Assembly: GCA_963626675.1 (NCBI GenBank)
Contig: CAVFXW010000001.1
Coordinates: forward strand, 8,232 to 72,231
DNA length: 64,000 nt
Direction of reading: 5' to 3'
Source: Clostridium sp. CAG:452
GTDB lineage: Bacteria > Spirochaetota > Spirochaetia > Sphaerochaetales > Sphaerochaetaceae
Translations under genes and position numbers: made by a program
Shown: one piece after another, positions 1 to 64,000 of the stretch
How the letters are laid out: each line of letters begins with the position of its first letter
How positions within the stretch are numbered: position 1 is the first letter of the stretch
The notes under the pieces: generated by a model
The model's database searches: none
The model's input: only the letters and a program-made list of their open reading frames with translations
Told to the model about the DNA's origin: nothing

Positions 1-895
1 GGTGCATACCCTCACTCACTCCATTTGGAAATGTGAAATTGATTCCATGTCCTACCTCTACACCATCAAGATACCAAACAACATTGAGATCCTTCTCTTT
101 GACAACTGAGTTATCTGAAATTGAAACGGCGACAGTAAAGGCCGTGTCAGCTTCAACAAGAGATTCCACTCCTGTGATATTTACTTCAACCGGTAGTGAT
201 GTCTCATCCGATATTATGATTTCGGCACTGCTTTCTTCGACTTTGCTCAAGAAAGTAATTGTACCCTTTGTCACCTCTCCGTTCGATATCCTAATAGCTT
301 CAAGAAGCCCCTGAAGTTTCTTCCCCTCGGAGTCTCTTAGTTCTACTTGTAGTGTATATGAGCCTGATGGCAGATTTGTATACGTGATAGAGCTCTTTGA
401 ATTGACAGGCGTGGAGGGCGCAAGTATTATTTCCTTTCCGCTATGTGATTTAAACACAGTATGTATAGTCTTTACGTCTTCTAGCCCTGAGTCACTCCAG
501 TCTAGTGTTAGGGAGAGATCTCCATTCCCCAGGAGAGTGTCGAGAGATATGCTGATGTTGTTCTTCCCAGATATAAGTCCTATTTCTCCTTCTCCATATG
601 CGATATCTTGTTTTTCAAAATTGAAGCCGTATACTTTGATTTTCCATTTTCCTATGCTCAGGCCATCTAGATTAAGGTAGGAATAGTAGGTGTAATATGG
701 TTCACTCTCATTTCCACTTGGAGAGACTGCTATTATTTTATATCCATATATTTCAAGATTTTCCTTCTCAGGCGCTATTGTCCGTCGCGTGTTCTTCAGT
801 TCAATTCTTAGATTGGCTCTTTCTGTCTCCGGTTTACATGAAACAATTACAAACAATGAAAGCATAATCGATAAAATGATAAATAACCTTTTCAT
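1..895 (-). CDS. Lipoprotein, N-terminal 298 codons (C-terminus lies beyond the window start)
   Basis: Absent from the ORF track because it runs off the window. Manual reverse translation from the ATG at 895-893 gives MKRLFIILSIMLSLFVIVSCKPETERANL... A GGAGG (complement of 900-904) sits 4 nt upstream. There is a signal peptide plus a Cys lipobox-like VSC. I checked every codon in this frame down to position 2 and saw no stop. Confidence 0.7.
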   Translation of the reverse strand, partial: MKRLFIILSIMLSLFVIVSCKPETERANLRIELKNTRRTIAPEKENLEIYGYKIIAVSPSGNESEPYYTYYSYLNLDGLSIGKWKIKVYGFNFEKQDIAYGEGEIGLISGKNNISISLDTLLGNGDLSLTLDWSDSGLEDVKTIHTVFKSHSGKEIILAPSTPVNSKSSITYTNLPSGSYTLQVELRDSEGKKLQGLLEAIRISNGEVTKGTITFLSKVEESSAEIIISDETSLPVEVNITGVESLVEADTAFTVAVSISDNSVVKEKDLNVVWYLDGVEVGHGINFTFPNGVSEGMH

Positions 896-1436
896 AAGTC
901 CTCCATTTTTCTGAATTTATATTTCTAAGCAAAAATGTGGTTCTTTTTGTCAAAATCTTGTTTTTTATCTAAGGACCAATCTATCTAGGGCGTCTACTTA
1001 TCGACAAGTTTGTGTAGTTTCCTCTTCTGGGGTATGTATGTTAAGTGGAAACTTTAGAAGCAAGAAACAAGATCATTTCTTCTTCTAGTGTCAGTTAGTT
1101 CAATTTGCATTTTCGATGTGCTTTATACTTCAAAGAGGCGCGTGGAGACTATGATGCTTTGTCTCTGCTCCACGCTCGTCTTGTGCGTACCTCTACCTGC
1201 GGTTTCGGTTCTAAATGTGATTACACCATCTGTGGAGACAAAGACCCGTTTCTTAAGGAGCATCCAGAATACTGGGATGAGAATGGCTATAGGAGGAATA
1301 AATAATATTTTTCCAAACGATTCTAGAGAAACGCTGATTGGAAACTTTGCTAGAAAGTGAGGTTATAAGGTTTTAAGTCAGGAGATGAAATTGCTCTATT
1401 GCATTTGATTTGATATCATTCTTCTGGAAAAAGAAA

Positions 1437-1916
1437 ATGAAAAAAGATCCTCTTTTAATTGTATTGGCCGTTTGTGTAGGTATTTTCTCTTATTTTGCAG
1501 CTTTTAAAGGAGAGGTGCATATTTGGATGATACCTATTCTCGTTCTTATAACTGCTTTATGGTATATATGTACCTCCGTAGTAACAAGAAACATGATTAA
1601 GAAAAGAAGAAACGGTGAAGAGTTCTTCTTTGTTCGTGCTTCTCTAGTAAGTAATAATGAGACAGAACTCATAAATGGTGCACTTTGCGCCACACGAAGC
1701 GAAATTGTATTCTACAAAAGAAAAGGATACATGGGAGGGATTCAACCTATATGGTCGTGTTTTGTCTCGAATTTGGAGTCTTATTCATTGGAAAAGATTG
1801 CCGACAGGCACAGTGGAGTTGTTTTCGTTATTAAAGGAGATGATAACAAAGTTAAAGTCGCCTCTTCTTCTTTAAAAAAGAAAGAGAAGGAGTTCCAATC
1901 TTCTATAGGATGGTGA
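1437..1916 (+). CDS. Hypothetical membrane protein (2 TM helices plus a small PH/GRAM-like soluble domain)
   Basis: ORF 1410-1916. The ATG at 1437 (MKKDPLLIVLAV...) is the more plausible start. Two hydrophobic helices are followed by a beta-rich tail (EIVFYKRKG...VVFVIKGDDNKVKV). No family recognised. Confidence 0.5.
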   Translation: MKKDPLLIVLAVCVGIFSYFAAFKGEVHIWMIPILVLITALWYICTSVVTRNMIKKRRNGEEFFFVRASLVSNNETELINGALCATRSEIVFYKRKGYMGGIQPIWSCFVSNLESYSLEKIADRHSGVVFVIKGDDNKVKVASSSLKKKEKEFQSSIGW

Positions 1917-1978
1917 AAACTTTAAAAGTGTCACTTTTCTGACCATTTTTCATAGTTTGGATTTTAGAAAATTTAGTC

Positions 1979-2494
1979 ATGAGAAAGAGCATGACTATTT
2001 TTTTATTATTGATTACGACATATTCACTTTTTGCACTACGAGTTAGCTTAGGATGCGATTTACGCTCTTTTGATTCTTTGATCCTTTCAGATACGAGAAT
2101 CGATGCTGAAGTAGGTTTTGAAAATAAAGATATCAAAATAACAATCCCACTTAGGTATGGAAAAAGTAATTCTTATGACCTATCGCTTATAGAAACAGGA
2201 CTTTTAGTCTCTTTGTATCCCTGGGATGGGTTAGGCCTTTTCGTTGAAACCTCAATTGTAAAGGCTGGTTTTATGTGGGGGATTTTTACCCCCAAGGAGA
2301 AGATTTTCTTCTCTCTTGAAGGTTCTATTGGCTGGGAGTTCATCTTCGGCAATTTCTATGTAAAACCTAAATACACATATAGATCGACACTTTCTTCTGA
2401 TAACGCAAAGGAGGAGATCGTCAAGTCAATAAAACAGTTTGAAGAATCAAGAATCAGCTTATTTATAGGAGTTTTATTTGGAGGTAAAAAATGA
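1979..2494 (+). CDS. Hypothetical secreted, beta-rich protein (possible small outer-membrane barrel)
   Basis: N-terminal signal-like MTIFLLLITTYSLFA. Alternating hydrophobic beta-strand pattern with an aromatic-rich C-terminal part. 4-nt overlap with the next gene. Confidence 0.45.
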   Translation: MRKSMTIFLLLITTYSLFALRVSLGCDLRSFDSLILSDTRIDAEVGFENKDIKITIPLRYGKSNSYDLSLIETGLLVSLYPWDGLGLFVETSIVKAGFMWGIFTPKEKIFFSLEGSIGWEFIFGNFYVKPKYTYRSTLSSDNAKEEIVKSIKQFEESRISLFIGVLFGGKK

Positions 2495-3348
2495 AACAAA
2501 GAGTTTTATTCAACACAATTTTCGGTTGGGCGTTAGTTTTCTTGATGCTATTTGCATCATGTTCACCTGTGCTTGTTTCAGATAAGAAAATCAAGAAAAC
2601 CATTCTTATGAGTGAAAGTGCAAGAATGATCAATGAATACTATGAGGAAGTGAGAAGCATACTTGTTGAAAATGAAGTGTACTCAGAAGATGAGATAGCC
2701 TCTTACGGAACGCTTACGGGAGAAGAGATTACCCGTAATTTAATGAATGGCAATGGTGGCGAAGATTATCTAAATTTCCTCTATATGGCAAATTATGCAG
2801 AAAATTGTGACGAGATTATTGATGCTGCAGGTGCCTTTCTTGACTCGAGCGACATGGATGATTTGAGAAAACGTGCAGACGAGATAGAAGCTAACTTTGA
2901 AGATTTAGGGGAAAGTGTGTCTAGAGCCCTTAACCCTGCTGAGAAGGAACAATTTTATAAAGATTTAAGAACATTGACAGTAAAGTCTGTTGTATTACTT
3001 ACTGCAGCTGTTGTATATGCAATCATCCCGCATGTTATGTTCTGGGGAAAGGTCGCTGCGGCAACTGCCGTATCTGTTGCAGCCGGTGTGGTGGCATCTA
3101 CTGTTATAACAATAATCGAATGGTCCGATAAAGATATCGAGCACGATGAGAATGCTTTTAAGGAGTGGCTTGATAATGTTTCAAGTGAACCTGTGGCTGC
3201 TTGGGCATTGGCACAAGGGGTAATAACAACACAGACTGCAGCTGGACAGAGTCCTGTTGTTGCTGCATTGATTCTTGCTGTATTTGCTGCATACCAGATA
3301 ATTGATAGCGTTAAGGTTATTCTTAAAAATTACAACTGGAAAGCATAA
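2491..3348 (+). CDS. Hypothetical lipoprotein with C-terminal hydrophobic helices
   Basis: Signal plus lipobox LMLFASCSP. Acidic helical middle. Three Ala/Val-rich hydrophobic segments at the C-terminus. Confidence 0.5.
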   Translation: MKQRVLFNTIFGWALVFLMLFASCSPVLVSDKKIKKTILMSESARMINEYYEEVRSILVENEVYSEDEIASYGTLTGEEITRNLMNGNGGEDYLNFLYMANYAENCDEIIDAAGAFLDSSDMDDLRKRADEIEANFEDLGESVSRALNPAEKEQFYKDLRTLTVKSVVLLTAAVVYAIIPHVMFWGKVAAATAVSVAAGVVASTVITIIEWSDKDIEHDENAFKEWLDNVSSEPVAAWALAQGVITTQTAAGQSPVVAALILAVFAAYQIIDSVKVILKNYNWKA

Positions 3349-3430
3349 TTCTTTTATTCTCACTCAGGCTGCTATTTGGGTATAATGATTCTATAAGGTA
3401 GAATTCATTCTACCCGATAGGGAATAAATT

Positions 3431-4657
3431 ATGTTGTCTTTCAATGAATCGATTAAAGAACGTTTTATAAGGTATACAACCTATGACACAATGTCTGATG
3501 CAGATAAGGCAGAGAGCATTCGCCCGTCTACCAAGGGACAGGAAGAACTCCTACTAGAGTTAAAGAAGGAACTAGAAAAGCTTTCTCTTGAAACATATTA
3601 CGGCGAAGAGAAAGTATTAATGGGTCGTCTTAAAGGAAATAGTGGTACCGGTACAATTGGTTTTATGGCCCATGTTGATACAGCTCAAGATACTATGGGA
3701 AACGGAGTGAAGGCTCGTGTATGGAAGGACTATGACGGAGGAAAGATTATTCTTGATGGTGGAACCGTACTTGATCCTGAAAATGACAAGGATCTTCTTC
3801 TTTATCGAGGTGGGGAGATTATTACAAGTGATGGGACGACTCTTCTAGGCTCTGATGATAAGGCTGGAGTTGCCATCATAATGGAGAGTATCGAGTATCT
3901 TGTTAATCATCCAGAAGTAAAGAGACCCGATATTGAAGTCTATTTTACTCCTGATGAAGAGACAGGATGTGGTATGGATAGATTTCCATATGATAGGATG
4001 AAGAGCTCTTGTGTCTACACTGTTGATGGTGGAAGAGAGGGAGAAGTTGAGACTGAATGCTTTAATGCTGCAACCATCACAATAAAGATTCATGGTGTTT
4101 CGATCCATCTCGGAGATGCAAGAGGGCGGCTCGTCAATGCAGTAACAATAGGAGCAAAAATAATTTCAGCTCTCCCTCAAAGTGAGAGTCCTGAGGCAAC
4201 GGATTGTCGCTATGGATACTACTGTCCTCTTGTTTTCAATGGAAGCGGAAGTGAGGCTGAGTTAAAGGTATACATAAGAGACTTTGACGCTAATAAGTTT
4301 GACGAAAAGATTAAGAATACCGAGAATATCGCTCGTACAATTTGCTCTTTATACCATGGTCGCTGTGAGATAAATACAAAGATCAGCTATAGGAATATGA
4401 AGAGCGTCAATATGAGTAATCCCTCATCTATTGATGCAGTGTATGAGAGTGCAAAGAGACTGGGTATAACGATTGAGGATGAACTTATCCGCGGTGGTAC
4501 GGATGGCGCTAGACTAGCAGAAAATGGTACGGCTGCACCGAATCTTTTTACAGGTGGACATAATCTCCATTCAAACAGCGAATGGGTAAGCGTGGATGCA
4601 ATGAATAGGAGTGCAAATCTTGTTTTGGGCATAGTTGAATACTGGAGTGAAAGATAA
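3431..4657 (+). CDS. pepT: Peptidase T (tripeptide aminopeptidase, M20B)
   Basis: ERFIRYTTYDTMSD start, MAHVDTA, GSDDKAGVA, FTPDEETG and RGGTDGA motifs. The ~408-aa length is typical of PepT. Confidence 0.9.
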   Translation: MLSFNESIKERFIRYTTYDTMSDADKAESIRPSTKGQEELLLELKKELEKLSLETYYGEEKVLMGRLKGNSGTGTIGFMAHVDTAQDTMGNGVKARVWKDYDGGKIILDGGTVLDPENDKDLLLYRGGEIITSDGTTLLGSDDKAGVAIIMESIEYLVNHPEVKRPDIEVYFTPDEETGCGMDRFPYDRMKSSCVYTVDGGREGEVETECFNAATITIKIHGVSIHLGDARGRLVNAVTIGAKIISALPQSESPEATDCRYGYYCPLVFNGSGSEAELKVYIRDFDANKFDEKIKNTENIARTICSLYHGRCEINTKISYRNMKSVNMSNPSSIDAVYESAKRLGITIEDELIRGGTDGARLAENGTAAPNLFTGGHNLHSNSEWVSVDAMNRSANLVLGIVEYWSER

Positions 4658-4661
4658 ACTT

Positions 4662-5567
4662 GTGAAAAAGATTATTCTACTTCTGGTCGTATTTATACTT
4701 TCCTTCCCCGTTTTTTCATCAATTACTTATGACAGAACTGTTCCAGAGGAGCTTAAAACAAGGATTGACTCTGCTTATGAGAAGGCACGTGGAGACAGAA
4801 GGGATTTAGATATAACCATAAGTGATGCCAATGTCGATAACAAAATTCTGAGCTGTTCCATTTCATATGATGGAAAGAGTGTAGCGTTTGTCTCTCCTCT
4901 TGAATATCTAGAAGAGGAAATAGATTCTCTTTTCTTCTATGAGGAAAGTCTTTTCGAGAGTGGAGAGAGACTAGACTATGTTTATAAAAAATCATTCTCT
5001 TCCATTACTCTTGAAAATGCTAAAAGAGGAGATAACTACCGTCTCATCGGCCACTCTGGAAGAACTGAAGGTCTCTTTCAAGTTGATGAGATATATAGCG
5101 AAGCCGTACTTCTTAAACCTTATTTTCTTTCTTCTTCCGTACTTCCTGGTATGAGACTGGATAAAATAAACGATTTTTCCGTTTATCTTAGATTTTTTTC
5201 GACTTTAAAATTCAATAAAGTAGGCGTCTCATTTTCTTTTTCTTCTTCCTCCATTTTATATCCTCTTTCGCCTTTTATAGGTGGAGCAATAATCAAAGAT
5301 AGTAGTAGCCAGGCAATATTTATGCTTATAGGAATTAGTGGAAGATTTAATTTCTCGACTTATTTTCCTCAAGTGCCTGTTATTAAGAATCTTGCCCTAA
5401 GGGGAGAAGCGTCAATCGGGGGACGATATAACTCTAATCTCGCGTTATCTGCAGAGGCATCTCTTGAATTAGTATATACATTCAGCCGAGTAATGAGTAT
5501 TTCTCTTGGTGTAGTTAATTACGATGGCGACTATTATTATTCATTGACTCTTGGAGGAAAACTATGA
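4662..5567 (+). CDS. Hypothetical secreted protein, C-terminal beta-barrel-like
   Basis: ORF 4635-5567. The GTG at 4662, 5 nt after the pepT stop, gives a signal peptide (V/M)KKIILLLVVFILSFPVFSS. The C-terminus has alternating-strand character and ends ...YYYSLTLGGKL. Confidence 0.5.
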   Translation: MKKIILLLVVFILSFPVFSSITYDRTVPEELKTRIDSAYEKARGDRRDLDITISDANVDNKILSCSISYDGKSVAFVSPLEYLEEEIDSLFFYEESLFESGERLDYVYKKSFSSITLENAKRGDNYRLIGHSGRTEGLFQVDEIYSEAVLLKPYFLSSSVLPGMRLDKINDFSVYLRFFSTLKFNKVGVSFSFSSSSILYPLSPFIGGAIIKDSSSQAIFMLIGISGRFNFSTYFPQVPVIKNLALRGEASIGGRYNSNLALSAEASLELVYTFSRVMSISLGVVNYDGDYYYSLTLGGKL

Positions 5568-6937
5568 AGAAAATGGTTTTCTTATTGGGGACTTTAATGT
5601 TGTTTTCTTCGTGTAGAAGTATTGTTACGAGCATTTCAAATAGGCCTCAGTGGATAGATACTCCTCCATATTTCGCCCTCTCGACAGCGTTTGTCGGAGA
5701 GGGGGAAGGAGAGAGCGAGGAAGACGCAAAGATCAATGCTTATCTAGATGCGATAGAAAAGATGGGGGAAGAAGTACAGCTAGATTATAAGAATGTATAT
5801 TTTTCCGAACTCTATAACACATCTCGTATCCAGGAGTTTTCGACTATTATTTATGATTCATATTCAGAGGAAACGGATGGAATATGGCACTACTATGTTC
5901 TAACTGTTTCAAATACTCAGAGGCTTATTGAAGCAAGAAGTATCTCTTACAATGAAAGAGTAGACAGAGAGACGAGACTTACTTTTCTTGTTGATAAGGC
6001 TCTTGAATACTATAAGGACAATAGGGATGTAGATGCTGTAAATACTCTTCTTGAAGCAGTTCTCGTGACTATGGAAGGGGAGATAACAAAGGAAGAATAT
6101 TCTACCGAAGTTCTTGTTCAAAGAATTGAGAAGTATATATCACAGATAGAGTTCTCGGTTGATGAACGAGAAAGAGGATCAAATCTTTGCGCTTTCAAAA
6201 TTCAAAGAAACAAAGGAATTCTAAAGAGTGCTGTGGAGGGAGCCTCATGTAAGGTGATTTATCCATCCCTAGATCCGGACGGCAACATACTAAGGCTTCC
6301 TTATTCAGTGAAATCGAATGAAAAAGGGATAGTAACTGTTAATGAAACGAATGCCTATTCTTTAAAAAAAGGTGTTGTTTCAATTACAATAGATGTCGAT
6401 GAGGATATCATAGAGAATATTGATAGGGTTGCTGGAGAAGAGCTACTTAGAGGCGTGAAATCGTTAATTGAGTCCATTACTTTTTCTGCAGAATATAGTG
6501 AAGATGAGACATATTCAGAGGGGGAAGCTGTTATAGCGCTCGCTCTATACGGCTATGACGGTGGACGTATCGATATCGAGATGGGGAGAAAAATAATATC
6601 TTCGATGTGCGCTGCGCTTTATCTTGATGATGTTACAGTTGTAGAAGCGGAAGGCGAAGACGAAGAGGAGACCCTGCAGTTTCTTAAGGATAAATATGGC
6701 GATAGATTTGTCATCTATATGGTAAGAATTGGAGTTGTCGATAGAATTCATACATTGGGATTATGGTATACCAAAACGGAAGGTAATATTGTTAAAATTA
6801 CGCCGTCAAGGATAGTAAGGGATGGTTACAAAACCATGCAATATTCATCTGTAAGCAGTACAGAGGCACCAGATGATGAGAAAGCATTGGAAAATCAAAT
6901 CCGTCTTACCGTAGGTTTTGTTCTCGGAGAATTCTGA
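5564..6937 (+). CDS. Hypothetical lipoprotein (LPP20-like N-terminal region)
   Basis: Signal plus lipobox LMLFSSCRS. RPQWIDTPP...FVGEGEGESEEDAKINA resembles LPP20-type lipoprotein starts. 4-nt overlap with the upstream gene. Confidence 0.5.
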   Translation: MKKMVFLLGTLMLFSSCRSIVTSISNRPQWIDTPPYFALSTAFVGEGEGESEEDAKINAYLDAIEKMGEEVQLDYKNVYFSELYNTSRIQEFSTIIYDSYSEETDGIWHYYVLTVSNTQRLIEARSISYNERVDRETRLTFLVDKALEYYKDNRDVDAVNTLLEAVLVTMEGEITKEEYSTEVLVQRIEKYISQIEFSVDERERGSNLCAFKIQRNKGILKSAVEGASCKVIYPSLDPDGNILRLPYSVKSNEKGIVTVNETNAYSLKKGVVSITIDVDEDIIENIDRVAGEELLRGVKSLIESITFSAEYSEDETYSEGEAVIALALYGYDGGRIDIEMGRKIISSMCAALYLDDVTVVEAEGEDEEETLQFLKDKYGDRFVIYMVRIGVVDRIHTLGLWYTKTEGNIVKITPSRIVRDGYKTMQYSSVSSTEAPDDEKALENQIRLTVGFVLGEF

Positions 6938-7640
6938 CGATTTTTTCACTGTCATTTGTTATGATGAAAGGAGGATCGAGTTTAATCATTTCAAATAGAG
7001 ACTCTTTCGTGTCTACTGTCCATGGAACAACTTCGTATTTTCTTCTTTTTGTCTTCTCTCTTGTTGCTATATCCCATTTTGGTTTGAGGAATGAACATTT
7101 GAAGAAGAATCGACCTTCGCCGTGTCTCATGAAGAAAGGTAGAGTAGTTGGAGGGCCGTCGTATATCACTGCCATTTCGAATTTGTTATCAGTTAACTTT
7201 GCGAATTGCTTCATTGCTATGGGGTTAAATGATGAAACCATGATTTTGCCCCAAAGCTCTTTTCTCTTCTCTAATTCTTCTACAAGCAGAGTGACAACTT
7301 CTCTTTTGTAATCTATAGGCTGGTCAGCTTTTATCTCTATGTCGTAATAGATTTCTCCGAGTGCGTCGAACACTTCACTTAATTTCACTATTTGTGGTGC
7401 GGCATTTATTATCTCATGATAGGTGGATGACTCTATGAGAAGATCAGAGCCGTATACTCGTTTGAGAGAGTTGTCATGTGACGCAACAAGAACATGGTCT
7501 CTTGTGACACGAATATCGAGTTCAATGCCGTCGGCGCCTTCTAGTAGGGCCTTTCTAAATGACGGCAATGTATTTTCTATTTCTCTTAGAGGTACTCCTC
7601 TATGTCCCAGGACAAGGAATTTTTTATTGTTGTTGAACAT
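6906..7640 (-). CDS. Glycerophosphodiester phosphodiesterase (GDPD family, cytoplasmic type)
   Basis: LGHRGVP..ENTLPSF...GADGIELDIRVTRDHVLVASHD is the GDPD signature. No signal peptide. Confidence 0.88.
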   Translation of the reverse strand: MFNNNKKFLVLGHRGVPLREIENTLPSFRKALLEGADGIELDIRVTRDHVLVASHDNSLKRVYGSDLLIESSTYHEIINAAPQIVKLSEVFDALGEIYYDIEIKADQPIDYKREVVTLLVEELEKRKELWGKIMVSSFNPIAMKQFAKLTDNKFEMAVIYDGPPTTLPFFMRHGEGRFFFKCSFLKPKWDIATREKTKRRKYEVVPWTVDTKESLFEMIKLDPPFIITNDSEKIVRILREQNLR

Positions 7641-8484
7641 TTATAAGTTCCTTAATTTCCTCTTTCCATAGGGTTTCATCTGGAGTTTCAAGGATAAGTG
7701 GAATGAGTTGGACTTCTTTACGTTTTACTATTTCATGAAAAGCTTCTCTTCCGATTAGACCGTATCCAATATTGTCATGTCGGTCTTTATTGGATGAGAG
7801 AGCTACTTTCGAGTCATTCAGGTGCATACCGTACAGTTTGTCATTTCCGAAGATGGAAAAGAATGAATCGAGTATTTTATTTATATTATTCTTAACATCG
7901 TATCCCGCACCGTAGAGATGGGCAGTATCGAGTGTGAAGCCTGCTCTGTCTTTGTATTTTAAAAGTGACAGCAATTCCTCTAGTTCTTCAAATGTTGAGC
8001 CTATTATAGTGCCCGCTCCAGCAGTATTTTCTATTGCCACGCGCATATTGGGAAAAGTACCGAGAACTCTGTCTATCATCTCAGCAGAACGCTTTATGCC
8101 TTCTTTTCTATCTCCTTCCTTATATGCTCCGGGGTGTATATTGATTATATCGAGTCCAAGAGACTGTAGTCTTTCCATCTCAAGAAGGAAGAGAGAAAGA
8201 GATTTTGTTTTTATTTCTTCGTCGGGAGAAGCAGGGTTTATCAGGTAGCCGGCATGAGGGAGTATTGCTTTTTTTGTATAGCCGTACTCTTCCAGCTTTT
8301 TTTTGAAGTCTTTTATTTCATCATCTTTGAGACTTTGGCTTTTCCACATTCTTTGGTTTTTTGAAAAGAGTGCGAATCCTGTTGCTCCATAGTTATGTGC
8401 TCTCTCCGGAGCTAGTGCGATTGATTCGGAAATAGAAACATGAGGACCTATATATAGCATACGTGAAGGATAATATATTTCCAT
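7624..8484 (-). CDS. nfo: Endonuclease IV
   Basis: IGPHVS, HAGYLINPAS, INIHPG, AIENTAG, LDTAHLYGAGYD and HLNDSK...DRHDNIG motifs. The real start may be the internal MLYIGPHVS at 8460. Confidence 0.9.
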   Translation of the reverse strand: MEIYYPSRMLYIGPHVSISESIALAPERAHNYGATGFALFSKNQRMWKSQSLKDDEIKDFKKKLEEYGYTKKAILPHAGYLINPASPDEEIKTKSLSLFLLEMERLQSLGLDIINIHPGAYKEGDRKEGIKRSAEMIDRVLGTFPNMRVAIENTAGAGTIIGSTFEELEELLSLLKYKDRAGFTLDTAHLYGAGYDVKNNINKILDSFFSIFGNDKLYGMHLNDSKVALSSNKDRHDNIGYGLIGREAFHEIVKRKEVQLIPLILETPDETLWKEEIKELINVQQQ

Positions 8485-8522
8485 TTATTGGAGAAGTCAT
8501 CTTTTTTTTCTATAATTGAGAA

Positions 8523-11396
8523 ATGGAAATGAAACTAAAAGAAGGCACAGTCTATTCATCATTTAAGCTAGTCAATGTAACAGAGTGTCCTGATTACAAC
8601 GGGACAGGATATCTTTTTAAACATTTGAAGACGGACTTTGAAGTGTTTTTCTTCTCTCGAGAAGATGAGGAATGCTTCTTTTCATATAATGTCTATACCC
8701 CTGCATTTGACAACAGCGGAGTCTTTCATATTCTTGAGCATACCATTCTTACGGGAAGTCGTCGTTATCCTCTAAGAGATCCATTTATGGAGATTGATCG
8801 TAACAGCGTTAATACATTTTTGAATGCCATGACTGGAGCTGATAGAACGTACTATCCTGCCTCGAGTCCCGTAAAGAAGGATTTCGATAATATATTTAAA
8901 GTATATACAGATGCTCTCTTTTCTCCCCTTTTGAAGAAAGAATCTTTTATGCAGGAGGGAATAAGAGTGACCCGAAATGGGTTCTCGGGTGTGGTTTTCT
9001 CTGAAATGAAGGGAGATGTATCTTCACGTTCAAGTGTTGTTTTCAATACTGCAAATAGATGCCTTTTCGAGAGCCCGTCTCCATATGTTTACGAGTCCGG
9101 AGGAGATCCTATTGATATTGTAGATCTCACTTATGATAAGTTCATTGATACATATAAAGAATACTATGTTCCTGCTAATATGTCTCTTTTCCTTTACGGC
9201 AGAATGGATATTCTTGAAAAGCTTGAATTTTTGGATAAGGAGTACCTCTCGTCTCGGGAAAAGGGAAAAAAGAAAGAGCGGGCGGAGAAGCCTTTTAGAC
9301 TCACCGAAGAGAAAAAGGTGACTGCAGTATGTGATTCTGATGATGATACTAGAGGATTAAGTGTAATGCTGTCATGGCTGCTTTCTTCATCCTCTGATTC
9401 TTTGGAGAATACGATACTCTCTCTTGTTGTTGATATGCTTCTTGGCAATCCCGGCTGCCCGCTTTATAAGGCGATTATTGACTCCTCACTTGCAAGAGAT
9501 ATATCGAGTGAAGGCGGAATGAATGACCAATATTCTAATCTTGTCTTTTCAACTGGATTTGATGGGGTAGAAGAAGGAAGAAGTGATGAATGTAAAGAGT
9601 TTTTACTTTCTGCCTTGAAGGATATATGTGATAAGGGATTAGATCCACTTCTTGTAGAGTCGAGTTTAAGACGCATGGAATTCAGACTTGGAGAAATCAA
9701 AGAGGGAGTTCCTAATGGATATAGGATGTTCTTCTCCCGTATCGACAAGGGGTGGATAAGTGGTAAGAACCCGTCTAGTATGCTTTTCCCTCGTAAAGAG
9801 CTTGAATATATACGTTCTCAATTAGATAAGAACAAAAGATTCTTTGAGGACTGGATTCTAAAGAATATAGTAAACAATACTCATCGTTTGTATTCCGTTA
9901 TAAGACCAGAGAAATCAAATGAAGAGAGGAGAGAGAAGATAATTGAGGAGAAATTCCGTATAAAACTAGGCTCTCTATCTAAAGAAGAAGAGGAAGCATA
10001 TGCTATATATGAAGGCTCTAAAGATTCGAAAGAGGCTCTCTCTACTCTACCGAGATTGTCTCTTTCTGATATTCCTGTAAAAAATACAACTATAGAACGT
10101 GAGAATATCGAGGGGGTTTTAGTCTCCCCGATGATAACAAACGGAGTAGTATATGCCGATTTTGTAATCGATTGCTCTGATCTTACTATAGAGGAAATGG
10201 AGTATGCTTCACTTCTTTCGAGAATGATGACAATGACGAATGTGGGCGAACTCTCATATTCAGAGTTCCTCACATCTTTGCGTTTAGCCACTGGTGCATT
10301 CTCTGTAAATCTTGATATAGGGACAACCTGCCAAAATAAAGAGAAAGATTATATCCTCATACGTTTTAAGAGCTTGGAGAATCATTATAGAGAGAGCCTT
10401 GATTTGATTTTAAGGCTCCTTCTTGAAGGGGATTATTCATCTCCAGAAAGGATAAATGCGGTATTAAGAGATATCCAAAGCGACTACGAATCAAGTGTGA
10501 TAAGAGAAGCACATCTTTTTGCCTTATCGAGTGCCTCTCGTACATTTTCTCCTTCTCTTTATACTCAAGAAAGAACTCAGGGGCTTTCATTTTGGTTTAG
10601 AATAATAGAGCTCCTCAAGGAAAAAGTAGAAGATGTTGGGAGTCACTTAGACACTCTTAGAAAGAAAATATTCGTACGAGATAGAATTACCTTTCATGTA
10701 GTTACAGAAAATAAAGGCAAAGAGAATATTGCATTGATAACTAAGGGTTTTCTTTCTCGTCTTCCTTCCCTAGAAAAGGGAGAGAATAGAGAGAGGAGAA
10801 TCGATGATTGTGGCGTAAATATTGCCTACGTTCTTCCGTCCTCCGTTTCGTATATATCGCGCGTTTTCGCTTCTCCTTCTCTTCTTGATAAGTCGATAGG
10901 ACCGTTAAGAGTATTTCTCTCAATTTTGTCACATTCTTCCCTTTGGACGCTTGAAAGAGAAAAGGGCGGGGCATATGGAAGTGGCGCTTCACTCGATATA
11001 AACGAATGTATATGCTACTTCTACACTTATCGTGACCCGAGGCTCGATGGATCGATTAGTGATTTTCTTTCTGCTGTAGAGTCTGGTGATATGAGTGAGA
11101 GTCTACTTGAAGATGCAAAGCTTAGAGTGCTTTCCAGGGAGGTTAAACCTACCGGTCCACAAAGTAGGGGAATTATTGACTTGAGACGCTATCTCTATGG
11201 CGTTGATGATGACCTAAGATGGCGCCTTAGAGATGAAATGCTTCAAGTTTCTCTCGACGACCTCTATAAAGCGAGAGATATCTGCCTTCAACTAATGAAA
11301 GAGAAAAATTCGATTACCGTCATAACAAGCCATAGACTCCTCAAAAAAAGCAAGTTCGATTTCAAAGAAATAAAACTACCTTTTGCACCAAAATAA
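8523..11396 (+). CDS. M16C (PreP/insulinase-like) zinc metallopeptidase
   Basis: Inverted zinc motif HILEH at the N-terminus. The ~957-aa, four-domain length is typical of the M16C family. Confidence 0.85.
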   Translation: MEMKLKEGTVYSSFKLVNVTECPDYNGTGYLFKHLKTDFEVFFFSREDEECFFSYNVYTPAFDNSGVFHILEHTILTGSRRYPLRDPFMEIDRNSVNTFLNAMTGADRTYYPASSPVKKDFDNIFKVYTDALFSPLLKKESFMQEGIRVTRNGFSGVVFSEMKGDVSSRSSVVFNTANRCLFESPSPYVYESGGDPIDIVDLTYDKFIDTYKEYYVPANMSLFLYGRMDILEKLEFLDKEYLSSREKGKKKERAEKPFRLTEEKKVTAVCDSDDDTRGLSVMLSWLLSSSSDSLENTILSLVVDMLLGNPGCPLYKAIIDSSLARDISSEGGMNDQYSNLVFSTGFDGVEEGRSDECKEFLLSALKDICDKGLDPLLVESSLRRMEFRLGEIKEGVPNGYRMFFSRIDKGWISGKNPSSMLFPRKELEYIRSQLDKNKRFFEDWILKNIVNNTHRLYSVIRPEKSNEERREKIIEEKFRIKLGSLSKEEEEAYAIYEGSKDSKEALSTLPRLSLSDIPVKNTTIERENIEGVLVSPMITNGVVYADFVIDCSDLTIEEMEYASLLSRMMTMTNVGELSYSEFLTSLRLATGAFSVNLDIGTTCQNKEKDYILIRFKSLENHYRESLDLILRLLLEGDYSSPERINAVLRDIQSDYESSVIREAHLFALSSASRTFSPSLYTQERTQGLSFWFRIIELLKEKVEDVGSHLDTLRKKIFVRDRITFHVVTENKGKENIALITKGFLSRLPSLEKGENRERRIDDCGVNIAYVLPSSVSYISRVFASPSLLDKSIGPLRVFLSILSHSSLWTLEREKGGAYGSGASLDINECICYFYTYRDPRLDGSISDFLSAVESGDMSESLLEDAKLRVLSREVKPTGPQSRGIIDLRRYLYGVDDDLRWRLRDEMLQVSLDDLYKARDICLQLMKEKNSITVITSHRLLKKSKFDFKEIKLPFAPK

Positions 11397-11432
11397 AAAA
11401 AAGCGTTGTACAATTGAAAAAGGAGGAGTCTT

Positions 11433-12953
11433 ATGAAGTATGTAGGAGCTCTCGATCAAGGAACAACAAGTACAAGGTTTATCATTTTTGATGAACGAAA
11501 TAATATTGTGGCATCAAGCCAATTGGAACATAAACAGATTTACCCCAAGCCGGGTTGGGTGGAGCATAATCCTGAAGAAATATGGAAAAATACATGCCTT
11601 GTAATTCAGTCTGCGCTCGAGCAGTCTGGCTTAGAGGGCGAGGATATAGCTTGTGTAGGTATAACCAATCAACGTGAGACCATAATTGCTTTTGATAGGG
11701 AAACCGGCAAGAGTTACCACAATGCAATTGTATGGCAAGACTTGAGGGGAGCTGATTTCATCGATAATGTACTCTCGAAGAAGGTAAGTGAAGAGTACAT
11801 AAGACAAAAAACCGGGCTTTTATATTCCCCGTACTTTTCTGCTAGTAAGATAAGATGGCTCCTAGATAATGTATCTTCTGTGAAGAATAATGAAAAAACG
11901 GGGCGTCTTGTCTTTGGAACTATCGATACATATATGACATATCGTCTTACCGGTGGGAAGGCTCTTGTGACAGATGTAACGAATGCATCGCGCTATATGC
12001 TTATGAATATAGCTTCTCTCAAATGGGACGATGAGATGCTCTCCCTCTTTGGAGTAAAAAAAGAGTGTCTGCCTGAAATAGTATCCTCCTCTGGAGTTAT
12101 TTACGGCTATACAGATCCAGATGGGCCATTTAAGGCGTCAATTCCTGTATGTGGTATTCTTGGAGATCAGATGGCAGCTCTCTTCGGTCAGGCATGTTTT
12201 GATAAGGGAAGCAGCAAATGTACATATGGAACGGGATGCTTTATGCTTGCTAATGTCGGAGAGGAAATTTGTTACTCCTCTAGTGGTCTCCTGACAACTG
12301 TAGGCTATCGTATAGAAGGTGAGAAGCCGATTTATGCTCTCGAAGGGTCGGTGGCTGTTGCGGGCTCTCTTGTACAATGGGTGAGAGATAATCTCAAGAT
12401 GGTCTCTTCTGCCAAGGAGCTTGATGAGCTTGCACTCAATGTTCAGGATTGTGGTGGAGTATATATAGTACCTGCTTTTGCCGGACTTTTTGCTCCATAT
12501 TGGAGAAGTGATGCACGTGGTGTCATCGCCGGTCTTACGGGTTATGCCTCCCGCGAACATATATGTCGCGCAGTTCTCGAGGCTACAGCATTTCAGGCTT
12601 ACGATATTTTTACTGCAATGGAAAAGGATAGCGGGGTCAGGATATCTTCTTTAAAAGTCGATGGAGGAATGACTAATTCATGGCCTCTTATGGCATTCCA
12701 GAGCGATATACTATCAAAGCCCGTAATAAGGCCGGTCATCGCAGAAACTACAGCACTCGGAGCTGCATATGCCGCAGGACTTACGTCTCATGTGTGGAAA
12801 GATATCGATTCTCTTCGTTCATATTGGAAGGAACAAACAAGATGGACCCCTACAATGGATGACAAAGAGAGGCAAAAAAAGGTAGGATTCTGGAAGAAGG
12901 CAGTCAGTAGAACACTGAACTGGGTTCAGAAAGAAGAGGAAGAAAATGCTTGA
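11433..12953 (+). CDS. glpK: Glycerol kinase
   Basis: ALDQGTTSTRFIIFD, GITNQRETIIAFD, GDQMAALFGQ and KVDGGMTNS motifs. 506 aa. Confidence 0.95.
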   Translation: MKYVGALDQGTTSTRFIIFDERNNIVASSQLEHKQIYPKPGWVEHNPEEIWKNTCLVIQSALEQSGLEGEDIACVGITNQRETIIAFDRETGKSYHNAIVWQDLRGADFIDNVLSKKVSEEYIRQKTGLLYSPYFSASKIRWLLDNVSSVKNNEKTGRLVFGTIDTYMTYRLTGGKALVTDVTNASRYMLMNIASLKWDDEMLSLFGVKKECLPEIVSSSGVIYGYTDPDGPFKASIPVCGILGDQMAALFGQACFDKGSSKCTYGTGCFMLANVGEEICYSSSGLLTTVGYRIEGEKPIYALEGSVAVAGSLVQWVRDNLKMVSSAKELDELALNVQDCGGVYIVPAFAGLFAPYWRSDARGVIAGLTGYASREHICRAVLEATAFQAYDIFTAMEKDSGVRISSLKVDGGMTNSWPLMAFQSDILSKPVIRPVIAETTALGAAYAAGLTSHVWKDIDSLRSYWKEQTRWTPTMDDKERQKKVGFWKKAVSRTLNWVQKEEEENA

Positions 12954-13767
12954 TTTGTTCAATAACCTTGAGCTAGTTGATTACCTTAGGTTGTTAGTAG
13001 AAACAATTATATTGACTTATGTAATCTACAAGTTTTATATGGCCGTATCTGAAACACGGGCAAGAGAACTTGCATCAATCCTCGTCATTCTGATAATTCT
13101 GTACGGGTTTGCCTATATTCTTTCGTTGAAAGTTATCCTAACTTTGATGAAGAGACTTTTCATTCCGATTCTCATGGGTCTTGTGGTTTTCTATACACCG
13201 GAGCTCAGGCGTGCTTTTACGGGAACTTCAAGACGCTCTATTTTGCGTCTTTCCCAGACATCTTTAAGTCAGCTTGACAGTGTCCTAAATGCATGTACAA
13301 CGCTTGTAAGCAAGAAGAGGGGTGCATTGATTGTATTTCCTCGTCATACGGATTTGAAGAATATATATGAATCGGGTACGAAGCTTAATGCCGATCTATC
13401 TGCAAACCTCATTCTTACAATCTTTGATCATGACACTCCGCTACATGACGGAGCATGCGTAATATGGGGTGGTAAGTGTACATATGCAGCATGCTATTTA
13501 CCGCTTTCTAAACAAACCTCGATTAAGGACACATTCGGAACAAGACACCGTGCAGCTCTTGGCTTGAGTGAAGAGAGTGATGCTGTAATATTGATTGTCT
13601 CAGAGGAAACAGGGGCGATTTCACTCGCTTATAATGCCAACATTTATTATAATCTTGATGTTGATTGTGTAAAAGAGATGCTTCTTATGCTTCTCTCAGG
13701 TAAGGACGTTGTGCCTAAAGATATAAAGATTGAGAGGGAGGATGATAACAATGCAGTCACAGAATAA
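12946..13767 (+). CDS. cdaA: Diadenylate cyclase CdaA (DisA_N domain, 3 N-terminal TM helices)
   Basis: GALIVF, TPLHDGACVI, GTRHRAALGLSEESDA and VSEETGAISLA motifs. Overlaps the glpK stop by 8 nt. Confidence 0.9.
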   Translation: MLDLFNNLELVDYLRLLVETIILTYVIYKFYMAVSETRARELASILVILIILYGFAYILSLKVILTLMKRLFIPILMGLVVFYTPELRRAFTGTSRRSILRLSQTSLSQLDSVLNACTTLVSKKRGALIVFPRHTDLKNIYESGTKLNADLSANLILTIFDHDTPLHDGACVIWGGKCTYAACYLPLSKQTSIKDTFGTRHRAALGLSEESDAVILIVSEETGAISLAYNANIYYNLDVDCVKEMLLMLLSGKDVVPKDIKIEREDDNNAVTE

Positions 13768-14161
13768 ATTTTCCTCCACATTATTCGGGAACTGGGTAGT
13801 TAAGATAATCTGTTTCGTCTGTGCTCTTGCTATTGTGATTTCAATTAGATTTCTTAATGCGACAGATAGAGTTGTCACGATACCTCTTACCGTAATACTT
13901 GATGAGAATAGCCCATACGAGACTGCATCTCTTGTTCCCGAGTCCATCAAGGTAGTCATTACAGGAGATGAGAGTATAATTTATCTTGTGGATCCTTCTC
14001 TCATTAGTGCAACAGTCGACTTTTCAGATGTAAGCGAGGAGGGGATCAGTAGACGCACAGTCTCTCTCGAGTATGACAGAGATATATTCAGCGACAATTA
14101 CCTCTCGGTCTCATCATCTCCTTTAACAGTCAGAATTCTTTTTGAAGCAAAGAACGAATGA
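13730..14161 (+). CDS. YbbR-domain protein (short CdaR-like regulator)
   Basis: Sits immediately downstream of and overlapping cdaA. N-terminal TM helix. YbbR-like strand pattern (VVTIPLTVIL..., IKVVITGDESII, ISATVDFSDVSEEG). Only 143 aa. The start could be 13742 or 13751. Confidence 0.6.
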   Translation: MRGRMITMQSQNKFSSTLFGNWVVKIICFVCALAIVISIRFLNATDRVVTIPLTVILDENSPYETASLVPESIKVVITGDESIIYLVDPSLISATVDFSDVSEEGISRRTVSLEYDRDIFSDNYLSVSSSPLTVRILFEAKNE

Positions 14162-14493
14162 TAAGAATAGGAACAGATATAGCATTAATTAGTCGCTTTT
14201 CATCTCTCTCAGAGCATACCCAGGAGAGGATTTTCACTCCATATGAACTCGAAGAGGCTCAAAAGAGAGGAAACAAAAGCGAGTATCTTGCCTCTCGCTT
14301 TGCCTCGAAGGAAGCCTATTCAAAGGCCCGGGGGAGTGGTTTTAGTTCCCTCTCTCCTATAGATATCGAGATACATAACGATGATTCGGGTGCTCCATTT
14401 ATTCTTTACAAAGGGAAAATTGCCGAGAAGACGCAACTCTCAATTTCCCATGATGGTGATTATGCGATTGCGTTTGTGTTGATAGAAGAATGA
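14158..14493 (+). CDS. acpS: Holo-ACP synthase
   Basis: IGTDIALISRF, FTPYELEEA, LASRFASKEAYSKA and ISHDGDYAIA motifs. 111 aa. Confidence 0.85.
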   Translation: MIRIGTDIALISRFSSLSEHTQERIFTPYELEEAQKRGNKSEYLASRFASKEAYSKARGSGFSSLSPIDIEIHNDDSGAPFILYKGKIAEKTQLSISHDGDYAIAFVLIEE

Positions 14494-15329
14494 GCAGAGA
14501 AGATTGGAAGAGGCCTAAGGTTGTAATGCCTATTGATAAGAGACGCATTAAATTGGTCATCAGCTATGATGGCTCTGCTTTTCATGGCTGGCAGGAACAG
14601 CGTGATGAAGTTACGGTTCAAGAGGTGATAAGGTGTGAGCTTGAGGATTTCCTTGAAGAGGAAATAGAGCTTCCGGGATCCGGACGCACCGATAGTGGAG
14701 TTCATGCTCTTGGGCAGGTTGCCCATTTTGATACTAAATCAACTCTTCCGGCAGAGAAATTTGCCATTATTCTAAATTCTCGTCTTCCCCTTTCCATAAG
14801 GATTATTCAATCGGAAGAAGTAAAGCAATTATTCCATGCGCGCTATACTTCCTATGCACGCGAATATTGGTATTACATCAAAGAGTGGAAGGATATGCTC
14901 CCATTTGATAGTAATAGATATGCCGCGCTGAAAAAACTTCCCTCTCTGGACCTGCTTAACGAATATGCAGCCGTAATTGTTGGAACGCATGATTTTACTT
15001 CATTTTGTTCTAGTAAGGATATATGCCCATCCAAAGTTCGTGATATCTACATATCGAAATGGGATTTGCAAAATGATTCATATGGTCTTCCGTTTTATAG
15101 ATACATTGTAGTTGGTAACGCTTTTCTGTACCATCAAGTAAGAAGTATGGTTGGAACAATGGTTGAAGCTGCACTCAAAGAGGAAAGCGTTAATTCGTTT
15201 AAAGAGCGTCTTGATAAAAAAAATCGAGAGATGGCATTAAAGACATACCCATCTGAGGGTTTGTATCTCAAAAGAGTGAGCTACGACGAAGAAGAGTATA
15301 GATGGTTTGAGGAGAAATATGGGCGATAA
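14490..15329 (+). CDS. truA: tRNA pseudouridine(38-40) synthase
   Basis: ISYDGSAFHGWQEQ and GSGRTDSGVHALGQVAHFD (catalytic Asp), followed by FLYHQVRSMVG. Confidence 0.9.
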   Translation: MSREDWKRPKVVMPIDKRRIKLVISYDGSAFHGWQEQRDEVTVQEVIRCELEDFLEEEIELPGSGRTDSGVHALGQVAHFDTKSTLPAEKFAIILNSRLPLSIRIIQSEEVKQLFHARYTSYAREYWYYIKEWKDMLPFDSNRYAALKKLPSLDLLNEYAAVIVGTHDFTSFCSSKDICPSKVRDIYISKWDLQNDSYGLPFYRYIVVGNAFLYHQVRSMVGTMVEAALKEESVNSFKERLDKKNREMALKTYPSEGLYLKRVSYDEEEYRWFEEKYGR

Positions 15330-15975
15330 TCTGACAAAAGAGTATTTTCTCAAGCTTCTTGATGAGGCTTCTCAAGTAGTCTCTGGGGATAAGCTCTCTG
15401 AGACACATGAACACTATGAATATACTATACAGTCTTCTTCTCAATCGAATGTAGAAGTGTCTGAAGAGATTTCACAATGCCATAAATGTACATCTTGTTT
15501 CAATCGACGCTTATATGCTGAGCCCATATTGAGAAAGAACCCTCTTATTCTATTTATTCTTCCTTCTCCCGATGGAGATACGATACTCTCTCCTGAATCA
15601 TTCTCGTATTTTTCGAAATGGCTTAAGGCTATAAATCTGACGCTTGATCAAGTGGCGCTTACTTCTTTGATTAAGTGCCCTGTTGTATCATTCGATAATG
15701 TTTCAGCAGATTCCTGCCGCGAATATTTGAAAAATGAGATGAAGATCGTATCACCAAAATCTATTGTGCTTTTAGGCGCGTCAAGTGCGCAATATATGCT
15801 CAGGAGAAATCAAGAATATGATGAGATTCGTCTTCATACATATAAAGTAAATGGTATTAAGACATTTACAACGTATTCACCCTCTGATCTTGTTAGAGAC
15901 CGTTCTCTCAGGGGAAAAATATGGGAGGATTTGAAATATATCTCTTATATTTTGAATCAAGGAGATAATGCGTGA
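15307..15975 (+). CDS. Uracil-DNA glycosylase superfamily protein (family-4-like layout, divergent active-site motifs)
   Basis: CHKCTSC, then ILFILPSPDGD where family 4 has GEAPG, LIKCPV, SCREYLKNE, IVLLGASSAQ, and TYSPSD where family 4 has HPS/HPA. The start may be 15319. Confidence 0.55.
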   Translation: MRRNMGDNLTKEYFLKLLDEASQVVSGDKLSETHEHYEYTIQSSSQSNVEVSEEISQCHKCTSCFNRRLYAEPILRKNPLILFILPSPDGDTILSPESFSYFSKWLKAINLTLDQVALTSLIKCPVVSFDNVSADSCREYLKNEMKIVSPKSIVLLGASSAQYMLRRNQEYDEIRLHTYKVNGIKTFTTYSPSDLVRDRSLRGKIWEDLKYISYILNQGDNA

Positions 15976-17933
15976 AGAGTGTTGAGGTCGTACTCAATGT
16001 ACCTTTGGACATGAGTTTCACATATTCAATTCCAGAAGAGCTTGACTGTGAGTCACTTTTTGGTAAGAGGGTGGTTGTCCCTTTTGGTTTGAGTGAGAAG
16101 ACCGGATTTGTTATAGAGGAAAAAGATAAGGCCGAGGATGTCTCTTATGAGATAAAGCCCATTAAAAGAGTCATAGATAAAGAAGCGGTCTTCAATAAGG
16201 ACCTTGTTGACTGTGCTTTTTGGATGCGTGATATGTATCTCTCCCCTGTGGGGATTAATCTATCATCGATGATTCCATCCGGAAGGCGCGAAAGTGAATG
16301 GTCCGTTCTTCCTTCTGAAGTGAATTTTAAACGTGTGGAAAATCTAACTGAAGAACAGGAGAATGCTCTTTCTGTGCTCAGAAAAAGAGACGCAAAGCTT
16401 TATTATATCTTTGGTATAACAGGGTCAGGTAAGAGCGAAGTCTATCTCAGACGTGCCGAGGATATAATAGGAGAGGGAAAACAGGTTTTATATCTTGTTC
16501 CGGAGATAACTCTCACTCATCAATTAAGCGACGAAGTCTATTCAAGGTTTAACGCCCGTGTTGCAATTCTACATTCTCAGCTAACTCCCTCCCAGCGTCT
16601 GAGGGAATGGCTTAGGATAAAGAACGGCGAGGTCGATATAATAATAGGAGCTAGAAGCAGTGTCTTTGCTCCGTTTAAGAACCTAGGTCTTATAATCCTC
16701 GATGAGGAGCATGAGGGGGCATATAAATCGGGCTCATCTCCTAGGTATTCTGCGCGGCAAGTTGCGCAATATAGAGCAGAGAAAAATAAGTCTGAACTTA
16801 TCATGGGGTCTGCAACTCCCTCTCTTGAAGCGTGGAGACTGATAAGAAGCGGGAAGATAAAAACTATTGTAATGCGACATAGGATAGGAGAGGGGCGTTT
16901 CCCCTCTGTCTCCATCATCGATATGAATAAAGAATACCGCCACATAAGTCCAATTCTTGAAAAGGAGATTAGAGATGCTCTCTCAGAAAAGAGACAAGTT
17001 ATCCTTTTTCTAAATAGGCGCGGTTTTTCGTACGGCTATGTCTGCCAGAGCTGCGGTCATGTCATTGAGTGCCCCAATTGTTCGGTTTCCTTGACTTATC
17101 ATAAGAGGGAAAATAAGCTAATATGTCACACCTGTGGTTATAAGAGTGGAATAATTAAAGCATGCCCGGTTTGTAGGAATAGAGATTTAGTTCCTTCCGG
17201 CTTTGGAACTGAAAAGGCCGAAGATGAGATAAGGCAGCTCTTTCCTTTTGCTAAAATAGAGAGACTCGATACAGACACAACCAAGGGTGATAAAGAGAAA
17301 ACCAAGAAAATCCTTTCAGATTTCCGTGATGGTAAGATTGATATACTTCTTGGAACACAGATGATTGCAAAAGGACTTAATTTTCCTCTTGTCTCCCTTG
17401 TCGGGATTATAAATGCAGACAGCTCCCTCTCTCTTCCAGATTTCCGGGCCGGAGAGAGGACATTCGATATGCTCTATCAAGTTACGGGAAGGGCTGGCCG
17501 CTATAGAGATGACGGGAGAGTTATAATACAGACAAGGCATCCGGGAGCGCATTCAATTGTTTCTGTTGCATTGAATAATGTCGAAGATTTCTTCGATAGG
17601 GAGCTTACGGAAAGACGCGAGACGGGGTTTCCACCGTTTTCTCGCCTAGTGAACTTAACGCTACGAAGTAAAAATAAAGATAAGGCAGAGGAAGCGTCAG
17701 AGAATCTCTATGCCATTGTCTCCTCCAGGCTAACTCAAGATGACGATATTGAAGCATTTTCTCCGTCTCCGTGTTTAATAGAAAAACTTGCTCAACAATG
17801 GCGTTTTCATGTTCTTCTAAGATCTAAAAGCATAGCTCATCTTCTTTCCTTTACAAAGGAGATCCTCTCTGATTTTAGAGTACCGTCATCTGTATATCTT
17901 GAGATAGACGTCGATCCAGTCGGGATATTATAG
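15972..17933 (+). CDS. priA: Primosomal protein N' (replication restart helicase)
   Basis: Walker A GITGSGKSEVY, DEEH box, Cys-rich zinc insert CQSCGHVIECPNCSVSLTYH...CHTCGY...CPVC, and QVTGRAGR. Confidence 0.9.
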   Translation: MKSVEVVLNVPLDMSFTYSIPEELDCESLFGKRVVVPFGLSEKTGFVIEEKDKAEDVSYEIKPIKRVIDKEAVFNKDLVDCAFWMRDMYLSPVGINLSSMIPSGRRESEWSVLPSEVNFKRVENLTEEQENALSVLRKRDAKLYYIFGITGSGKSEVYLRRAEDIIGEGKQVLYLVPEITLTHQLSDEVYSRFNARVAILHSQLTPSQRLREWLRIKNGEVDIIIGARSSVFAPFKNLGLIILDEEHEGAYKSGSSPRYSARQVAQYRAEKNKSELIMGSATPSLEAWRLIRSGKIKTIVMRHRIGEGRFPSVSIIDMNKEYRHISPILEKEIRDALSEKRQVILFLNRRGFSYGYVCQSCGHVIECPNCSVSLTYHKRENKLICHTCGYKSGIIKACPVCRNRDLVPSGFGTEKAEDEIRQLFPFAKIERLDTDTTKGDKEKTKKILSDFRDGKIDILLGTQMIAKGLNFPLVSLVGIINADSSLSLPDFRAGERTFDMLYQVTGRAGRYRDDGRVIIQTRHPGAHSIVSVALNNVEDFFDRELTERRETGFPPFSRLVNLTLRSKNKDKAEEASENLYAIVSSRLTQDDDIEAFSPSPCLIEKLAQQWRFHVLLRSKSIAHLLSFTKEILSDFRVPSSVYLEIDVDPVGIL

Positions 17934-17934
17934 C

Positions 17935-18333
17935 TTAGGGAAAAAAGCTTTCTCTCTTCTTGTAATAGCTGTGTATGAAATAAGCAACCAAGGAGAGTGC
18001 AACGAAATGAAGAGCAAAGAGATATTTAGTTAATAAGATATTCCCGATGATAAGTATAAGCATTATGTATATACGGATCGTGGTTGAAAGAAGGATCATT
18101 TTCCATCCTGCGTGAGTTTTCCCTAGTAGACCTATAAGTGAAACGGTATATAAAAGAACGGTGACAAATGGAAGAAAGAGGTCTACAGCTTCAAAAATAG
18201 AGAAAATTGATGTGAAATCAATCCTCCCGATATCGTACACATTCCCGAGGGCTAGATATATATTCAATGCAGTTGAAAGGGGAAGATAGAGATATGTAAT
18301 CAATTTATGCATTCTTAAGTTGTCTTTGCTCAT
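17935..18333 (-). CDS. Hypothetical small integral membrane protein (about 4 TM)
   Basis: A 132-aa ORF that is hydrophobic almost throughout. No competing ORF on the other strand. Confidence 0.45.
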   Translation of the reverse strand: MSKDNLRMHKLITYLYLPLSTALNIYLALGNVYDIGRIDFTSIFSIFEAVDLFLPFVTVLLYTVSLIGLLGKTHAGWKMILLSTTIRIYIMLILIIGNILLTKYLFALHFVALSLVAYFIHSYYKKRESFFP

Positions 18334-18401
18334 TCTCTTATTTTATTGTCGTATTGTGCTTTTTTCTACACTATAATTTCCTTTTCTGCTAGAGTTGAGG
18401 A

Positions 18402-18962
18402 ATGATGAGAACAAGGGAAGAAAGGGTGAAGTTTCTTTGTGAAATGATAGAAAAGAAGAAACCCCGTGTAATTGCAATCGATGGGCCGTGTGCATCCGGT
18501 AAGACAACACTCGCCATGGATCTTAAAAAAAGAACGGATTTTTCCTTAATTTGTATGGATGATTTCTTTCTTCCTTTAGAGATGAGGACTCCTCTGCGCT
18601 TTAAGGAAAAAGGCGGAAACATTCATTATGAGCGCTTTATAGAAGAGGTTATTAAGCCTTTATCAAAGAAAGAAGAGTTTATATATCGCCGTTACTCATG
18701 TGCCTCGTTCTCATATTCGGGCTCTGTCTATATTCCGTCTGATGGTTTAATAGTGGTTGAAGGAAGCTACGCCCTTCATCCTTCCTTTTCTAAATATTGG
18801 GATATGTCGGTTTTTCTAACTGTAGATAGCCCAGAGCAGATAAGAAGACTCGAGATACGCTCTCCCGATAAACTAGATATGTTTATATCTCGTTGGATTC
18901 CACTCGAGAATGAATATTTCTCCGCCTACGCTGTAAGTGAGCGTGCAACATATATCTTATAA
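18402..18962 (+). CDS. P-loop nucleoside kinase-like protein (uridine kinase family)
   Basis: Walker A IAIDGPCASGKTTLA, followed by MDDFFLP and VVEGSYALHP, similar to uridine/ribosylnicotinamide kinases. Confidence 0.55.
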   Translation: MMRTREERVKFLCEMIEKKKPRVIAIDGPCASGKTTLAMDLKKRTDFSLICMDDFFLPLEMRTPLRFKEKGGNIHYERFIEEVIKPLSKKEEFIYRRYSCASFSYSGSVYIPSDGLIVVEGSYALHPSFSKYWDMSVFLTVDSPEQIRRLEIRSPDKLDMFISRWIPLENEYFSAYAVSERATYIL

Positions 18963-19038
18963 ATCATTGATTGGGCTGACTAAGCCCACTCTTTCTATGG
19001 AAAGAAAAAAATATTATAGTGTGTAGGTGAGGAAAAAA

Positions 19039-19560
19039 ATGGAAACAACTCTCGATATTGTAAAGATTGGTGATGATATATTACGAAAGAACTGTAAGGA
19101 AGTTACGAAGTACGATGACTCATTTCGTATGCTTACACAAGCGATGCTCTCAACTCTCGAGGAAGCAGATGGCGTGGGTCTTGCCGCTCCGCAGATTGGG
19201 GTTGACGGACGTTTCTTTGTCGTAGATATAAGAGATGGAAAACAATATGTATTTGTCAATCCCGAGATAATTGAAACAAGTGAGGAGATGGGGCCTTATG
19301 AGGAAGGTTGCTTATCGATTCCGGGAGTATATCATAATGTGATGAGACCTATCAGAGTTAAGGTTACGGCTTATAATGAATACGGTAAGCCGTTCACAAT
19401 TGATGCAGACGGCCTTCTTGCTCGTGTAATACAACATGAGAACGACCATTTGAATGGGCATCTCTTTATTGATCGCCTCACCGAAGAGGAGAAGGAGAAG
19501 CTACTCTCTTTGTACGAAAAGAAAAATGGAAATAGAAAAGCTAAGAGGAAGAGAAATTGA
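19039..19560 (+). CDS. def: Peptide deformylase
   Basis: GVGLAAPQIG, EGCLSIPG and QHENDHLNG motifs. The ATG at 19039 is preceded by AGGTGAGGA. Confidence 0.95.
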   Translation: METTLDIVKIGDDILRKNCKEVTKYDDSFRMLTQAMLSTLEEADGVGLAAPQIGVDGRFFVVDIRDGKQYVFVNPEIIETSEEMGPYEEGCLSIPGVYHNVMRPIRVKVTAYNEYGKPFTIDADGLLARVIQHENDHLNGHLFIDRLTEEEKEKLLSLYEKKNGNRKAKRKRN

Positions 19561-20483
19561 GAATATTATTCGCCGCAACCGATAAAATCGCTGTACCGCT
19601 TCTGGAAGCTCTTCATAAAAAAGGCTTATGTACGCTTGTCTTTACTTCTCCCGATGCTCCCAAAAAGAGAGGAAAGGGATTCGTTCCAACTCCTATCAAA
19701 GAAAAAGCACTTGAGCTGGGCCTCCCTGTATTTACTCCTGAGCACATTAATAAACCTGAGCGTGAGATAGTCGAATCATACTCTCCCGACACACTTCTTT
19801 CCTTCTCTTACGGAAGGATCTTCGGTCCGAAGTTTTTAGCTCTCTTCAAATACACATTTAATGTTCATCCTTCGCTTCTTCCGAAGTATCGTGGCTGCAG
19901 CCCGATCTTCAACGTTATAAAAAACGGAGAAAGGGAGAGCGCAATAACACTACAGAAGATATCGCTAGGAATTGATGAAGGCGATATATATTCCAGTTTT
20001 CCTCTTTCTCTTGACGGCAGCGAAACAAGTGAGAGCTTGGAGGATGTTATCGGGAGAGAGACGCCATCTTTTGTTCTCTCCACACTCGAGGCTGTAGACA
20101 ACATTATTCCTTATCCGCAGCGCGGGGAACCATCCTACACAGGATTTATAAAGAAAGAAGATGGTCGCATAGATTGGTTTGATAGCGCTTTTCACATTCA
20201 TTCTCTCATAAGAGCATGTTATCCATGGCCAAAGGCCTATTGCCTCTATGATGGAGAGCCACTATTTATAACAGGTGTCTACTCATCTGTATTTCTTCCG
20301 TTTGAGGAATCTTATGAGGCCCCCGGAACTGTTGTTGCTCTCGAAAAAGGAAAAGGCCTCAAGGTTGCAACAGGAAAGGGATACTTATACATTTCGCGAG
20401 TTCTTCCTCCTCAAAGAAAGGAGATGGATGCTGCCTCATATGTAAATGGTAACAGAGGAATAATTAAAGCAAAGCTCTCCTAG
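19557..20483 (+). CDS. fmt: Methionyl-tRNA formyltransferase
   Basis: Overlaps def by 4 nt. FNVHPSLLPKYRGCSPI motif. Classic def-fmt pair. Confidence 0.9.
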   Translation: MRILFAATDKIAVPLLEALHKKGLCTLVFTSPDAPKKRGKGFVPTPIKEKALELGLPVFTPEHINKPEREIVESYSPDTLLSFSYGRIFGPKFLALFKYTFNVHPSLLPKYRGCSPIFNVIKNGERESAITLQKISLGIDEGDIYSSFPLSLDGSETSESLEDVIGRETPSFVLSTLEAVDNIIPYPQRGEPSYTGFIKKEDGRIDWFDSAFHIHSLIRACYPWPKAYCLYDGEPLFITGVYSSVFLPFEESYEAPGTVVALEKGKGLKVATGKGYLYISRVLPPQRKEMDAASYVNGNRGIIKAKLS

Positions 20484-21865
20484 AGTTCCTTAAATGTTTT
20501 TGCTATGTAATAGAAAGCAAGAATCGTTGTCAGCCCGTCCGATAGCGGGAATGAAAAGAGAATACCGTCTAGTCCCATAAAAATGGGCAGGATTATCGGG
20601 AGAAAGACACCGAATATAATCTCTCTTGTTAATGAAATCAAAGTTGATTCTTTTGCTTTTCCCAATGCCTGGAGAAATATGAAGGTTCCCTTGTTAATAG
20701 TACTAAGTGGGAGCATACATAGATATATTCTGAAACATTTGACTACAAATTCCGTATAGTAGATACTCTCGTTAGAAGCGCCAAAGAGGGATGCTATTTC
20801 GAGCGGAAAGATCTCAACAATGAGAAGTGCAATTGTTCCGATTAGAGCTTCCCATAAAAGTACGTATGAAAAGAGCTTCTTTACCCTATCTTTTCTGCCA
20901 CTTCCCATATTGTACCCGACAAGAGGAATTGCTCCCGCGGATAATCCAATCGCAATAGATATTGCTATCTGGAAAAACTTCATTACGATGCCGAGTACTG
21001 CTAGTGGAATTTGTGAGTATTCGGGAGCACTAAAGAGGGGGTCGAGGGCAGAGTATTTTGTTGTACTCTTTTGTACTGCCGCCATGCTAATTACAAGAGA
21101 TATCTGAGAAAGTAGGCTTGTCAGCCCGAGGGAAAGGAAATTCTTTTCCACTTTCCATTCAAGCTTAAAGTGCTCTCTTTTGAGGGAGAGAGCCTTCATG
21201 TTAAAGACATACCATAGTGAAAGCCCTGCCGAAATAATTTGTCCGATTACTGTAGCCACACTAGCTCCCATCATCCCCCAATGAAAAGTATATATGAAGA
21301 TTGGGTCGAGTATGATATTCGTGATGGCTCCAGAAAGGGTTGCAAGCATTGCAAAGCGGGGAGATGAGTCACTACGGATTATTGGATTGAGGGCTTGGCC
21401 AAACATATAAAATGGAATTCCGAGCGTGATAAAGAAGAAATATTCTTCGCTGAACGCATATGTCTCTTTATTGACTTTACCTCCAAAAAATGTAAGGAGA
21501 GGCTCGGAGAAAATGAGATAGATGAGAGTAAGAATTATGCTTGAAATGACTGTTAGAACAATGGCATTACCTACGCACTTTTCAGCTTTATCCCTTCTCC
21601 CTTCACCAAGAGAGAGACTGATATAACTACAAGAACCATCTCCTATCATAACGGCAATGGCTAGAGCTACTACAGTAAGAGGAAAGGCTACTGTGTTTGC
21701 AGCATTACCATTTGATCCTAGGTAGTCTGCGTTGGCGATGTAAATTTGGTCAACAATGTTATAGAGGGCTCCAACAAGGAGTGAAACGATGCATGGGAGC
21801 GAGAATTTTCTTAGGAGCTTCTGTATTCTCTCCGTTTCAAGAAAAGAGTTGGTTTTTTCTTCCAT
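20480..21865 (-). CDS. MATE family efflux transporter
   Basis: 461 aa with 12 TM helices. N-terminal LLRKFSLPCIVSLLVGALYNIVDQIYI is typical of MATE/NorM-like proteins. Confidence 0.85.
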   Translation of the reverse strand: MEEKTNSFLETERIQKLLRKFSLPCIVSLLVGALYNIVDQIYIANADYLGSNGNAANTVAFPLTVVALAIAVMIGDGSCSYISLSLGEGRRDKAEKCVGNAIVLTVISSIILTLIYLIFSEPLLTFFGGKVNKETYAFSEEYFFFITLGIPFYMFGQALNPIIRSDSSPRFAMLATLSGAITNIILDPIFIYTFHWGMMGASVATVIGQIISAGLSLWYVFNMKALSLKREHFKLEWKVEKNFLSLGLTSLLSQISLVISMAAVQKSTTKYSALDPLFSAPEYSQIPLAVLGIVMKFFQIAISIAIGLSAGAIPLVGYNMGSGRKDRVKKLFSYVLLWEALIGTIALLIVEIFPLEIASLFGASNESIYYTEFVVKCFRIYLCMLPLSTINKGTFIFLQALGKAKESTLISLTREIIFGVFLPIILPIFMGLDGILFSFPLSDGLTTILAFYYIAKTFKEL

Positions 21866-21898
21866 ATTTATCTTCCTTTTCGTGCAAAATCCACGAGA

Positions 21899-22237
21899 TT
21901 ATGTATCGTATCGGAAGATTCTCTTCTTGTATCGTGTCTGGTTTTTTCTAACATTTTGAGAAAGAAAAATCAAGAAAGTACGACAGAGGTCTGCCATGGT
22001 TAAAGCTTTGTTTATGTAAGCTGTAACAATGAGATTCCTCTGATTGCTAGGTAAACGATAGACCCTAGAAATTGGTTGATTGGTGACCCACCTAGTGTCA
22101 CCACCATCGTAAAGGTATTGCCATTCTTTTACAGTGGATCTATCTAGGTGTAAGGATTCAGAGATCTTGCGACTCCTGTATCCTTGCTTAAACATACTAA
22201 GAACTTGTTTCTTAGTTTGGAGGGATATGATACCCAT
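21899..22237 (-). mobile_element. Orphan IS3-family OrfA-like helix-turn-helix ORF (transposase N-terminal remnant, no catalytic ORF)
   Basis: MGIISLQTKKQVLSMFKQGYRSRKISESLHLDRSTVKEWQYLY fits the IS3 OrfA HTH pattern. AAAGGAG lies before the ATG at 22237. No DDE-encoding ORF follows, and the C-terminal part looks degenerate. Confidence 0.5.
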
Positions 22238-22391
22238 TTTTGGACTCCTTTGAGTGTCCAAATTTATGGGGTCAGTTCACTCTGGTAATTTATTACCGAG
22301 TAGTTCACAAGGAGACCATTTCATAGCCCGGAACAAAAGTGATGAGTTTGATAAGGTTGTATTGGATTTTCTACTTGAGTAGAATGATGGT

Positions 22392-23375
22392 ATGTACTCA
22401 AGTTGGAACAACTACAGAGATTATCTAGAGAAGAAGTACGGAGGACCGTTCTACCGTGTAGGAGTAGACGGGGGATTTAATTGTCCCAACCGTAGTTCTG
22501 ACCACAGTGGCGGATGTGCGTTTTGTGATGGAACGGGATCCGTTGCGGTATATCAAAGGAGTTCAGAGAGTGCTTTTACACGCTCTTCTGATTATTCAGA
22601 AGGAGTGGCATCAAGAATTACGACCCGTTATGCTTCGATCGAGAGACAAATTTTGAAGGGGCTGGAGTTTATAAAGAGAAGGTACAAGGCCGATAAAGCC
22701 GCTCTTTATTTTCAAAGCTGGACCAATACTTACGATACAATCGACAATTTGAAGAAAATATATGATAAGGCTCTTGGGTATTTTCCCTTCAGTGAGCTTA
22801 TAGTGTCGACACGTCCCGATTGCATGGATGATGATGTGTGCTCGCTTCTTTCTTCTTATATAACACCAGAGCGTGAAGTGTGGGTTGAGCTTGGACTTCA
22901 AAGTGCTAATGACGAGACGCTGGAAAGAATAAACCGCGGCCACGATGCTTCTTGTTATACTAAAGCATCTTTGAGAGCAAAGAGCTATGGTCTTAAGGTT
23001 TCGACTCATATAATACTCGGCCTTCCCGGAGAGAACAGAGATGATTATAGAAGAACAGCTCTGTGCATCAATAATGCTTCATCTGATGCTGTTAAAATAC
23101 ATAATCTTCATATATGCGGCGGAACGAGAATTCTGGATGATTTCTACTCGGGGGAAGTTGTCTCTTCTTCGACTCTTCGACATAAGGAGGATAGTGCATA
23201 TGTACTCCGTCTTCTCAATCCGGATATTATCATACAGCGTCTTGTGTGTGATACGCCGATGCATCGCCTTGTTGAGCCTAGGCATTTTATGGATAAATCA
23301 TTGTTTTTGAAGACTCTGGATGAGTATATGAAGGAGAATGGATTTCATCAGGGAGATTTATATTATCCTGATTAG
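22392..23375 (+). CDS. TIGR01212-family radical SAM protein (YhcC-like)
   Basis: CPNRSSDHSGGCAFCD cluster close to the N-terminus. ELGLQSANDETLERINRGH. 327 aa. Confidence 0.8.
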   Translation: MYSSWNNYRDYLEKKYGGPFYRVGVDGGFNCPNRSSDHSGGCAFCDGTGSVAVYQRSSESAFTRSSDYSEGVASRITTRYASIERQILKGLEFIKRRYKADKAALYFQSWTNTYDTIDNLKKIYDKALGYFPFSELIVSTRPDCMDDDVCSLLSSYITPEREVWVELGLQSANDETLERINRGHDASCYTKASLRAKSYGLKVSTHIILGLPGENRDDYRRTALCINNASSDAVKIHNLHICGGTRILDDFYSGEVVSSSTLRHKEDSAYVLRLLNPDIIIQRLVCDTPMHRLVEPRHFMDKSLFLKTLDEYMKENGFHQGDLYYPD

Positions 23376-24026
23376 ATTCTCAAGTTCTTCATATGAAGAG
23401 ACAGAGTAAGTGGCTTCTTCTGCCTTATGTCCAAGGAAATTGATATAGATGCTCTCCATCTTGACATTCGACGCTCCTAGGATATCGCTAGAAATGCTGT
23501 CGCCTATCATTATGCATTCGCTTCTGTCTTTTTTTATTACTTCAAGTATCTTTTCGAAGAGCTCTTTTTGTGGCTTATGGTAGCCTATCTCACTACTTAT
23601 GAAGATATGATCAAAGTACTCTCCTATTCCTGTATCCTTTATTCTCTGTCTTTGTATTGATGATATACCATTTGTTACGAGAGATTTCGGGTATTCCTTG
23701 ATTCTTTCAAGAAACTCTCCGGCGCCGTCAAGAAGGATTCCGTTATGCGCAAGTGCATCTTTGAAGAAAAGTGATGCTTCCACGGGGGAATAGTCTCTTT
23801 GGGTTTTATCGAAGAAAAGCTTCCATCGTTTTACCTCGAGTGTATCGAGATCGAGTTCTCCCTTTTCATACTCGCGCCAGCAGAGCACATTACCTTCCAT
23901 GTATGAGTTTATATTTTCGTCATCATATGGAATATTGTAGAAGGAGAAGAGTTGTCTCAGTCCTATCTCTTCTGTTGCTTTGAAGTTCCATATTGTCTCA
24001 TCTGCATCAAAAAGTAAGTAGCGCAT
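23358..24026 (-). CDS. HAD-superfamily hydrolase (YjjG-like nucleotidase subfamily)
   Basis: Motif I LLFDADETIW, motif II LVTNG, and GDSISSDILGA late motif. Confidence 0.8.
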   Translation of the reverse strand: MRYLLFDADETIWNFKATEEIGLRQLFSFYNIPYDDENINSYMEGNVLCWREYEKGELDLDTLEVKRWKLFFDKTQRDYSPVEASLFFKDALAHNGILLDGAGEFLERIKEYPKSLVTNGISSIQRQRIKDTGIGEYFDHIFISSEIGYHKPQKELFEKILEVIKKDRSECIMIGDSISSDILGASNVKMESIYINFLGHKAEEATYSVSSYEELENLIRII

Positions 24027-24108
24027 AGCCGGAGTTTATCATAATCGTATTTTATGCTCTATACGATTTTAATTTTTGGTATCATATTAATGGTAAGGAT
24101 TAAAAGAA

Positions 24109-24738
24109 ATGAAAAGTGCACTTTTATTTTGGATAGCTGGGATTCTGGCTCTTATTTTTGGTGTTTTTGCTATTGTTGAACCAGCTGCGGTTTTGAATAT
24201 TGCATGTATAGTTTTCTCTGCCATTCTAATTATTCGAGGACTCAAGAGATTATTCGATGCTGTTCGATTTAAGAAGAAAGCAGTAAAAGTCTCCGTTAAT
24301 GGAGCCGAGATAGACCTTGGCATACAGAAAAACATAAGACTGACGATGATCTGGGATGGTGTGGGTGCATTGGTTATAGGATCCGTAACACTTGGCCTTG
24401 TTCTGAGAAGTATGTCAAAGGGCGGGGCAGAGACGATGAAGTGGCTTGTTTATCTTGTTGCTGCAGGCTTCCTCTATACCGGATGTGTTGCTCTTCTGGA
24501 GAGCCATAAACTTAAGCCTTATCCTCTTCTTTCGTCTTCATTCCGTTCCAATTCACTTGTCTTTATTATTGCTTCTGTTCTTCTCTTTGCATTCCCGTTC
24601 TTCATCGGAGCGACTGTGATGAACATATTCGGAATAATACTCATCATATTGGGCGTTTCCCTCTTTGTATGGGGAATAAGAATTTTCTCCGTCTCACGTC
24701 ACAAGGCAAAGACAGTTGAATTTAGAGAAGTCAAATAA
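24109..24738 (+). CDS. Hypothetical integral membrane protein (about 6 TM, HdeD/DUF308-like appearance)
   Basis: 209 aa of paired hydrophobic helices separated by short basic loops. Weak family call. Confidence 0.45.
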   Translation: MKSALLFWIAGILALIFGVFAIVEPAAVLNIACIVFSAILIIRGLKRLFDAVRFKKKAVKVSVNGAEIDLGIQKNIRLTMIWDGVGALVIGSVTLGLVLRSMSKGGAETMKWLVYLVAAGFLYTGCVALLESHKLKPYPLLSSSFRSNSLVFIIASVLLFAFPFFIGATVMNIFGIILIILGVSLFVWGIRIFSVSRHKAKTVEFREVK

Positions 24739-24796
24739 TTCTTTCACACTTAAAGAGTTTTAAATATAAATATCCCTCATTTTCTTCTCAAAAATG

Positions 24797-24826
24797 TTGA
24801 CAAGTAAATTCTAAACAAATAATACT
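24797..24826 (+). promoter_or_regulatory. Candidate sigma70-type promoter for hisIE
   Basis: Perfect TTGACA at 24797-24802. After a 17-18 nt spacer comes TAATAC/AATACT at 24820-24826. The ATG lies at 24855 and is preceded by GAGGG. Confidence 0.35.
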
Positions 24827-24854
24827 AAAAAAAAGAAGTATAAATGAGGGTTGT

Positions 24855-25466
24855 ATGACGATAGACTTTTCCAAATATAAGGACGGGCTTGTTCCGTCTG
24901 TTGTGCAGGATGCTGTTACACGCAATGTTCTTACTGTCGGCTTCATGAATGAGGAAGCTTATACTTTAACACTTGAGAGGGGACTGGTTACTTTCTATTC
25001 ACGAAGTAAGGGCCGCTTGAGGGTAATGGGTGAGAACAGTGGCAACTACATCAAAGTCAGGGAGATTCTCGTCGACTGTGATGGTGATACACTCCTTATA
25101 AAAGCAATGCCGTCTGGTCCTGTATGCCATACAGGCTCCGACACATGTTTTGGTGAAGATAATGAGCCGGGGGATTTTTCGTCTTCCGAATTTTTATTCT
25201 ATCTTGAGTCTGTAATTGAGGATAGGCGTCTCAATCCTGTGGACGGAAGCTATACAAACCATCTCTTTTCTCGCGGTCTTAATAGAATTGCACAAAAGAC
25301 GGGAGAGGAGGCTGTGGAGCTAATTATCGCAAGTAAGGATAATAATAAAGAGCTCTTTCTTGGTGAGGCAGCTGATTTGATGTATCACTTTCTTGTGCTC
25401 TTAAGGGAGAAGGATACAACGCTTTCTGAAGTGGTGGATGTTTTAAAAGATAGACATTCCAGATAA
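24855..25466 (+). CDS. hisI: Bifunctional phosphoribosyl-AMP cyclohydrolase / phosphoribosyl-ATP pyrophosphatase
   Basis: LVPSVVQDAVTRNVLTVGFMNEEA and DCDGDTLLIKA..GPVCHTGSDTCF (HisI), then a C-terminal HisE helix bundle EEAVELIIA...EAADLMYHFLVLL. Confidence 0.85.
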   Translation: MTIDFSKYKDGLVPSVVQDAVTRNVLTVGFMNEEAYTLTLERGLVTFYSRSKGRLRVMGENSGNYIKVREILVDCDGDTLLIKAMPSGPVCHTGSDTCFGEDNEPGDFSSSEFLFYLESVIEDRRLNPVDGSYTNHLFSRGLNRIAQKTGEEAVELIIASKDNNKELFLGEAADLMYHFLVLLREKDTTLSEVVDVLKDRHSR

Positions 25467-25544
25467 AAAATTTGTAGCCTTTTAAGAAAAAATGTGTTTA
25501 TATTGTAAAAAACGGTATATTAAGCCGCTAGATGAGGTAATGAA

Positions 25545-26102
25545 ATGAAAAAATTTACTGTTGTTTTGCTAATTCTCGCTCTTGTCGCAACATCTGCTTT
25601 CGCAAGTGTTTTCCAAATTGGAGGAACAGCACGCTATGGTGGAAAATTGAATAGCTTTGATGATTATAAGGAAATTTCCAATTATGATTTTGGAGCTGAT
25701 GCAAGATTGAATTTAGGATTCTTCGGAGTTGCTGCAAATGTTCTCTTCGGAAAGAATAATGATAATACTGTTCTTAATTCAATTGTTACAGCAAATGTTC
25801 GCTTCGACATGAAGGTTGTAGATCTTGCTTTTGGTCTTGGATATTCTCTACCAATTGAATTTGGAAAGGATGGAATTTTGATTAATGATAAGCCTATAAA
25901 CGAAGCTCTTGATGTTCTTAAGAACTCGCAGCTTCTTCTTAGAGCAGCCATTGGTGCAAATATCGGCGTTTTAGGATTAAGCATCGACTACAAGATTCCT
26001 TTCAACACGATCAAGACCTATGTTGAAAACAAAGATTATAGTGATCTTAAGTCATTCCAAGAAGGCAAGATTGCTGTTTCTGTTTTGGCTAATCTTTTCT
26101 AA
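25545..26102 (+). CDS. Small outer-membrane beta-barrel protein
   Basis: Signal peptide MKKFTVVLLILALVATSAFA, alternating beta-strand pattern, C-terminal ...AVSVLANLF. Confidence 0.55.
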   Translation: MKKFTVVLLILALVATSAFASVFQIGGTARYGGKLNSFDDYKEISNYDFGADARLNLGFFGVAANVLFGKNNDNTVLNSIVTANVRFDMKVVDLAFGLGYSLPIEFGKDGILINDKPINEALDVLKNSQLLLRAAIGANIGVLGLSIDYKIPFNTIKTYVENKDYSDLKSFQEGKIAVSVLANLF

Positions 26103-26125
26103 GATATATCTAATCTATATTGAGT

Positions 26126-26156
26126 CCTCTACTTTAAAGAGTAGGGGATTTCTTTT
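26126..26156 (+). terminator. Intrinsic terminator after the OMP gene
   Basis: CCTCTACT (26126-26133) pairs with AGTAGGGG (26140-26147) and is followed by ATTTCTTTT. Confidence 0.6.
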
Positions 26157-26167
26157 AAACTCCAAAT

Positions 26168-27205
26168 ATGGAAGAAAAATATATTGAATACGCAATAGAG
26201 AAGACGCTTGCTCTTCTCTCTATCGACAGCCCCACCGGTTACACAGAAGATGTGAAGAATTATTTATCGGGGGAATTTGAGAGCCTTGGATATAAAACCC
26301 GAACAACAAATAAGGGTGGGCTTATTGTCGATATGGGCGGAGAGAGAGATGACGATGGTTTATGTATTATGGCTCATATGGATACTATCGGGGCTATTGT
26401 AAGTGAGATTAAACCCTCAGGAAGGCTGAGAATGGATAAATTGGGAGGCCTTCATCCAAGCAGCGTCGAGGGGGAGAATGTCAGAATACATACTAGGGAC
26501 GGCCGTGTATATGAAGGGACAATCCAGATTCCAAATCCATCGGTTCATGTGAACGATGACTACGATGGATATAAGAGGGATTGGAGGACGCTTGAGTGTT
26601 TCATAGATGAGAATACCAAAAGTGAAGAGGAGACGAGAGCGCTTGGAATTGAAGTGGGAGATCCCGTTTGTCTCTTCACAGGCGCCCATGTTACGAAGTC
26701 GGGATATATAAAGAGTAGGTTTTTAGATGATAAGCTCTCTCTTGGAATATTACTCGGATTAGCAAAATATATTTCAGATAAGAATATTACACTTAGTAGG
26801 CATACTTATATGCACATTACGGTCTATGAGGAGGTCGGACACGGAGCGTCCGCTTCTCTCCCGGAGGGTGTCACAGAAGGACTCTCTGTCGATATGGGAT
26901 GCGTAGGGGAAGGCATAAAATGTACAGAGAGGGAAGTCTCGATATGTTGTAAGGATGCCCGAGGGCCCTATAACTACAAAATGGTCGGTAAACTAATATT
27001 AGCTGCAAAGAAAGAGGGCGCTTCATATTGTATTGATGCTTATCCTCATTATTCGTCTGATGTAGAGGCTTCCCTTTCCGGCGGGGCAGATATACGACAT
27101 GCTCTAATAGGACCGGGAGTCTTTGCCTCTCATTGCAATGAACGCAGTCATAAGGACGCAGTGAAAAATACTCTTCTTCTATTGAAGGGATACCTTGAGA
27201 TATAA
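26168..27205 (+). CDS. M42 family metallopeptidase (glutamyl aminopeptidase/FrvX-like)
   Basis: MAHMDTIGA, FLDDKLS, YEEVGHGAS and DMGCVG motifs. 345 aa. Confidence 0.85.
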   Translation: MEEKYIEYAIEKTLALLSIDSPTGYTEDVKNYLSGEFESLGYKTRTTNKGGLIVDMGGERDDDGLCIMAHMDTIGAIVSEIKPSGRLRMDKLGGLHPSSVEGENVRIHTRDGRVYEGTIQIPNPSVHVNDDYDGYKRDWRTLECFIDENTKSEEETRALGIEVGDPVCLFTGAHVTKSGYIKSRFLDDKLSLGILLGLAKYISDKNITLSRHTYMHITVYEEVGHGASASLPEGVTEGLSVDMGCVGEGIKCTEREVSICCKDARGPYNYKMVGKLILAAKKEGASYCIDAYPHYSSDVEASLSGGADIRHALIGPGVFASHCNERSHKDAVKNTLLLLKGYLEI

Positions 27206-27208
27206 GCT

Positions 27209-27901
27209 CTAGGTTTCTTTCTCAATTTCCTCTAGGATGTTCTTTAGTGTTCCACTGTCATAGAAGGAGTAGTAGGAATCTCTGGTGATGATTAAGTGAT
27301 CTAGCACCGGGATTCCGAGTATTTGACCGGAGCGGATGATTCTTTTTGTGCCGAGGATATCTTCTTTACTTGGAAGTAGACTTCCAGACGGGTGGTTATG
27401 GGCGATAACTATTTGAGTCGCCCTCTCTTTAATAGCTTCGGAGAATATCTCTCGAGGATGGAAGAAGGCCTTATCTACATAGCCTATGCTTGCCGTGTGG
27501 ATAGCGAGTATTTCAAATGCTGCATTCATGCTGATTACAATCAGCTGCTCTTGATCTCTCTGGGCATAGTGCCTTATCTCCTGGTAGATATCCAAGTGGT
27601 GATTGTATTGCTTCGGCTTACGATTCGTTTTACGTCGTCCGAACTCCAAAGAAGCAAGTATTGTTGCACCCTTTGCCCTTCCGACTCCGGGAATATTCAT
27701 TAATGCCGAAAGTGGAAATGGGATACCTTTGTCTATAAGTGATAAAACATCTGCGCTTATGTCCTCTACGCTTCTCATTGAATTGCCTTGGCCTATGAGG
27801 ATCATCAATAATTCCTCATCAGATAGTGCGCGTACACCATTTTTTTCTAGCCTAAGCCTCGGCTCTTCGCCCCTTTTAAATTTATATTTAACTGTTTCCA
27901 T
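27209..27901 (-). CDS. radC: RadC-family JAMM/MPN protein
   Basis: N-terminal HhH part (LSDEELLMILIGQG, IPGVGRAKGATILA) and JAMM motif IAHNHPSGSLLPSKED. Confidence 0.85.
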   Translation of the reverse strand: METVKYKFKRGEEPRLRLEKNGVRALSDEELLMILIGQGNSMRSVEDISADVLSLIDKGIPFPLSALMNIPGVGRAKGATILASLEFGRRKTNRKPKQYNHHLDIYQEIRHYAQRDQEQLIVISMNAAFEILAIHTASIGYVDKAFFHPREIFSEAIKERATQIVIAHNHPSGSLLPSKEDILGTKRIIRSGQILGIPVLDHLIITRDSYYSFYDSGTLKNILEEIEKET

Positions 27902-27966
27902 GTATTATAAACACTATAAGTGCTCTTTTTTGTCAAAATTACATTCAATTGGTGTATAATAATCTC

Positions 27967-28422
27967 ATGCATAAGAGAATTTTCAGAATAGGTGAGATGG
28001 CTTCTCTTTCGGGTTTAACGCCACGTACGATTCGTTATTATATGGAGCTTGGCTTGCTTCCTGAAGAGAGAAGTGAAGGTGGACAGAGATGTTTCACTCA
28101 AAATGATCTTGTCTATCTGAAAAGGATAAAGGAACTCAAGGCTCTCGGCTTCTCTCTTGAAGAGATAGCGAAAATAATAAGCATGAAGAAGGAAGATGAT
28201 TCGGGCTCTTTAAGGCGTACGGAGCTATTGAGACAGTACAGAAGCAAACTCAGTCAGGATAAGGCTAAAATAAATGAGCTAGAGAGCCATATCGAGGCAC
28301 TTGAATGGCATATAAAACAACTTGAGGAAGCTGAAGGCGGGGCCTTCAAAGAGTGCCCCGGCTCAAGCTGTATAACGTGTTCCTACAGGAATAAGTGCAT
28401 ATTCTTCTCTGAAGGAAGCTAA
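27967..28422 (+). CDS. MerR-family transcriptional regulator with Cys-rich C-terminal tail
   Basis: IGEMASLSGLTPRTIRYYMELGLL HTH, a coiled-coil dimerisation helix, and the tail CPGSSCITCSYRNKC. The ATG at 27967 is preferred over the ORF start at 27949. Confidence 0.85.
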   Translation: MHKRIFRIGEMASLSGLTPRTIRYYMELGLLPEERSEGGQRCFTQNDLVYLKRIKELKALGFSLEEIAKIISMKKEDDSGSLRRTELLRQYRSKLSQDKAKINELESHIEALEWHIKQLEEAEGGAFKECPGSSCITCSYRNKCIFFSEGS

Positions 28423-29687
28423 CTATTTTGCGCTTTGTAGCTTGAGATGGCGTCCATAACTGTCTTTTCCATCTCGCTTACGGCTAAATCTATATTCTTA
28501 CCATTAATTACATCCATGACATTCTTCTGGAATGAATAGTAGATGGTATATGCAGATGGAAGCCATACGTTGACCATCTTCTCATCGGAGGACATTAGAT
28601 AATCCAAGGCTACTTTATAGAGAGGATTATCCTGGAGGAAGGAGGTGTAGGCTGCGTCTGTGTATGTTTTTGTATTTACAGGGACGTATCCTGTTTTTTC
28701 GCTCCAGAGGGCCTGTACGGAAGGAGAAGTAAGATATTCAAGAACTGTTTTAACTTCCTCCGAGGATGTGAAGCTGTATAAAGCTCCTCCCGATACGATT
28801 GCGCCTCCAGTAGAAGATGAGTCTACAACAGGAACTGGGGCAGTAGCGACGACGAATGAGCCTTCACTTTGCAAAAGTATTTTTGAGAGATTGGAGGATG
28901 ACGCGAGCATGCTGAGAGTGCGGCCGCTTACAAAATCATCACTAACTCCGGTGGAAGAGGAGCTGCAGTGCCCAGTATCATAGAGAGCTTTCCATTTTTC
29001 AAGAAAGGCCTTGTATGTACCCTCTTTGCCAAAGAGAACTTCATTTGGCGGTCCCATATGTCCGTTTTCATTGTCGACCATGTATGTTCCACCATTCTGG
29101 GCACATATAAAATAGCTTAGTTCATATGTTGCGGGAACTCCCTCAAAAAGTATGAGGTTTTCCTTGAGAGATGATGAAATAGATATCATATCATCAAGGG
29201 TTTGGGGAACGGCAATACCGTACTCATCAAAGGCGGTTTTGTTGTAATAGTAGAGTAGAGCTGATGCATTGAAAGGAAGAGCGATTGTACCTTTTTCGGA
29301 TGTGTAGCTTTTTAGTGCCAGTGGTAGAATATTTGAAGAATCGAAACCGAGTTCTTCTAAAGTTACGATACGTCCCGAATTATTCATTTCAAGTGCGGCC
29401 GTTGCATCCATCATTGCGATATCGGGAAGAGTGTCTGCCACGATTGAAGCGTTGACCTTGCTTAGTACATCATTGGCTTTCCCTTGATATATTGCCTCTA
29501 CGACTATTTTCTTCTCCTTTCCGATTGTGTCGTTGAAGTCTTCGATTATCTCTTCAAATAGAGATAATGCTTCTCCCTGGCTGGAGTGCCATATGGTAAT
29601 TTTAGTGCTGTTGTCTTCTTTTCTTCCCATTGCAGATAAAATTGAAAGAGTAAAGATTAGAATGAATAATGTGGTTATTTTCTTCAC
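28419..29687 (-). CDS. ABC transporter extracellular solute-binding protein (CUT1 sugar type)
   Basis: Signal peptide, 422 aa, family-1 SBP character. First-transcribed gene upstream of two MalFG-type permease genes. Confidence 0.8.
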   Translation of the reverse strand: MKKITTLFILIFTLSILSAMGRKEDNSTKITIWHSSQGEALSLFEEIIEDFNDTIGKEKKIVVEAIYQGKANDVLSKVNASIVADTLPDIAMMDATAALEMNNSGRIVTLEELGFDSSNILPLALKSYTSEKGTIALPFNASALLYYYNKTAFDEYGIAVPQTLDDMISISSSLKENLILFEGVPATYELSYFICAQNGGTYMVDNENGHMGPPNEVLFGKEGTYKAFLEKWKALYDTGHCSSSSTGVSDDFVSGRTLSMLASSSNLSKILLQSEGSFVVATAPVPVVDSSSTGGAIVSGGALYSFTSSEEVKTVLEYLTSPSVQALWSEKTGYVPVNTKTYTDAAYTSFLQDNPLYKVALDYLMSSDEKMVNVWLPSAYTIYYSFQKNVMDVINGKNIDLAVSEMEKTVMDAISSYKAQNS

Positions 29688-29698
29688 GGGGAATCTCC

Positions 29699-30508
29699 TT
29701 ATTTTTTTATCAGGGTTTCTTCTATCTTGTTTTTTGTGAGTCCTATTATGATTATTGATGGCAGTGTAATAATTGCGATTGTTGCCATCAATGCGCCTCT
29801 CTCTCCGCTCTCAGCAAAACCGAGCATCGTCAGGGCGACTTGTATCGTCCTTGAAGATGGCTTATTTGTAACAATAAGCGGCCATAGATAGCTGTTGAAC
29901 GAAGTGATGAGAGACTGTATGAAAACTGTGAGTATCACTGGTTGTGATATCGGGACAAGAATATATACCATATATTTTATATCGCTGGCCCCATCGATTG
30001 AAGACGCCTCATAATACTCCCTGCCGAGTGCTTTGAAGTATCCCATGAGAAGAAGCATTTGAGAGCAGCTAAAGAGGGAAGGAAGAATAATCCCCAGGTG
30101 TGTATCGAGAAGATTGAGATTTGCTATCGTCACATAATTTTGATAGAGAAGAGCATCCGATGGAATAAAGATTGTTAGCACAAGAATTGAGAAAATTAAC
30201 CCTTTCCCTTTGAAATGGAGATGCGTGAATGTGAATGCCGCAAGAATGGCGCTTATTGCTCTTATTGAGGCCTCAAGAAGGCTTGTTATTATTGAGTTCA
30301 TCAAATAAACGGCGAAGTGACGTTCACTTAATGCCTTATGATAGTTTTCCCATATAGGTTTATTTGGAAAAAGTCTAAGTTCGTTGAAGTCTTTTTGCGA
30401 AAAGAGGGACGAGGAGAATATATAAAATATCGGAAAGAGGATGATTATGGAGAGGGCTATAAGAAGAATCAATCTGATGATTTTCCGTATTTTATCCTTA
30501 GTTCTCAT
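29699..30508 (-). CDS. Carbohydrate ABC transporter permease (MalG/UgpE-like)
   Basis: 6 TM helices. EAA-loop-like EASSIDGASDIKYMVYILVP. Confidence 0.85.
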   Translation of the reverse strand: MRTKDKIRKIIRLILLIALSIIILFPIFYIFSSSLFSQKDFNELRLFPNKPIWENYHKALSERHFAVYLMNSIITSLLEASIRAISAILAAFTFTHLHFKGKGLIFSILVLTIFIPSDALLYQNYVTIANLNLLDTHLGIILPSLFSCSQMLLLMGYFKALGREYYEASSIDGASDIKYMVYILVPISQPVILTVFIQSLITSFNSYLWPLIVTNKPSSRTIQVALTMLGFAESGERGALMATIAIITLPSIIIIGLTKNKIEETLIKK

Positions 30509-31346
30509 CTTTCAGCCTCCTATGGTAGAAGACCATGAAAACGGCAACCCCATAGACAATGATGGAGACCAGAGTGTTCTGTACGGCCGTGTTTCCACTT
30601 CTGAAAGCCTCTGTGTAGTAGTAGAACATAATTGTCTCCGTACTTCTGTAAGGACCGCCTTCTGTAAGTATTATCACCGGGGCCGATATTAAAAGAGCAT
30701 CCTTCACGGCTAAAAATATAGTCACAAGTAGTGTATGCCTGACCTGTGGAAGCTCTATCGAGAAGAAGAGTCTTCTCCCTCCCGCTCCATCTATTCGTGC
30801 AGCCTCAATGATGCTTTTGTCGATTGAACGAAATGAACAGAGTAGAAGAATGTAATCGAGCCCAAAGTCCAGTACCACTCCTAGAAGGACTAGAGTTATC
30901 ATGGCACCCAGAGGCGAAGTAATACCTGCAAACGACAGAGAAAGAAGATTGTTTATAACACTATCTTTTCCTCTGAAGAGCTCCTTGAAAACAAGGCTAT
31001 ATGCCGATAATGATACTGCAATGGGCATGAAGAATATGAACTCTGGGATAAAGGAGAACCTATTTTTTCGCCGTGTGAGCGAAGAGGAAAGAAGCGTGAA
31101 GAATGTATTTGCGCTCACAAAGAGTAGAGTGAACACTAATGTGTTTACAGCGCTGTTGAGAAATGCTGGGTCGGAGAAAAGCGCTCTATAGTTTTCGAGG
31201 AATGCAAAACCTGTTATTTCATTCTTTGAATTAACGATAAGAAAAGATTTTATCACCGCCGATAATGACGGATAAATATAAAAGACAAGACTGATGATAA
31301 TAGAGGGAAGTAAAAAAAGATATGCTGATCTTGTCTCTTTTCTCAT
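30498..31346 (-). CDS. Carbohydrate ABC transporter permease (MalF/UgpA-like)
   Basis: EAARIDGAGGRRLFFSIELP EAA loop. The ORF-track version (to 31418) starts at a TTG. The internal MRKETRSAYLFLLPS (ATG 31346-31344) matches the usual N-terminus of these permeases. Confidence 0.8.
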   Translation of the reverse strand: MRKETRSAYLFLLPSIIISLVFYIYPSLSAVIKSFLIVNSKNEITGFAFLENYRALFSDPAFLNSAVNTLVFTLLFVSANTFFTLLSSSLTRRKNRFSFIPEFIFFMPIAVSLSAYSLVFKELFRGKDSVINNLLSLSFAGITSPLGAMITLVLLGVVLDFGLDYILLLCSFRSIDKSIIEAARIDGAGGRRLFFSIELPQVRHTLLVTIFLAVKDALLISAPVIILTEGGPYRSTETIMFYYYTEAFRSGNTAVQNTLVSIIVYGVAVFMVFYHRRLKDEN

Positions 31347-32255
31347 AACGAGAAGGAATATAATCCAAAGAAGGAAAGTGGTCAACCGGTAAAATAGAAA
31401 TAATTTCTTGTAAAACAAACAAATAGATAACGTAATATAAGTTAACGTTAATTTTAGTTATGTAAGGTTTTTTAAAAAACAGCTTAAATTGATTTATCTC
31501 ATTTCTCTTTACATGTTGTGAAATAATTCACTGTTGAAAGAGGTGCTGGTGACACCGAAATATAATAGAAAATAGTAATGGACTGCCTAAACATGTTTGG
31601 TGGTAGAGAAGAAGAGGCTTATAAAGTATTTAAAGAGGAATTTCTGGACAAGAAAACCAAAAGGAGATCATCAGTTTTGTTTCCAATCTGATGGGTGTTG
31701 TCTTTGACTCTGTATATTACAAATGGAATAGAAGGTTTAAGAGTATGAAGAGATATGCGCCTGCGGCAAGTAAGAATAAAAACAATGAATAATCATGCTT
31801 TATGTATCATTATCATTCTGGGCATATTGGCGGGTATTATTGGTACAGTTTGAGAGTTCGCCGTAGAATCAGAGCGCGACTCTTTTCTTTTTGCCGGAAC
31901 TACCTTTCTTGAGTAAACTTTTCTATTATCTCGCTCGTTATGTCTGTTTCTTTTAAACTGTTAGCCTTGATATATTAGGCGTAACCTCTTAAATCGAAGG
32001 TAATCGGTTGCAGGTTATCATAAGGGTTAACTTTTCAGGTATTCTTCCACTTTCCTGTTTTTAGATTTCCTTGTCTGTCCAGTTATAGGTGGAAACCTTT
32101 CTTAGTCTGTATGTTTAAAGAAAAAGATGAGACGGATGATATAAAACCTCTGGATAAGAAAATGAGATAGCGTAATGACTTGTTTTATTATAGAATTATT
32201 TGTGGCACTGTTTGTGATATAGCGGTGGTATGTTGACTTCATGTCGCTTCGGCAT

Positions 32256-32293
32256 GGAGGCATATGTCCTCCAAATCTATCTAGGTAAGGAGG
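32256..32293 (+). promoter_or_regulatory. Possible SD-sequestering switch in the 5' UTR of the small toxin-like ORF
   Basis: GGAGG (32256-32260) and CCTCC (32268-32272) form a hairpin. The same CCTCC is also complementary to the SD AAGGAGG at 32287-32293. Confidence 0.3.
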
Positions 32294-32300
32294 TACTAAT

Positions 32301-32399
32301 ATGTCGGATTACGAGATAATCAATCTGGTAGTAGGTATAATTGGTATTGTGTTGACTGCAATCGTAGTCGGGATAAACATAAAAAACAACCGCCACTAG
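32301..32399 (+). CDS. 32-aa hydrophobic peptide, holin-like / type I toxin-like
   Basis: Not in the ORF track (too short). MSDYEIINLVVGIIGIVLTAIVVGINIKNNRH. Strong SD AAGGAGG 7 nt upstream. One TM helix plus a basic tail. The MSxYE start and NN-basic end resemble the Hol-Tox small toxin family as I remember it. Confidence 0.55.
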   Translation: MSDYEIINLVVGIIGIVLTAIVVGINIKNNRH

Positions 32400-32668
32400 C
32401 GAAGTATCAAGCTTTGTGGCGATTGACATTTCAAACTTAAAACTTGAAGTCAGCACGCCTTAAGCTTTTCACGGCAGTGCCTTCTTTCTATCTAAATTAT
32501 CATAATGCAGACAAGAAATGTCAATAAAATAACAGTTCTTATATTTTCTCCATACTTTCGAAGCCAGTTAACAATTCCAAGTTAAGTTAATTATCTATAC
32601 CAGCAGAAAATGCTGGATTTCTATTGCCGGTTTGGAAAAATATTTTTCTGATTTCTCACGATTTACTA

Positions 32669-32697
32669 TTTACAATATAATTCTTTTATAGTAAAAT
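32669..32697 (+). promoter_or_regulatory. Candidate transposase promoter inside IS left end
   Basis: TTTACA (32669-32674), a 17-nt spacer, then TAAAAT (32692-32697), about 20 nt before the ATG at 32718. Confidence 0.4.
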
Positions 32698-32717
32698 AAT
32701 TATTAAGGATTACATTT

Positions 32718-34592
32718 ATGGCATATATACTCAAAACTAGAACATGCAAGAATGGAGATATTACTTATACCATCTTCGACACAAACCGTATTCCAGGAAC
32801 GAAGAACAGCTACAAATCAACAAAAGTTAAGAAGTTCAGTAAGAAAGCCCTCAAGAATGAAGGGATTGAAGACTCTGATGCATATGTTAATGAATATATT
32901 GAAAGTCTAAAGAAACAGCTTAAGGAGAAGAAAGAAGAAGAAATTGCCATTTTGAATATTCCACTAAATGCGCCATTGAAAGGGCAGGAAGATAAGTTTG
33001 TCAATCTAGGCTATGCTGCATATTCCAGTATTTATCATAACCTTGAACTCGATAAGCTTATTAATATGCGTCGTCAACATACAGAAAGAGAATACAATGC
33101 CAATCAAATACTTCAGCATCTTGTTTATTCGAGGTGTCTCGATCCGTCATCCAAGATTTCCTCATGGTGGGACAGAGGTAGATTTTATGATCAGATTACT
33201 GACAGTACAGGTGAAAAGCCGAAGGATTGCCAAAAAGATAGCGTTTATTATTGCATGGATGATATTCTTTCTTGGAGAAATGACATTCTTAATCACATGA
33301 ACAAAATGATTAAGAAGAAATACGGAAGAAAGAACACAATTCTCTATTACGACGTCACCAATTATTACTTCGAACGCGATATTGAAGACGACGAAAAAGG
33401 TTTGAGAGCAAGAGGTGTTAGCAAGGAACATAGACCTGAACCTATTATTCAGATGGGGCTTTTCATGGATGAAATGCAGATTCCTATTACCTATGGACTA
33501 TATAGAGGGAACACCGCCGACAGTCTGACATTTAAGGATGCACTTGATGACAGCGTTATTGACTTTACTGACAAGAGGAAGATATTGGTTGCAGATAAAG
33601 GAATGCTCAGCTACCACAACATACTTAAGATACGTAATGATAAGAACGGCTATGTCATGAGCCAGTCCATACGTAAAAGCGATGCAGATACTGTGAAGTT
33701 CGCACTCGATGAAAGTGGCTATACCTATCAGACAGATGAAGAGACAGGCGAGATTCTCTATAAGATAAAGGAACGTACTACTCTAAGGACAGCTAAAAGC
33801 TATGGTGAAGTTGATGATAAGCAGCATACAGGTCACTACAATGAGAGGCAAATCTTCATCTGGAGTAAGAAATACGATGAAAGAGCTAAGGAAAATAGGA
33901 AAAAGGTCATTGAAGACGCAAAGGAATATGTGGGAACTAAGTCTAAGAATTACAAAGATTCCAATTACGGCAAGCTGAAATATGTAAAGAAGAAGGCTGT
34001 TAAGAATGGTGAGACAATAGATGCTGATTACAACGAAGTTGTTCTGGATGAAGAGGCTATAAAGGAAGATGAGAAATATGATGGTTACTACATCATAGTT
34101 ACCAATGTTGTAGGGCTTGAGGAGGGAGAGAAGCCTAATCCTAACTATCCGTCTGACCATGCATATTACCGTAACGACGGTTTTCTGGTATTCAATAGGA
34201 AGGTTACAAGCGAAGACATCCGTAGTATTTATGGAGGACTGGAGAAAATAGAAGAGACATTCAAGGTAACAAAGACTGGGATGATTAATCTCCGTCCGGT
34301 CTTTCACTCGCTACAAGATCGCATCAAGGCCCATTTTCTTATTTGCTTCATTGCTCTTGTCATAGAAAGACTTTTGGAGAAGAAACTGGACTGGAAATAT
34401 TCATCAAGTACGATACAGAAGAGTCTGAGGGCCTTTAATGCATTAAACATTTATAAGTCAAACATATGGCAGGTGACAGGAGAAAATGTAGTCGCACTTG
34501 AGGCTTACAGAAAACTCGGAATCGAAATACCAGGAAGAAACATACGACAGGAGAAGTTAAGGAGTATATTTTCGTCTACAAAAAAAAGTTGA
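32718..34592 (+). CDS. IS1634-family DDE transposase
   Basis: MAYILKTRTCKNGDITY start typical of IS1634-type transposases. DDE candidates are in ILYYDVTNYYFE, ILVADKGMLS and YGGLEKIEETFKVTK (YREK-like). No frameshift or internal stop. Confidence 0.85.
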   Translation: MAYILKTRTCKNGDITYTIFDTNRIPGTKNSYKSTKVKKFSKKALKNEGIEDSDAYVNEYIESLKKQLKEKKEEEIAILNIPLNAPLKGQEDKFVNLGYAAYSSIYHNLELDKLINMRRQHTEREYNANQILQHLVYSRCLDPSSKISSWWDRGRFYDQITDSTGEKPKDCQKDSVYYCMDDILSWRNDILNHMNKMIKKKYGRKNTILYYDVTNYYFERDIEDDEKGLRARGVSKEHRPEPIIQMGLFMDEMQIPITYGLYRGNTADSLTFKDALDDSVIDFTDKRKILVADKGMLSYHNILKIRNDKNGYVMSQSIRKSDADTVKFALDESGYTYQTDEETGEILYKIKERTTLRTAKSYGEVDDKQHTGHYNERQIFIWSKKYDERAKENRKKVIEDAKEYVGTKSKNYKDSNYGKLKYVKKKAVKNGETIDADYNEVVLDEEAIKEDEKYDGYYIIVTNVVGLEEGEKPNPNYPSDHAYYRNDGFLVFNRKVTSEDIRSIYGGLEKIEETFKVTKTGMINLRPVFHSLQDRIKAHFLICFIALVIERLLEKKLDWKYSSSTIQKSLRAFNALNIYKSNIWQVTGENVVALEAYRKLGIEIPGRNIRQEKLRSIFSSTKKS

Positions 34593-34644
34593 AGAATAGA
34601 TTTTTGGTCAATCAGAAAAATCTTAATTTGCTGCTTCGATAAAG

Positions 34645-34675
34645 GCTTGTAATTTAATAAGTTACAAGCTTTTTG
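34645..34675 (+). terminator. Intrinsic terminator downstream of transposase gene (inside IS right end)
   Basis: GCTTGTAA (34645-34652) pairs with TTACAAGC (34662-34669) and is followed by TTTTT. Confidence 0.6.
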
Positions 34676-35137
34676 CTTGGTTTCTGGCTTCGAAAGTCAG
34701 GATAAACTTCAATATTAAAAATATGAGTTTTTAGTTACGGCCAGTGTCAAGTTTCTCTTGTCGCATAGATTGAATCCCTATGATTATGTTGTACGAAAGA
34801 TGCGCATTGGAGAATTCATTCCGAGAGAACTGAGAAAGTATGCAGAATATCTTAACGGGAGAGATTTTGTATATGTATATATTTCACGCGCATACGACCA
34901 CAAAGAGAAGCTTCATAGACTCATTCCATCGTTTCGTCTCGCCGAATGTGTGTAGAGAATTCTGGAATAAAGCCTATAAAGGGAGTGGATGAAGATTTGA
35001 AAGAACTTCTAAACTAAAATTCAGCTTCCCTTCTTCAATGTGTGGGAGTTCTTTATTTTTTTCTTCAATGAAGTGAATATAATTGTATGCCTTATTTTTT
35101 TGTTATAAAATTCAAAAACGGGCATGGAGGAAAATAT

Positions 35138-36046
35138 ATGAAACCAACACTTGTTGTAATGGCTGCCGGTATGGGCTCTAGATATGGGGGCGTCAAGCAA
35201 ATCGATGCTGTTGGAATGCATGGAGAGACTCTTCTTGACTATGGTGTGTATGATGCTTACCACCAAGGGTATGGTAAGGTTGTATTCATCATAAGAAAAG
35301 ATATAGAGAAGGATTTTAGAGAGCGTCTTTTTGATAGGATTGCGAGAAACATGAATGCAGAGTATGTCTTTCAGAATCTAGACTCTCTTATTACTCCTGA
35401 GGAGAAAAAGCTCAGTGAGGGAAGAACTAAACCCTGGGGGACGATACACGCGGTGCTATGTGCAGAGAAGGCTGTGAAGACTCCATTTACAGTCGTCAAC
35501 GCCGATGACTATTACGGCCGCAGTGCATATATAACAATGGGAAAGTATCTATCGACACTTGAAAATGACGATACTACACATGCAATGGTAGGCTTTGTTC
35601 TTGAAAATACCATGAGTCCATCGGGCTCTGTTACAAGAGCTATCTGCGAGAGTAGGGACGGCCTACTTACATCACTCAATGAGACATTTAAGATTTTCTG
35701 GAGAGACGGGAAGGTTATTTCGGCACTTCCAGAGGGAGAAGAGGAACTTACTGGCAAGGAACTTGTGAGCATGAACTTCTTCGGTTTTACTCCTAAGGCT
35801 TTTGAGAGCTTCAATACCTATTGGGAGGAGTTTAAAGCTCAATCCATAAGGGAGATGAAAGCCGAGTGTCTGCTTCCTTCTGGGGTAAGCGAAATGATTG
35901 AAAAGGGAGAGGGTACTGTAAAGGTTCTCTCGTCAAACGACAAGTGGTTCGGAATGACATACCCAGAGGACAAAGCGTCTGTCATGGAGGCTTTAAGAAA
36001 GAAGATATCGAGCGGTTATTACCCAGATAAGCTTTGGGAGAAATAA
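35138..36046 (+). CDS. Sugar-phosphate nucleotidyltransferase-family protein
   Basis: LVVMAAGMGSRYGGVKQ (GxGxR nucleotide-binding loop) and VVNADDYYG. The ATG at 35138 is preceded by GGAGGA. Confidence 0.75.
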   Translation: MKPTLVVMAAGMGSRYGGVKQIDAVGMHGETLLDYGVYDAYHQGYGKVVFIIRKDIEKDFRERLFDRIARNMNAEYVFQNLDSLITPEEKKLSEGRTKPWGTIHAVLCAEKAVKTPFTVVNADDYYGRSAYITMGKYLSTLENDDTTHAMVGFVLENTMSPSGSVTRAICESRDGLLTSLNETFKIFWRDGKVISALPEGEEELTGKELVSMNFFGFTPKAFESFNTYWEEFKAQSIREMKAECLLPSGVSEMIEKGEGTVKVLSSNDKWFGMTYPEDKASVMEALRKKISSGYYPDKLWEK

Positions 36047-36058
36047 AGATAGAGTCAC

Positions 36059-36982
36059 CTATTTCTGGGTGACGTCTTTATTAGATGCCAGTATTTCAAG
36101 CGGGGAGTAACCCTCCCCGAGTACATGGTATGTATCCTGCACAACCATGAATGCGTCGGGATCTGTTTCTTGAACGCAGCGCGTAAGTCTTGTGAGATCC
36201 TTTTTGGGAATCGTTGTCATGAGCATATCCTTCTCTTCCTTCGAGAAAAGGCCTTTCGCATTGATTATAGTTCCACTTCTATTCAATTCCTTTAGTATGT
36301 AATTTCCTATTTCATTTATTTTGGGAGAGATGATAAATACATTCTTTGCATAGTTCGTTCCGAAAGGCACGACTACCTTGTCTATTATGAGTGATATTAT
36401 CATCGATACTATGCATGAATATAGGGCATGTTCGATACCAAAAAAGAAAGCAGATACGAAGATGATTATCCCATCTACAATAAATAGTGCATTTCCAAGA
36501 GCAATCGGAGTATAAGAAGCAATTATTTGCGCAATTATATCTGTCCCTCCCGTGTTGGAGCCCGCTCTCATCACAAGGCCCATTCCCAGTCCGTTAGTAA
36601 TACCTGTAAAGAGAGTGCATAGCCACAAAGAAGACTCTTTTGAGTAGTCTATAAGTCCGTTCGGGAGAAGTATGTTAAAAAGTGAAGTAAAGAGAGAGAG
36701 GAGAGTAGTTCCTAGGAGTGTCTTTAAACCGTATTCCTTCCCAAAAAGAAGGAGGCCGATTAAATAGATCGGAATTGAAAGACAGAGCATTATAATACCA
36801 AGGTCCCATGCTTTTCCGCTTCTTTCCAGTACTATGTGATATATGAGGGTGCCGAGTCCTGAAACCCCACCGGGGGCGAGTTTAGCCCTATTCATGAAGA
36901 TTGATATACCAAAAGCAGTCAAAGCTGTTCCGATAACTATATATGAATAGTCCTGGACAAGGTTTTTGATTCTGTTTCTCAT
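36059..36982 (-). CDS. YitT-family membrane protein (with C-terminal DUF2179-type domain)
   Basis: GTALTAFGISIFMNRAKLAPGGVSGLGTLIYH and TGGTDIIAQII motifs. Soluble C-terminal domain ending ...MVVQDTYHVLGEGY. Confidence 0.8.
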   Translation of the reverse strand: MRNRIKNLVQDYSYIVIGTALTAFGISIFMNRAKLAPGGVSGLGTLIYHIVLERSGKAWDLGIIMLCLSIPIYLIGLLLFGKEYGLKTLLGTTLLSLFTSLFNILLPNGLIDYSKESSLWLCTLFTGITNGLGMGLVMRAGSNTGGTDIIAQIIASYTPIALGNALFIVDGIIIFVSAFFFGIEHALYSCIVSMIISLIIDKVVVPFGTNYAKNVFIISPKINEIGNYILKELNRSGTIINAKGLFSKEEKDMLMTTIPKKDLTRLTRCVQETDPDAFMVVQDTYHVLGEGYSPLEILASNKDVTQK

Positions 36983-37554
36983 AACTTACTTGGAAGCTCC
37001 CTGTGATCTAATCTTAAATGGTCGAGTAGTACATCTGGATCATCACTGACAATCAATACGTTTCGGACTGCCTCGTTAACGAAACCTTCTTTTACAGCGT
37101 TATCGAGAAGGGATAGAAACGAATCAAAATAACCATCTATATTAAATAGTGCGATATTAGCTTTCGTGTAGCCAAGCTGCCTCCATGTATATATCTCACA
37201 GAGTTCTTCAAATGTTCCGATACCTCCAGGAAGGGCAATAAAACCGTCGGCCTTGTCATACATCGTCTGTTTTCTTTCGTGCATATTCTCTGTAATTATA
37301 GTTTCATTTGCGCTAGAACCGTTTGTGACAGATGGAATGTTCATCGCTTTTGGCAGTACTCCTGTAACATATCCACCACTCTCTCTTACACTATGCGCCA
37401 GAACTCCCATGAGGCCTCTATTGCCTCCTCCGTATACAAGAGATATTCCTCTTGCAGCAATTCTTGATGCAAGCTGAATCGTCTTTTCTTTATAAATAGC
37501 CTTATTGCCTAGGGTAGAACCACAGAAAACTGTAACTGTAAAATTAGTAGCCAT
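36979..37554 (-). CDS. LOG-family (TIGR00730) nucleotide phosphoribohydrolase
   Basis: VFCGS, LVYGGGNRGLMG and LPGGIGTFEEL motifs. The ATG at 37554 (MATNFTV) is preferred over the ORF start at 37590. Confidence 0.85.
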   Translation of the reverse strand: MATNFTVTVFCGSTLGNKAIYKEKTIQLASRIAARGISLVYGGGNRGLMGVLAHSVRESGGYVTGVLPKAMNIPSVTNGSSANETIITENMHERKQTMYDKADGFIALPGGIGTFEELCEIYTWRQLGYTKANIALFNIDGYFDSFLSLLDNAVKEGFVNEAVRNVLIVSDDPDVLLDHLRLDHRELPSKL

Positions 37555-37703
37555 AGGATAGTTATTACCATATTGAAGGAAAAATCTCAATAAATGTTAT
37601 TATGATAACAGCATTTTAAGACAAATTATAAATAATCGAGCTTAGCAATTGTTTTATTAAATCTTTTGTAATATTCTAGTTAATGTATTTTGAGGAGATT
37701 TCT

Positions 37704-39296
37704 ATGAAGAAAATTACCAGAATTACCTTTGTTTTGATTTTACTGTTAATAGTGGTGTTGCCTCTTGCTGCAGAGAAAGCGATGGTTGTTACATGGCAGT
37801 GGGCGCTTTCCGATCCGGACGTGACAGCATACCGCTATCAGATAGATGGTGAGAAGGATGGGGAATGGATAGTTGTTGATGGAAGAACAGATTCCTATAC
37901 TGCTTCTGGATTGGATCCATACAAGGATTACACATTATATCTTCAATGCTCTTATGACGGTGTATATTGGTCTCTCAGTGCTAGTAGTACAGCTTATGCA
38001 ATTCTTTCTCTGGAGACAGAAGAAGCTTCTCTTCCTGAGATAGATGTATCCACAGGAGAAGGAGCACTTGTAGAAGAGAAAAAATCTCAAGTGGGTGAGA
38101 GAGTATTCTTTGTCTTCGGTTATGGGGTTATGAATGAGTGGAAAGACGGAACACTTATATCTAGAACGATGGATGAGGGTATTGTCAAGGCAGAAGATAT
38201 AGAGGCATTCCTCTGTGTGGAGAAGGAAAAGTACTTGCTTGATGATGATGTAGTGAGCCTCGCTTCTGACGGTTTTGTTCTTGACTACAGCCGATTTGAT
38301 CTTGATATAGAAACTATCCTTGATGTGTATGAAGAAGATTTGAATGCATATATCTTATCACTTCTTTCAAAAGAGAAAGAGAAGAGCAGTGATTTCTCTC
38401 TCTTCGGTTATACTTTCCATAACACATATAAAGGAACAACATTTGAAAGCACAGTAAATGATGAAAGTGCAATTCTTTCTGGCGATATTCTTTCATTCAT
38501 TGATTATGAGAATGCGAAGTACTCATTCCTTAAAGATGTTGTTTATGTAGACTCGATTGAGGACGGAAAGCTTGTTCTCTCTGTACCAGAAGGTCTGGAC
38601 TATGATCTCTATATATCTGAATACAAGAACGAGATCTTCCTTTATGTAAGTTCACTTCTTGAAAGAGCTAAGTATAGTGAGATAGTTAAGAGTGAGGAAG
38701 TTGTTGAAGAGGTACCTGTAGTTCAGCCGATTGCCCCTGTTGTAGAGGTTAAAAAGAGTAAAGAAACCAATGCTAAGTGCTCATTTAATCTCGGCTTCAA
38801 CGGCTCTTTTGAGTTCGGTTATCTAGAGGGAAGAAGATATGCTACTTGTTTCCCACGCTTTGCTGTTTCTCTTGAGGCACAGAATCTTATCCACTTCGGA
38901 CTATTCGGTCTTGGTCTAAGAAGTGACCTATCATCTGTTTTTGTTCCTGAATCTGGAACATTGAAAAGTATAAACGGAAAATGGGGATTTGATTTGACAG
39001 CTGATATAAAGCTTATGGGATATTTTAACTTTGATAAACTCAATATTTATCTCGGTGGCGGTGTAGGATACTCGCTTGCCTCCCCTGGCTTTGCTAATGA
39101 GCATTCATCAGAGACTCAGCTTTATGATATGAATAAGGTAGTAGTAGCTACAGCTCTCTTGGGATGTGATTTCCTCTTAAATGATTGGTCGGCTTTCTCT
39201 ATTACTTCGTATGGTAGAGGAATATTCAATTCTTCTAAAACTATAAATGAGTACTCTGCAAATATTGCATTGGGTCTCACATTTAAGTACAGATAA
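37704..39296 (+). CDS. Secreted protein: FN3-like N-terminal domain, acidic repeat-like middle, C-terminal beta-barrel-like domain
   Basis: Signal MKKITRITFVLILLLIVVLPLAA. VVTWQWALSDPDVTAYRYQIDGEKDGEWIVV...YKDYTLYLQ looks FN3-like. The C-terminal ~170 aa has an alternating strand pattern ending LTFKYR. Confidence 0.5.
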   Translation: MKKITRITFVLILLLIVVLPLAAEKAMVVTWQWALSDPDVTAYRYQIDGEKDGEWIVVDGRTDSYTASGLDPYKDYTLYLQCSYDGVYWSLSASSTAYAILSLETEEASLPEIDVSTGEGALVEEKKSQVGERVFFVFGYGVMNEWKDGTLISRTMDEGIVKAEDIEAFLCVEKEKYLLDDDVVSLASDGFVLDYSRFDLDIETILDVYEEDLNAYILSLLSKEKEKSSDFSLFGYTFHNTYKGTTFESTVNDESAILSGDILSFIDYENAKYSFLKDVVYVDSIEDGKLVLSVPEGLDYDLYISEYKNEIFLYVSSLLERAKYSEIVKSEEVVEEVPVVQPIAPVVEVKKSKETNAKCSFNLGFNGSFEFGYLEGRRYATCFPRFAVSLEAQNLIHFGLFGLGLRSDLSSVFVPESGTLKSINGKWGFDLTADIKLMGYFNFDKLNIYLGGGVGYSLASPGFANEHSSETQLYDMNKVVVATALLGCDFLLNDWSAFSITSYGRGIFNSSKTINEYSANIALGLTFKYR

Positions 39297-39324
39297 GTTT
39301 TGTTGATATAAGCGAACAATATTG

Positions 39325-39366
39325 AACTGCCTCAAGTTTCTATTAAGAAATTAGAGGCAGTTTTTA
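39325..39366. terminator. Bidirectional intrinsic terminator between convergent genes
   Basis: AACTGCCTC (39325-39333) pairs with GAGGCAGTT (39354-39362), with T-run TTTTT on the + strand and A/T-rich flanks on the other. Confidence 0.65.
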
Positions 39367-39380
39367 ATTTGTAGATAAGC

Positions 39381-41579
39381 CTATTTTCTCTTAAGCTTGA
39401 TCTTCACCTTGTTCTTTATAATATAACAGTGGTGTATGTTCATGTCTCTCTTAAAGTCGTCGCCGATCGTCTTCTCAGTTATATCTTCAACATAGTAGGA
39501 TGCATAAATCTCATCATCCATTTTGAAGCGTCTATAGTTATTTGAGAAGATTAGCGTGCCTCCCGGAGAGAGGTGCATGGCAGCACTCTTTATAAGCTTA
39601 ACGTGGTCACGCTGTACATCGAATGTATTTCTTCGGCTCTTACTATTGGAGAAGGTCGGAGGATCACAGAAGATGAGATCAAAGCGGTCATATGTATCCC
39701 ATAGGTAGTCCATTACATCTGCTTCATAGAGATAGTTTCCCATCGTTGTAGACCATCCGTTAATTTTAATATTCTCCTCTAGCCATCTCAGGTATGTAGA
39801 TGATGTATCGACACTGACTGTGCTGAGTGCTCCTCCCTTTATGGCATTGAGAGTTGCTGTTCCTGTGTATGCAAATAGATTGAGAAATCTCTTGTTTGAG
39901 CTCATCTTCTGAATGAGTTCTCTAACCTTTCTATGATCGAGGAATACTCCAGTGTCGAGATAGTCGGTGAAGTTGACAAGGAATGTAACACCATTCTCGC
40001 GGGCAAGAAACATTCTGTTGTTTGAGGCCAGCTTTCTATATTGTTCGTTTCCTTTCTGTCTGCTTCTTTCTTTTACATAGATGTTCTCTACATCTATTCC
40101 TGTTGCTCTCTCTGTTGCAAGAATAAGTTCATCAAGTCTTCGTCTTGTATCTTCCTCCGGGATTTCCTTAGGGGCTTTATATTCACTTACCACTATCCAT
40201 TTTCCCATGTAGAAATCAATTGATGCCGCGTATTCCGGCATATCTGCATCATAGATGCGGTAGCACTCAACGCCTTCCTTTTCCATAAGAGGTTTCAATT
40301 CTTTAAGATTCTTTATGAGTCTGTTGTAGACGAATTGAGCGCCTTGAGAGAGCGCTGTGGAGAGCCGCAATTTTTTCTTCTCTTCACTTTTTCTTATGAG
40401 CTCTTCTCTCTCTTCGTCTGTAAATACAGAGTAGTGTGCAGCCTGACACTCTATGCCACCGTTAAAGAGCTTGTTTGTTCTTTCGGGTTTCATATCTATG
40501 TTACTCAAAAGATCGCTGTTACCTGTAAGAATCGTAGCCTTCCAGCCTTTGAATGTGCTCTGTAGAGTATCTCCGATTCTCTTATATAGACCTTCGATGT
40601 CGTTTACGGCCATTCTCTCGCCATATGGAGGATCTGTTACGATACATCCTGTTTCAGCTGGGGCTTTTTCCATCTTTGTAAAATCCTGAACAGAGAAGGT
40701 GATAAAATCATATACGCCGGCCTTAAGGGCTGCTGCCTTGCTTATCTCGACGGCAGTGCGAGAGATATCTTGAGCATAGATTTGGATATCTCTTTCCTTT
40801 ATTGCTCTTTCCCGTTTTTCTTTTGCTTCAGCGACTATCTTATTAAAGAGCTCCTCATCGTAGGACGGAAGTTTCTGGAATTGATAGAAAGTCTTTCTAA
40901 GTAATCCTGGTGCTGTCTCTGTTGCCATCAGGGCAGCCTCAATTGCAATGGTTCCTGAACCACAGAATGGATCGAAAAAAGGAAGTGGAGCATTATTGTC
41001 TCGGCTTTTCTTCCATTCGCTACGACATATAAGGGAAGAAGCAAGATGCTCTTTTAAAACGGCATCGGTCTGCTCGCTTCTGTATCCTCTCATGGAAAGA
41101 TTCTCTCCTGAGAAGTCTATATACCATTTTACTGTGTATCGTTCTATATGGACATGTACTGTCACATCTGGATTGAGTATTTCGATATTTGGTCTCTCTC
41201 TATCGAACTTCTCTCTTATCCTCTCCACTATTCCGTCTTTGACCTTCAATGCTGCATAGTGGCTGTTTGTTATATAAGGGCAATCCTGTGTCGTACAAGT
41301 AACCTTGAGTGTCTTTTGTGGCGTAAGATATTCCTCCCAAGGAAGTGAGAGAGTCGCTTGCTCAAGCTCTTTGTCATCTCTTACATCATCATCTTCATAT
41401 AGTCCCCATAGAAGACGTGAGGAGATACGTGTGTTAAATGTGAAACGATAGCCGAATTCTAGATTGCCTTCTATTTCGACTCCACTCGATGTTACCCTTA
41501 CACGGTCACATCCACACTTTCTCGCTTCATCTGCGATCAAGTCACCTTGGTTTGCTGCGCTCGTTGCAAAAAATATCAT
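39381..41579 (-). CDS. rlmL: Bifunctional 23S rRNA methyltransferase RlmKL (m2G2445/m7G2069)
   Basis: 732 aa. THUMP-containing N-terminal half with DPFCGSGTI and VTDPPYGER. The second class I MTase half has FCDPPTFSNSK. Confidence 0.85.
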   Translation of the reverse strand: MIFFATSAANQGDLIADEARKCGCDRVRVTSSGVEIEGNLEFGYRFTFNTRISSRLLWGLYEDDDVRDDKELEQATLSLPWEEYLTPQKTLKVTCTTQDCPYITNSHYAALKVKDGIVERIREKFDRERPNIEILNPDVTVHVHIERYTVKWYIDFSGENLSMRGYRSEQTDAVLKEHLASSLICRSEWKKSRDNNAPLPFFDPFCGSGTIAIEAALMATETAPGLLRKTFYQFQKLPSYDEELFNKIVAEAKEKRERAIKERDIQIYAQDISRTAVEISKAAALKAGVYDFITFSVQDFTKMEKAPAETGCIVTDPPYGERMAVNDIEGLYKRIGDTLQSTFKGWKATILTGNSDLLSNIDMKPERTNKLFNGGIECQAAHYSVFTDEEREELIRKSEEKKKLRLSTALSQGAQFVYNRLIKNLKELKPLMEKEGVECYRIYDADMPEYAASIDFYMGKWIVVSEYKAPKEIPEEDTRRRLDELILATERATGIDVENIYVKERSRQKGNEQYRKLASNNRMFLARENGVTFLVNFTDYLDTGVFLDHRKVRELIQKMSSNKRFLNLFAYTGTATLNAIKGGALSTVSVDTSSTYLRWLEENIKINGWSTTMGNYLYEADVMDYLWDTYDRFDLIFCDPPTFSNSKSRRNTFDVQRDHVKLIKSAAMHLSPGGTLIFSNNYRRFKMDDEIYASYYVEDITEKTIGDDFKRDMNIHHCYIIKNKVKIKLKRK

Positions 41580-42508
41580 TCTTTTCCCTCCGTGAAGAGC
41601 TCTTTCAATTGTTCTTCAGAGAATTTATATTCAGTGCCGCAATTGAAACACTGAAGTACAAGGGGAAATTCTCCCTTGAGTATCTCATCTTTTTCTTTTT
41701 GTGGAAGATTTACAAGATATCTTGTGAAGTTTTTTTCATTGCATGGGCATGAAAAACCTATAGGAGAACGGCCAAGATAGTCGACTCCAAGAGATGAGAA
41801 AGTTGAATCGACATATTCTCGGACGCTCATGCCACTTCCGATTTTTTTCGCCATATCATCCAATTGAGGCGAGAGTTCAGCGAGTTTATTCAATATGTTC
41901 TCTTTGCATAGCGGTAGGGCTTGCATCATTATGCCTCCGGAGCCCCATACGCGGCCGTATTTATCATAGTCGATGGAAAGGGCAAAGAGAGAGGAGGTTT
42001 GCTCCGACTCTCTGTAGTAGGCTGCAAGATCCTGTGCAAGGTGTCCGGTAGAAAGCATTACTTCTCCCGAAAATGGTGATTTTGATCCTTCAAGGATTTT
42101 TGTTATGCGAAGAAAACCCGGGCCGTATAGTGGGGAAGTGTCAAGAGAGGAGAGAGGCTTCTCTAGTGGTATGGGATTATTAACAAGATATCCTCTGACG
42201 GCACCACACGCCCATGCTTCTATATTCATACCCTTGATTGGGCCAGCACAATTGATGGTAAGAAGTATTCTGTCATTTCCTTTTACTTCACTGGAAAGAA
42301 GAGATCCTGCCGTATAGCCTTGGGAGAGAACATATGTTTCTAAAAGTCCTGTTTGGTGATTTGCTCTCATCTCGTTAATCATTCTTGTCGTGTTGACAGC
42401 ACTTAATCTTACTGAACCGTCTCCTACAAGAAAGATTTCTCTTCTGTCATCCTCTATTTTCTCGAGATGCTCTAAAAGTATATTGTCTTCAATTTTCTTC
42501 TTTATCAT
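41576..42508 (-). CDS. hslO: Hsp33 redox-regulated chaperone
   Basis: C-terminal zinc centre FSCPCNEKNF...LQCFNCGTEY (CxC...CxxC). 310 aa. 4-nt overlap with rlmL. Confidence 0.88.
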   Translation of the reverse strand: MIKKKIEDNILLEHLEKIEDDRREIFLVGDGSVRLSAVNTTRMINEMRANHQTGLLETYVLSQGYTAGSLLSSEVKGNDRILLTINCAGPIKGMNIEAWACGAVRGYLVNNPIPLEKPLSSLDTSPLYGPGFLRITKILEGSKSPFSGEVMLSTGHLAQDLAAYYRESEQTSSLFALSIDYDKYGRVWGSGGIMMQALPLCKENILNKLAELSPQLDDMAKKIGSGMSVREYVDSTFSSLGVDYLGRSPIGFSCPCNEKNFTRYLVNLPQKEKDEILKGEFPLVLQCFNCGTEYKFSEEQLKELFTEGKE

Positions 42509-42693
42509 GAGGATAGTTTAAAGAAAGAATGAACTATAGTTAAGTATTCCTTCTCATTTTAGATCTAGATATGGCCGTGTAATCTAAATTGATTAGTGTC
42601 TCAGTATTATATGACAAGCGTTCTTGAAAAAAGGGTGGTTGTGAAGATATGGGATGTGATAGACTCATAAAAACATCTTTAAGGAGATTTGAT

Positions 42694-42990
42694 ATGGAAA
42701 TAAAGAAAGAAAATAATGGAAAAGAGCTTACCCTTTTTATCAAAGGAAGACTTGATACTACTACTTCTCCACTTCTTGAAAGGGAATTAAAGGAGAGTAT
42801 AAGTGGAGTTGAGAAACTCATTCTGGATTTTTCGTTACTTGAATATCTTTCATCGGCAGGACTAAGGGTAATCCTTGCGGCCCAGAAGGTTATGAATAGG
42901 CAGGGTGAGATGATTGTGAGAAATGTCAACGAGACAATCAGCGAGATCTTCGAAGTTACAGGTTTTGTCGACATCCTTACAATAGAGTGA
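42694..42990 (+). CDS. STAS-domain anti-sigma-factor-antagonist-like protein (SpoIIAA/RsbV type)
   Basis: LTLFIKGRLDTTTSPLLEREL...LILDFSLLEYLSSAGLRVIL, with Ser in the phosphorylatable position, then VTGFVDILTI. The ATG at 42694 is preceded by AAGGAG. Confidence 0.85.
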   Translation: MEIKKENNGKELTLFIKGRLDTTTSPLLERELKESISGVEKLILDFSLLEYLSSAGLRVILAAQKVMNRQGEMIVRNVNETISEIFEVTGFVDILTIE

Positions 42991-43021
42991 GCTCTGATTA
43001 ATGCTATAGAGAGGAGGAAAT

Positions 43022-44743
43022 GTGGATTCACGTTTTCAATACAATGCATACAGATACTTTCTCCTCTGGGGTATATTCTCTTCTCTTGTTCTGACTCTTT
43101 CATGCTTTGTAGACGCTACACTTGTGGGAAGGCTAACAGGGAGCGACGGCCTTGCAGCATATAATCTTATAACTCCTGTATTTCTCTTATATGCGCTACT
43201 AGGCGTTACGATAGGAGTCGGCGCGAATGTCAGGGTGGTTAAACTTATCGGAGAAGACAAGAAAGAAGAGGCTGATGAAGTATTTCACAGTGCCCTTACA
43301 CTCGGTTTAATCGTATCGACTCTACTGCTTTTCCCCTTACTCTTTAAAAGAAAGTATGCATCATTTCTTGGCTTGACTGGTAGTTTGTATCCTCTCTCCG
43401 TAGGGTATCTTAGTACGGCGCTTCTAGCTTCTCCTGCATTTGTAATGTATCACATACTATCGGCCTCTGTACGCTCGGATGGCAATCCCCGTCTATGCTT
43501 CTGGAGTTCTCTTGTTGTGTGTTTAACGAACATTACACTCGATATCGTATTCATGAAGGTAATGAAAATGGGTATAAAAGGAGCCGCGATAGCGTTGTGT
43601 ATAGGAGAGACTCTTGGCGTTTTTACACTTCTCTCGCATTTTTTCAGAAAAAGAGGTCTCCTCACTCTTTCGTTAAAGCTACCTCATTTTACCTTTATCA
43701 GAACGCTTTTCTTGAATGGATGCAGCGTCGGCTCTGCATATATCTTCTCTGCACTTGTAATGCTGTTTTTTAATACGATGCTTCTTTCATACGGAGGTAC
43801 AAATGGTGCTCTCTATGTTGCTATATATGGCATAATATATACAATGAACACGACTGTGGCTGCTGTTTATGACGGTAATGGAATGGCAATGCAGAGTGTC
43901 ATTTCGTTTCTTACGGGGGAGGCGGACAGCGAGGGAATTATTGCTGTATTGAAAAGAGCTATTATCACAATGATTGTATTAAGTGTTGTGATGGTCATTC
44001 TTTTTTCTTCTTTTTCGTCTTGCTTAATCGCCCTCTTTGGCATTACGGGAAACGATGATGTATATGCGTCTTCTCGCGCATTGAGGATCTTTCTCATAAG
44101 TGCGATCTTTACTTCTCTGAATACTACACTTACTTCATTCTGGCTCAGTATAGGGAGAACGAGACTCGCATCTCTTATGTCCCTTATTAGAAACTGCCTC
44201 CTTATTCTTCTATTTGGCTTTATTCTTGTTCCTGGGTATCTTGTTGACGGACTCGGATTAACATATATAGCATCAGAGGCGTCATCTCTCTTAATTGCTC
44301 TTATTGTTCTTTGGAAAAGTCCATCGAGAGAATATATGAAGAAGAAGTTCGGTACTATAGAGAGTTCGTTTGAAAAGACTTATCTAATAAAGAAGGAGAG
44401 TATGGGTGATATTTCTTCGGACATTGAAAGGATAAGTAGAGACTGGGATATAGACTATAAGAGATCATTTATGATCAATTTTATATTGGAAGAAATACTT
44501 CTCAACATTATTAAGTTTGCATTGTCGGAAAATAGCAAAAAAGAATACTACATCTCGATAAAGATTATAGCAAAAGATGAGGATTTATGTCTCCGTATAC
44601 GCGATAACGTCAAAGAGTACAATCCCTTCGATTGTGGCGGCGATGAGATTGACAGTGGTGTCTTAAAATTAATAAAGAAGAAGACGAAGTATTTGGAGTA
44701 TCAGAGAAAGATGATCTTCAATTACTTCTACACGATAATTTGA
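43022..44743 (+). CDS. MATE-family transporter fused to a C-terminal RsbW/SpoIIAB-like HATPase domain (degenerate ATP lid)
   Basis: The first ~440 aa are a 12-TM MATE (VDATLVGRLTGSDGLAAYNLITP...). The last ~130 aa carry N-box-like LEEILLNIIKFA, then IRDNVKEYNPFD (G1 without Gly) and IDSGVLKLIKK (weak G2). GTG start after GAGGAGG. Confidence 0.75.
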   Translation: MDSRFQYNAYRYFLLWGIFSSLVLTLSCFVDATLVGRLTGSDGLAAYNLITPVFLLYALLGVTIGVGANVRVVKLIGEDKKEEADEVFHSALTLGLIVSTLLLFPLLFKRKYASFLGLTGSLYPLSVGYLSTALLASPAFVMYHILSASVRSDGNPRLCFWSSLVVCLTNITLDIVFMKVMKMGIKGAAIALCIGETLGVFTLLSHFFRKRGLLTLSLKLPHFTFIRTLFLNGCSVGSAYIFSALVMLFFNTMLLSYGGTNGALYVAIYGIIYTMNTTVAAVYDGNGMAMQSVISFLTGEADSEGIIAVLKRAIITMIVLSVVMVILFSSFSSCLIALFGITGNDDVYASSRALRIFLISAIFTSLNTTLTSFWLSIGRTRLASLMSLIRNCLLILLFGFILVPGYLVDGLGLTYIASEASSLLIALIVLWKSPSREYMKKKFGTIESSFEKTYLIKKESMGDISSDIERISRDWDIDYKRSFMINFILEEILLNIIKFALSENSKKEYYISIKIIAKDEDLCLRIRDNVKEYNPFDCGGDEIDSGVLKLIKKKTKYLEYQRKMIFNYFYTII

Positions 44744-44750
44744 GGTCGAG

Positions 44751-46169
44751 ATGGAAAATCTGTTCATTTTTCAGAACAATGATGAGATAGAAAGGCTTTC
44801 TGTACAGAACAAGCTTCTCTTTCCATATGAAAAGAAGGTTATGGACAAACTTTTCTTAGGGAGGAGCAATCTCTCCGTATTGGATATAGGTGCTAATGAC
44901 GGCAGTAAAACGTCCTCTCTTTTTTCAGATAGCAGAGTAGGAAGAGTCATTGCACTTGAATACAATGCACTTCTTGTGGAGAAAGCCGAGAGACAGAAAA
45001 AGGATGACCGTTTTTCCTTCTATACAGTAGATGTGGAGAAGGCTGATTATAAGAGCTTATTGAAGAGAGTGATGAAAGAGTCTTCTCTAAAAGGTTTTGA
45101 TATCATATACATATCATTTGTTCTAATGCATCTTAAGGAAAGCGAAGCGCTTCTCATCTCTCTTAAGGAATTTCTCAATTGTGGAGGAACTATCGTTATT
45201 ACGGAAGCTGATGACCTCTCGTCGCATCTTACTCCCGATGAAAATGGACTTCTTGAGACATTTCTTTCGATTCTCGATAAGGACAAGTATTCTGGTAACC
45301 GACGTCTCGGACACGATATTGAAAATATTGTGAAAAGTGCGGGATATGGGGATATAACTATCCACTGTGATGGCGTTTCGGCTTTTCCTGGGGAGGAGGA
45401 GAAGAAAAAAGATATCTATAAAACATTCTTTTCATATCTACCGGAGGATGTTGATATTCTTTTGAGTGAAGATGAAAAAAACAGTGAATACAGAGAATGG
45501 AAGAAGTGGATAGATTCGAATTATTTGTCACTCAAAGAGCTTATAGAGAGTCCTTCGTCCTCAATTTCCATGGGGATGAAGATACTTACTTGTCGTAAGA
45601 CGATTTTCCATTCTGTTCCTCTTGAGGAAAGTGAAATAAACTCAACTCTTCTTCTTATGGATGAATGTGTCGGTAAGAACCTTTACAATAAAGATGATCT
45701 ATCTAAGGCAATTAAATCTTGCGATGAGTTCTTTATGCTTTATAAGACTGAAGAGGGTGTCATAGGCGGATACATATATTACTTTCTTACCGATAAGGAG
45801 ATGCTCTCTTCTTCAGGTAAAATACCACGTAAGCAGTTAGACAGTGTCTATAAAGGCAATAAGTGCGCACGTATTCAATCCGTTGGAGTGAGAAAAGAGT
45901 ATAGTGGGTTTGGTCTTGGAACGAGGATGATCAAAGAGGCTCTTCTTGACAACAAAATGCGTGGTGTGGAGGCTGTATATTGTGTATGCTGGGCGCCAAA
46001 TGGAGAGGTTCCGCTTGCTTTCCCTCTCTATCAATCGGGATTTTCCCATCTCATGAAAATCAGAGACTACTGGGCTGAAGAAGAGAGCCTTGTCTGCCCG
46101 TATTGCTCTGGTCGCTGTCACTGCAACGCTGAAGTTTATTATAAAATATTGAAGGAGGAGTGTAGATGA
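44751..46169 (+). CDS. Class I SAM methyltransferase - GNAT acetyltransferase fusion with C-terminal CxxCx3CxC cluster
   Basis: MTase motif I VLDIGANDGSKTS and post-I VIALEYN. GNAT motif A IQSVGVRKEYSGFGLGTRMIKEAL. The tail is LVCPYCSGRCHCNAEVY. Confidence 0.7.
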   Translation: MENLFIFQNNDEIERLSVQNKLLFPYEKKVMDKLFLGRSNLSVLDIGANDGSKTSSLFSDSRVGRVIALEYNALLVEKAERQKKDDRFSFYTVDVEKADYKSLLKRVMKESSLKGFDIIYISFVLMHLKESEALLISLKEFLNCGGTIVITEADDLSSHLTPDENGLLETFLSILDKDKYSGNRRLGHDIENIVKSAGYGDITIHCDGVSAFPGEEEKKKDIYKTFFSYLPEDVDILLSEDEKNSEYREWKKWIDSNYLSLKELIESPSSSISMGMKILTCRKTIFHSVPLEESEINSTLLLMDECVGKNLYNKDDLSKAIKSCDEFFMLYKTEEGVIGGYIYYFLTDKEMLSSSGKIPRKQLDSVYKGNKCARIQSVGVRKEYSGFGLGTRMIKEALLDNKMRGVEAVYCVCWAPNGEVPLAFPLYQSGFSHLMKIRDYWAEEESLVCPYCSGRCHCNAEVYYKILKEECR

Positions 46170-48187
46170 AACTCAAGCTCTTACCCAAATTCATAATTTC
46201 ACTATGTGTTGTAGGTCTCGTTTTTATAGTGAGTGTCTCTCTTTTCGGTTATCTTACATCTAAAAGATATCTTGAGGAACTTTATGCAGAGCGTGTAATG
46301 ACGAACAGTAATACGATTGCTTCTCTTCTCGATAAAGAGGCTGTAAAGACTATCATTAGTGAAGGCGGGGAGAATACACAAGAGTACAAGACTATGTACA
46401 ATCTTTTCCAAGCCCTTAAAAAGGATGGTGATATTACATATCTATCTCTTGTTGTTCCCGGCAAGGACAGTGTTACATTTTACATAGATGCATTCGTTCC
46501 CGAGATGGGAGATAAAGAATCGGCTTTTCTTCCTTATGGGGCTGAGATTTTCTATAGAGATGCTGCCAATCCAGATGATCCTAACGACCTCGAGAAATAC
46601 TATGAGATATGGAATGCATATAAATTAAATAAAGGTCTCGATAAGCCACTTGTGACGGACAATAAGTATGGTTATAACTACACCGGCATTTCCGTTGTGC
46701 TCGATGAAAATGGAAAGGCCATTGCTGAGGTTCAATATATTCTGGACATGAGCGAGGTGAGATCATACCTCTTCTCATTCCTCAATAACATGATTTTGAT
46801 CTCATTTATAATAAGCGCCGTAACAATGGCTGCATACATTTTCTTTGTAAGAAAGATGGTAACTTTCCCTATTGGAAAGCTGACGAGTTTTACAGAGGAA
46901 ATAACAAAGACGAAAGATTTCGAGAATCAGAAAATAGAGATTAATACGGGGGATGAAATAGAGGCGCTCTCTTCTTCGTTTAATTTCATGCTTTTAGAGC
47001 TTGAAGAATATATAAAGAACCTTTCGATAGTTACACGAGAGAAGGAGAGGATAGGAACGGAACTTGATGTTGCACGTCATATACAGAGGAGCATGCTTCC
47101 GCACGCGATCCCTACATTACCTTGCCTCAATAAAATCGATATATATGCCACAATGACGAGTGCAAAGGAGGTCGGCGGCGACTTCTATGACTATTTTCTC
47201 ATCGATGATGATCACCTTGCCCTAGTTATGGCCGATGTTTCGGGTAAAGGAGTACCGGCTGCTCTCTTTATGGCGATAAGTAAGAGTCTTATTAAATCTG
47301 CTCTACAGAGCACCTTAAGTCCAAAAGAGGTATTAGAGAAGGTTAATAACCAGCTTTGTGAGAACAATGATGCAGGGATGTTTGTTACTGTATGGCTCGG
47401 TATACTCGATATAAAAAGTGGCGTTATGAAATGTGCCAACGCAGGACACGAGTTCCCCGTAGTTAAGCGCAATAACGGAAAATGGGAGCTCTATAAGGAT
47501 AAACACGGCTTTGTTCTTGCGGGCATGGAGGCATCGAAATACGTAGAGTATGAACTTAAATTCGATAAAGGCGATAAGCTCTTTGTCTATACCGACGGTG
47601 TTCCCGAGGCAACTGATGGTAACCTCGTCCTCTACGGGACAAAGAGAATGATAGACGCTCTCGATAGAACAGAGGGCCTATCTAGTCGTGAGAGCCTTGA
47701 GTATATTCAGAGTGACGTAAACAATTTTGTTGGCCATGTGGATCAATTTGATGATATAACAATGATGATGCTTGAGATAAAAGATTGTCCTCTTATAAAG
47801 GAGATTACCGTTACTCCGACACCAAAGTGTGTAGAGAGTGTCACATCATTTATTGAGGATATCCTATCTGATAGCGGGGCGCCATTTAAGACGATAGCAC
47901 AGGTGAATGTTGCAATAGACGAAATATTATCGAATATAATCTCTTACAGCGGGGCTGAAAAAGTGACTGTCAAATGTGCTTCTTCTCTCAGTGAGATAAA
48001 GATTGAGTTTTCAGATGATGGTAAACCATATGATCCGACTTCTTCTCCCGATCCTGATACCTCACTATCGGTGGAAGAGAGGAAGCTTGGAGGATTGGGT
48101 ATATTAATGGTTAAAAAGATAATGGACGATATAACATACATGTATAAGGAAAATAAGAACATCCTATCAATCAAGAAGGGCTGGTAA
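46166..48187 (+). CDS. Sensor PP2C (SpoIIE-type) phosphatase: TM - extracytoplasmic Cache-like domain - TM - HAMP - PP2C - C-terminal RsbW-like kinase domain
   Basis: Two TM segments flank about 170 aa. HAMP-like PIGKLTSFTEEI...IEALSSSFNFMLLEL. PP2C motifs EVGGDFYDY, LVMADVSGKGVPAALFM, YTDGVPEA and FDDITMMMLE. The kinase part has DEILSNII (N box), FSDDGKPYDP (G1) and GGLGILMVKK (G2). Confidence 0.85.
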   Translation: MKLKLLPKFIISLCVVGLVFIVSVSLFGYLTSKRYLEELYAERVMTNSNTIASLLDKEAVKTIISEGGENTQEYKTMYNLFQALKKDGDITYLSLVVPGKDSVTFYIDAFVPEMGDKESAFLPYGAEIFYRDAANPDDPNDLEKYYEIWNAYKLNKGLDKPLVTDNKYGYNYTGISVVLDENGKAIAEVQYILDMSEVRSYLFSFLNNMILISFIISAVTMAAYIFFVRKMVTFPIGKLTSFTEEITKTKDFENQKIEINTGDEIEALSSSFNFMLLELEEYIKNLSIVTREKERIGTELDVARHIQRSMLPHAIPTLPCLNKIDIYATMTSAKEVGGDFYDYFLIDDDHLALVMADVSGKGVPAALFMAISKSLIKSALQSTLSPKEVLEKVNNQLCENNDAGMFVTVWLGILDIKSGVMKCANAGHEFPVVKRNNGKWELYKDKHGFVLAGMEASKYVEYELKFDKGDKLFVYTDGVPEATDGNLVLYGTKRMIDALDRTEGLSSRESLEYIQSDVNNFVGHVDQFDDITMMMLEIKDCPLIKEITVTPTPKCVESVTSFIEDILSDSGAPFKTIAQVNVAIDEILSNIISYSGAEKVTVKCASSLSEIKIEFSDDGKPYDPTSSPDPDTSLSVEERKLGGLGILMVKKIMDDITYMYKENKNILSIKKGW

Positions 48188-48190
48188 AAG

Positions 48191-48661
48191 ATGAATGAAA
48201 ATCTGTTTCGTAAATCAAGTGTTGACAGGGTAAATTCCCCCGAAGAGCTCAATGACTACATCCGTGTCGCTTCTCCAAGCGTATGGCTTATTCTTTCTGC
48301 TATAGTTGCATTCCTCGTTGGAGTTGTAATCTGGGGAATATGGGGAAATATAGAGGTGACAGTAAAGGCCCCTGTAGTAGTAAAGGATGGTGTAGTGACT
48401 TGCTACGTAGATGATGTTTCATCTCTTGAGGAGGCCCTGGACGTTCGTATTGACGGAAAAATTGGCAGTATAAAGAGTATAAAGCGAACGCCGGTTGAGA
48501 TCACAGATGACTATGACCCGTATTTTCTTTATATCTCATCGTACTCGTCGGGATCATTTGCCTATCCAGTCACCGTTGAAATAAGTGGGCTTGAAGACGG
48601 AGTATACAGCTCGGAGATTGTGAAAGAGAGAATCAATCCAATCTACTTTATCATCCATTAG
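48191..48661 (+). CDS. Miniature HlyD-type (NHLM bacteriocin-system secretion protein-like) membrane-anchored protein
   Basis: LFRKSSVDRVNSPEELNDYIRVASPSVWLILSAIVAFLVGVVIWGIWGNIEV matches the characteristic N-terminus of NHLM/NHLP-system HlyD proteins. Only 156 aa. It starts 3 nt after the PP2C stop, and the next gene follows 9 nt later. Confidence 0.6.
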   Translation: MNENLFRKSSVDRVNSPEELNDYIRVASPSVWLILSAIVAFLVGVVIWGIWGNIEVTVKAPVVVKDGVVTCYVDDVSSLEEALDVRIDGKIGSIKSIKRTPVEITDDYDPYFLYISSYSSGSFAYPVTVEISGLEDGVYSSEIVKERINPIYFIIH

Positions 48662-48670
48662 GGGGAGATT

Positions 48671-50854
48671 ATGGAAAAGAAGAAGAGGTCTGCTCCTCCT
48701 ATAAAGGGTGGCGTTGCCAAAGTTCCTGTAGTTATACAGTTGGAGGCATTGGAATGTGGAGCTGCCGCTCTTACGATGATTCTTGAGTATTACGGTAAGT
48801 GGATTCCTCTTGAGAAGGTTCGTGCAGACTGTGGTGTCTCTAGAGACGGTTCGAATGCAAAGAATATTCTCAAGGCGGCACGCTCCTATGGCTTAAAAGC
48901 GAAAGGCTATAGATATGAGCCGGAAAAGCTAAAGGAGGATGGCGTCTTTCCGTGTATAATACACTGGAACTTTAATCATTTCGTGGTTTTATGTGGTTTT
49001 AAGGGAAATAAGGCCGTTATAAATGATCCTGCAAAGGGAACATACTCTGTTTCGTTTGAGACATTCGATAAATCATTTACCGGAATATGTCTCATGATGG
49101 AGCCTGGAGAGGATTTTGTCCCTGAGGGAAAAAAGAAGAGTGTAGCTTCATTTATAAAGAAAAAACTCAAGGGTACTGGTAGTTCATTCTCTCTCGTTGT
49201 CATTACGACTTTCATCTCATTTCTTATCGGCATCATAACGCCCGGATTTTCGAATGTCTTTGCAGATTATCTCCTCTCTGGAAAGAATATGGAATGGTTC
49301 ATGCCTTTCATGTACGGTATAACTGCAATATCGATCATACAGATAATAGTTGGGATAATACAGTCGGTGTATACTCTCAAGGTTAACGGAAAGATAGCGA
49401 TAGTCGCAAACAGCGAGTACATGTGGCATGTTCTGCGTCTTCCTATGGAGTTTTTCTCTGTTCGTATGGCCGGGGATATACAGGCGCGTCGGAGCCAGAA
49501 CGAGTCGATCGCTGGGACTATAATTAATACTTTTGCCCCTCTTTCAATTGAGGCTTTCATGCTTTTCTTCTACCTATTTGTAATGCTGAGGTATAGTATA
49601 GTATTGTCGTTTGTTGGGATTCTTTCGGTATTTTTAAATATGGCGGTGAGCTCATATATATCGAAAAAGAGAGTCAATTCCACTCGTGTTGCAAGTAGAG
49701 ATAACGGCAAGTTATATGGTGCGACGGTTGCGGGAATCGAGATGATAGAGTCGATTAAGTCCACTGGAGGAGAGAACGGTTTCTTCGAGAAGTGGTCGGG
49801 TTATCAGGCGAGTGTAAACTCCGGACAGGTGAAATGCACACGTCTTAATGCACTCTTTGGTCTCATACCTTCTCTAATAAGCATGCTTACCAATAATATA
49901 GTCCTATTGGGGGGTGTCTATCTCTGTCAGAATGGCGCATGGACAGTCGGTATGATAAGTGCGTTCTCCGGCTTTCTTTCCTCCTTTCTCTCTCCAGCAA
50001 TGCTCTTTGTCTCGGCATCGCAATCTCTTTTGGAGATGCGTACGAGTATGGAGAGGATTGAGGATGTTATGGAATATAAGACCGATATCCCGTACGCACT
50101 AGAAGGTGTAAAGGACGATGTAGAATACGATAAACTCAGCGGCAAAATAGAGCTTAGGAATGTTACATTCGGCTACTCACGTCTTGGAGAACCTCTTATT
50201 AAAGATTTCTCTATGACGCTTGAGAGAGGTCAGACTGTGGCCTTTGTTGGGCCATCTGGCTCGGGAAAATCGACATTGGGTAAGTTGATATCTGGGCTAT
50301 ATAAACCTTGGAGTGGAGAGATTCTCTTCGATGGAAAGCCTATAAGTGAAATAAACCATTCGGTATTCACCGGCTCAGTTAGCGTTGTGGATCAAGATAT
50401 TACGCTCTTTGAGGATACAATCGCCAATAATATAAAGATGTGGGACGACTCGATAGAGGACTTTGAAATGATACTTGCTGCAAGGGACGCCCAGATCCAC
50501 AGCGATATAATGCTTAGAGATGGAGGATACTCATATAAACTAATGGAGGGAGGAAAGGATCTATCGGGCGGACAGAGACAGAGGCTTGAGATAGCACGAG
50601 TACTAGCAGAAGATCCAACAATTATCATCATGGATGAGGCAACAAGTGCCTTAGATGCAAAGACGGAGTATTGTGTTGTCTCGTCAATTAGAAATAGAGG
50701 TATAACGACCATTGTTATCGCTCATAGACTCAGCACAATCAGGGATGCTGATGAAATCATCGTTCTCGACAACGGATTAGTTGTGGAGAGGGGAACTCAT
50801 GATGCTCTCTATAAGAAGGGCGGAGTTTATACTTCGCTCGTTTCCAACGAGTAA
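48671..50854 (+). CDS. Bacteriocin-processing ABC exporter with N-terminal C39 cysteine peptidase domain (NHLM ABC1-like)
   Basis: C39 catalytic residues in QLEALECGAAAL (Cys29), WNFNHFVVL (His) and INDPAKG (Asp). Six TM helices. Walker [10 protein letters not shown], signature LSGGQRQR, Walker B IIIMDEATSALD. Confidence 0.9.
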   Translation: MEKKKRSAPPIKGGVAKVPVVIQLEALECGAAALTMILEYYGKWIPLEKVRADCGVSRDGSNAKNILKAARSYGLKAKGYRYEPEKLKEDGVFPCIIHWNFNHFVVLCGFKGNKAVINDPAKGTYSVSFETFDKSFTGICLMMEPGEDFVPEGKKKSVASFIKKKLKGTGSSFSLVVITTFISFLIGIITPGFSNVFADYLLSGKNMEWFMPFMYGITAISIIQIIVGIIQSVYTLKVNGKIAIVANSEYMWHVLRLPMEFFSVRMAGDIQARRSQNESIAGTIINTFAPLSIEAFMLFFYLFVMLRYSIVLSFVGILSVFLNMAVSSYISKKRVNSTRVASRDNGKLYGATVAGIEMIESIKSTGGENGFFEKWSGYQASVNSGQVKCTRLNALFGLIPSLISMLTNNIVLLGGVYLCQNGAWTVGMISAFSGFLSSFLSPAMLFVSASQSLLEMRTSMERIEDVMEYKTDIPYALEGVKDDVEYDKLSGKIELRNVTFGYSRLGEPLIKDFSMTLERGQTVAFVGPSGSGKSTLGKLISGLYKPWSGEILFDGKPISEINHSVFTGSVSVVDQDITLFEDTIANNIKMWDDSIEDFEMILAARDAQIHSDIMLRDGGYSYKLMEGGKDLSGGQRQRLEIARVLAEDPTIIIMDEATSALDAKTEYCVVSSIRNRGITTIVIAHRLSTIRDADEIIVLDNGLVVERGTHDALYKKGGVYTSLVSNE

Positions 50855-50865
50855 GGAAGGATACT

Positions 50866-53049
50866 ATGGGTTGGTTTGATGAACAGATAAGAGAACGTAT
50901 ACAAAAAGATGATGATAACTTCGCAGATGCATTTGCTTCTCTTGCTTCTCTTGTTATGGGAAAGCGTATAACAAGGGCCTTGAATGAGGCTAAGTTTCAG
51001 ACGAAGTCCGCAATCGAGGAAATATTGAAATATTACCATATAAAGGCAGTTGAACTTCCCGATTGTGTGAAGGATGTAAACGATCAGCTTGAGTATTTAT
51101 TGCGTCCGAGCGGCATTATGAGACGGACGGTGAGCCTCAGCGACGGGTGGTATAAAGACGCTATAGGCGCGATGCTGGGCTCTCTTAAATCTGACGGCAC
51201 TCCTATTGCGCTTCTTCCCCATGGAACAAATGGATATAGGTATTTCGACAGCAGAAAAAAGAAGTGGGTGCGTGTTAATAAGGAAAGCGCCAAGGAGATA
51301 GATAGTGAAGCTATATGCTTTTACAAACCTTTTCCAATGAAAAAACTCGGCGTCAAGGATCTCCTCTTATACATAGTGGGATTGATGAATATTTCAGATT
51401 ATGTGGCTTTGTGTCTCATAACACTTGCTGTTTCCTTAGTCGGTCTTTTTACTCCGAAAATCCAAAGGCTTATTTACGGACCTGTGATAGAAGGCGGTAG
51501 CGCTGAGCTTCTATTTGCCGTATTCGGCTTCCTCATTTCAATCAGTGTTTCTCAGCTTCTTATCTCTTCTACGCGCTCTCTTATCATGGGAAGGCTATCG
51601 ACTAAAATGAATACAAGTGTGCAAGCAGCTGGGATGATAAGGTTACTCTCCCTTCCTGCGCAGTTCTTTAAGGACTACTCTGCCGGAGAGCTCTCGTCTC
51701 GTATGAATGCACTCAACTCTTTGTGCTCAGTGCTTGTAAGTACGATTTTTACGACAGGGCTCTCAAGTCTCTTTTCACTTATTTATATAACCCAGATGGT
51801 CCAATACGGGCCGCATTTGGTCATTCCGGGACTAATTGTCATTCTTGTAACTGTAATTTTCTCGCTTATTACTACGTTGGTTCAACTTAGGGTGAGTGAA
51901 AAGCAGCTTCTCCTCTCTGCTTCGGAGTCTGGGCTTGAGTATTCACTAATTACGGGAGTGCAGAAGATAAAACTCAGCGGGGCAGAGAAGAGAGCTTTTG
52001 CTAAATGGGCCGAGGCTTACACGGCAGAAGCGAGAGAGGAGTATGATCCACCGTTTTTCTTAAAGCTTAGCGGAGTATTTTCATCATGCATATCACTTGT
52101 AGGAACGATTGTAATATATTTCTTTACCATAAAGACTAATGTAAGTCTTGCGGATTATTATGCATTTAACAGTGCTTATGGCGCGGTGATGGGGGCATTT
52201 ACATCCCTTGTATCATTGTCAACAACGGCTGCAAGAATCAGACCACTGTTAAATATGGTGAAGCCTATAATCGAGACTGTACCTGAGACAGCACAGTCAA
52301 AAAGGGTGGTTACAAGACTTTCTGGTGCGATAGAACTTAACAATGTCTCTTTCCGTTACACCCCCGATGGGCCACTTATTCTTGACGATCTTTCACTTAA
52401 GATAAGGCCGGGACAGTATACTGCGATAGTAGGTGCAACAGGATGTGGTAAGTCGACTCTTATGCGTCTCATGCTTGGCTTTGAGACTCCGCAGAAGGGT
52501 GCCATCTACTACGATGGGATGGATCTTGCTTCTCTTGATCTCAAGTCATTAAGACGGAAAATCGGATCTGTAATGCAGAATGGGAAGCTCTTTCAAGGCG
52601 ATATCTACTCAAACATAGTAATAACAGCTCCATCTCTCGGCCTGGAGGAGGCATGGATAGCTGCAGAGAAAGCAGGGATTAAGGAAGATATAGAGAGAAT
52701 GCCGATGGGGATGCATACAATCATCAGCGAAGGAACGGGAGGTATTTCCGGTGGACAAAGACAGAGGATTATGATAGCCCGTGCAATAGCACCCAAGCCG
52801 AGGATTCTCATGTTTGATGAAGCGACAAGTGCACTCGACAATATTACACAGAAGATAGTTTCTGATTCACTTTCAAAGCTCAAGTGTACACGCATTGTAA
52901 TTGCACACCGTCTCTCAACAATAAAGGAATGTGACAGAATTATAGTATTGGACAAAGGTAAAATAGTTGAAGATGGAAAATATGATGAGCTGATTGCTAA
53001 AAATGGATATTTTGCATCTCTTGTTTCAAGACAGCGACTTGACGGATAA
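50866..53049 (+). CDS. Second ABC exporter with non-catalytic N-terminal peptidase-like domain (NHLM ABC2-like)
   Basis: N-terminal ~160 aa lack a catalytic Cys. PIALLPHGTNGYRYFD...EAICFYKPFP pattern as in NHLM-system ATP-binding proteins. Walker A GATGCGKST, ISGGQRQR, ILMFDEATSALD. Confidence 0.85.
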   Translation: MGWFDEQIRERIQKDDDNFADAFASLASLVMGKRITRALNEAKFQTKSAIEEILKYYHIKAVELPDCVKDVNDQLEYLLRPSGIMRRTVSLSDGWYKDAIGAMLGSLKSDGTPIALLPHGTNGYRYFDSRKKKWVRVNKESAKEIDSEAICFYKPFPMKKLGVKDLLLYIVGLMNISDYVALCLITLAVSLVGLFTPKIQRLIYGPVIEGGSAELLFAVFGFLISISVSQLLISSTRSLIMGRLSTKMNTSVQAAGMIRLLSLPAQFFKDYSAGELSSRMNALNSLCSVLVSTIFTTGLSSLFSLIYITQMVQYGPHLVIPGLIVILVTVIFSLITTLVQLRVSEKQLLLSASESGLEYSLITGVQKIKLSGAEKRAFAKWAEAYTAEAREEYDPPFFLKLSGVFSSCISLVGTIVIYFFTIKTNVSLADYYAFNSAYGAVMGAFTSLVSLSTTAARIRPLLNMVKPIIETVPETAQSKRVVTRLSGAIELNNVSFRYTPDGPLILDDLSLKIRPGQYTAIVGATGCGKSTLMRLMLGFETPQKGAIYYDGMDLASLDLKSLRRKIGSVMQNGKLFQGDIYSNIVITAPSLGLEEAWIAAEKAGIKEDIERMPMGMHTIISEGTGGISGGQRQRIMIARAIAPKPRILMFDEATSALDNITQKIVSDSLSKLKCTRIVIAHRLSTIKECDRIIVLDKGKIVEDGKYDELIAKNGYFASLVSRQRLDG

Positions 53050-53101
53050 TTCTCTTACAATACGGGAAATTATGCGTAATAATAATTAAAAGGATGAAAG
53101 A

Positions 53102-53533
53102 ATGAATAATTTAGAAAATGATTTTATTGAAAAAGTAAAGAATGCGAGAAGTGTTGATGATATCATAAATATTGCACACGAGAATGGAATTGAAATTAGA
53201 AGAGAGCAGGCACAGTTCTATTTTAACAATATGAAACAAGGCGAACTAACAGATGATGAGATATCATCTGTCTCAGGAGGCGGTTGTAGTAGCAGTAGAA
53301 GTTCCGTATCCTCATCAAAGAGCGATTTACGCCTCGGTACAGTCGTCACTCTTAAAAACAACGGACATACGTTCTCCTCTTCTGCTGCTTCGACAATTTG
53401 TAGTAACCCGAATTGTGGAAGCAACACGTTTTATATTTTGAGAAAAATAAGCGGCACTGATTATTATCTAATGGAATGTACCAAATGTAAGTGGACCTAT
53501 AATGCTTTAAGAGACAATATAACTGCTATTTAA
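53102..53533 (+). CDS. RiPP/bacteriocin precursor with Nif11-type leader and double-glycine cleavage motif; 83-aa Ser-rich, Cys-containing core
   Basis: The leader is MNNLENDFIEKVKNARSVDDIINIAHENGIEIRREQ...GELTDDEISSVSGG (Nif11 pattern F.EKVK....S.....IA.E.G.EI, then ELTDDE..SVSGG). The core has Cys at residues 62, 100, 105, 126 and 129. It sits between the exporter and an rSAM/SPASM gene. Confidence 0.8.
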   Translation: MNNLENDFIEKVKNARSVDDIINIAHENGIEIRREQAQFYFNNMKQGELTDDEISSVSGGGCSSSRSSVSSSKSDLRLGTVVTLKNNGHTFSSSAASTICSNPNCGSNTFYILRKISGTDYYLMECTKCKWTYNALRDNITAI

Positions 53534-53578
53534 TAGGGTTATCCTCTTTTCAAGAGCCACTCTTGCCGAGAAAGAATA

Positions 53579-54991
53579 ATGTATTACGTAATTAATCCGA
53601 ATATAGGAATAAGGAGTTGGTGGCGCTCTCCGTACTCTTATTACATGAAAGGTGTGAGGAATGCGTTTAGACTTACTCAAGAAGAATTTGAATTCCTTTA
53701 TAAGTGTGATGGTATTACAAATCTTGAGGAAGGAAGCCTTTCGAATAGAATGCTCAATCGAGCCATGATTATACCTTGTAAGAAGGGAGAAATGTCTCTC
53801 TCCTCATGGCAGAGAAAGATCTGTGACAATCGATATTTTCCTGCCATGAATTGGATGATTACCGGTAAATGCAACTACAATTGTCTTCATTGTTTCAATG
53901 CGTCAGATAATGCGCCTCTCATGAGTGAGTTCACGCTTAAAGAAGCAGAGCGCCTGATGGATGAAGCCGAGGAATGTGGAATCAACGCCTTTACAATAAC
54001 AGGTGGTGAGCCCATGTGTCATAAATCTTTCTTTGATATAATCGAGGGGATATATAAGAGAGGAATGTTCGTCGAAGAGCTTAATACGAATGGCTATTAT
54101 ATAACCCAGGATGCTCTCGATTCATTCAAAGCTATAGGATGCCATCCTCTCATAAAGATATCGTTTGATGGAGTTGCCCACCATGATTGGCTGAGAAACC
54201 GCCCTGGCGCAGAGGAGGATGCCCTCAGGGCAATAAAACTATCTGTTGAAAACGGCTTTCGGGTCAAAGTTCAGAGTAATGTTCATCGCAATAATGTCGA
54301 AAGTATGATTACCTCTGCACACCTTCTTAACAAAATTGGTGTCAGCGAGATGCGCCTTATTCGCACAACGGAAGCACCACGCTGGATAAAGAACGGAGGA
54401 TCAAATACACTCACCCTTTCTGAGTATTTCGACAGAATGCTCTCTTTTATAGAAGAATATTCAGCCTCGAGAGACAAAATGGAGATCGACATATGGCAGC
54501 TCTTACATCTTTACCCAGAAAGTAAATCCTATAGGCCACGTGCCGTAGAGTGCATCGAGGAAGAGTATAGGGACTCTCTTCCTGTGTGTCGCGGAAACAG
54601 GGGTATGGTCGCTGTGGCTGCTAACGGGAACTTATTTCCATGCCTTCAGATGTCAGGATACTACGAAACGCACAATTGGAAACTGGGCAATGTGAAAGAG
54701 AACGGCCTCAAGAGATATCTTCAGCATGGAGATTACCTTGAAGAAGTATGTACTACGGTAAAGGATCTCAAGGACAGTAATGAAAAATGCCGCCGGTGCG
54801 AATGGTTTAAGTATTGCGTCGGAGGCTGCAGGGCTCTAGCTCTTCTATTCAGTGGCGACAAAAAGGGTAGCGATATATCAAAATGTCTTTTCTTTAAAGG
54901 CGGTTATATGGAGAAGCTCAAGAATGTAATGAAAGACTGGCGTGATGTAAGCGGAGTTATGAAAAGTAGAGAAAATGTGAACATTACTTGA
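53579..54991 (+). CDS. Radical SAM / SPASM-domain peptide maturase with N-terminal RRE-like extension
   Basis: CNYNCLHC (Cys98/102/105) rSAM cluster and TITGGEP. SPASM motif CRGNRGMVAVAANGNLFPC (GX4C) ... CRRCEWFKYCVGGC (CX2CX5CX3C) plus a trailing Cys. The first ~90 aa carry RLTQEEFEFLYKCDGITNLEE, which is PqqD/RRE-like. Confidence 0.9.
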   Translation: MYYVINPNIGIRSWWRSPYSYYMKGVRNAFRLTQEEFEFLYKCDGITNLEEGSLSNRMLNRAMIIPCKKGEMSLSSWQRKICDNRYFPAMNWMITGKCNYNCLHCFNASDNAPLMSEFTLKEAERLMDEAEECGINAFTITGGEPMCHKSFFDIIEGIYKRGMFVEELNTNGYYITQDALDSFKAIGCHPLIKISFDGVAHHDWLRNRPGAEEDALRAIKLSVENGFRVKVQSNVHRNNVESMITSAHLLNKIGVSEMRLIRTTEAPRWIKNGGSNTLTLSEYFDRMLSFIEEYSASRDKMEIDIWQLLHLYPESKSYRPRAVECIEEEYRDSLPVCRGNRGMVAVAANGNLFPCLQMSGYYETHNWKLGNVKENGLKRYLQHGDYLEEVCTTVKDLKDSNEKCRRCEWFKYCVGGCRALALLFSGDKKGSDISKCLFFKGGYMEKLKNVMKDWRDVSGVMKSRENVNIT

Positions 54992-55054
54992 AGTTTCTGG
55001 TTTTCTTTTCATTTGTTATTTACCTTGAATTTAAAATAGGGATATTTTTAAACA

Positions 55055-56476
55055 ATGAAAAAGAAATTGCTAATTACCATTTTATTGGCAATAGCTGTGC
55101 TTATTACAATCAACGCAGCAACTGTCGATGAAATACTTGAGAGCGCGAAGAAGACAAGTCCGTCATATCAAAATATTTTATTGAACTATCAAAACGGGCT
55201 TCTTACAGTCGCTGAACTTGGAAAAGATGATGAAATCGGGGTTGCACTTTCTGTGACGGTTGACCCGTTGAGCGAGGTCTACTCTGGCGGTAGCACTACA
55301 CCATCTTCACTTACTGATACAAGTAGTAAAGGGCTTACAGCCACGCCTACAGCCCAAATAACGTTTCCTAATGATGGGAATACTACAATCAGTGGAGGCG
55401 CGAGGATTTCAACAAGATATGAAGATGGCTCTACTTCAATAAGTGGCGAGGTCGGGGTTTCTCATACTTTTGATTTTTCAGGATATTCTAGTAAGCATTC
55501 TGAGGATTTGAAATATGCCTCTACAAAATACAGTACGGAGCTTACATACAGTAAAGCAGAGCTCTCGTTTGAGACGAGTGTCCTTAAAATGATTTCATCG
55601 ATTCTTAGCGCTGAAAGTTCAATTAAGAGGGCTCAATTCAATCTTAAAAAACAGCAGACAGCATTCGATAAACTTACTGCTTTAAAAACATATTCAGAAG
55701 ATTCGAGTGTTTATAAGAGCACTCTCAATACACTCAATGCTCTTGAGAGTTCACTCTCTTCGACAGAGGAGCAATATAATAGCCTTCTTTCAAGATACAA
55801 GACTCTTACCGGCCTAGCATGGGAGGGCGTTGATGTGGGAGAGCCTCCCGTACTTACGCTGACAACATACGAGAATGGTAATACAGAAGTTATGATAGAA
55901 TCTTTGAATGCCGAAAGCAGTGAAGAATCTTATAAGAGTACGCTTGCTTCTTCAAAGCCCTCAAAGCTTGTAACTTCGTTATCTCTTTCGGCATCAAGTA
56001 GCAAGTATGATATTTCGGGTTCTTTGCAATATGCCGGTAACAATTGGAGTATTACTGCAAAGCCTGGGGTAAGTATATCTAGTGACGGCGATACAACACC
56101 GAGCCTTACATTAGCGGGAAGCTGGAAGAATAATGAAGGCTCTATCACATCTGGCTCTGCACTTAGTAGTGCTTTGAACAATGCCAAAGTAGCAGCCAAT
56201 AATTACCTTGAGGCACTTTCAACATATGAGGAGAATGCAACGAATTATGCTCTCGAGATTGTAGAATGGAATACCAAACTCTCTCAAGCTAAAGCCGATT
56301 TGGAGTATAAAGAGACTCTTCTCGAGAGTGCCCAGGCTCTTTATGACTTGGGTTTGAATACATCGGAGGAACTCGAGAGTGCCGAGCTCGAGTACACTCT
56401 AAGTAAGACCGACTATGATAAGGTGATAATCGAAGGATTATCTCTAGAACGTGATTTAGCAATATTTGCACTATAA
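55055..56476 (+). CDS. TolC-like outer-membrane efflux protein (divergent, Ser/Thr-rich inserts)
   Basis: Signal MKKKLLITILLAIAVLITINA. OEP-like start TVDEILESAKKTSPSYQNILLNYQNG. Two helical repeats, the second ending LESAQALYDLGLNTSEELESAELEY. Precedes an adaptor/ABC set. Confidence 0.6.
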   Translation: MKKKLLITILLAIAVLITINAATVDEILESAKKTSPSYQNILLNYQNGLLTVAELGKDDEIGVALSVTVDPLSEVYSGGSTTPSSLTDTSSKGLTATPTAQITFPNDGNTTISGGARISTRYEDGSTSISGEVGVSHTFDFSGYSSKHSEDLKYASTKYSTELTYSKAELSFETSVLKMISSILSAESSIKRAQFNLKKQQTAFDKLTALKTYSEDSSVYKSTLNTLNALESSLSSTEEQYNSLLSRYKTLTGLAWEGVDVGEPPVLTLTTYENGNTEVMIESLNAESSEESYKSTLASSKPSKLVTSLSLSASSSKYDISGSLQYAGNNWSITAKPGVSISSDGDTTPSLTLAGSWKNNEGSITSGSALSSALNNAKVAANNYLEALSTYEENATNYALEIVEWNTKLSQAKADLEYKETLLESAQALYDLGLNTSEELESAELEYTLSKTDYDKVIIEGLSLERDLAIFAL

Positions 56477-56493
56477 GGAACAGAAAATAGATT

Positions 56494-57588
56494 ATGGATA
56501 AGAAAGAAGAAATATTGACAGAAAGTGAAAGACAAGAGAAGAAATTGAGGGAAGCTCAAAAAGCAAGAAAGAGAAGAAAAAGAGTAAAGACATTCCTAGG
56601 GTGGATTATTGTTATATTCATTGTAGCGCTTGTTCTCGTTTGGTTCTTAAAAATGAAGAAGGACAGTGAGGCTCAAATTGCTGCTCTTCAGAATGCATCG
56701 AATGAGATTGAATATACTGTGACAAGAACGAATTACGTAAAGTCTATAGATGTTTCCGGTAATGTCGTAGCATATGACAAACAGGAAGCGAACTTCCGCT
56801 CCGCAGGTGCTGTAACGGGTGTGTTTGTAAAAGTCGGGGACAAGGTCGAGAAGGGACAGATTCTTGCGACTATAGACTCAACCGAGCAGCAATATAATCT
56901 CAAGCAGATCGAAAATCAGATTGCAGAGGCCAAAATTACAGGTTCTTTACAGACTCTCGAGTCTTTGGAGCTAAAGAAAAGTAATGCAGAAGAGCAGCTA
57001 TCATATACAACACTTACAGCGAACTTTGATGGAATTGTATCGAAGGTAAGTATAAGTGAGAATGACTATGTTACGGCTGGAACTGCAGTCATTACGGTTA
57101 TTGATGTTTCGAAACTCAAGACTACTGTCGAAATCGATGAAATCGATATGCAATACATAGAAGAGAATCAGACAGCGACACTCTCGTTTGATTCTCTTCC
57201 TGGTGAGAGCGTTGTTGCATATGTTTCATACATCCCGATGGAAGGAAGATATACAACACAGGGAATTGGTGTTGTTGATGTAGAGATGACAATAGAAAAT
57301 CCTCCGTCAGGACTCAGAACTGGATTTACATTCACCGGTTCGATTGATCTAGAACAGGATGTGAATATTCTTCTTATTCCGTCTTCATCTGTCTCCTCCG
57401 AGCGTGGCGGAAGAACTTTTGTTACTGTAAAGAAGGCGGACGGCCAGAGTGAGAGAAGAAGTGTGACGGTTTCGTATCTAGGAGAAGGATACAGCGAAGT
57501 ACTCTCAGGCCTCAGTGAGGGAGAAGTCATTGTTTATTCTCAGTCATCCGGTGGTGGCATGGGCTTCATGATGAGAGGAGGATTTTAA
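56494..57588 (+). CDS. Efflux periplasmic adaptor (HlyD/MacA family)
   Basis: N-terminal TM. Lipoyl-like GAVTGVFVKVGDKVEKGQILATID, a coiled coil, then LTANFDGIVSKV and beta-barrel/MPD parts. Confidence 0.8.
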   Translation: MDKKEEILTESERQEKKLREAQKARKRRKRVKTFLGWIIVIFIVALVLVWFLKMKKDSEAQIAALQNASNEIEYTVTRTNYVKSIDVSGNVVAYDKQEANFRSAGAVTGVFVKVGDKVEKGQILATIDSTEQQYNLKQIENQIAEAKITGSLQTLESLELKKSNAEEQLSYTTLTANFDGIVSKVSISENDYVTAGTAVITVIDVSKLKTTVEIDEIDMQYIEENQTATLSFDSLPGESVVAYVSYIPMEGRYTTQGIGVVDVEMTIENPPSGLRTGFTFTGSIDLEQDVNILLIPSSSVSSERGGRTFVTVKKADGQSERRSVTVSYLGEGYSEVLSGLSEGEVIVYSQSSGGGMGFMMRGGF

Positions 57589-58283
57589 TGGCGTCTAGTG
57601 TTATAGAGCTTCAGAATGTCAGGCGCTATTACCTCGTGGGTGAATACGTTGTCAAAGCTCTTGATGATGTATCGCTTACCATAGATAGAGGCTCATTTAC
57701 CGCAATAATGGGACCTAGCGGAAGTGGTAAGTCTACTCTTATGAACCTTATCGGTTGTCTTGATACTCCAACAAGCGGGTATATTACAATCGGTGGTGAG
57801 CTTACAAACGGAATGGACGAGTCTGAGCTTGCATTTTTGAGAAATCAGAAGATAGGCTTTGTCTTCCAACAGTTTAATTTGCTTGGAAAACTCAATGCTC
57901 TGGAGAATGTTATGACACCGATGCTCTATTGTCTTGTCCCTCACAAGGAGAGAAAGGAGAGAGCTGAGGCAATGCTGGAAAAGGTAGGGCTCAAAGATAG
58001 AATGAAACATCTTCCGAGCGAGCTATCGGGTGGGCAGAAGCAGAGAGTTGCTATTGCACGCGCTCTTGTCAACGATCCCGATATTCTCCTAGCCGATGAG
58101 CCTACTGGAGCTCTTGATAGTAGAACGGGCCATGAGGTTATGGGGCTTTTTCAGGAATTGAATGAAGAAGGACGTACAATCGTCTTTGTTACACATGATA
58201 GAAAATTGGGAATGCAATGTGCAGAACAGGTTTTCATTAAAGATGGAAGGATAGTAGAGGAAGATGTTACTCGAGAACTTTAA
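57588..58283 (+). CDS. MacB/LolD-type ABC transporter ATP-binding protein
   Basis: [47 protein letters not shown] and VTHD motifs. 1-nt overlap (TAATG) with the adaptor gene. Confidence 0.9.
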
Positions 58284-59436
58284 ACTAGCAATTAAGAGTA
58301 TGGTAACAAGTAAGATGAGAACATTTCTTTCTCTTCTTGGTATTGTGATAGGAGTCGGTTCGGTTGTAGCTATTATGACGCTCGGTGAGAGTGTGAAGGG
58401 CTCGATCAATGATGAGATGAACCTCTCGGGTATGGACCTTGTTACTCTCAGTAACACGGGATCAAATACAATTTTTGATGAAGAACTAGGCTATACAATC
58501 AAGGAAAAGATACTCGGAATAGATGATGTTGCGATCCAGACTGTTGGAAATGCAACGATTAGACATGCCCAGGAATCGGCAAGCGCAACTGTATATGGTG
58601 TATCCTCAACCTTTGGTGATATACAGCAGCTGGAAATAATGGACGGTTCTTTCTTCTCGAAGGAAGACAATATGGAGAAGGCTCAGGTTGTAGTGCTTGG
58701 TTATGATGTTGCAATGGATCTCTTCCCCGGAGGAGATGCTCTCGGAAGTTATGTATCAATCTTCAGAACTCAAGCGAAGACATATAAGGTAATTGCTGTA
58801 CTCGAAGACACTTCAGAATCGACTATGTCTGATACAAACAGCAATGTTTATATACCTTACCACACATACAGCCAGAATATTAGGAAGATAAACAGTGTCC
58901 CGAGGTACTACTTTAAAATCAATGAAGACTATTCTGCAACCGATGTATCATCATCGATAAAATCCTATATGCAGAATATAGCATCATCGAATGAGTATGT
59001 GGTCTCCACTGCGCAGGAGTTTGTCGATATGGCAAACTCGATTATGGAGACGCTTACGACATTCCTATCCGCAATTGCCGCTATCTCATTGATCGTCGGT
59101 GGAATAGGGATTATGAATATAATGCTTGTCACGGTTGTCGAGAGAACAAGAGAGATTGGTGTGAGAAAGGCTCTCGGCGCGACCCCGAAGACCATAAGGC
59201 ATCAATTCCTTGTTGAGGCACTTGTTTTATCGGTATGTGGCGGTATATTTGGAATAATATTTGGGATTATTGTAAGTTATGTTGTTGCGACTGCGCTTTC
59301 ATATAGCCTCAAGTTATCGCTGTTGTCTATTGCGCTTTCTATTGGATTCTCATCGGCTGTCGGTATATTCTTCGGCTGGTATCCTGCAGCTAAGGCATCG
59401 TCGCTTGATCCTATTCAGGCACTATCATATGAGTAA
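58264..59436 (+). CDS. MacB-type ABC permease (MacB periplasmic domain + FtsX 4-TM)
   Basis: LAIKSMVTSKMRTFLSLLGIVIGVGSVV start, a large periplasmic loop, C-terminal FtsX part ERTREIGVRKALGA...WYPAAKASSLDPIQALSYE. Confidence 0.85.
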   Translation: MLLENFKLAIKSMVTSKMRTFLSLLGIVIGVGSVVAIMTLGESVKGSINDEMNLSGMDLVTLSNTGSNTIFDEELGYTIKEKILGIDDVAIQTVGNATIRHAQESASATVYGVSSTFGDIQQLEIMDGSFFSKEDNMEKAQVVVLGYDVAMDLFPGGDALGSYVSIFRTQAKTYKVIAVLEDTSESTMSDTNSNVYIPYHTYSQNIRKINSVPRYYFKINEDYSATDVSSSIKSYMQNIASSNEYVVSTAQEFVDMANSIMETLTTFLSAIAAISLIVGGIGIMNIMLVTVVERTREIGVRKALGATPKTIRHQFLVEALVLSVCGGIFGIIFGIIVSYVVATALSYSLKLSLLSIALSIGFSSAVGIFFGWYPAAKASSLDPIQALSYE

Positions 59437-59692
59437 GGCTAGGGTGAACTACCGCCCTCCTAAAGGGATTGAGGCTTCGTGCTCAATAGACTAAAGTTGG
59501 CTGCTTCGGTTTTTAATAACCGAGGCAACTAGAGCTTCAATCTCCACACGCTTACCCGGTGCGTCCCACACCTACATGATTGTTGTACAAGAGATACGAT
59601 GGTTTTATCAATAACAACTCATGTGCCAGACTTGAAGGCGATGGCATCTTTCTTGCTCAATTTATGTAAATTATCGGACGGAAGGTATGATT
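59437..59692 (+). ncRNA. Candidate structured leader / cis-regulatory RNA (family not recognised)
   Basis: A 370-nt ORF-free spacer that is visibly more G+C-rich than other spacers. Hairpin 59496-59529 (GTTG/CAAC plus CTTCGGTT/AACCGAGG) is nested in a helix of 59465-59477 with 59532-59545. Further small stems follow, then a terminator-like hairpin before the ABC operon. Confidence 0.35.
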
Positions 59693-59736
59693 GCTGCTTG
59701 TTTTCTAGGTCTTGTGGAGACAAGCAGCTTTTAATT
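59693..59736 (+). terminator. Intrinsic-terminator-like hairpin (possible attenuator/expression platform, or the end of the upstream 13-gene array)
   Basis: GCTGCTTGT (59693-59701) pairs perfectly with ACAAGCAGC (59720-59728) and is followed by TTTTAATT. It lies 77 nt upstream of the ATG at 59813. Confidence 0.55.
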
Positions 59737-59812
59737 GAATCTCATCGCGTTTGATATTGATTATAAAATAACAGGTTAGTAAAATCTAACCAAGTAATGT
59801 GAGGTGATATCT

Positions 59813-60787
59813 ATGAAGAAGATAATATTGATTTTGGCTTTTGTCTGTATGTGTTTCTCTCTAATTGCCAGACCGGTAAATGAGACGGTTGAAGATGATA
59901 AAACTAATCTAAGCATTGTCGCACTTAAGGGACCGACTGCAATGGGATTGGTTAAACTTATGGAGAGAAGTGAAAAGGAAAGTGATGATCTTGATAACAG
60001 CTATACTTTCACAATCGAGGCTTCTCCTGATGCTGTTACACCACTTATTGCAAAAAATGAGGTCGATATTGCTTGTATACCTGCTAATCTATCTGCAGTT
60101 CTCTATAACAATACGGGGAAAATACAAGTTGTTGCAATAAATACGCTTGGGGTGCTGTATCTTGTAGGTAGGACAGATTCTTCTATATCTTCGCTTGATG
60201 ATATAAAAGGCAGAACAATCTATTCTGCTGGAAAGGGGTCGACTCCAGAGTATGCGATAGAGACTATTCTTTCCGGTTACGGACTTGTTGATGGCATAGA
60301 TGTAAGCGTTGAATGGAAGAGCGAGCACGCAGAGTGTGTTGCAGCTCTCATGAACGATGAGAATGCACTTGCCCTTCTCCCTCAGCCTTTTGCAACTTCC
60401 GCAATGATGCAAAATCCCTCTCTAGAAATATTCTTTGACCTGAATGATTTATGGAAGGATTTATCTGGGACTAGTCTTATAACCGGTGTTACAGTAGTCA
60501 ATAAAGAGTTTGCAGCAAAGAATAGAGAGGCTGTTGAGGACTTCCTTGAAGAATATAGTGAGAGTGCTGAGTGGGTTAACGAAAATGTAGAGGAAGCAGC
60601 TCTATTGATTGAAAACTATGGTATAATAAAGGCTCAGGTTGCCCTAAAGGCGATTGATAAGTGTAATATAGTAGTGTGGACAGGAGATAAGCTTGAAGAG
60701 AACCTCTCTGTTTATCTAGATGCATTATACAAAGCGAATCCAAAAAGTGTAGGTGGCTCGGTTCCAGGTGAAGAATTCTACTTCTGA
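59813..60787 (+). CDS. ABC transporter substrate-binding protein (NMT1/THI5-like, NitT/TauT family)
   Basis: Signal MKKIILILAFVCMCFSLIA. LSIVALKGPTAMGLVKL and VDIACIPANLSAVLYN are typical of NitT/TauT-type SBPs. The ATG at 59813 follows GAGGTG. Confidence 0.7.
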   Translation: MKKIILILAFVCMCFSLIARPVNETVEDDKTNLSIVALKGPTAMGLVKLMERSEKESDDLDNSYTFTIEASPDAVTPLIAKNEVDIACIPANLSAVLYNNTGKIQVVAINTLGVLYLVGRTDSSISSLDDIKGRTIYSAGKGSTPEYAIETILSGYGLVDGIDVSVEWKSEHAECVAALMNDENALALLPQPFATSAMMQNPSLEIFFDLNDLWKDLSGTSLITGVTVVNKEFAAKNREAVEDFLEEYSESAEWVNENVEEAALLIENYGIIKAQVALKAIDKCNIVVWTGDKLEENLSVYLDALYKANPKSVGGSVPGEEFYF

Positions 60788-61532
60788 TAGACGCTCGATT
60801 ATTTTTAAATTCCTCTCAATTGTTATTTGGATAGGAATATGGTTTATCCTCTCTCTTATAGTGGGAGAGGAGATTTTTCTTCCGTCTCCGCTCGGAACTT
60901 TGTCGGCTCTATTCTCTCTTATTCCTTCCTCGTTATTCTGGACTTCGATTCTCTTTAGCCTCACGAGAATTGTGCTTGCTCTCGTCATTTCTTTTTTTCT
61001 CGGAACTCTTCTTGCCATTCTTGCATCTTTTTCAAAGTACCTTGAAATATTTTTGTCCCCGATTGTTAAAGCTGTCAGAACAATACCTGTGGCATCAATT
61101 ATTATACTTATACTCTTATGGGTCAAAAGTAAAAACCTCAGTATGGTCGTATCATCTCTAATGGTATTTCCGATTATATATTCATCGGTCCTTTCGGGTA
61201 TGAAGGCTACTTCTCCTCTTTTAATCGAAGCTGCTGACAACTACAGTGTTGGAACAAAAAAGAGAATAAGATATATATACCTGCCGTCCCTTTTTCCATT
61301 TGTAGAAACAGGATTACATTCTGCTGTGGGACTTGGTTTTAAGAGTGCAATAGCTGCAGAGGTTATAGCTCTTCCGAGAATTTCTATAGGCTCGTCACTC
61401 TATGAAGCGAAGATATATCTTACAACTCCGCTTCTCTTTGCATGGACTATCGTGATAGTAATTCTTTCAACTATTTTTGAGAAGTTGACTCTTTTTATTC
61501 TTAAGAAAGCTGAAAGGAGGATTCTCAAGTGA
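60753..61532 (+). CDS. ABC transporter permease (TauC/SsuC/ThiX-like)
   Basis: 6 TM helices. FSLTRIVLALVISFFLGTLLAIL and VRTIPVASIIILILLW. The reported start overlaps the SBP gene by 35 nt, so the true start is uncertain. Confidence 0.8.
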   Translation: MARFQVKNSTSDRRSIIFKFLSIVIWIGIWFILSLIVGEEIFLPSPLGTLSALFSLIPSSLFWTSILFSLTRIVLALVISFFLGTLLAILASFSKYLEIFLSPIVKAVRTIPVASIIILILLWVKSKNLSMVVSSLMVFPIIYSSVLSGMKATSPLLIEAADNYSVGTKKRIRYIYLPSLFPFVETGLHSAVGLGFKSAIAAEVIALPRISIGSSLYEAKIYLTTPLLFAWTIVIVILSTIFEKLTLFILKKAERRILK

Positions 61533-62080
61533 AGATCGAAATTAAATCAAAAAGTTTCGGAGAGAGAATAATATTCAAAGACTTGTCCCTCTTAATTAGA
61601 GACGGGGAATCTACACTTATATGCGGCGAGAGTGGAAGGGGAAAGACAACGCTCCTAAGGATGATAGCCCGCCTTGATGAAGATTATTGTGGTCATATAG
61701 ATTCTGATGGTGGTGTTCTTCTTTTTCAAGATAACAGACTCATTGAGAATATGTCGGTTTTGTCGAATCTTGAGCTTGTTACTGATGACAGAAAAAAGGC
61801 CTTGGAATTACTAAAAGAGCTGGGACTTGAGGGAGAGGAAAAGAGTATTGTTTCTACACTTTCTGGTGGAATGAAGAGACGTGTTGCAATAGCAAGAGTT
61901 CTCCTATTAGAGAGTACGCTATATCTCTTTGATGAACCATTTTCTGCCTTGGATGATGATACAAAAAAGAGAACGGCAGAGGTAATAAGAAGAAATACGG
62001 AAGGAAAGACGATTATTGTTGTCTCCCATGATATAGAAGACGGAAGGCTCCTTTGCTGTTCTTCTGTAGTGGACCTTTGA
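61529..62080 (+). CDS. ABC transporter ATP-binding protein (compact, 183 aa)
   Basis: Walker A GESGRGKTT, Q-loop LLFQD, LSGGMKRRVAIARVL, Walker B LYLFDEPFSALD, H-loop VSHD. 4-nt overlap with the permease gene. Confidence 0.8.
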   Translation: MKIEIKSKSFGERIIFKDLSLLIRDGESTLICGESGRGKTTLLRMIARLDEDYCGHIDSDGGVLLFQDNRLIENMSVLSNLELVTDDRKKALELLKELGLEGEEKSIVSTLSGGMKRRVAIARVLLLESTLYLFDEPFSALDDDTKKRTAEVIRRNTEGKTIIVVSHDIEDGRLLCCSSVVDL

Positions 62081-62104
62081 ATCGAAGTAATTTACACTTG
62101 AGCT

Positions 62105-63817
62105 ATGTGCAAAGAAAAATTACCCAAGTGGGATCTTGAATCCATCTATTCAAGTGTTGAAAGCAAAGAATTCAAAGATGATATAGGAAGGCTTTATAAG
62201 CTGTCGTCACTTCTTAAAGAGAGGTGTCTGGATTCCTCAATCCCATTGATTGAACTTATAAAACTTCGTGATGAGATGAGCGCTCTTAAGACGGAACTCA
62301 GCGCATATGCATATGCCTCATTCAGTGTTGATACTACCAATCCTCTAGTTATTGCAGCATACTCGAAGGTTGAGGATGCTTGTGTAGTTGCAGAAGAAGC
62401 AGATACAGTCTTCGAGTATTACACTCGAGAGAGGGAGAGTGAATTTAGATCTCCCTTACTTCTAGATTATGCCCTCTTTCTTAATGAAGCGAAAATAAAT
62501 AGCAGCCATATGATGAGTCTTGAGGAAGAGGCCCTTGCCGGAGAGATGCTTCAAGTCTCTTCATCAGCATGGGAAAAACTCCATATGACGGTGACAGCTG
62601 AGATCAAGGACGGAGACAAAACCCTCACCCAGCTAAGGGGAATGCAGTCAAGTGGCGATAGAAGTGTGAGAAAGGATGCCTATGAGAGGGAGATAAAGAT
62701 TTTGGCTTCTTCCCGTACTTCTCTTGCAGCCGCCCTTAACGGCGTCAAAGGGACGACACTCCTATTAGAAAAGAGAAGGGGCTGGAAGGACCCTCTTGAT
62801 CGCTCGTTGTTTTATTCGAGAATAACTCATAAGACTCTTGATGCACTCATCTCTACGCTAGAAGACTCAAGGGAGATGTTCAAGGACTACCTACGCACAA
62901 AGGCTCAGCTTTTAGGGCTCGATCACCTCGACTGGTATGATATTGCAGCACCGGTCGGAAAGGTCTCTTTGTCCTATACATGGCAAGAGGCTAAAGATCT
63001 TGTTACAAGATGCTATACGTCATTCTCTCCGGAAGTTGGGGCATTCATAAAGAGTGCATTTGATAATAGGTGGATTGATCCCGAGAGTAGGGATGGCAAG
63101 ATCGGAGGTGCGTATGATATATCATTCCCGTTAAAGGGAGAGAGCAGAGTTATGATGAATTGGGATGGTTCGTATGATTCTGTATCGACTCTTGCACATG
63201 AACTTGGCCATGCATACCACGACTATGTTGTTAAGGACTATCCGATGAGCCAGAAGAACTATCCGATGACCCTCGCAGAGACGGCGTCAATCTTTGGTGA
63301 GACAACGCTCTTTAAACAAGTGCTGAAGACCTGCTCTGACGACGAGAGCCTTGGGATAATCGAAGCCTTTGTGGCCTCTTCTTTCCAGGTTTGTATAGAT
63401 ATTCTCTCCCGCTTCTACTTTGAGAAATATGCTTTCGAAGCGAGAAGGGAAGGCGATGTAACACCCGATGAATTCTGTCGTCTCATGACACAATCGCAAG
63501 AGGAGACATACGGGGACGCTGTCAGAATTAAACACCCATATATGTGGGCAGTGAAAGGCCACTATTATTCTGAAGGGTTTTCATTCTACAACTATCCGTA
63601 TGCATTTGGACAATTGTTTGCTCTTGGCCTATATGCTTCAAAAGACAGCGTAGAGGATTTTCCTTCCCACTATAAGAATGTGCTTTCAATGACTGGGCGT
63701 TATAATGCCGAGGATGTTGCGCGTGCAGCCGGTTGTGATATAGAGAGTAAAGAATTCTGGATGAAGGGAATAAATCTAATCGGGGAATATGCAAAGAAAT
63801 TGAAAGAATGGCTTTAA
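62105..63817 (+). CDS. pepF: Oligoendopeptidase F (M3B)
   Basis: Zinc motif HELGHAYH with a downstream ETAS Glu ligand region. 570 aa. Confidence 0.88.
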   Translation: MCKEKLPKWDLESIYSSVESKEFKDDIGRLYKLSSLLKERCLDSSIPLIELIKLRDEMSALKTELSAYAYASFSVDTTNPLVIAAYSKVEDACVVAEEADTVFEYYTRERESEFRSPLLLDYALFLNEAKINSSHMMSLEEEALAGEMLQVSSSAWEKLHMTVTAEIKDGDKTLTQLRGMQSSGDRSVRKDAYEREIKILASSRTSLAAALNGVKGTTLLLEKRRGWKDPLDRSLFYSRITHKTLDALISTLEDSREMFKDYLRTKAQLLGLDHLDWYDIAAPVGKVSLSYTWQEAKDLVTRCYTSFSPEVGAFIKSAFDNRWIDPESRDGKIGGAYDISFPLKGESRVMMNWDGSYDSVSTLAHELGHAYHDYVVKDYPMSQKNYPMTLAETASIFGETTLFKQVLKTCSDDESLGIIEAFVASSFQVCIDILSRFYFEKYAFEARREGDVTPDEFCRLMTQSQEETYGDAVRIKHPYMWAVKGHYYSEGFSFYNYPYAFGQLFALGLYASKDSVEDFPSHYKNVLSMTGRYNAEDVARAAGCDIESKEFWMKGINLIGEYAKKLKEWL

Positions 63818-64000
63818 AAATTAAAAAACTAATTTCCTCTGCCCGTGGAATTGGATATGACAACGGTAAAACCGTAATACTCTCCAATGCACTTCCCGGT
63901 GAGGAAGTAGAATACTTCATAAAGAGAGAACGTAAGGGAATAATTGAAGGAGAGGTAACAAGAATACTTGTCTCCTCTCCGTTACGCGTAGAACCACTAT
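63808..64000 (+). CDS. 23S rRNA (uracil-5)-methyltransferase RumA/RlmD-like, N-terminal TRAM part only (continues beyond window end)
   Basis: Not in the ORF track (open-ended). The ATG at 63808 overlaps the pepF stop by 10 nt. MALKIKKLISSARGIGYDNGKTVILSNALPGEEVEYFIKRERKGIIEGEVTRILVSSPLRVEPL fits the TRAM-domain pattern (G.G....GK.V.....LPGE.V........K...GE...IL..SP.RV.P). No stop before 64000. Confidence 0.55.
   Translation, partial: MALKIKKLISSARGIGYDNGKTVILSNALPGEEVEYFIKRERKGIIEGEVTRILVSSPLRVEPL

Follow-up and report, generated by a model that had tools for sequence, protein, structure and literature searches.

The locus described here raises the question of what a STAS/phosphatase/kinase phospho-switch controls when it is encoded together with a MATE exporter that carries a second, apparently dead copy of the kinase. 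The window, that is the whole stretch of DNA that was analysed, is 64 kb long. The switch and the genes that follow it form a co-directional array with these features:

42694..42990, + strand: STAS-domain-only protein of 98 aa, predicted phospho-switch (Pfam STAS, 5.8e-15)
43022..44326, + strand: membrane part of a 573-aa MATE transporter protein (MatE, 1.5e-31, two stretches)
44327..44743, + strand: RsbW/SpoIIAB-fold pseudokinase domain of the same protein, aa 436-573, predicted STAS docking site (HATPase_c_2, model, Foldseek, hhalign)
44751..46169, + strand: MT-GNAT fusion, class I SAM methyltransferase (MT, aa 1-285) and GNAT acyltransferase (aa 286-472) (Pfam Methyltransf_31/23/12/11 and Acetyltransf_1)
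46166..46867, + strand: sensor part with TM1 (aa 8-30), extracytoplasmic domain (aa 31-205) and TM2 (aa 206-228) (hydrophobic segments, model)
46868..47008, + strand: HAMP linker, aa 235-281 (Pfam HAMP, E = 0.0023, sub-threshold)
47204..47779, + strand: PP2C/SpoIIE phosphatase domain, aa 347-538 (SpoIIE, 1.1e-44)
47816..48187, + strand: intact RsbW-type serine kinase domain, aa 551-673, phosphatase-fused in this lineage (HATPase_c_2, 3.9e-18)
48191..48661, + strand: small membrane protein, first gene of the peptide-export part in a tightly packed array (NCBIfam NHLM_micro_HlyD, 2e-10)
48671..53049, + strand: two ABC exporter subunits of the NHLP/Nif11 bacteriocin export type (NCBIfam)
53102..54991, + strand: putative Nif11-like-leader precursor peptide and radical SAM/SPASM maturase (leader_Nif11, Radical_SAM, SPASM)
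55055..59436, + strand: outer-membrane factor, HlyD-type adaptor, MacB-type ABC ATPase and FtsX permease, end of the co-directional array (Pfam OEP, HlyD_D23, ABC_tran, MacB_PCD, FtsX)

Proteins of the phospho-switch

The STAS protein also matched the NCBIfam anti-sigma factor antagonist model (ant_ant_sig, 69.6 bits, cutoff 53.45). Its start at 42694 appears to be the correct one, with an AGGAG ribosome-binding site 7 nt before the ATG and homologues of 98 aa. The first-pass annotation had noted a Ser in the phosphorylatable LSSAGL position; the predicted site is the second S, and the motif Y[LIV]SSAGLR, including this Ser, was invariant in 36 out of 36 STAS homologues.

The sensor phosphatase-kinase gene spans 46166-48187. 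Its description as TM, Cache-like loop, TM, HAMP and PP2C was confirmed, for the Cache-like part as a fold. The phosphatase was recovered by SpoIIE, its metal-binding motifs GGDFYD, ADVSGKG, TDGVPE and DDIT are readable in the translation, and its nearest solved relatives were Rv1364c, RssB and SiaA. The HAMP match was weak in the window protein (18.7 bits against 25), and PF00672 is a precomputed match in many homologues. A Pfam search with the extracytoplasmic domain found no match. The model of this domain was confident (pLDDT 91.3) and its fold resembled Cache/PAS sensor domains, among them the PAS/sCache domain of CitA, the dCache domain of Tlp3 and an Oscillibacter sCache domain. “Cache-like” is therefore valid at the fold level only. 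The domain was highly conserved, with a mean column identity of 74%. As for the kinase, the N box (DEILSNII), G1 (DDGKPYDP) and G2 (GGLGIL) are present, and their E, N, D, G and GGLG residues were invariant in 24 homologues, in agreement with the earlier claim of an intact HATPase domain fused to the C-terminus of the phosphatase.

The RsbW-like domain of the MATE protein

The MATE protein spans 43022-44743, with a GTG start after AGGAGG; MATE homologues begin MDTRFQY. NCBIfam MATE efflux models cover aa 14-432. The match of the remaining C-terminal domain to HATPase_c_2 was sub-threshold in Pfam (18-22 bits against 27.4), and the same profile matched all 33 of the 33 family members. When the domain was modelled (pLDDT 84), its best Foldseek matches were RsbW, SpoIIAB and UsfX (E from 1.6e-5, TM 0.55-0.74), with SiaB also among the fold matches. 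An hhalign comparison with the true kinase gave 92.6% over 81 columns, the match stopping at the ATP lid. Proteins of the RsbW/SpoIIAB fold bind STAS proteins in the solved complexes 6m36/6m37 and 1th8/1tid.

This domain is the best-conserved part of the MATE protein. EE..LN, RIRD, V530, Y533, NPF, GD and D544 were invariant and N529 nearly invariant in a 26-sequence alignment, while L494, N495 and Y533 fell to nearly invariant or variable in a wider alignment of 33 sequences. N-box Glu and G1 Asp never varied, and at least 90% of members kept the N-box Asn. G1 reads D-N-V and not D-x-G, the GxG of G2 is lost, and the kinase encoded in the cassette has an ATP lid longer by about 12 residues. 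The earlier view of a degenerate HATPase on the transporter thus holds: the modelled fold is that of RsbW/SpoIIAB, G1 and G2 lack their glycines, and little of the lid remains. The retained Glu, Asp and Asn may mean that the pseudokinase still binds nucleotide or that it has another role.

Recurrence of the cassette

By its synteny, the phospho-switch together with the MATE exporter and its putatively dead kinase copy forms a conserved cassette in gut anaerobes. Some 70 loci of Clostridia and spirochaetes show the gene order STAS, MATE-pseudokinase, MT, GNAT, sensor PP2C and kinase. Among the 49 loci with at least 5.6 kb of downstream sequence, MT was found in 44, GNAT in 36, the sensor PP2C in 44 and the kinase in 35, and MT and GNAT were mostly two separate genes. 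STAS lay directly upstream of the MATE gene in 29 of the 61 loci with at least 500 nt of upstream sequence. Of the cassette's proteins, STAS was the most conserved (59-84% identity, against 43-63% for the MATE protein). The MT-GNAT gene, whose stop overlaps the sensor phosphatase-kinase start (ATGA), is by these counts a core member. The first-pass annotation had described a three-part module; its anatomy was right, but this gene inside the same interval had been left out.

The kinase was PP2C-fused in 17 of the 35 kinase-bearing relatives and a free-standing gene of 131-139 aa in the other 18, so a free-standing RsbW-like gene is normal in relatives. Hence the statement that both kinase-like domains are fused to other proteins is true in this lineage but not system-wide, and the phosphatase-kinase fusion is lineage-specific and optional within the family. 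STAS and kinase genes tend to disappear jointly. In eight loci the MATE protein, MT and sensor PP2C were kept and no canonical kinase gene was detectable; two of these (L045 and L055) retain STAS. The pseudokinase motifs were just as conserved in loci with neither a STAS nor a kinase gene nearby (the Blautia orphans, L033, L034, L037, L040, L063 and L073). Where a local STAS gene is missing, the pseudokinase has a STAS-independent function unless another part of the genome encodes STAS.

Among the best 150 representatives (50%-identity clusters) that a profile of the C-terminal domain recovered, 87 were MatE + RsbW-like fusions. This architecture is broad and apparently undescribed. PP2C and/or STAS genes adjoined the fusion in six of the eight informative distant families, whose STAS proteins carry the hallmark motifs of the window STAS protein, and no Sigma70 gene was found near the fusion in any of the eight. 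The GxG motif was absent from 52 of 66 full-length distant fusions. In P0233 and P0237 the MATE protein carries the kinase after its pseudokinase, so that the kinase occurs in three arrangements: free-standing, PP2C-fused and MATE-fused.

Sigma factors

No window ORF matched a sigma profile, even at E <= 10, and the 64-kb window contained no further STAS, PP2C or RsbW-like gene. This bears out the earlier observation that the array and its flanks have no sigma or free-standing anti-sigma gene. In relatives, an ECF-type sigma gene (Sigma70_r2 + r4; TIGR02937, 106-111 bits) precedes STAS, by 30-55 nt on the same strand in L005-L011 and by about 260 nt in L079. L028 and L031 have a similar gene next to the precursor genes, and L063 and L073 have one after the PP2C gene. 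None of these sigma genes was seen with a conventional anti-sigma gene as its neighbour. An ECF-type sigma gene was present in 10 of the 13 long loci with Nif11/NHLP peptide-export genes and in none of the 30 without them (Fisher p = 1.5e-7 over 43 long loci, phylogeny ignored). The sigma gene tracks the NHLP peptide-export genes and not the switch, and in 30 of the 43 long loci the cassette occurs without a sigma gene and without peptide-export genes.

Target of the switch

The findings suggest that the switch acts directly on export and not on a transcription factor. We propose, with a probability of roughly 0.45, that unphosphorylated STAS docks on the transporter pseudokinase and gates export, a partner switch with a MATE exporter in place of a sigma target. 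The binding, phosphorylation and transport steps that we infer would run as follows. An extracellular ligand would be sensed by the Cache-like domain of the membrane sensor and, through HAMP, the PP2C domain would dephosphorylate STAS. The intact RsbW-type kinase, phosphatase-fused in this genome, would re-phosphorylate STAS at the invariant Ser. Without its phosphate, STAS would dock on the RsbW-fold domain at the MATE C-terminus. Since the pseudokinase would be unable to phosphorylate STAS, it could not release it, and its occupancy would therefore report the phosphorylation state of STAS and turn export on or off. What is exported is probably a small molecule that the co-conserved methyltransferase and GNAT enzymes make or tailor, and in this genome there may be a link to the adjoining Nif11-type peptide cluster. 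If STAS gating of the MATE protein is true, this would be sigma-independent partner switching with an exporter as the direct target. A transport output had been suggested in the first-pass annotation. The STAS, PP2C and kinase genes that travel with the MATE-pseudokinase in close relatives and in distant families speak for it, as do the RsbW/SpoIIAB fold, lost G2 and reduced lid of the MATE-borne domain, the fusions that link the parts and the loci without a sigma gene. The ECF sigma gene in close relatives speaks against it, and so do the retained N-box and G1 residues of the pseudokinase and its conservation in loci with no STAS or kinase gene nearby.

RsbW-type proteins act as dimers, and the transporter could instead be an input or a scaffold. 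The pseudokinase would pair with the kinase domain and tether it, here with the whole sensor phosphatase-kinase, to the transporter; the transport state would modulate STAS phosphorylation, and free STAS would target something else. The tandem MATE-pseudokinase-kinase fusions of P0233 and P0237 resemble a covalent heterodimer, and both the three arrangements of the kinase and the conservation of the pseudokinase in loci without a local STAS gene fit such a pairing. The cassette conserves no other candidate target, however, and the dedicated extracytoplasmic sensor domain makes a second input, the transporter, unnecessary. We consider a scaffold role unlikely.

Classical sigma control seems less probable still. 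Here one RsbW-like domain, either the intact kinase or the pseudokinase, which would serve as an anti-sigma factor anchored at the membrane, would sequester a sigma factor encoded outside the window; dephosphorylated STAS would free it and turn on the array, including the peptide cluster. The sigma genes of the relatives, several just upstream of STAS and with no conventional anti-sigma gene beside them, are consistent with this. Against it, the sigma gene follows the NHLP exporter and not the switch, the distant fusion families with PP2C/STAS neighbours show no sigma gene, and neither does the window. RsbW-type anti-sigma factors have precedents for group 3 sigma factors and are not known for ECF factors.

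That the domain on the MATE protein is, with its unusual motifs, a functional serine kinase, which phosphorylates STAS or the transporter and leaves the canonical kinase redundant or with another substrate, would agree with its conserved N-box and G1 residues and with the eight kinase-less loci, but is very improbable given the altered G1, the absent GxG here and in most distant fusions, the short lid and the joint loss of STAS and kinase.

Relation to known systems

The phosphorylatable-Ser STAS protein, PP2C phosphatase and GHKL-type serine kinase are shared with RsbU/RsbV/RsbW and SpoIIE/SpoIIAA/SpoIIAB of B. subtilis, and the MATE-borne domain has the RsbW/SpoIIAB fold. Unlike in those systems, there is no sigma gene in the array or the 64 kb, a second, catalytically degenerate RsbW-like domain is located on a transporter, and the phosphatase belongs to a membrane sensor that has an extracytoplasmic domain.

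Rv1364c, SypE and HsbR are already known examples of a polypeptide that carries both the phosphatase and the kinase for one STAS protein. HsbR of Pseudomonas is a bifunctional phosphatase-kinase protein whose PP2C and RsbW-type kinase domains act on one STAS domain. The same combination with one STAS target is found in Rv1364c of M. tuberculosis (3ke6) and SypE of Vibrio fischeri (PMC8256260, PMC10120452). Rv1364c aligned across both phosphatase and kinase domains (query residues 314-601). These three proteins are cytoplasmic with PAS or receiver inputs, whereas here the sensor is transmembrane and Cache-like/HAMP, and family members have phosphatase and kinase either fused (17) or split (18).

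Partner switches without a sigma factor are also already known. STAS outputs other than sigma factors have been described for SypA, BtrV, RbaV and HmpV (PMC8256260), SiaC-SiaD (PMC8457831) and All4160 (bioRxiv 10.64898/2026.04.08.717354). SiaABCD of Pseudomonas aeruginosa likewise combines a membrane HAMP-PP2C phosphatase, a kinase and a small switch protein, which when unphosphorylated acts on a diguanylate cyclase (PMC8457831, PMC7647112). SiaA was the best NCBIfam match of the sensor, at 61.7 bits far under the cutoff of 700, and 6k4e was among its PDB relatives. Unlike in SiaABCD, the candidate target here is a MATE exporter with its own RsbW-like docking domain. The output of BtrU/BtrV/BtrW in Bordetella concerns secretion and not a dedicated sigma factor (PMC8256260), as predicted here; that system acts on type III secretion, while here a domain fusion marks the candidate target. 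STAS regulators at the cytoplasmic face of a transporter, again as predicted here, are known from MlaB-MlaF, in which MlaB regulates the ABC transporter MlaFEDB (PMC7367683), and from the C-terminal STAS domains of SLC26/SulP (PMC8256260). Those are constitutive partners or transporter-fused, have no dedicated phosphatase-kinase switching and bind an ABC ATPase or the transporter core, whereas the partner predicted here is an RsbW-fold domain.

The downstream peptide-export genes

The NHLM_micro_HlyD match of the small membrane protein covers only positions 1-52 of 421, the N-terminal part of this NHLP-system HlyD, and the protein is of equal size in relatives. The ABC subunits, the first of which bears a C39 peptidase domain, matched NHLM_micro_ABC1 at 887 bits and NHLM_micro_ABC2 at 747 bits, above the respective cutoffs of 853 and 709. 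The putative precursor has 143 aa, a GG motif and a Cys-rich C-terminus, its leader_Nif11 match (24.9 bits) being below the cutoff of 32.3. In L004, L012 and L013, the outer-membrane factor, HlyD, MacB and FtsX genes directly follow the kinase gene.

Composition of the cassette

Thirteen co-directional genes occupied the + strand between 42694 and 59436, with spacing ranging from a 20-nt overlap to a 63-nt gap. The first four made up the cassette:

42694-42990, +, STAS protein, 98 aa; Pfam STAS 5.8e-15; NCBIfam "anti-sigma factor antagonist" (ant_ant_sig) 69.6 bits, above cutoff
43022-44743, +, MATE protein, 573 aa; start GTG after AGGAGG; MatE 1.5e-31
44751-46169, +, methyltransferase-GNAT protein, 472 aa
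46166-48187, +, sensor phosphatase-kinase, 673 aa; TM, 175-aa extracytoplasmic domain, TM, HAMP, SpoIIE/PP2C, HATPase_c_2

The first-pass annotation had described a STAS protein with a phosphorylatable serine and a PP2C sensor fused to an intact RsbW-type kinase, and both descriptions held. The phosphorylatable-Ser motif SSAGL was invariant in all 36 of 36 STAS homologues. The STAS start was placed at 42694 and not at the upstream ATG (42649) because AGGAG lies 7 nt before 42694 and this start gives the 98-aa length of the homologues. In the sensor, all four metal-binding motifs of the SpoIIE/PP2C domain (1.1e-44) were found in the translation (GGDFYD, ADVSGKG, TDGVPE and DDIT). The kinase domain (HATPase_c_2 3.9e-18 over aa 551-671) contained the motifs quoted in the annotation, and its E, N, D.G and GGLG were invariant in homologues. 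On the - strand, a 187-aa ORF (42540-43103) overlaps the STAS gene and the start of the MATE gene in antisense; it is unlikely to be a real gene and was treated as spurious.

The extracytoplasmic loop of the sensor had been called Cache-like, which stood at the level of fold but not in Pfam, where the window sensor had no Cache match and one of nine family members had a weak match to dCache_1 (E = 0.02, 14.9 bits). The sensor-domain model (pLDDT 91.3, confident) had a long N-terminal helix and a PAS-like alpha/beta fold between two TM segments. It resembled the citrate sensor CitA, the Tlp3 dCache, an Oscillibacter sCache chemoreceptor and KinD (E of about 3e-4 to 2e-3, target TM-score up to 0.75). 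With Pfam silent and these fold matches found, the modelled domain can be called Cache-like at the fold level, with moderate support. Its mean column identity across the family was 74%, and such strong conservation suggests one ligand common to the family sensors.

An exact look-up of the phosphatase-kinase protein returned no record, and a contig identical to that of the window was found, via the MATE protein, in GCA_963644735.1. No RNA family was recovered by an Rfam search of the window. Sites from a promoter and terminator scan were no more numerous than in shuffled sequence and were left unused. The window also held a second, ordinary MATE transporter (20480-21865, - strand, 461 aa) without a C-terminal RsbW-like domain.

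A degenerate RsbW-type domain on the MATE protein

The MatE match of the cassette's MATE protein fell in two stretches, and the NCBIfam MATE models covered aa 14-432. The C-terminal domain (aa 436-573) was the most conserved region of the protein. HATPase_c_2 was matched by 33 of 33 sampled family members (best 2.8e-7), with the match limited to the stretch between the N box and G1 (positions 6-82 of the 127 in the profile). The window protein scored below the Pfam gathering threshold for this family (18.2-22 bits vs 27.4), a threshold that several distant MatE fusions exceeded. A sequence-only search of the PDB with the domain profile gave just a marginal histidine-kinase match (VraS, E = 0.059), so a fold search was needed. 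Alignments for structure prediction were assembled from segments of the proteins found in the homology searches. The AlphaFold2 model of residues 436-573 was confident (pLDDT 84.2, pTM 0.77), and the top solved structures in Foldseek were RsbW (6m36, 6m37), SpoIIAB (1tid, 1th8, 1l0o) and UsfX (8ih8, 8jzt), followed by SiaB and Rv1364c (E from 1.6e-5, TM-scores 0.55-0.74). Profile-profile comparison (hhalign) with the cassette kinase gave 92.6% probability over 81 columns, ending at the start of the ATP lid.

In the alignments the N-box Glu of EE..LN was invariant, 90% or more of the members had the Asn, and the Asp of G1 (RIRD) was retained. G1 read D-N-V and not D-x-G, the ATP lid was about 12 residues shorter than that of the kinase, and the G2 GGLG was missing. 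Given the fold matches and this pattern of kept and lost motifs, "degenerate RsbW-type domain", as first proposed, is an accurate label, and we refer to the domain as a pseudokinase. It may retain residual nucleotide binding. That it is a working, if atypical, kinase is very improbable given the altered G1, the shortened lid and the lost G2.

Conservation of the cassette in relatives

The MATE fusion was represented by more than 120 full-length homologue clusters, and a scan with one genome per species yielded 77 loci. These came from Clostridia (Blautia, Bariatricus, Oscillospiraceae and Faecalibacterium MAGs) and spirochaetes (Bullifex porci and one Spirochaetales MAG). Domain-wise ORF searches found a fixed gene order: STAS, MATE-pseudokinase, methyltransferase, GNAT, sensor PP2C, RsbW-type kinase. 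Downstream partners were counted in the 49 loci with at least 5.6 kb downstream of the MATE gene.

Partners of the MATE-pseudokinase gene in relatives
Methyltransferase: 44/49 loci
GNAT: 36/49 loci
Sensor PP2C: 44/49 loci
Kinase: 35/49 loci (fused to PP2C in 17; a separate gene of 131-139 aa in 18)
STAS directly upstream of the MATE gene: 29/61 loci with at least 500 nt upstream
All four partners together: 25/41 loci with both flanks

The methyltransferase and GNAT genes are thus core members of the cassette. The module as first delineated, from the STAS, MATE and sensor proteins, was correct for those three and had left these two out. Likewise, the statement that both kinase-like domains are fused to other proteins was true of the window but does not extend to the family: from the counts of separate and fused genes, the phosphatase-kinase and methyltransferase-GNAT fusions are features of the window's lineage. 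STAS was the most conserved cassette protein (59-84% identity, vs 43-63% for the MATE protein).

Some relatives departed from this arrangement. In L015-L020, L043, L053, L060, L062 and L066 the MATE gene was directly preceded by an additional PP2C gene (about 500 aa), so the number of phosphatases per module varies; L060 had an additional free-standing kinase gene (9526-9933). Locus L056 carried adjacent MATE + RsbW-like paralogues (L056:3023-4738 and L056:4804-6528), only the second of which matched the C-terminal domain profile of the window protein. The closest relatives (L004-L014) shared the gene order, with proteins 56-63% identical. Their MAG records were named Comamonas kerstersii, Muribaculaceae, Eggerthellaceae, Selenomonadaceae and Faecalibacterium, which are mutually unrelated, and the labels or binning of this series look unreliable.

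An exporter as the proposed target of a partner switch

We consider a partner switch with the exporter as its target to be the most economical reading, with a probability of roughly 45%. The sensor PP2C and the kinase would set the phosphorylation state of STAS in opposition to each other, and unphosphorylated STAS would dock on the MATE protein at its RsbW-fold domain. This domain would be unable to phosphorylate STAS and hence to release it, and its occupancy would alter export of a product of the co-conserved enzymes. The reading draws on the fold of the domain and its degeneracy, on tight and wide synteny, on fusions of the kinase to either partner and on the sigma-free majority of loci. 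A weakness is posed by loci without a local STAS gene in which the pseudokinase motifs are still conserved. In Blautia (L050:9950-11722, L051, L052, L054 and L072) the MATE-pseudokinase gene stood alone beside methylene-tetrahydrofolate reductase genes, with no gene for STAS, PP2C, a kinase or a methyltransferase within 10 kb, and every pseudokinase motif was conserved in these orphan fusions.

The link between MatE and RsbW-like domains extended beyond the family. A search of 1.84 billion representatives with the pseudokinase-domain profile recovered 515 proteins at E <= 1e-3, and 87 of the best 150 of these matches were MatE + RsbW-like fusions. Neighbourhoods of ten distant fusions were inspected, of which eight were informative, and PP2C and/or STAS genes adjoined the fusion in six of the eight.

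Distant fusions adjoined by PP2C and/or STAS genes (protein, locus, arrangement)
P0154, L081: SpoIIE, HATPase_c_2 and STAS, divergent from PPTase, fusion and NRPS
P0192, L082: HAMP-PP2C after the fusion
P0172, L085: two PP2C genes after the fusion
P0160, L090: STAS, LPG_synthase_C, fusion, GNAT, SpoIIE + HATPase_c_2
P0237, L088: STAS after the fusion
P0164, L093: GH3, fusion, HAMP-PP2C

In L081 and L090 the STAS protein shared the hallmark motifs of the window STAS. The other neighbours had roles in biosynthesis or conjugation (NRPS, GH3, GNAT, glycosyltransferases and a domain resembling aminoacyl-lipid synthases), and no member of the Sigma70 family was recorded among the neighbours of these distant fusions.

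A second HATPase domain was present in 3 of the 87 fusions. When the sequence of one (P0233, L084:1992-4157) was read, the degenerate domain came first, with the N-box Asn also lost, followed by a canonical kinase with G1 and G2 intact. In another, P0237 (L088:888-3248), two HATPase_c_2 stretches lay on the MATE protein and the STAS gene followed immediately. Such tandem MATE-pseudokinase-kinase fusions suggest a different role for the pseudokinase, that of a scaffold or flux sensor paired with the true kinase. We regard this as unlikely.

Sigma factors

The first-pass annotation had found no sigma factor in the array or its flanks, and a sigma-factor profile run against the ORFs of the 64-kb window agreed, with nothing recovered even at E <= 10. 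Nor were further STAS, PP2C or RsbW-like genes found elsewhere in the window. Some relatives did carry a small ECF-type sigma gene (Sigma70_r2 + r4; TIGR02937 at 106-111 bits), and no conventional anti-sigma gene was seen adjoining it.

ECF-type sigma genes in relatives
30-55 nt upstream of STAS: L005:8514-9116, L006:9001-9603, L007:9159-9653, L008:8898-9530, L009:8893-9639, L010:9033-9659, L011:210-872
About 260 nt upstream of STAS: L079:8742-9302
Beside precursor genes: L028:20372-20920, L031:14037-14513
After the PP2C gene: L063:13179-13760, L073:3948-4439
Also found: L058:5330-5806

These genes suggest that the switch could act in the classical way, on a sigma factor encoded elsewhere in the genome of the window. 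In the 43 loci that spanned 15 kb or more, however, the sigma gene was present in 10 of 13 with an NHLP-type ABC exporter and in none of the 30 without (Fisher p = 1.5e-7, from loci that are not phylogenetically independent). The sigma gene thus travels with the peptide-export genes and not with the switch-MATE cassette, and classical control is improbable. In L005 and L006 the order was Hsp33(-), sigma(+), STAS(+); in the window Hsp33(-) was followed directly by STAS(+), about 185 nt apart, the sigma gene being cleanly absent. The window belongs to a minority with export genes and no sigma gene, as do L027, L030 (a Bullifex porci isolate) and L044.

Two further candidates were set aside. A general role for the pseudokinase as a membrane-anchored anti-sigma factor is unlikely, since the sigma gene tracks the peptide-export genes and not the cassette. 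In L064 the kinase gene was followed by a SigG gene, which was taken as a chance neighbour because it is a sporulation gene.

The observation made in the first-pass annotation is therefore confirmed and its interpretation partly supported: an output in transport instead of transcription agrees with the synteny, the fusions and the sigma-free majority of loci, but the ECF sigma genes of some relatives count against it.

Comparison with known systems

The window contained the STAS, PP2C and RsbW-type kinase parts of an RsbU/V/W-type partner switch, and a cognate sigma factor as the alternative partner of the kinase was not found in its 64 kb. Partner switches not acting on sigma include SypE/SypA, BtrUVW, RbaVW and HmpUVW (PMC8256260), SiaABCD (PMC8457831, PMC7647112) and the Anabaena HenR/All4160 system. 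Many switches lack a sigma factor, and the direct STAS target is mostly unknown (SypA, RbaV, HmpV; PMC8256260). The window differs from SiaABCD, whose output is a diguanylate cyclase: its array had no GGDEF protein, and its sensor scored 61.7 bits vs a SiaA cutoff of 700. The closest solved relative of the sensor was Rv1364c, also a phosphatase-kinase fusion, with an alignment spanning both domains. STAS proteins that regulate transporters are known from MlaB-MlaF (PMC7367683) and SLC26.

What is new is the incorporation of an RsbW-fold pseudokinase into a MATE/MOP exporter inside a partner-switching cassette. Literature searches on HATPase_c_2/RsbW with MATE, on partner switching with MATE transporters and on Nif11/NHLP with antagonists did not find this architecture, and the ECF reclassification paper did not mention STAS or RsbW contexts. 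The pieces are familiar; their fusion points to a concrete, testable STAS target, the predicted RsbW-fold docking domain of the exporter, for a class of switches with mostly unknown outputs, and the link is conserved across spirochaetes, Clostridia and divergent families. More tentatively, MatE/MOP exporters with a dead C-terminal RsbW domain may form a widespread undescribed class gated post-translationally by a STAS phospho-switch. The pseudokinase would replace sigma as the target. In gut anaerobes, an extracellular signal perceived by the PP2C sensor would then directly open or close the export route for a metabolite or peptide of local origin. If the exporter is indeed the target, this would be the first case in which a MATE exporter is controlled through a partner protein that is reversibly phosphorylated on serine, and a clear example of a pseudokinase evolved into a switch receptor. 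It would also offer a handle on regulated secondary-metabolite or peptide export by gut bacteria. Cultured carriers of the fusion include Bullifex porci NM-380-WT-3C1 at L030, Bariatricus sp. HCP28S3_D3 at L034 and Blautia isolates.

Peptide-export genes downstream of the cassette

The cassette was followed by a short HlyD-like membrane protein (48191-48661, 156 aa), which matched only the first 52 of 421 residues of the NHLP-system HlyD. This form was conserved in relatives and thus does not reflect recent truncation; further downstream lay a complete HlyD-type adaptor (56494-57588). Two NHLP-type ABC subunits, the first with a C39 peptidase domain, were identified with NCBIfam (ABC1 887 bits, cutoff 853; ABC2 747 bits, cutoff 709). 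Other downstream genes of the array encoded a radical SAM/SPASM enzyme, an outer-membrane factor, an adaptor, MacB and FtsX. The OEP and MacB genes point to a diderm organism. About a third of the relatives shared the peptide-export part.

A candidate Nif11-like precursor (53102-53533, 143 aa) matched the leader model weakly, at 24.9 bits vs a cutoff of 32.3. An SGGG motif lay close to residue 58, and the C-terminus was rich in Cys, with CxxC motifs in pairs. The protein was unusually long for a peptide precursor, and relatives had one to three shorter copies.

Follow-up and report, generated by a model that had tools for sequence, protein, structure and literature searches.

Do thirteen co-directional, tightly spaced genes of a gut spirochaete form one signal-gated system for making and exporting a modified peptide, or do they have separate histories? 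The question is raised by the array at 42694-59436 of the 64-kb stretch of DNA analyzed here (64,000 nucleotides, hereafter the window). We consider it rather probable that the array is a mosaic in which three modules, each with its own history, are joined, namely S (g01-g04, signaling), R (g05-g09, exporter, precursor, and maturase), and T (g10-g13, TolC-MFP-MacB pump), and that a single clade of gut spirochaetes has retained them side by side.

Layout of the array

The ORF listing places 13 + strand genes in 42694-59436, with inter-gene gaps, from 5' to 3', of 31, 7, -4, 3, 9, 11, 52, 45, 63, 17, -1, and -20 nt, exactly the series given in a preliminary description of this DNA. The 185-nt divergent spacer between hslO (start at 42508, - strand) and the STAS gene was also borne out, as was the 3-nt junction between the PP2C-kinase stop and the adaptor start (TGG TAA AAG ATG, placed at 48182-48193). 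Moreover, a scan of the array found no credible terminator-like hairpin before 59693, in agreement with what had been proposed; no intergenic + strand terminator was detected inside it, the only two + strand candidates being weak and intragenic (43720 and 46754), and folding of the internal spacers gave z = -1.3, -0.6, and +0.4. The first strong hairpin 3' of the array (Table 1) sits within a 367-nt structured spacer with z = -4.7 as a whole.

In the window, 46 of the 60 long ORFs are on the + strand, and with this proportion a co-directional run of at least 13 appears in 29-34% of random arrangements. Also, the + strand run extends past the array to the window end, and other tight arrays are common in the window, for example, at 8523-17933. 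Given this strand bias and the commonness of tight arrays, the weight of the finding rests on the comparative evidence and not on strand or spacing.

Table 1. Genes and sequence elements of the array and its borders, in window coordinates
Feature	Position	Strand	Evidence
Divergent spacer hslO (- strand)/STAS	42509-42693	.	185 nt
g01, STAS protein, anti-sigma-antagonist type, 98 aa	42694-42990	+	PF01740 55 bits; TIGR00377 69.8 bits (cutoff 53.45)
g02, MATE transporter with C-terminal HATPase_c_2-like domain	43022-44743	+	PF01554, E = 1.5e-31
g03, fused class-I SAM methyltransferase and GNAT acetyltransferase	44751-46169	+	Pfam
g04, membrane PP2C (SpoIIE-type) phosphatase with RsbW-like HATPase_c_2 kinase	46166-48187	+	PF07228, E = 1.1e-44; PF13581, E = 3.9e-18
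g05, exporter accessory protein, 156 aa	48191-48661	+	TIGR03794 40 bits (cutoff 156)
g06, peptidase-C39/permease/ATPase exporter, NHLP family ABC1	48671-50854	+	TIGR03796 887 bits (cutoff 853.3); PF03412, E = 9.6e-36
g07, partner permease/ATPase, NHLP family ABC2, without active peptidase domain	50866-53049	+	TIGR03797 747 bits (cutoff 709.4)
Promoter-like site 5' of g08, TTACA-15-CGTAA	53055-53079	+	Degenerate copy of ECF-type motif
g08, precursor with Nif11-like leader, 143 aa	53102-53533	+	TIGR03798 24.9 bits (below cutoff of 32.3)
g09, radical SAM/SPASM peptide maturase, unnamed family	53579-54991	+	PF04055 and PF13186 above cutoffs
Promoter-like element of pump operon, TTTACC-16 nt-GATATT	55019-55046	+	Ends 8 nt before g10 (TolC) ATG
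g10, TolC-like outer-membrane factor, Treponema TP096X family	55055-56476	+	PF02321 27.4 bits (cutoff 22)
g11, periplasmic adaptor (membrane-fusion protein), MacA-like	56494-57588	+	TIGR01730 153.8 bits (cutoff 94.9); PF16576
g12, MacB-type ABC ATPase, separate polypeptide	57588-58283	+	Aligns to MacB residues 3-227, E = 7.7e-76
g13, MacB-type permease, periplasmic core domain and FtsX	58264-59436	+	PF12704, E = 6.7e-33; PF02687, E = 2.9e-20
Terminator-like hairpin, stem 59693-59728, then TTTTAATT	59693-59736	+	-21.1 kcal/mol, z = -4.06

Components of the three modules

The domain assignments proposed earlier were confirmed by Pfam and NCBIfam. The ORF of g01 is open from 42649; an upstream AAGGAG site, together with homologues of 98 aa beginning with MEIKKE, backs 42694 as the start. 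Identity to spirochaete and Clostridia homologues is 58-86%, the SSAGL motif, site of the phosphorylatable serine, is conserved, and Y51, S53, S54, A55, G56, L57, R58, and V59 are invariant among the homologues. The cytoplasmic C-terminal domain of g02 (about 44339-44740) had been regarded as a pseudo-kinase tethered to a transporter, and this assignment is probable: hhalign aligns its family profile with the kinase domain of g04 at 98.3% probability (E = 2.3e-14), PF13581 is matched by 16 of the 18 members of this family, and the ATP-binding boxes are degenerate, with DDG changed to DNV in G1 and GGLG to DSGV in G2. This domain is matched by 111 representative clusters, about 40 of them being proteins of 560-608 aa with the match at the C terminus. 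The two halves of g03 are separate genes in the related loci L083, L085, L175, and L180. Finally, g04 comprises a TM helix, an extracytoplasmic domain of ~170 aa, a second TM helix, HAMP (weak match), PP2C, and HATPase_c_2, the last with the N box and both G boxes intact; its extracytoplasmic sensor domain has no Pfam match, and the single-sequence structure model of this domain was unusable (pLDDT 46).

In module R, the gene previously called HlyD-like, g05, is indeed adaptor-related but is not a full HlyD-like protein, being a remnant that covers just positions 1-52 of the 421-position TIGR03794 model. It consists of a TM helix and a beta-barrel of ~100 aa, without the lipoyl and alpha-hairpin domains, which are the parts by which membrane-fusion proteins reach TolC. 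Its AF2 model (pLDDT 84) has as best PDB matches the beta-barrel domains of MacA, EmrA, and BesA, all of them weak and not significant (E = 0.08-0.6), and the gene is found in 74 of 80 homologous exporter loci. The leader of g08 ends in SVSGG (residues 56-60) and is homologous to those of dozens of tandem precursors at related loci; the core, of ~83 aa, begins with GC and presents a zinc-ribbon-like pattern, CX4C...CX2C. All scores of g09 against the named NCBIfam maturase families are far below cutoffs, and its 1589 homologues at E <= 1e-60 are named merely "radical SAM protein." For module T, PF27489 (TP096X_N) is on record for g10 and its homologues.

Probable separate histories of the modules

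The linkage between S and R was evaluated in 80 exporter-anchored loci, nearly all from Clostridia (64-83% identity). STAS and/or PP2C-kinase genes are present in 51 of them; among the 34 fully flanked loci (at least 8 kb on both sides), 26 have such genes no more than 10 kb away from the exporter. Thus, the coupling of signaling with RiPP export put forward previously is a real, recurrent unit. A sigma factor is carried by 13 of these 34 loci and TolC by none. The phosphatase/kinase to adaptor junction is tight, -4 to +3 nt in the spirochaete relatives and about 33 nt in Clostridia. Moreover, the exporter copies of the spirochaetes group as a single clade in a neighbor-joining tree, nested among the Clostridial copies. 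On balance, these comparisons point to S-R as a horizontally acquired, monoderm-type RiPP cassette; its closest relatives are found in gut Clostridia, bacteria without an outer membrane. Seen from the STAS side, RiPP genes occur in only 1 of 44 STAS-anchored loci. Since S is mostly found without RiPP genes, it is a general module and not a dedicated gate for the g08 peptide, to which its link may be loose.

Module T is an autonomous, ancestral resident of the hslO locus, older there than S-R, as judged from the more distantly related L088/L089 and L093/L094, where the order is RlmL-hslO, TolC-MFP-MacB, and NMT1-type ABC, without S-R and with flanks as in the window. T without R is also found at other loci, in L090 and L091. 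Its presence without R in relatives, together with its own promoter, indicates peptide-independent functions of the pump.

Nonetheless, the adjacency of R and T is not a peculiarity of this genome. A full S-R-T array is present in a second spirochaete species, in two overlapping contigs (L175 and L182, 99.7% nucleotide identity), with the joint order hslO, MFS-PNP, and small ORF-sigma-S-R-T, and R-T is found in a third. The maturase gene is followed by TolC-MFP-MacB after 75 nt in L182 (76% identity) and after 58 nt in L183 (75%), the latter having different downstream flanks. In the three diverged lineages, R and T remain adjacent at 75-76% identity for the maturase and 54-58% for TolC, with both outer flanks changed. 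All these arrays could derive from a single insertion, in which case their conservation would partly reflect inheritance rather than selection.

A somewhat unlikely explanation is that S-R landed once in the hslO/TolC divergent promoter region, the adjacency being simply not yet broken, and that T serves housekeeping efflux without taking part in peptide export or immunity. The occurrence of T alone, either at this locus and flanked as in the window (L088, L093) or elsewhere (L090, L091), is in line with this, as are its own conserved promoter-like element and the fact that S-R works without T in monoderm Clostridia. Also, in the assembly GCA_963623755.1, S-R (L178) and T (L091) are on separate contigs; as the one with L178 stops within g06, another copy of T could still lie 3' of R. 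However, the R-T adjacency persists despite the turnover of the outer flanks, g05 is too short to reach an outer-membrane duct and another outer-membrane route is therefore needed, a sigma-type motif precedes a T operon that has no R upstream, and two loci of monoderms (L014 and L015) have MacB-type pumps beside R.

Promoter-like elements and transcription units

The TTTACC-16-GATATT element of the pump operon (also given as GATAAT) is conserved in 8 loci whatever the gene upstream, and its spacing to the ATG is unchanged in L083, L085, L088, L090, L091, L182, and L183, where the upstream genes differ. With 8 nt between it and the TolC ATG, the transcript may lack a leader or have just a very short one. 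The ECF-type sigma factor of relatives, which is autoregulated and encoded with a small leader-like ORF, would direct transcription of the precursor genes from a TAACA-N15-CGTATATA promoter, and the aligned instances of the motif, TCTAACA(A/G)A-N12-CGTATATAC, are located 5' of precursors and of the sigma operon. The site 5' of g08 is the sole relaxed match to this motif in the window. A further copy is present ~200 nt 5' of TolC in L091/L092, where TolC has no R upstream, the chance expectation for such a match being about 0.01. Taken together, transcription is probably nested, with separate promoters 5' of the precursor and 5' of TolC, and upstream read-through is possible because no terminator intervenes.

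It is unlikely that the cassette is a decaying remnant, already stripped of the sigma factor and of most precursors and in the course of being lost, as in L083-L087. These loci correspond to the locus of L183 (82% nucleotide identity) minus R, with a sigma fragment left and, in L083 and L084, no match to STAS. Consistent with decay, tblastn with the ECF sigma factor and small ORF of L175/L180 finds nothing in the 64-kb window, the spacer at 42509-42693 retains nothing of the sigma-factor gene located before STAS in relatives, a single precursor is present versus 10-11 in L180 and L182, and the precursor promoter-like site departs from the consensus at key positions. Nonetheless, none of the 13 ORFs is disrupted or truncated with respect to its homologues, g09 has its CX3CX2C motif and SPASM cysteines, g06 its C39 domain, and g04 its kinase boxes, and the same sequence appears in independent assemblies. 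Moreover, a sigma-factor gene could lie in another part of the genome, and the precursor promoter can also be read as sigma-70-like (CTTACA-18-AATAAT).

The preliminary description's model, in which the 13 genes are transcribed and translated as a single unit and one extracytoplasmic signal, sensed by the PP2C-kinase and relayed by STAS, controls peptide production as well as export by the two transporters, is quite improbable, because the lack of internal terminators, the small gaps, the tight and conserved S-R junction, and the joint presence of S and R in most fully flanked loci are set against conserved promoter-like elements 5' of the precursor (ECF-type derived) and directly 5' of TolC, a T module older than S-R at the hslO locus, a STAS family and PP2C-kinase found mostly without R, and the absence from the window of the sigma factor through which the switch would act on transcription.

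Proposed mechanism

Considering the mosaic reading, the S-R cassette seems somewhat more apt than not to use the resident MacAB-TolC-type pump for outer-membrane exit or immunity. From gene content, the radical SAM/SPASM enzyme g09 would modify the precursor g08. As members of their families, the C39 domain of g06 would then cleave C-terminal to the double glycine, and the g06/g07 exporter, together with its minimal adaptor g05, would carry the peptide over the inner membrane. Because g05 is devoid of the domains that reach TolC, the peptide would be freed into the periplasm, and the adjoining pump would either eject it over the outer membrane or shield the producer's envelope. Both roles have counterparts, since in Escherichia coli the enterotoxin STII leaves the periplasm by way of MacAB-TolC, and YknXYZ gives protection from SDP (PMC5985334).

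Regarding the switch, g04 would set the phosphorylation state of STAS upon an extracytoplasmic signal, and unphosphorylated STAS would bind an RsbW-like domain. In the relatives, this target would be an anti-sigma kinase, whose binding by STAS would free the sigma factor, and in the window the likeliest targets would be the g04 kinase domain and the MATE-borne pseudo-kinase.

Comparison with known systems

The NHLP/Nif11 precursor families are associated with the three-gene export cluster TIGR03794/TIGR03796/TIGR03797 (Haft et al. 2010, PMC2887384). As in those clusters, g06 and g07 exceed the curated cutoffs, the Nif11-like leader of the precursor ends in a double glycine, and the exporter genes adjoin the precursor. 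However, here the adaptor is a 156-aa remnant instead of an HlyD-like protein of ~420 aa, the maturase is an unnamed radical SAM/SPASM enzyme instead of a cyclodehydratase or LanM, the cores are cysteine-rich and of 60-90 aa, and a partner-switching module is present, plus an ECF sigma factor in relatives. Neither the module nor the sigma factor is mentioned in that report, where the terms STAS, phosphatase, and anti-sigma have 0 occurrences (PMC2887384).

In Treponema pallidum, a split MacB and one adaptor are encoded with TP0966-TP0969 in one operon (PMC8407342), and, as here, the ATPase is a separate polypeptide (PMC8407342). Module T shares with the tp0962-tp0969/MacAB-TolC system a TP096X-family outer-membrane factor, a MacA-like adaptor, and a MacB-type permease with its periplasmic core domain in one operon, but it has one permease gene and one outer-membrane factor versus two and four, respectively, in T. 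pallidum. STII, moved by MacAB-TolC, is a small disulfide-bonded peptide (PMC5985334). Unlike those pumps, the one described here is directly downstream of a RiPP cassette.

Module S has the PP2C phosphatase, the STAS protein with conserved serine, and the RsbW-type HATPase_c_2 kinase of partner-switching modules. Among these, RsbU-RsbV-RsbW-sigmaB and SpoIIE-SpoIIAA-SpoIIAB-sigmaF act with a sigma factor, and SiaABC and HsbR-HsbA are sigma-less. In contrast to them, a single membrane protein combines phosphatase and kinase, which follow an extracytoplasmic domain and HAMP, and a second, degenerate kinase-like domain is borne by a MATE transporter. Also, unlike in RsbU- and SpoIIE-type modules, the window holds no sigma factor, and that of the relatives is ECF-type, not group 3. 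A dedicated ECF sigma factor is known from the microbisporicin RiPP cluster (MibX/MibW), and the relatives' ECF-type sigma resembles it in being autoregulated, with its motif 5' of its own operon and of the precursor genes. However, its partner would apparently be the RsbW/STAS/PP2C switch and the small leader-like ORF instead of a classical membrane anti-sigma factor, and, in contrast to that cluster, the window itself lacks the sigma factor. Against these systems, the array presents a gut spirochaete in which a peptide-antibiotic-type cassette common to gut Clostridia, plus a phosphorylation switch, is placed directly 5' of the bacterium's own outer-membrane pump.

Organization of the array

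The coupling of signaling, RiPP and pump genes, which the preliminary description had read as one signal-gated operon for peptide production and export, is real and conserved, but the array is built as a mosaic and has promoters inside it, the usual sigma factor is absent and the signaling part is not peptide-specific. Three modules follow one another, being S (g01 to g04, from the STAS protein to the PP2C-kinase), R (g05 to g09, a short adaptor, two NHLP-type ABC exporters, a Nif11-leader precursor and a radical SAM maturase) and T (g10 to g13, from the TolC-like protein to the MacB-type permease).

The ORF listing reproduced the first description exactly, with thirteen ORFs at the stated coordinates and the same twelve gaps and overlaps, and the 185-nt divergent spacer follows from the start of hslO on the opposite strand. 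An AAGGAG site lies upstream of the STAS start, and the length of 98 aa and the MEIKKE start agree with those of homologues. Also, the claimed absence of a terminator inside the array holds, with zero intergenic plus-strand sites in a scan, and the three longest internal spacers fold no better than shuffles (z = -1.3, -0.6 and +0.4), while the hairpin beyond the last gene, followed by TTTTAATT, corresponds to a strong fold (z = -4.1). Misassembly is unlikely because the hslO-to-g06 and g04-to-g13 stretches read identically in independent assemblies. Nonetheless, strand and spacing are weak evidence by themselves. Plus-strand genes account for 46 of the 60 long ORFs in the window, and an operon deduced from co-directionality and spacing alone was rejected because a run of at least 13 appears in about 30% of shuffles (29-34% of random arrangements).

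The spacer between the MacB permease gene and the NMT1/THI5-like binding-protein gene (367 nt) is strongly structured (RNAfold z = -4.7) and ends in the hairpin already described. Rfam, at gathering and E-value thresholds, gives zero families in the window or in this spacer, and a homologue is absent from every fetched locus. For the ABC importer encoded downstream, it may serve as a riboswitch or leader of a new kind.

Coordinates of the array and of features discussed in the text (L-numbers, homologous loci from other genomes)
Feature	Sequence	Position	Strand
Second MATE gene	window	20480-21865	-
hslO start	window	42508	-
Thirteen-gene array	window	42694-59436	+
STAS (g01) start	window	42694	+
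Degenerate ECF-type motif	window	53055	
Precursor (g08) core	window	53285-53530	+
Palindrome	window	54974-54985	
Putative pump promoter	window	55019-55046	
Structured spacer	window	59437-59803	
Hairpin	window	59693-59728	
ECF-type motif copy	L091	9800-9830	
Small ORF and sigma factor	L175	3707-4505	
Sigma factor	L175	3879-4505	
Small ORF and sigma factor	L180	653-1445	
Small ORF and sigma factor	L003	3239-3911	
Flagged stretches, transporter locus	L116	6645-7799; 13162-14748	

The signaling module

The STAS protein g01 is of the anti-sigma-antagonist type (TIGR00377, 69.8 bits; cutoff, 53.45), and its residues S53 and S54, invariant among 22 homologues, align with the DSSGLG motif of SpoIIAA in a sequence comparison. 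In g04, two TM helices flanking an extracytoplasmic domain of ~170 aa are followed by HAMP, a PP2C/SpoIIE-type phosphatase (PF07228, 153 bits) and an RsbW/SpoIIAB-type kinase (PF13581, 66 bits) whose ATP-binding boxes are intact (N box, DEILSN; G1 box, DDGKPYD; G2 box, GGLG). The sensor domain has zero Pfam matches, and its single-sequence AF2 model is unusable (pLDDT 46). Between these two genes lie the MATE transporter g02 and g03, a fused methyltransferase and GNAT.

Taken alone, the C-terminal domain of g02 gives a weak HATPase_c_2 match. A profile built from 18 family members, however, aligns with the kinase domain of g04 at an hhalign probability of 98.3% (E = 2.3e-14), and 16 of the 18 match PF13581. 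The N box is kept, whereas G1 (DDG to DNV) and G2 (GGLG to DSGV) are degenerate, and from this combination the term "transporter-tethered pseudo-kinase" used in the preliminary description is a fair label for g02.

The window also contains another MATE gene, devoid of the C-terminal kinase-like domain, which is a possible internal control for the effect of that domain. In a STAS-anchored metagenome locus (L116), two transporters adjoin the same STAS family, namely, an amino-acid-type ABC ATPase with a C-terminal HATPase_c_2-like domain (Pfam E = 1.2e-5) and an SDF-family symporter with a 130-aa N-terminal extension bearing a similar EEIL motif. For this extension and for a 210-aa neighbor protein, the MATE C-terminal profile gives an hhalign probability of only 31%, and the transporter-fusion theme is not established for either. 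Transporter-tethered kinase-like domains may still be a wider theme.

The export, precursor, and maturase module

Both exporters exceed the curated cutoffs of their families, being 887 bits (cutoff, 853.3) against TIGR03796 for g06, which joins a C39 peptidase to permease and ATPase, and 747.1 bits (cutoff, 709.4) against TIGR03797 for g07, the second permease/ATPase. The adaptor g05, of 156 aa, aligns only with positions 1-52 of the 421 positions of the HlyD-like profile TIGR03794 (40.1 bits, below the cutoff of 156.2). Its AF2 model (pLDDT 84) predicts a TM helix and a β-barrel of ~100 aa, for which the best PDB matches are the β-barrel domains of MacA, EmrA, and BesA. These matches are statistically weak (fold search, E of at least 0.08), and the modeled likeness to adaptor β-barrels is suggestive only. 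The lipoyl and α-hairpin domains, by which adaptors reach TolC, are missing from g05.

The precursor g08 scores 24.9 bits with TIGR03798 (cutoff, 32.3) and carries SVSGG at residues 56-60, where its Nif11-like leader ends; this leader aligns with many tandem precursors of related loci, and its core of 83 aa has a CX4C...CX2C pattern. In this core, CSNPNC...(20 aa)...CTKC lies between predicted β-strands in a zinc-ribbon-like arrangement. The same pattern is found in several precursors of related loci, and others there have a 6-8-cysteine pattern and end in ...YE.G.WLCNH.

The maturase g09 presents a radical SAM core (PF04055, 70.5 bits) with CNYNCLHC (CX3CX2C) and a SPASM domain (PF13186, 29.1 bits) with a C-terminal cysteine cluster, both scores being above the cutoffs. 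It falls in none of the named maturase families (sactipeptide, ranthipeptide, nif11-class rSAM 3, etc.); the best NCBIfam scores are 68-113 bits versus cutoffs of 340-725, and the closest PDB sequences have E values of at least 2e-10.

Conservation and origin of the S-R cassette

As a cassette, S and R are conserved. Scanning genomes with g06 gave 80 loci at 64-83% identity, almost all of them in MAGs of Clostridia, and these loci were then searched by tblastn with all proteins of the window. In 51 of these 80 exporter-anchored loci, g05-g06-g07 have STAS (58-79% identity) and/or the PP2C-kinase as neighbors. Among the 34 whose flanks each reach 8 kb or more, STAS and/or PP2C-kinase are present in 26, a close radical SAM gene in 11, and TolC in none (tblastn). 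Exporter-anchored loci also encode as many as 16 precursors in tandem, which share one leader (...GELSDDELDNVAGGGC) and have cores rich in cysteine. In contrast, the reverse association is weak, R being present at one of 44 STAS-anchored loci (metagenome sample, loci of at least 5 kb). The constant companions of STAS there are a MATE whose C-terminal domain is that of g02 and a PP2C, which may or may not include the kinase. S is therefore a module that can stand by itself and is frequently recruited by R.

In a neighbor-joining tree of the exporters, the spirochaete copies make up one clade nested among Clostridial copies, which, along with 65-77% identity across phyla, points to horizontal transfer of the cassette. 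Exporter genes 77-81% identical to those of the window also occur in L004 and L006 (record titles, Alistipes communis and Bacteroidaceae bacterium), which group with loci sister to the spirochaete clade. These may be misbinned contigs or a further horizontal transfer.

The pump module and its adjacency to R

By their domain matches, g10-g13 are assigned as a MacAB-TolC-type pump with a split MacB, a pump type that in treponemes is a core operon (PMC8407342). The outer-membrane factor g10 belongs to the Treponema TP096X family (PF02321, 27.4 bits; cutoff, 22; PF27489 TP096X_N on record), g11 is a MacA-like MFP adaptor (TIGR01730, 153.8 bits; cutoff, 94.9), and the permease g13 matches PF12704 (115 bits, periplasmic core domain) and PF02687 (73 bits, FtsX). 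The nucleotide-binding domain g12 aligns with MacB residues 3-227 (E = 7.7e-76), the full-length MacB cutoff being inapplicable because g12 is a separate gene.

A metagenome scan with g10 gave zero loci. Among the fetched loci, T stands alone between RlmL-hslO and the NMT1-type ABC genes of the window in L088/L089 and L093/L094 (hslO, 64-70% identity), so that T is older than S-R at the hslO locus. T is also alone at other loci (L090 and L091). A TTTACC-16-GAT(A/T)AT element ends ~8 nt before the TolC ATG in the window and in L083, L085, L088, L090, L091, L182, and L183, whatever the upstream gene, and is most plausibly a promoter belonging to the pump itself.

When synteny was compared, the adjacency of R and T extended beyond this genome. 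In L182 and L183, a radical SAM gene (75-76% identity) is followed 75 and 58 nt on by TolC-MFP-MacB, and the downstream genes differ. Also, an overlap of L175 and L182 at 99.7% nucleotide identity gives the composite hslO / MFS-PNP / small ORF-sigma-S-R (10 precursors)-T. In L083-L087, S abuts T, but these loci are 82% identical in nucleotides to L183 from 24 nt before its radical SAM stop onward and keep a sigma fragment; they are the L183 locus after loss of R. This S-T adjacency was therefore rejected as independent evidence of coupling. In one MAG, S-R (L178) and the T operon (L091) are on separate contigs, the S-R contig ending inside g06.

A palindrome, AATGTGAACATT, overlaps the last radical SAM codons of the window and is found upstream of TolC in L090 and L182, in the latter as ATTGTGAACATT. 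An operator in register with the promoter was rejected because the distance to the -35 differs between loci; the palindrome may bind a regulator or may have arisen by chance.

ECF sigma factor and promoter motif

In four relatives (L175, L180, L003, and L006), a leader-like ORF of ~60 aa and an ECF-type sigma factor precede STAS, the sigma factors of relatives having Sigma70_r2, Sigma70_r4, and Sigma70_ECF domains. By tblastn, neither a sigma-factor homologue nor the small ORF is present in the 64-kb window. In ~28 Clostridial loci by raw tblastn matches, or 26 of the 80 exporter-anchored loci by a stricter count, the pair separates the precursors from the second exporter gene. In relatives, the sigma operon and the first precursors are each preceded by TCTAACA(A/G)A-N12-CGTATATAC, a placement as expected for a putative autoregulated ECF regulon. 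The window has one degenerate copy, directly upstream of g08, that can also be read as a sigma-70-like promoter. The radical-SAM RiPP clusters of gut bacteria appear to be under an ECF sigma and RsbW/STAS/PP2C switch rather than a two-component system.

A good copy, TCTAACAAA-N12-CGTATGTAC, is found in L091, with an identical stretch in L092, ~200 nt upstream of a TolC-MacAB operon without R upstream (~0.01 such matches expected by chance), the S-R of the L091 MAG being on another contig. The copy is a lead toward placing T in the sigma regulon but does not prove it.

The small ORF before the sigma gene has a leader-like end (...ELxDDELDVSAAGEP), and the C-terminal tail of the relatives' sigma factor, DDDLASVPGG or EEDLSSVSGG, is like the double-glycine leader end of the precursors. 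These ends hint at a possible recognition of the regulator by the C39 exporter or by the maturase.

Proposed mechanism

Every step of the following mechanism is inferred. The maturase g09 would modify the precursor g08, g06 would cleave after the double glycine, and g06, g07, and g05 would carry the peptide over the inner membrane. Because g05 cannot reach the outer-membrane duct, the product would be let out into the periplasm, where the adjacent MacAB-TolC-type pump would expel it or shield the envelope. MacAB-TolC expels STII, and YknXYZ protects against SDP (PMC5985334). As for control, g04 would set the phosphorylation state of STAS, and in relatives, unphosphorylated STAS would release the ECF sigma from an RsbW-like kinase. 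In the window, the candidate STAS targets that remain would be the kinase domain of g04 and the pseudo-kinase on the MATE transporter, and transcription is probably nested, combining read-through with promoters near g08 (~53055) and TolC (~55019).

A broader proposal, which we consider rather unlikely, is that STAS and the PP2C-kinase are a general post-translational transport switch, in which phosphorylation of the highly conserved 98-aa STAS decides its docking on transporter-tethered degenerate RsbW-like domains (MATE here; elsewhere the amino-acid-type ABC ATPase and possibly the SDF symporter), and that in the spirochaete clade, it was co-opted with a Clostridial RiPP cassette into two-step secretion (PCAT exporter to the periplasm and MacAB-TolC to the outside) of a radical-SAM-modified zinc-ribbon-like small protein.

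Implications and comparison with known systems

Every part of the array is of a known family, whereas the combination is absent from the literature searched. In that open literature, of incomplete coverage, partner switching or a MATE pseudo-kinase tied to RiPP clusters is undescribed. The MATE family with a pseudo-kinase domain suggests transport gating by partner switching, and the 1589 close maturase homologues expose a large radical-SAM RiPP family of gut bacteria with up to 16 tandem precursors of 110-160 aa per locus. Moreover, the array may illustrate a possible route by which a peptide-export cassette built in monoderms works in a diderm, being parked before a resident MacAB-TolC with no full-length adaptor evolved; if true, this would be a natural example of two-step RiPP secretion. 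The S-R part is testable in cultured carriers, such as Anaerocolumna sedimenticola CBA3638 (L070; NZ_CP048000.1, 4,232,765-4,254,936).

Finally, the export trio and Nif11 leaders found in R are those described by Haft et al. 2010 (PMC2887384), from which R differs by its truncated adaptor and another maturase. S is an RsbU/V/W-like partner-switching module in which the fusion is unusual and a pseudo-kinase tethered to a transporter is present besides the kinase of g04.

Follow-up and report, generated by a model that had tools for sequence, protein, structure and literature searches.

A DinF-type MATE transporter fused to a degenerate RsbW-type domain in a conserved operon with partner-switching genes

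In the window (the whole stretch of 64,000 nucleotides that was analysed) we have identified a gene that joins a DinF-type MATE transporter to a C-terminal domain (CTD) of the RsbW/SpoIIAB type, in which the glycine motifs of the ATP lid are largely lost. The fusion and the operon around it are conserved, and the operon is embedded in a natural-product context (Table 1). The CTD appears to be a duplicated, catalytically degenerate RsbW-type kinase domain. We tentatively propose, with confidence that falls just short of even, that it serves as the output receiver of a partner switch encoded in the same operon and that docking of the STAS protein gates export by the DinF-type MATE domain.

Table 1. 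Features of the MATE-CTD operon and of the adjoining cluster (positions in the window)
Feature	Position	Strand	Size or residues	Basis and remarks
STAS protein, anti-sigma-factor antagonist type	42694..42990	+	98 aa	Pfam STAS 5.8e-15; TIGR00377
MATE-CTD ORF	43022..44743	+	573 aa	GTG start; uninterrupted frame
MATE domain, DinF/PfMATE type, 12 TM helices	43022..44320	+	residues 1-433	Pfam MatE, NCBIfam, hydropathy, AF2, Foldseek
CTD, degenerate RsbW/SpoIIAB-type GHKL (HATPase_c_2-like)	44321..44743	+	residues 434-573	Pfam, hhalign, Foldseek
N-box-like helix LEEILLNIIKFA	44486..44521	+	residues 489-500	aligns with RsbW N-box
G1-box remnant IRDNVKEYNPFD	44597..44632	+	residues 526-537	Asp retained, glycines gone
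G2-box/lid remnant IDSGVLKLIKK	44648..44680	+	residues 543-553	one Gly
Class I SAM methyltransferase-GNAT acetyltransferase fusion	44751..46169	+	472 aa	Pfam Methyltransf_31/23/12/11, Acetyltransf_1
Membrane sensor, TM-extracytoplasmic region-TM-HAMP-PP2C-kinase	46166..48187	+	673 aa	Pfam
Sensor, HAMP domain	46868-47008	+		Pfam
Sensor, PP2C/SpoIIE domain	47204-47779	+		Pfam
Sensor, RsbW-type kinase domain	47816-48178	+		Pfam
NHLP/Nif11-type peptide export cassette	48191..53049	+		TIGR03796, TIGR03797, TIGR03794
HlyD-N-terminal-like protein	48191-48661	+	156 aa	TIGR03794 matches positions 1-52 only
C39-peptidase ABC exporter NHLM_micro_ABC1	48671-50854	+		TIGR03796, 887 bits (cutoff 853)
NHLM_micro_ABC2	50866-53049	+		TIGR03797, 747 bits (cutoff 709)
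Nif11-like-leader RiPP precursor candidate	53102-53533	+		leader ends SVSGGG; TIGR03798, 24.9 bits, below the 32.3 cutoff
Radical SAM/SPASM maturase	53579-54991	+		Pfam Radical_SAM, SPASM

The N-terminal part of the protein is a normal 12-TM MATE transporter, as the preliminary description had stated. Pfam MatE (PF01554) matches it in two stretches (1.5e-31), the NCBIfam MATE models PRK09575, TIGR00797 and FepA match at 1e-37 to 1e-32, and the hydropathy profile has 12 peaks. The AlphaFold2 (AF2) model of the entire protein has a mean pLDDT of 83, with helices predicted throughout residues 4-432 and most of the 10-residue TM blocks between 83 and 96. Foldseek retrieves PfMATE as the best match of the TM domain (6fhz, E 4e-15, TMt 0.83), and the further matches are DinF-BH (4lz6, TMt 0.77), followed by VcmN, NorM and hMATE1. 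In the DinF/PfMATE subfamily an acidic residue of TM1 (D41 in PfMATE) is used in cation coupling; a candidate counterpart in the present protein is the TM1 aspartate D31, which does not vary among 25 homologues and reaches at least 90% conservation in a set of 70. Sequence and model evidence together identify residues 1-433 as a DinF-type MATE exporter, efflux itself being a predicted activity.

The CTD comprises about 140 residues, and a linker of about 13 residues separates it from TM12. The absence of hydrophobic character that had been reported for the last ~130 residues is borne out: residues 434-573 are non-membrane and contain 26 lysines and arginines, which fits a cytoplasmic location. 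Pfam HATPase_c_2 (PF13581) matches the isolated tail with 22.0 bits (E=1.7e-4) and the full protein with 18.2 bits, below the gathering threshold of 27.4 bits. Among the distant MATE-fused relatives that were scanned, eight of nine carry MatE together with HATPase_c_2 above the gathering score (33.7-61.9 bits). A profile search with the CTD returned 592 representatives, and 64 of the best 150 are proteins of 565-754 aa matched at their C-terminus. With hhalign, the CTD aligns to the PP2C-fused kinase domain of the same operon at a probability of 90.8% (E=1.2e-6), against ~1% for STAS and 0.1% for PP2C as controls, and the HMMs of the CTD and of the kinase domain match each other within loci.

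Structure prediction points in the same direction. The AF2 model of the isolated CTD (pLDDT 75, pTM 0.67), in which the last ~40 residues have low confidence (pLDDT 30-57), adopts the Bergerat alpha/beta fold expected of a HATPase. Its top 20 Foldseek matches (probability ~1.0, TMq 0.43-0.61) are RsbW, SpoIIAB and UsfX chains, save two that belong to the response regulator LvrC; top matches include RsbW 6m37, SpoIIAB 1tid/1th8/1l0o, UsfX 8ih8/8jzt and SiaB 6kko (probability ~1.0, TM 0.5-0.6). A sequence search of the PDB with the CTD profile gave the ATP-binding domain of VraS as the sole match, which is marginal (E=0.029) and is consistent with the GHKL fold, not decisive for it. On this combined sequence and model evidence, the CTD is an RsbW/SpoIIAB-type GHKL domain, and the RsbW-like identity first suggested for it stands. 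The mean column identity amounts to 74% for the CTD and 68% for the whole protein, and the mean pairwise identity to 58% for the CTD, 55.5% for the TM domain and 54% for the operon kinase domain. By these measures, conservation of the CTD equals or exceeds that of the TM domain and is higher than that of the genuine kinase domain.

The genes that surround the fusion encode the parts of a partner switch: a single-domain STAS protein with a conserved serine, a SpoIIE-type PP2C phosphatase and a canonical kinase. The STAS protein scores 69.8 bits with TIGR00377 (cutoff 53.45). Its true start is probably the ATG at 42694 and not position 42649, where the mechanically called ORF begins; an AGGAG ribosome-binding site precedes this ATG and the homologues begin with MEIKK. 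The SSAGLR phospho-site motif (S53, S54, A55, G56, L57, R58), at which phosphorylation is predicted, is invariant in 27 paired loci. The STAS gene indeed lies 31 nt upstream of the MATE gene; the gap between the MATE and methyltransferase genes is 7 nt, and the methyltransferase and PP2C genes overlap by 4 nt. Searches of the PDB and NCBIfam with the methyltransferase/GNAT protein gave generic matches only, with no specific function. In the 673-aa sensor, Pfam detects SpoIIE (1.1e-44), HATPase_c_2 (3.9e-18, 66 bits) and, weakly, HAMP. Its kinase domain matches B. subtilis RsbW (6m36) in phmmer, has the ExxxN, DxG and GGLGI motifs all intact and is, judged by these motifs, of canonical RsbW type. 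STAS, with a mean pairwise identity of 68%, and the PP2C domain are the most conserved components of the operon. Neither a sigma factor nor a diguanylate cyclase is encoded in the operon as another STAS output and, by synteny alone, the CTD is the sole candidate STAS output encoded there. A promoter and terminator scan of 42300-49300 showed no enrichment over shuffles and is therefore uninformative on the operon boundaries; an Rfam scan of the whole window gave no match.

Downstream, the PP2C-kinase gene runs directly into a Nif11/NHLP-type RiPP cluster. In 16 related loci the 156-aa gene comes after the PP2C-kinase gene, and in ~17, including Bullifex porci, the C39-peptidase ABC gene is present at an identity of at least 57%. 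This cluster, like the wide distribution of the fusion, was absent from the preliminary description. Among named organisms, Bullifex porci (Spirochaetota) and Clostridia carry the operons most closely related to this one, and OEP/MacAB genes within the window suggest a diderm host.

We propose the following mechanism. The TM-HAMP-PP2C-kinase sensor would shift between its phosphatase and kinase activities upon an extracytoplasmic cue, and this balance would set the phosphorylation of STAS at the serine of the SSAGLR motif. Unphosphorylated STAS would bind the CTD by analogy to the binding of RsbV to RsbW, and the complex would persist because the CTD is presumably unable to phosphorylate STAS. 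As the CTD is located ~13 residues from TM12, binding or release of STAS could reach the C-lobe of the MATE domain and alter its conformational cycle, turning export on or off. The cargo would probably arise, as a product or a by-product, from the co-transcribed methyltransferase/GNAT protein and the adjoining RiPP cluster, and its export might serve as product release or self-protection.

The conservation of the operon supports the STAS-docking model, but its individual components are not equally constant. The order of MATE-CTD, methyltransferase(/GNAT) and HAMP-PP2C is kept in ~90% of loci: the methyltransferase directly follows MATE-CTD in 63/69 loci and a PP2C gene is located downstream in 52/57, 42 of these being kinase-fused. 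STAS directly precedes MATE-CTD in 30/62 loci. Where this upstream STAS is present, the PP2C is kinase-fused in 27/28 loci, compared with 13/26 where it is absent. Partial correlations of mirror-tree distances are 0.25 for STAS-CTD, 0.11 for STAS-TM and 0.08 for STAS-kinase; the STAS-CTD value is the highest among the STAS pairs, yet it is confounded by phylogeny, weak and no proof of contact. The adjacency of STAS in about half of the loci, against ~90% for PP2C, weakens the STAS-docking model. Loci that lack STAS speak against it as well: in the Bariatricus, L037 and L060 loci a PP2C occurs with neither STAS nor kinase nearby, and in five Blautia-type loci MATE-CTD is an orphan, the switch genes being absent within 6 kb.

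The greater constancy of PP2C is an argument for a different role, in which the CTD acts in the manner of RsbT, a HATPase_c_2 paralogue that binds and activates the PP2C protein RsbU in Bacillus. The CTD would then bind and regulate the HAMP-PP2C sensor instead of STAS, the transporter would serve as a second sensor by reporting substrate flux to the phosphatase, and STAS, where present, would act elsewhere. PP2C being the most constant neighbour agrees with this, as do the Bariatricus locus L031 and the distant locus P0133, which keep MATE-CTD, an acetyltransferase and PP2C with neither STAS nor kinase. Moreover, the MATE protein and the PP2C sensor are both membrane-anchored and could therefore meet. 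We nevertheless consider an RsbT-like role unlikely, given that the operon offers no other output for STAS, that HAMP takes the place of an N-terminal RsbT-binding domain of the RsbU type in the PP2C protein, and that MATE-CTD genes also occur as orphans with no PP2C nearby.

How far the CTD has departed from a working kinase can be read from its motifs, and all three motifs quoted in the preliminary description are found in the domain. The N-box Glu and Asn of GHKL kinases coordinate Mg-ATP, and those of the CTD align with their counterparts in B. subtilis RsbW and in the operon kinase domain; among 70 homologues E490 and E491 never vary, and the conservation of N495 is at least 90%. The G1 aspartate, D528, is invariant among CTD homologues. 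The glycines of the G1 and G2 boxes, which in GHKL enzymes build the ATP lid and touch the phosphates, are mostly lost, as had been noticed initially. Of the G1 consensus DxGxG the CTD has the Asp only; its G1 triplet is D-N-V in 74/77 loci and contains glycine in 0/77. The G2 remnant reads IDSG or IDNG, with one glycine, or VDRA or IDNA, with none (~27% of loci), and both the set of G2 glycines and a full-length ATP lid are missing. Between the G1 Asp and G2 lie ~18 residues in the CTD, 23-25 in the operon kinase and ~30 in RsbW, and the lid is shorter by 5-12 residues than that of the working kinases used for comparison. In contrast, ExxxN is retained in 46/46, DxG in 46/46 and GGLGI in 43/46 of the kinase domains fused to PP2C in these operons. 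The loss of the lid glycines and the shortening of the lid make it a fair inference, short of proof, that the CTD is probably a pseudokinase.

Simultaneously, the retained N-box Glu and Asn and the G1 Asp leave room for nucleotide binding, or even residual catalysis. The CTD might accordingly be a weak serine kinase acting on STAS or the transporter, or an ATP/ADP sensor that ties export to the energy state of the cell. The (near-)invariance of these residues, including the adenine-binding G1 Asp, throughout the subfamily and their match in the RsbW alignment favour such an activity. A minority of distant MATE-CTDs even retain RDDG, several distant MATE-CTDs pass HATPase_c_2 with a full-length match, and where the PP2C has no fused kinase the cluster encodes no GHKL domain other than the CTD. 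We judge a nucleotide-dependent role improbable all the same in view of the missing G1 glycine, the single or absent G2 glycine, the shortened lid and the canonical kinase domain that the operon already provides.

The wider family leads to another reading, in which the CTD has a structural role and none in signalling, for instance as a dimerisation device or as an assembly tether to other export machinery, and the switch genes regulate something else and are mere neighbours. At eight distant MATE-HATPase_c_2 loci with informative flanks, STAS is present in 1/8 and SpoIIE in 3/8. The rarity of STAS at these loci suggests that the ancestral role of the CTD may be independent of STAS, and the distant genes that lack nearby switch genes weaken the STAS-docking model. 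Distant MATE-HATPase_c_2 genes occur in NRPS clusters, and the constant theme of the wider family is the natural-product cluster, not STAS. Together with the many MATE-HATPase_c_2 genes that have no switch genes nearby and the general knowledge that RsbW and SpoIIAB are obligate dimers, this speaks for a structural function. Such a function is hard to reconcile with the tight STAS-MATE-methyltransferase-PP2C order, which is conserved over two phyla and in which STAS is most conserved, and with the retention of the catalytic-site E, N and D, which a pure scaffold would not need; a structural role, too, seems improbable to us.

The open reading frame exists as first described. A GGAGG sequence precedes the GTG by 7-11 nt, and MD(T/S)RFQY is the common start of MATE-CTD homologues, which supports both the start and the frame. 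The same 573-aa sequence occurs in three independent assemblies (the NCBI MAG and two independent Logan read assemblies), and at least 120 full-length co-linear homologues of 570-582 aa cover the query completely (100%) at 48-67% identity. The phylogenetic spread, for which a check had been advised, comprises 77 genome loci in Bacillota and Spirochaetota, with cultured isolates of Bullifex porci, Blautia faecis, B. glucerasea and Bariatricus carrying the fusion. That a sequencing or assembly frameshift has merged separate MATE and small RsbW-like genes is rejected as practically inconceivable, since the junction has neither a stop nor a frame change and the homologues, the loci and the independent assemblies all agree on a real fusion.

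Returning to the STAS-docking model, its wider meaning lies in the type of regulation that it suggests. MATE transporters are usually viewed as stand-alone cation-coupled pumps under transcriptional control; export switched at the protein level is so far undescribed for the family. If the model is correct, the export of secondary metabolites or peptide-related compounds could be gated within seconds by an extracytoplasmic cue. The four genes would then also offer a compact system for signal transmission from a pseudo-GHKL domain to a transporter. Gut Clostridia and Spirochaetota have both conserved the family, and its members turn up repeatedly in RiPP and NRPS clusters. It is conceivable, although we lean slightly further towards doubt here, that MATE-HATPase_c_2 proteins form a large unrecognised class of natural-product exporters, in which STAS (or in some lineages the PP2C sensor) docks onto the pseudokinase domain and switches transport post-translationally; this would represent the first partner switch with a transporter as output and the first MATE protein known to have a dedicated cytoplasmic regulatory domain. 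Public annotation labels these proteins as 'MATE family efflux transporter' or 'polysaccharide biosynthesis C-terminal domain-containing protein', with no mention of the tail. A dedicated CTD profile would improve both annotation and the mining of biosynthetic gene clusters.

Compared with known systems, the CTD shares with RsbW, SpoIIAB and UsfX the predicted fold, the N-box Glu and Asn and the G1 Asp, and its gene likewise has a STAS antagonist and a PP2C phosphatase encoded close by. It differs from them in forming the C-terminal part of a 12-TM transporter protein, with no sigma factor gene nearby, and in having no G1 glycines, few or no G2 glycines and a shortened lid. The RsbT-RsbU pair, known from general background, provides the analogue of a HATPase_c_2 protein that acts by binding PP2C; RsbT, however, is a soluble protein with kinase activity that the stressosome releases, and the present PP2C carries HAMP in place of the RsbU-type N-domain. 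The TM domain superposes on PfMATE, DinF-BH and VcmN with TM-scores up to 0.83, yet the MATE structures found by Foldseek, 406-486 residues in length, all lack a globular domain at the C-terminus. ClbM is the MATE transporter of the colibactin cluster, and the MATE-CTD gene similarly resides within a natural-product cluster. The earlier remark that no characterised MATE transporter was known to be regulated by a fused partner-switching domain agrees with our search of the full-text literature, which found neither MatE with HATPase_c_2 nor a MATE with STAS or SpoIIE; subscription journals are thinly covered in it, and a report may have been missed.

Partner switches are increasingly found to govern outputs other than sigma factors. 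In the HsbR-HsbA-HsbD/FlgM system of Pseudomonas aeruginosa, a PP2C and an RsbW-type kinase combined in one protein set the phosphorylation of the STAS protein HsbA, whose targets, FlgM and a diguanylate cyclase, are non-sigma (PMC6482189). The same bifunctional PP2C-kinase control of a single-domain STAS protein, again with a non-sigma output, is found in SypE-SypA of Vibrio fischeri (PMC10120452). The 673-aa sensor has the same two enzymatic domains as HsbR and SypE, but its input is TM/HAMP and not a receiver domain, and the proposed target is a pseudokinase domain borne by a transporter, in contrast to the FlgM and diguanylate cyclase targets of HsbA. Among the non-sigma partner-switch targets described in the literature we found no transporter. 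MlaB is a STAS regulator of the ABC transporter MlaFEDB. SLC26/SulP anion transporters, for their part, carry a C-terminal STAS domain (STAS review PMC8256260). As in these two cases, one half of a STAS/GHKL-kinase pair is in physical connection with a membrane transporter, with the difference that the fused half is here RsbW-like instead of STAS and that the MATE/MOP fold is unrelated to theirs.

The MATE-CTD protein joins a MATE transporter to a C-terminal domain (residues 434-573, hereafter the tail) that is absent from every solved MATE structure returned by our structure search. Its GTG start is sound, given the GGAGG directly 5' of it and the first residues MD(T/S)RFQY common to homologues; an out-of-frame ATG at 43020 overlaps this GTG (window 43020-43024), and homologues match the GTG frame only. 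Judged by sequence and modeling, residues 1-433 are a MATE transporter of the DinF subfamily. They match Pfam MatE in two stretches (1.5e-31) and NCBIfam MATE models (1e-37 to 1e-32), and the protein has twelve hydropathy peaks. The full-length AlphaFold2 model, built from a 70-sequence alignment (mean pLDDT 83, pTM 0.80), is helical over residues 4-432, and its MATE part superposes best on PfMATE (6fhz, TM 0.83), DinF-BH and VcmN. The normal 12-TM N-terminal part recognized in the preliminary description is thus borne out.

The tail is non-hydrophobic save for one buried helix, contains 26 Lys and Arg residues and should be cytoplasmic, since the C-termini of MATE transporters are. Four independent lines establish its homology to HATPase_c_2, i.e., the RsbW/SpoIIAB-type GHKL domains. 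The tail itself scores 22 bits against this Pfam family (E=1.7e-4), below the 27.4-bit threshold. A profile of 19 tails retrieved 592 proteins at E <= 1e-3 from 1.84 billion representatives; among the best 150, 64 are 565-754 aa long and matched at their extreme C-terminus, and nine of these, when scanned, contained MatE in all cases and HATPase_c_2 above the gathering score in eight (33.7-61.9 bits). With hhalign, the tail profile matched the PP2C-fused kinase domains of the operons with 90.8% probability (E=1.2e-6, 75 columns), compared to 1.1% for STAS and 0.1% for PP2C as controls, and the tail and operon kinase HMMs match each other within loci. The model of the isolated tail (pLDDT 75, pTM 0.67) has as top Foldseek matches RsbW (6m37/6m36), SpoIIAB (1tid, 1th8, 1l0o), UsfX (8ih8, 8jzt) and SiaB (6kko), which are anti-sigma-type GHKL kinases. 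Aligning the tail to B. subtilis RsbW and the operon kinase domain leaves exactly three positions without variation: Glu and Asn of the N-box and Asp of G1. The anti-sigma-kinase-like character and HATPase fold suspected earlier are upheld by the hhalign and Foldseek matches and the Pfam-passing relatives, and the three motifs quoted at that time lie at residues 489-500, 526-537 and 543-553.

MATE-CTD stands second in a compact same-strand run of four genes, the others encoding a small STAS protein, a methyltransferase/acetyltransferase (MT/GNAT) fusion and a membrane sensor that carries both PP2C and an RsbW-type kinase domain; the previously described spacing between STAS and MATE genes was confirmed.

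Features of the MATE-CTD operon and its surroundings (window positions)
Feature	Position	Strand	Remarks
RlmL/K-type rRNA methyltransferase and Hsp33 genes	39381-42508	-	upstream of operon
STAS	stop 31 nt upstream of MATE-CTD	+	TIGR00377, 69.8 bits
MATE-CTD ORF	43022-44743	+	573 aa, GTG start
SAM-methyltransferase/GNAT fusion	start 7 nt after MATE stop	+	
TM-HAMP-PP2C-HATPase_c_2 protein	4-nt overlap with MT/GNAT gene	+	673 aa; SpoIIE 1e-44; HATPase_c_2 66 bits
Nif11/NHLP-type RiPP locus	48191-54991	+	directly 3' of PP2C-kinase gene
HlyD-N-terminal-like protein	first in RiPP locus	+	156 aa; resembles only the N-terminus of NHLP secretion protein (TIGR03794)
NHLM_micro_ABC1, C39 peptidase ABC	RiPP locus	+	887 bits, cutoff 853 (equivalog)
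NHLM_micro_ABC2	RiPP locus	+	747 bits, cutoff 709
Nif11-like-leader precursor candidate	RiPP locus	+	143 aa; leader end SVSGGG, Cys/Ser-rich core
Radical SAM/SPASM maturase	end of RiPP locus	+	after precursor candidate
TolC-like outer-membrane factor, HlyD-type membrane-fusion protein, MacB-type ABC (ATPase and permease)	55055-59436	+	after radical SAM gene

Mechanical ORF calling and the public record alike start the STAS ORF (42649-42990, +) at ATG 42649 (113 aa); according to an AGGAG ribosome-binding site and the homologues, the true start is probably ATG 42694, yielding 98 aa beginning with MEIKK. The SSAGLR phospho-site motif is invariant in the STAS proteins, which, at 68% mean pairwise identity, share with the PP2C domain the highest conservation among the operon components. 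Across related loci, the methyltransferase gene is next downstream of MATE-CTD in 63/69, PP2C lies downstream in 52/57 (kinase-fused in 42 of these) and STAS stands immediately 5' in 30/62. Kinase-fused PP2C occurs in 27 of 28 loci with STAS versus 13 of 26 without it. PP2C being the most constant neighbor of MATE-CTD, the tail might regulate PP2C in the manner of RsbT, a role we consider rather unlikely. Exceptions to the arrangement are five Blautia-type loci with an orphan MATE-CTD amid unrelated genes, and Bariatricus and a few other loci with PP2C but without STAS or kinase. Six loci (L030, L031, L034, L037, L060 and L070, from Bariatricus, Solobacterium and others) encode a HAMP-PP2C protein devoid of the C-terminal kinase domain and have no STAS gene within 6 kb; their MATE tail retains the same conserved motifs. 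In an Anaerovibrio MAG (L053:3044-6525), two MATE genes stand in tandem 5' of the MT/GNAT and PP2C-kinase genes, both ending in an RsbW-like domain of their own. The RlmL/K and Hsp33 genes are syntenic with the operon in the closest relatives only (L002, L003, L006, L007), which places them at the border of the conserved cluster.

In GHKL enzymes, the G1 and G2 glycines make up the ATP lid and touch the phosphates. The preliminary description held these glycines to be mostly lost from the tail, and the wider comparison agrees: the G1 triplet contains glycine in none of 77 loci (D-N-V in 74), and the G2 region has at most one glycine, reading IDSG/IDNG or, in ~27% of loci, the glycine-free VDRA/IDNA. 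The G1 Asp and G2 are also closely spaced (~18 residues, versus 23-25 in operon kinase domains and ~30 in RsbW), and the hhalign match to the operon kinase stops exactly at the start of the lid. Among the kinase domains of the PP2C proteins in these operons, ExxxN and DxG are present in 46/46 and GGLGI in 43/46. Among the distant MATE-fused tails, the G1 glycine is mostly missing as well, RDDG being kept in a minority. Since the lid-forming, phosphate-contacting glycines are gone, kinase activity has likely been lost in the tail. Because Glu, Asn and Asp are retained, the tail may still bind nucleotide; we regard a still-functional nucleotide-binding or kinase module as improbable.

We propose, as the most economical reading and at somewhat less than an even chance, that the operon by itself makes up a complete partner switch with the pump as its output. 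The TM-HAMP-PP2C-kinase sensor would set the phosphorylation state of STAS, and unphosphorylated STAS would bind the RsbW-like tail of the pump as RsbV binds RsbW. Because the tail could not phosphorylate STAS, this complex would persist until the sensor kinase domain acts. In the AlphaFold2 model, the tail is ~13 residues from TM12, so its occupancy would bias the alternating-access cycle of the MATE domain. A mirror-tree analysis of STAS-tail contact gave a signal too weak to count. A purely structural or dimerization domain is given the same low probability as a functional kinase module.

The fusion itself is genuine. That separate MATE and RsbW-like genes were joined by frameshift or misassembly, a concern raised for the junction, has a negligible probability, as the identical protein occurs in three assemblies (MAG GCA_963644735.1 and two independent read assemblies), co-linear full-length homologues are plentiful and the 77 loci include cultured isolates. 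A search of 5.8 billion proteins gave 276 matches, the best 120 of which are all ~570-582 aa long with 48-67% identity and 100% query coverage. Scanning a single genome for each species yielded the 77 loci; those from cultured organisms comprise, among others, Bullifex porci (Spirochaetota), Blautia faecis, B. glucerasea and Bariatricus, and there are MAGs of Oscillospiraceae, Faecalibacterium, Erysipelotrichaceae and Anaerovibrio. Near-identical loci (L002 versus L003, other CAV... 'cleanbin' records) bear conflicting organism names in their titles, including Eggerthellaceae, Ruminococcus intestinalis, Comamonas kerstersii and Muribaculaceae, so title-based taxonomy is unreliable. By alignment column identity, the tail is the most conserved portion of the protein (mean 74% versus 68% for the whole); over 27 complete loci, the tails average 58% pairwise identity, ahead of the TM domains (55.5%) and the operon kinase domains (54%).

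A further same-strand gene run, the RiPP locus, starts 4 nt after the PP2C-kinase stop. The PP2C-kinase gene is followed by the 156-aa gene in 16 related loci; for the C39-peptidase ABC gene this number is ~17, Bullifex porci among them. The TolC-like, HlyD and MacB genes look like a tripartite efflux set, which suggests a diderm host. The three-gene export cassette of the RiPP locus (156-aa protein, NHLM_micro_ABC1 and NHLM_micro_ABC2) has been reported for NHLP/Nif11 RiPPs in a paper that mentions neither MATE, STAS nor SpoIIE (PMC2887384). Distant MATE-HATPase_c_2 proteins found with the tail profile likewise have natural-product surroundings, being encoded next to NRPS genes (P0154, P0188, P0249), GH3 amido-synthetases (P0219, P0249), an acetyltransferase and SpoIIE gene (P0133) or SpoIIE and HATPase_c_2 genes (P0156); P0154 (locus L081) adjoins a divergent STAS-HATPase_c_2-SpoIIE trio, with a PPTase also in the locus. 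In L081 and L089 (P0188), the MATE-HATPase_c_2 gene has multi-module NRPS genes beside it, and an unannotated ~452-aa protein is common to the two loci. P0249 (754 aa; L082:6001-8265) has two tandem HATPase_c_2 domains, and its cluster encodes a GT2 glycosyltransferase, a GH3 amido-synthetase, an APH-type kinase and an NRPS module. The co-transcribed MT/GNAT gene and the RiPP cluster suggest that MATE-CTD may serve in product export or self-protection.

Public annotation of MATE-CTD proteins takes no account of the tail, and full-text literature searches did not find a pump incorporating a pseudo-RsbW domain and kept with STAS/PP2C genes in RiPP/NRPS clusters. Since the MATE-HATPase_c_2 architecture is widespread and detected by Pfam in relatives, it is new as biology, not as a database object. 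In its components and logic it falls under established kinds, namely MATE pumps and partner switches with outputs other than sigma factors. Bifunctional PP2C-kinases control STAS proteins with non-sigma targets in the HsbR/HsbA/HsbD-FlgM (PMC6482189) and SypE/SypA (PMC10120452) systems, which serve as precedents for the control proposed here.
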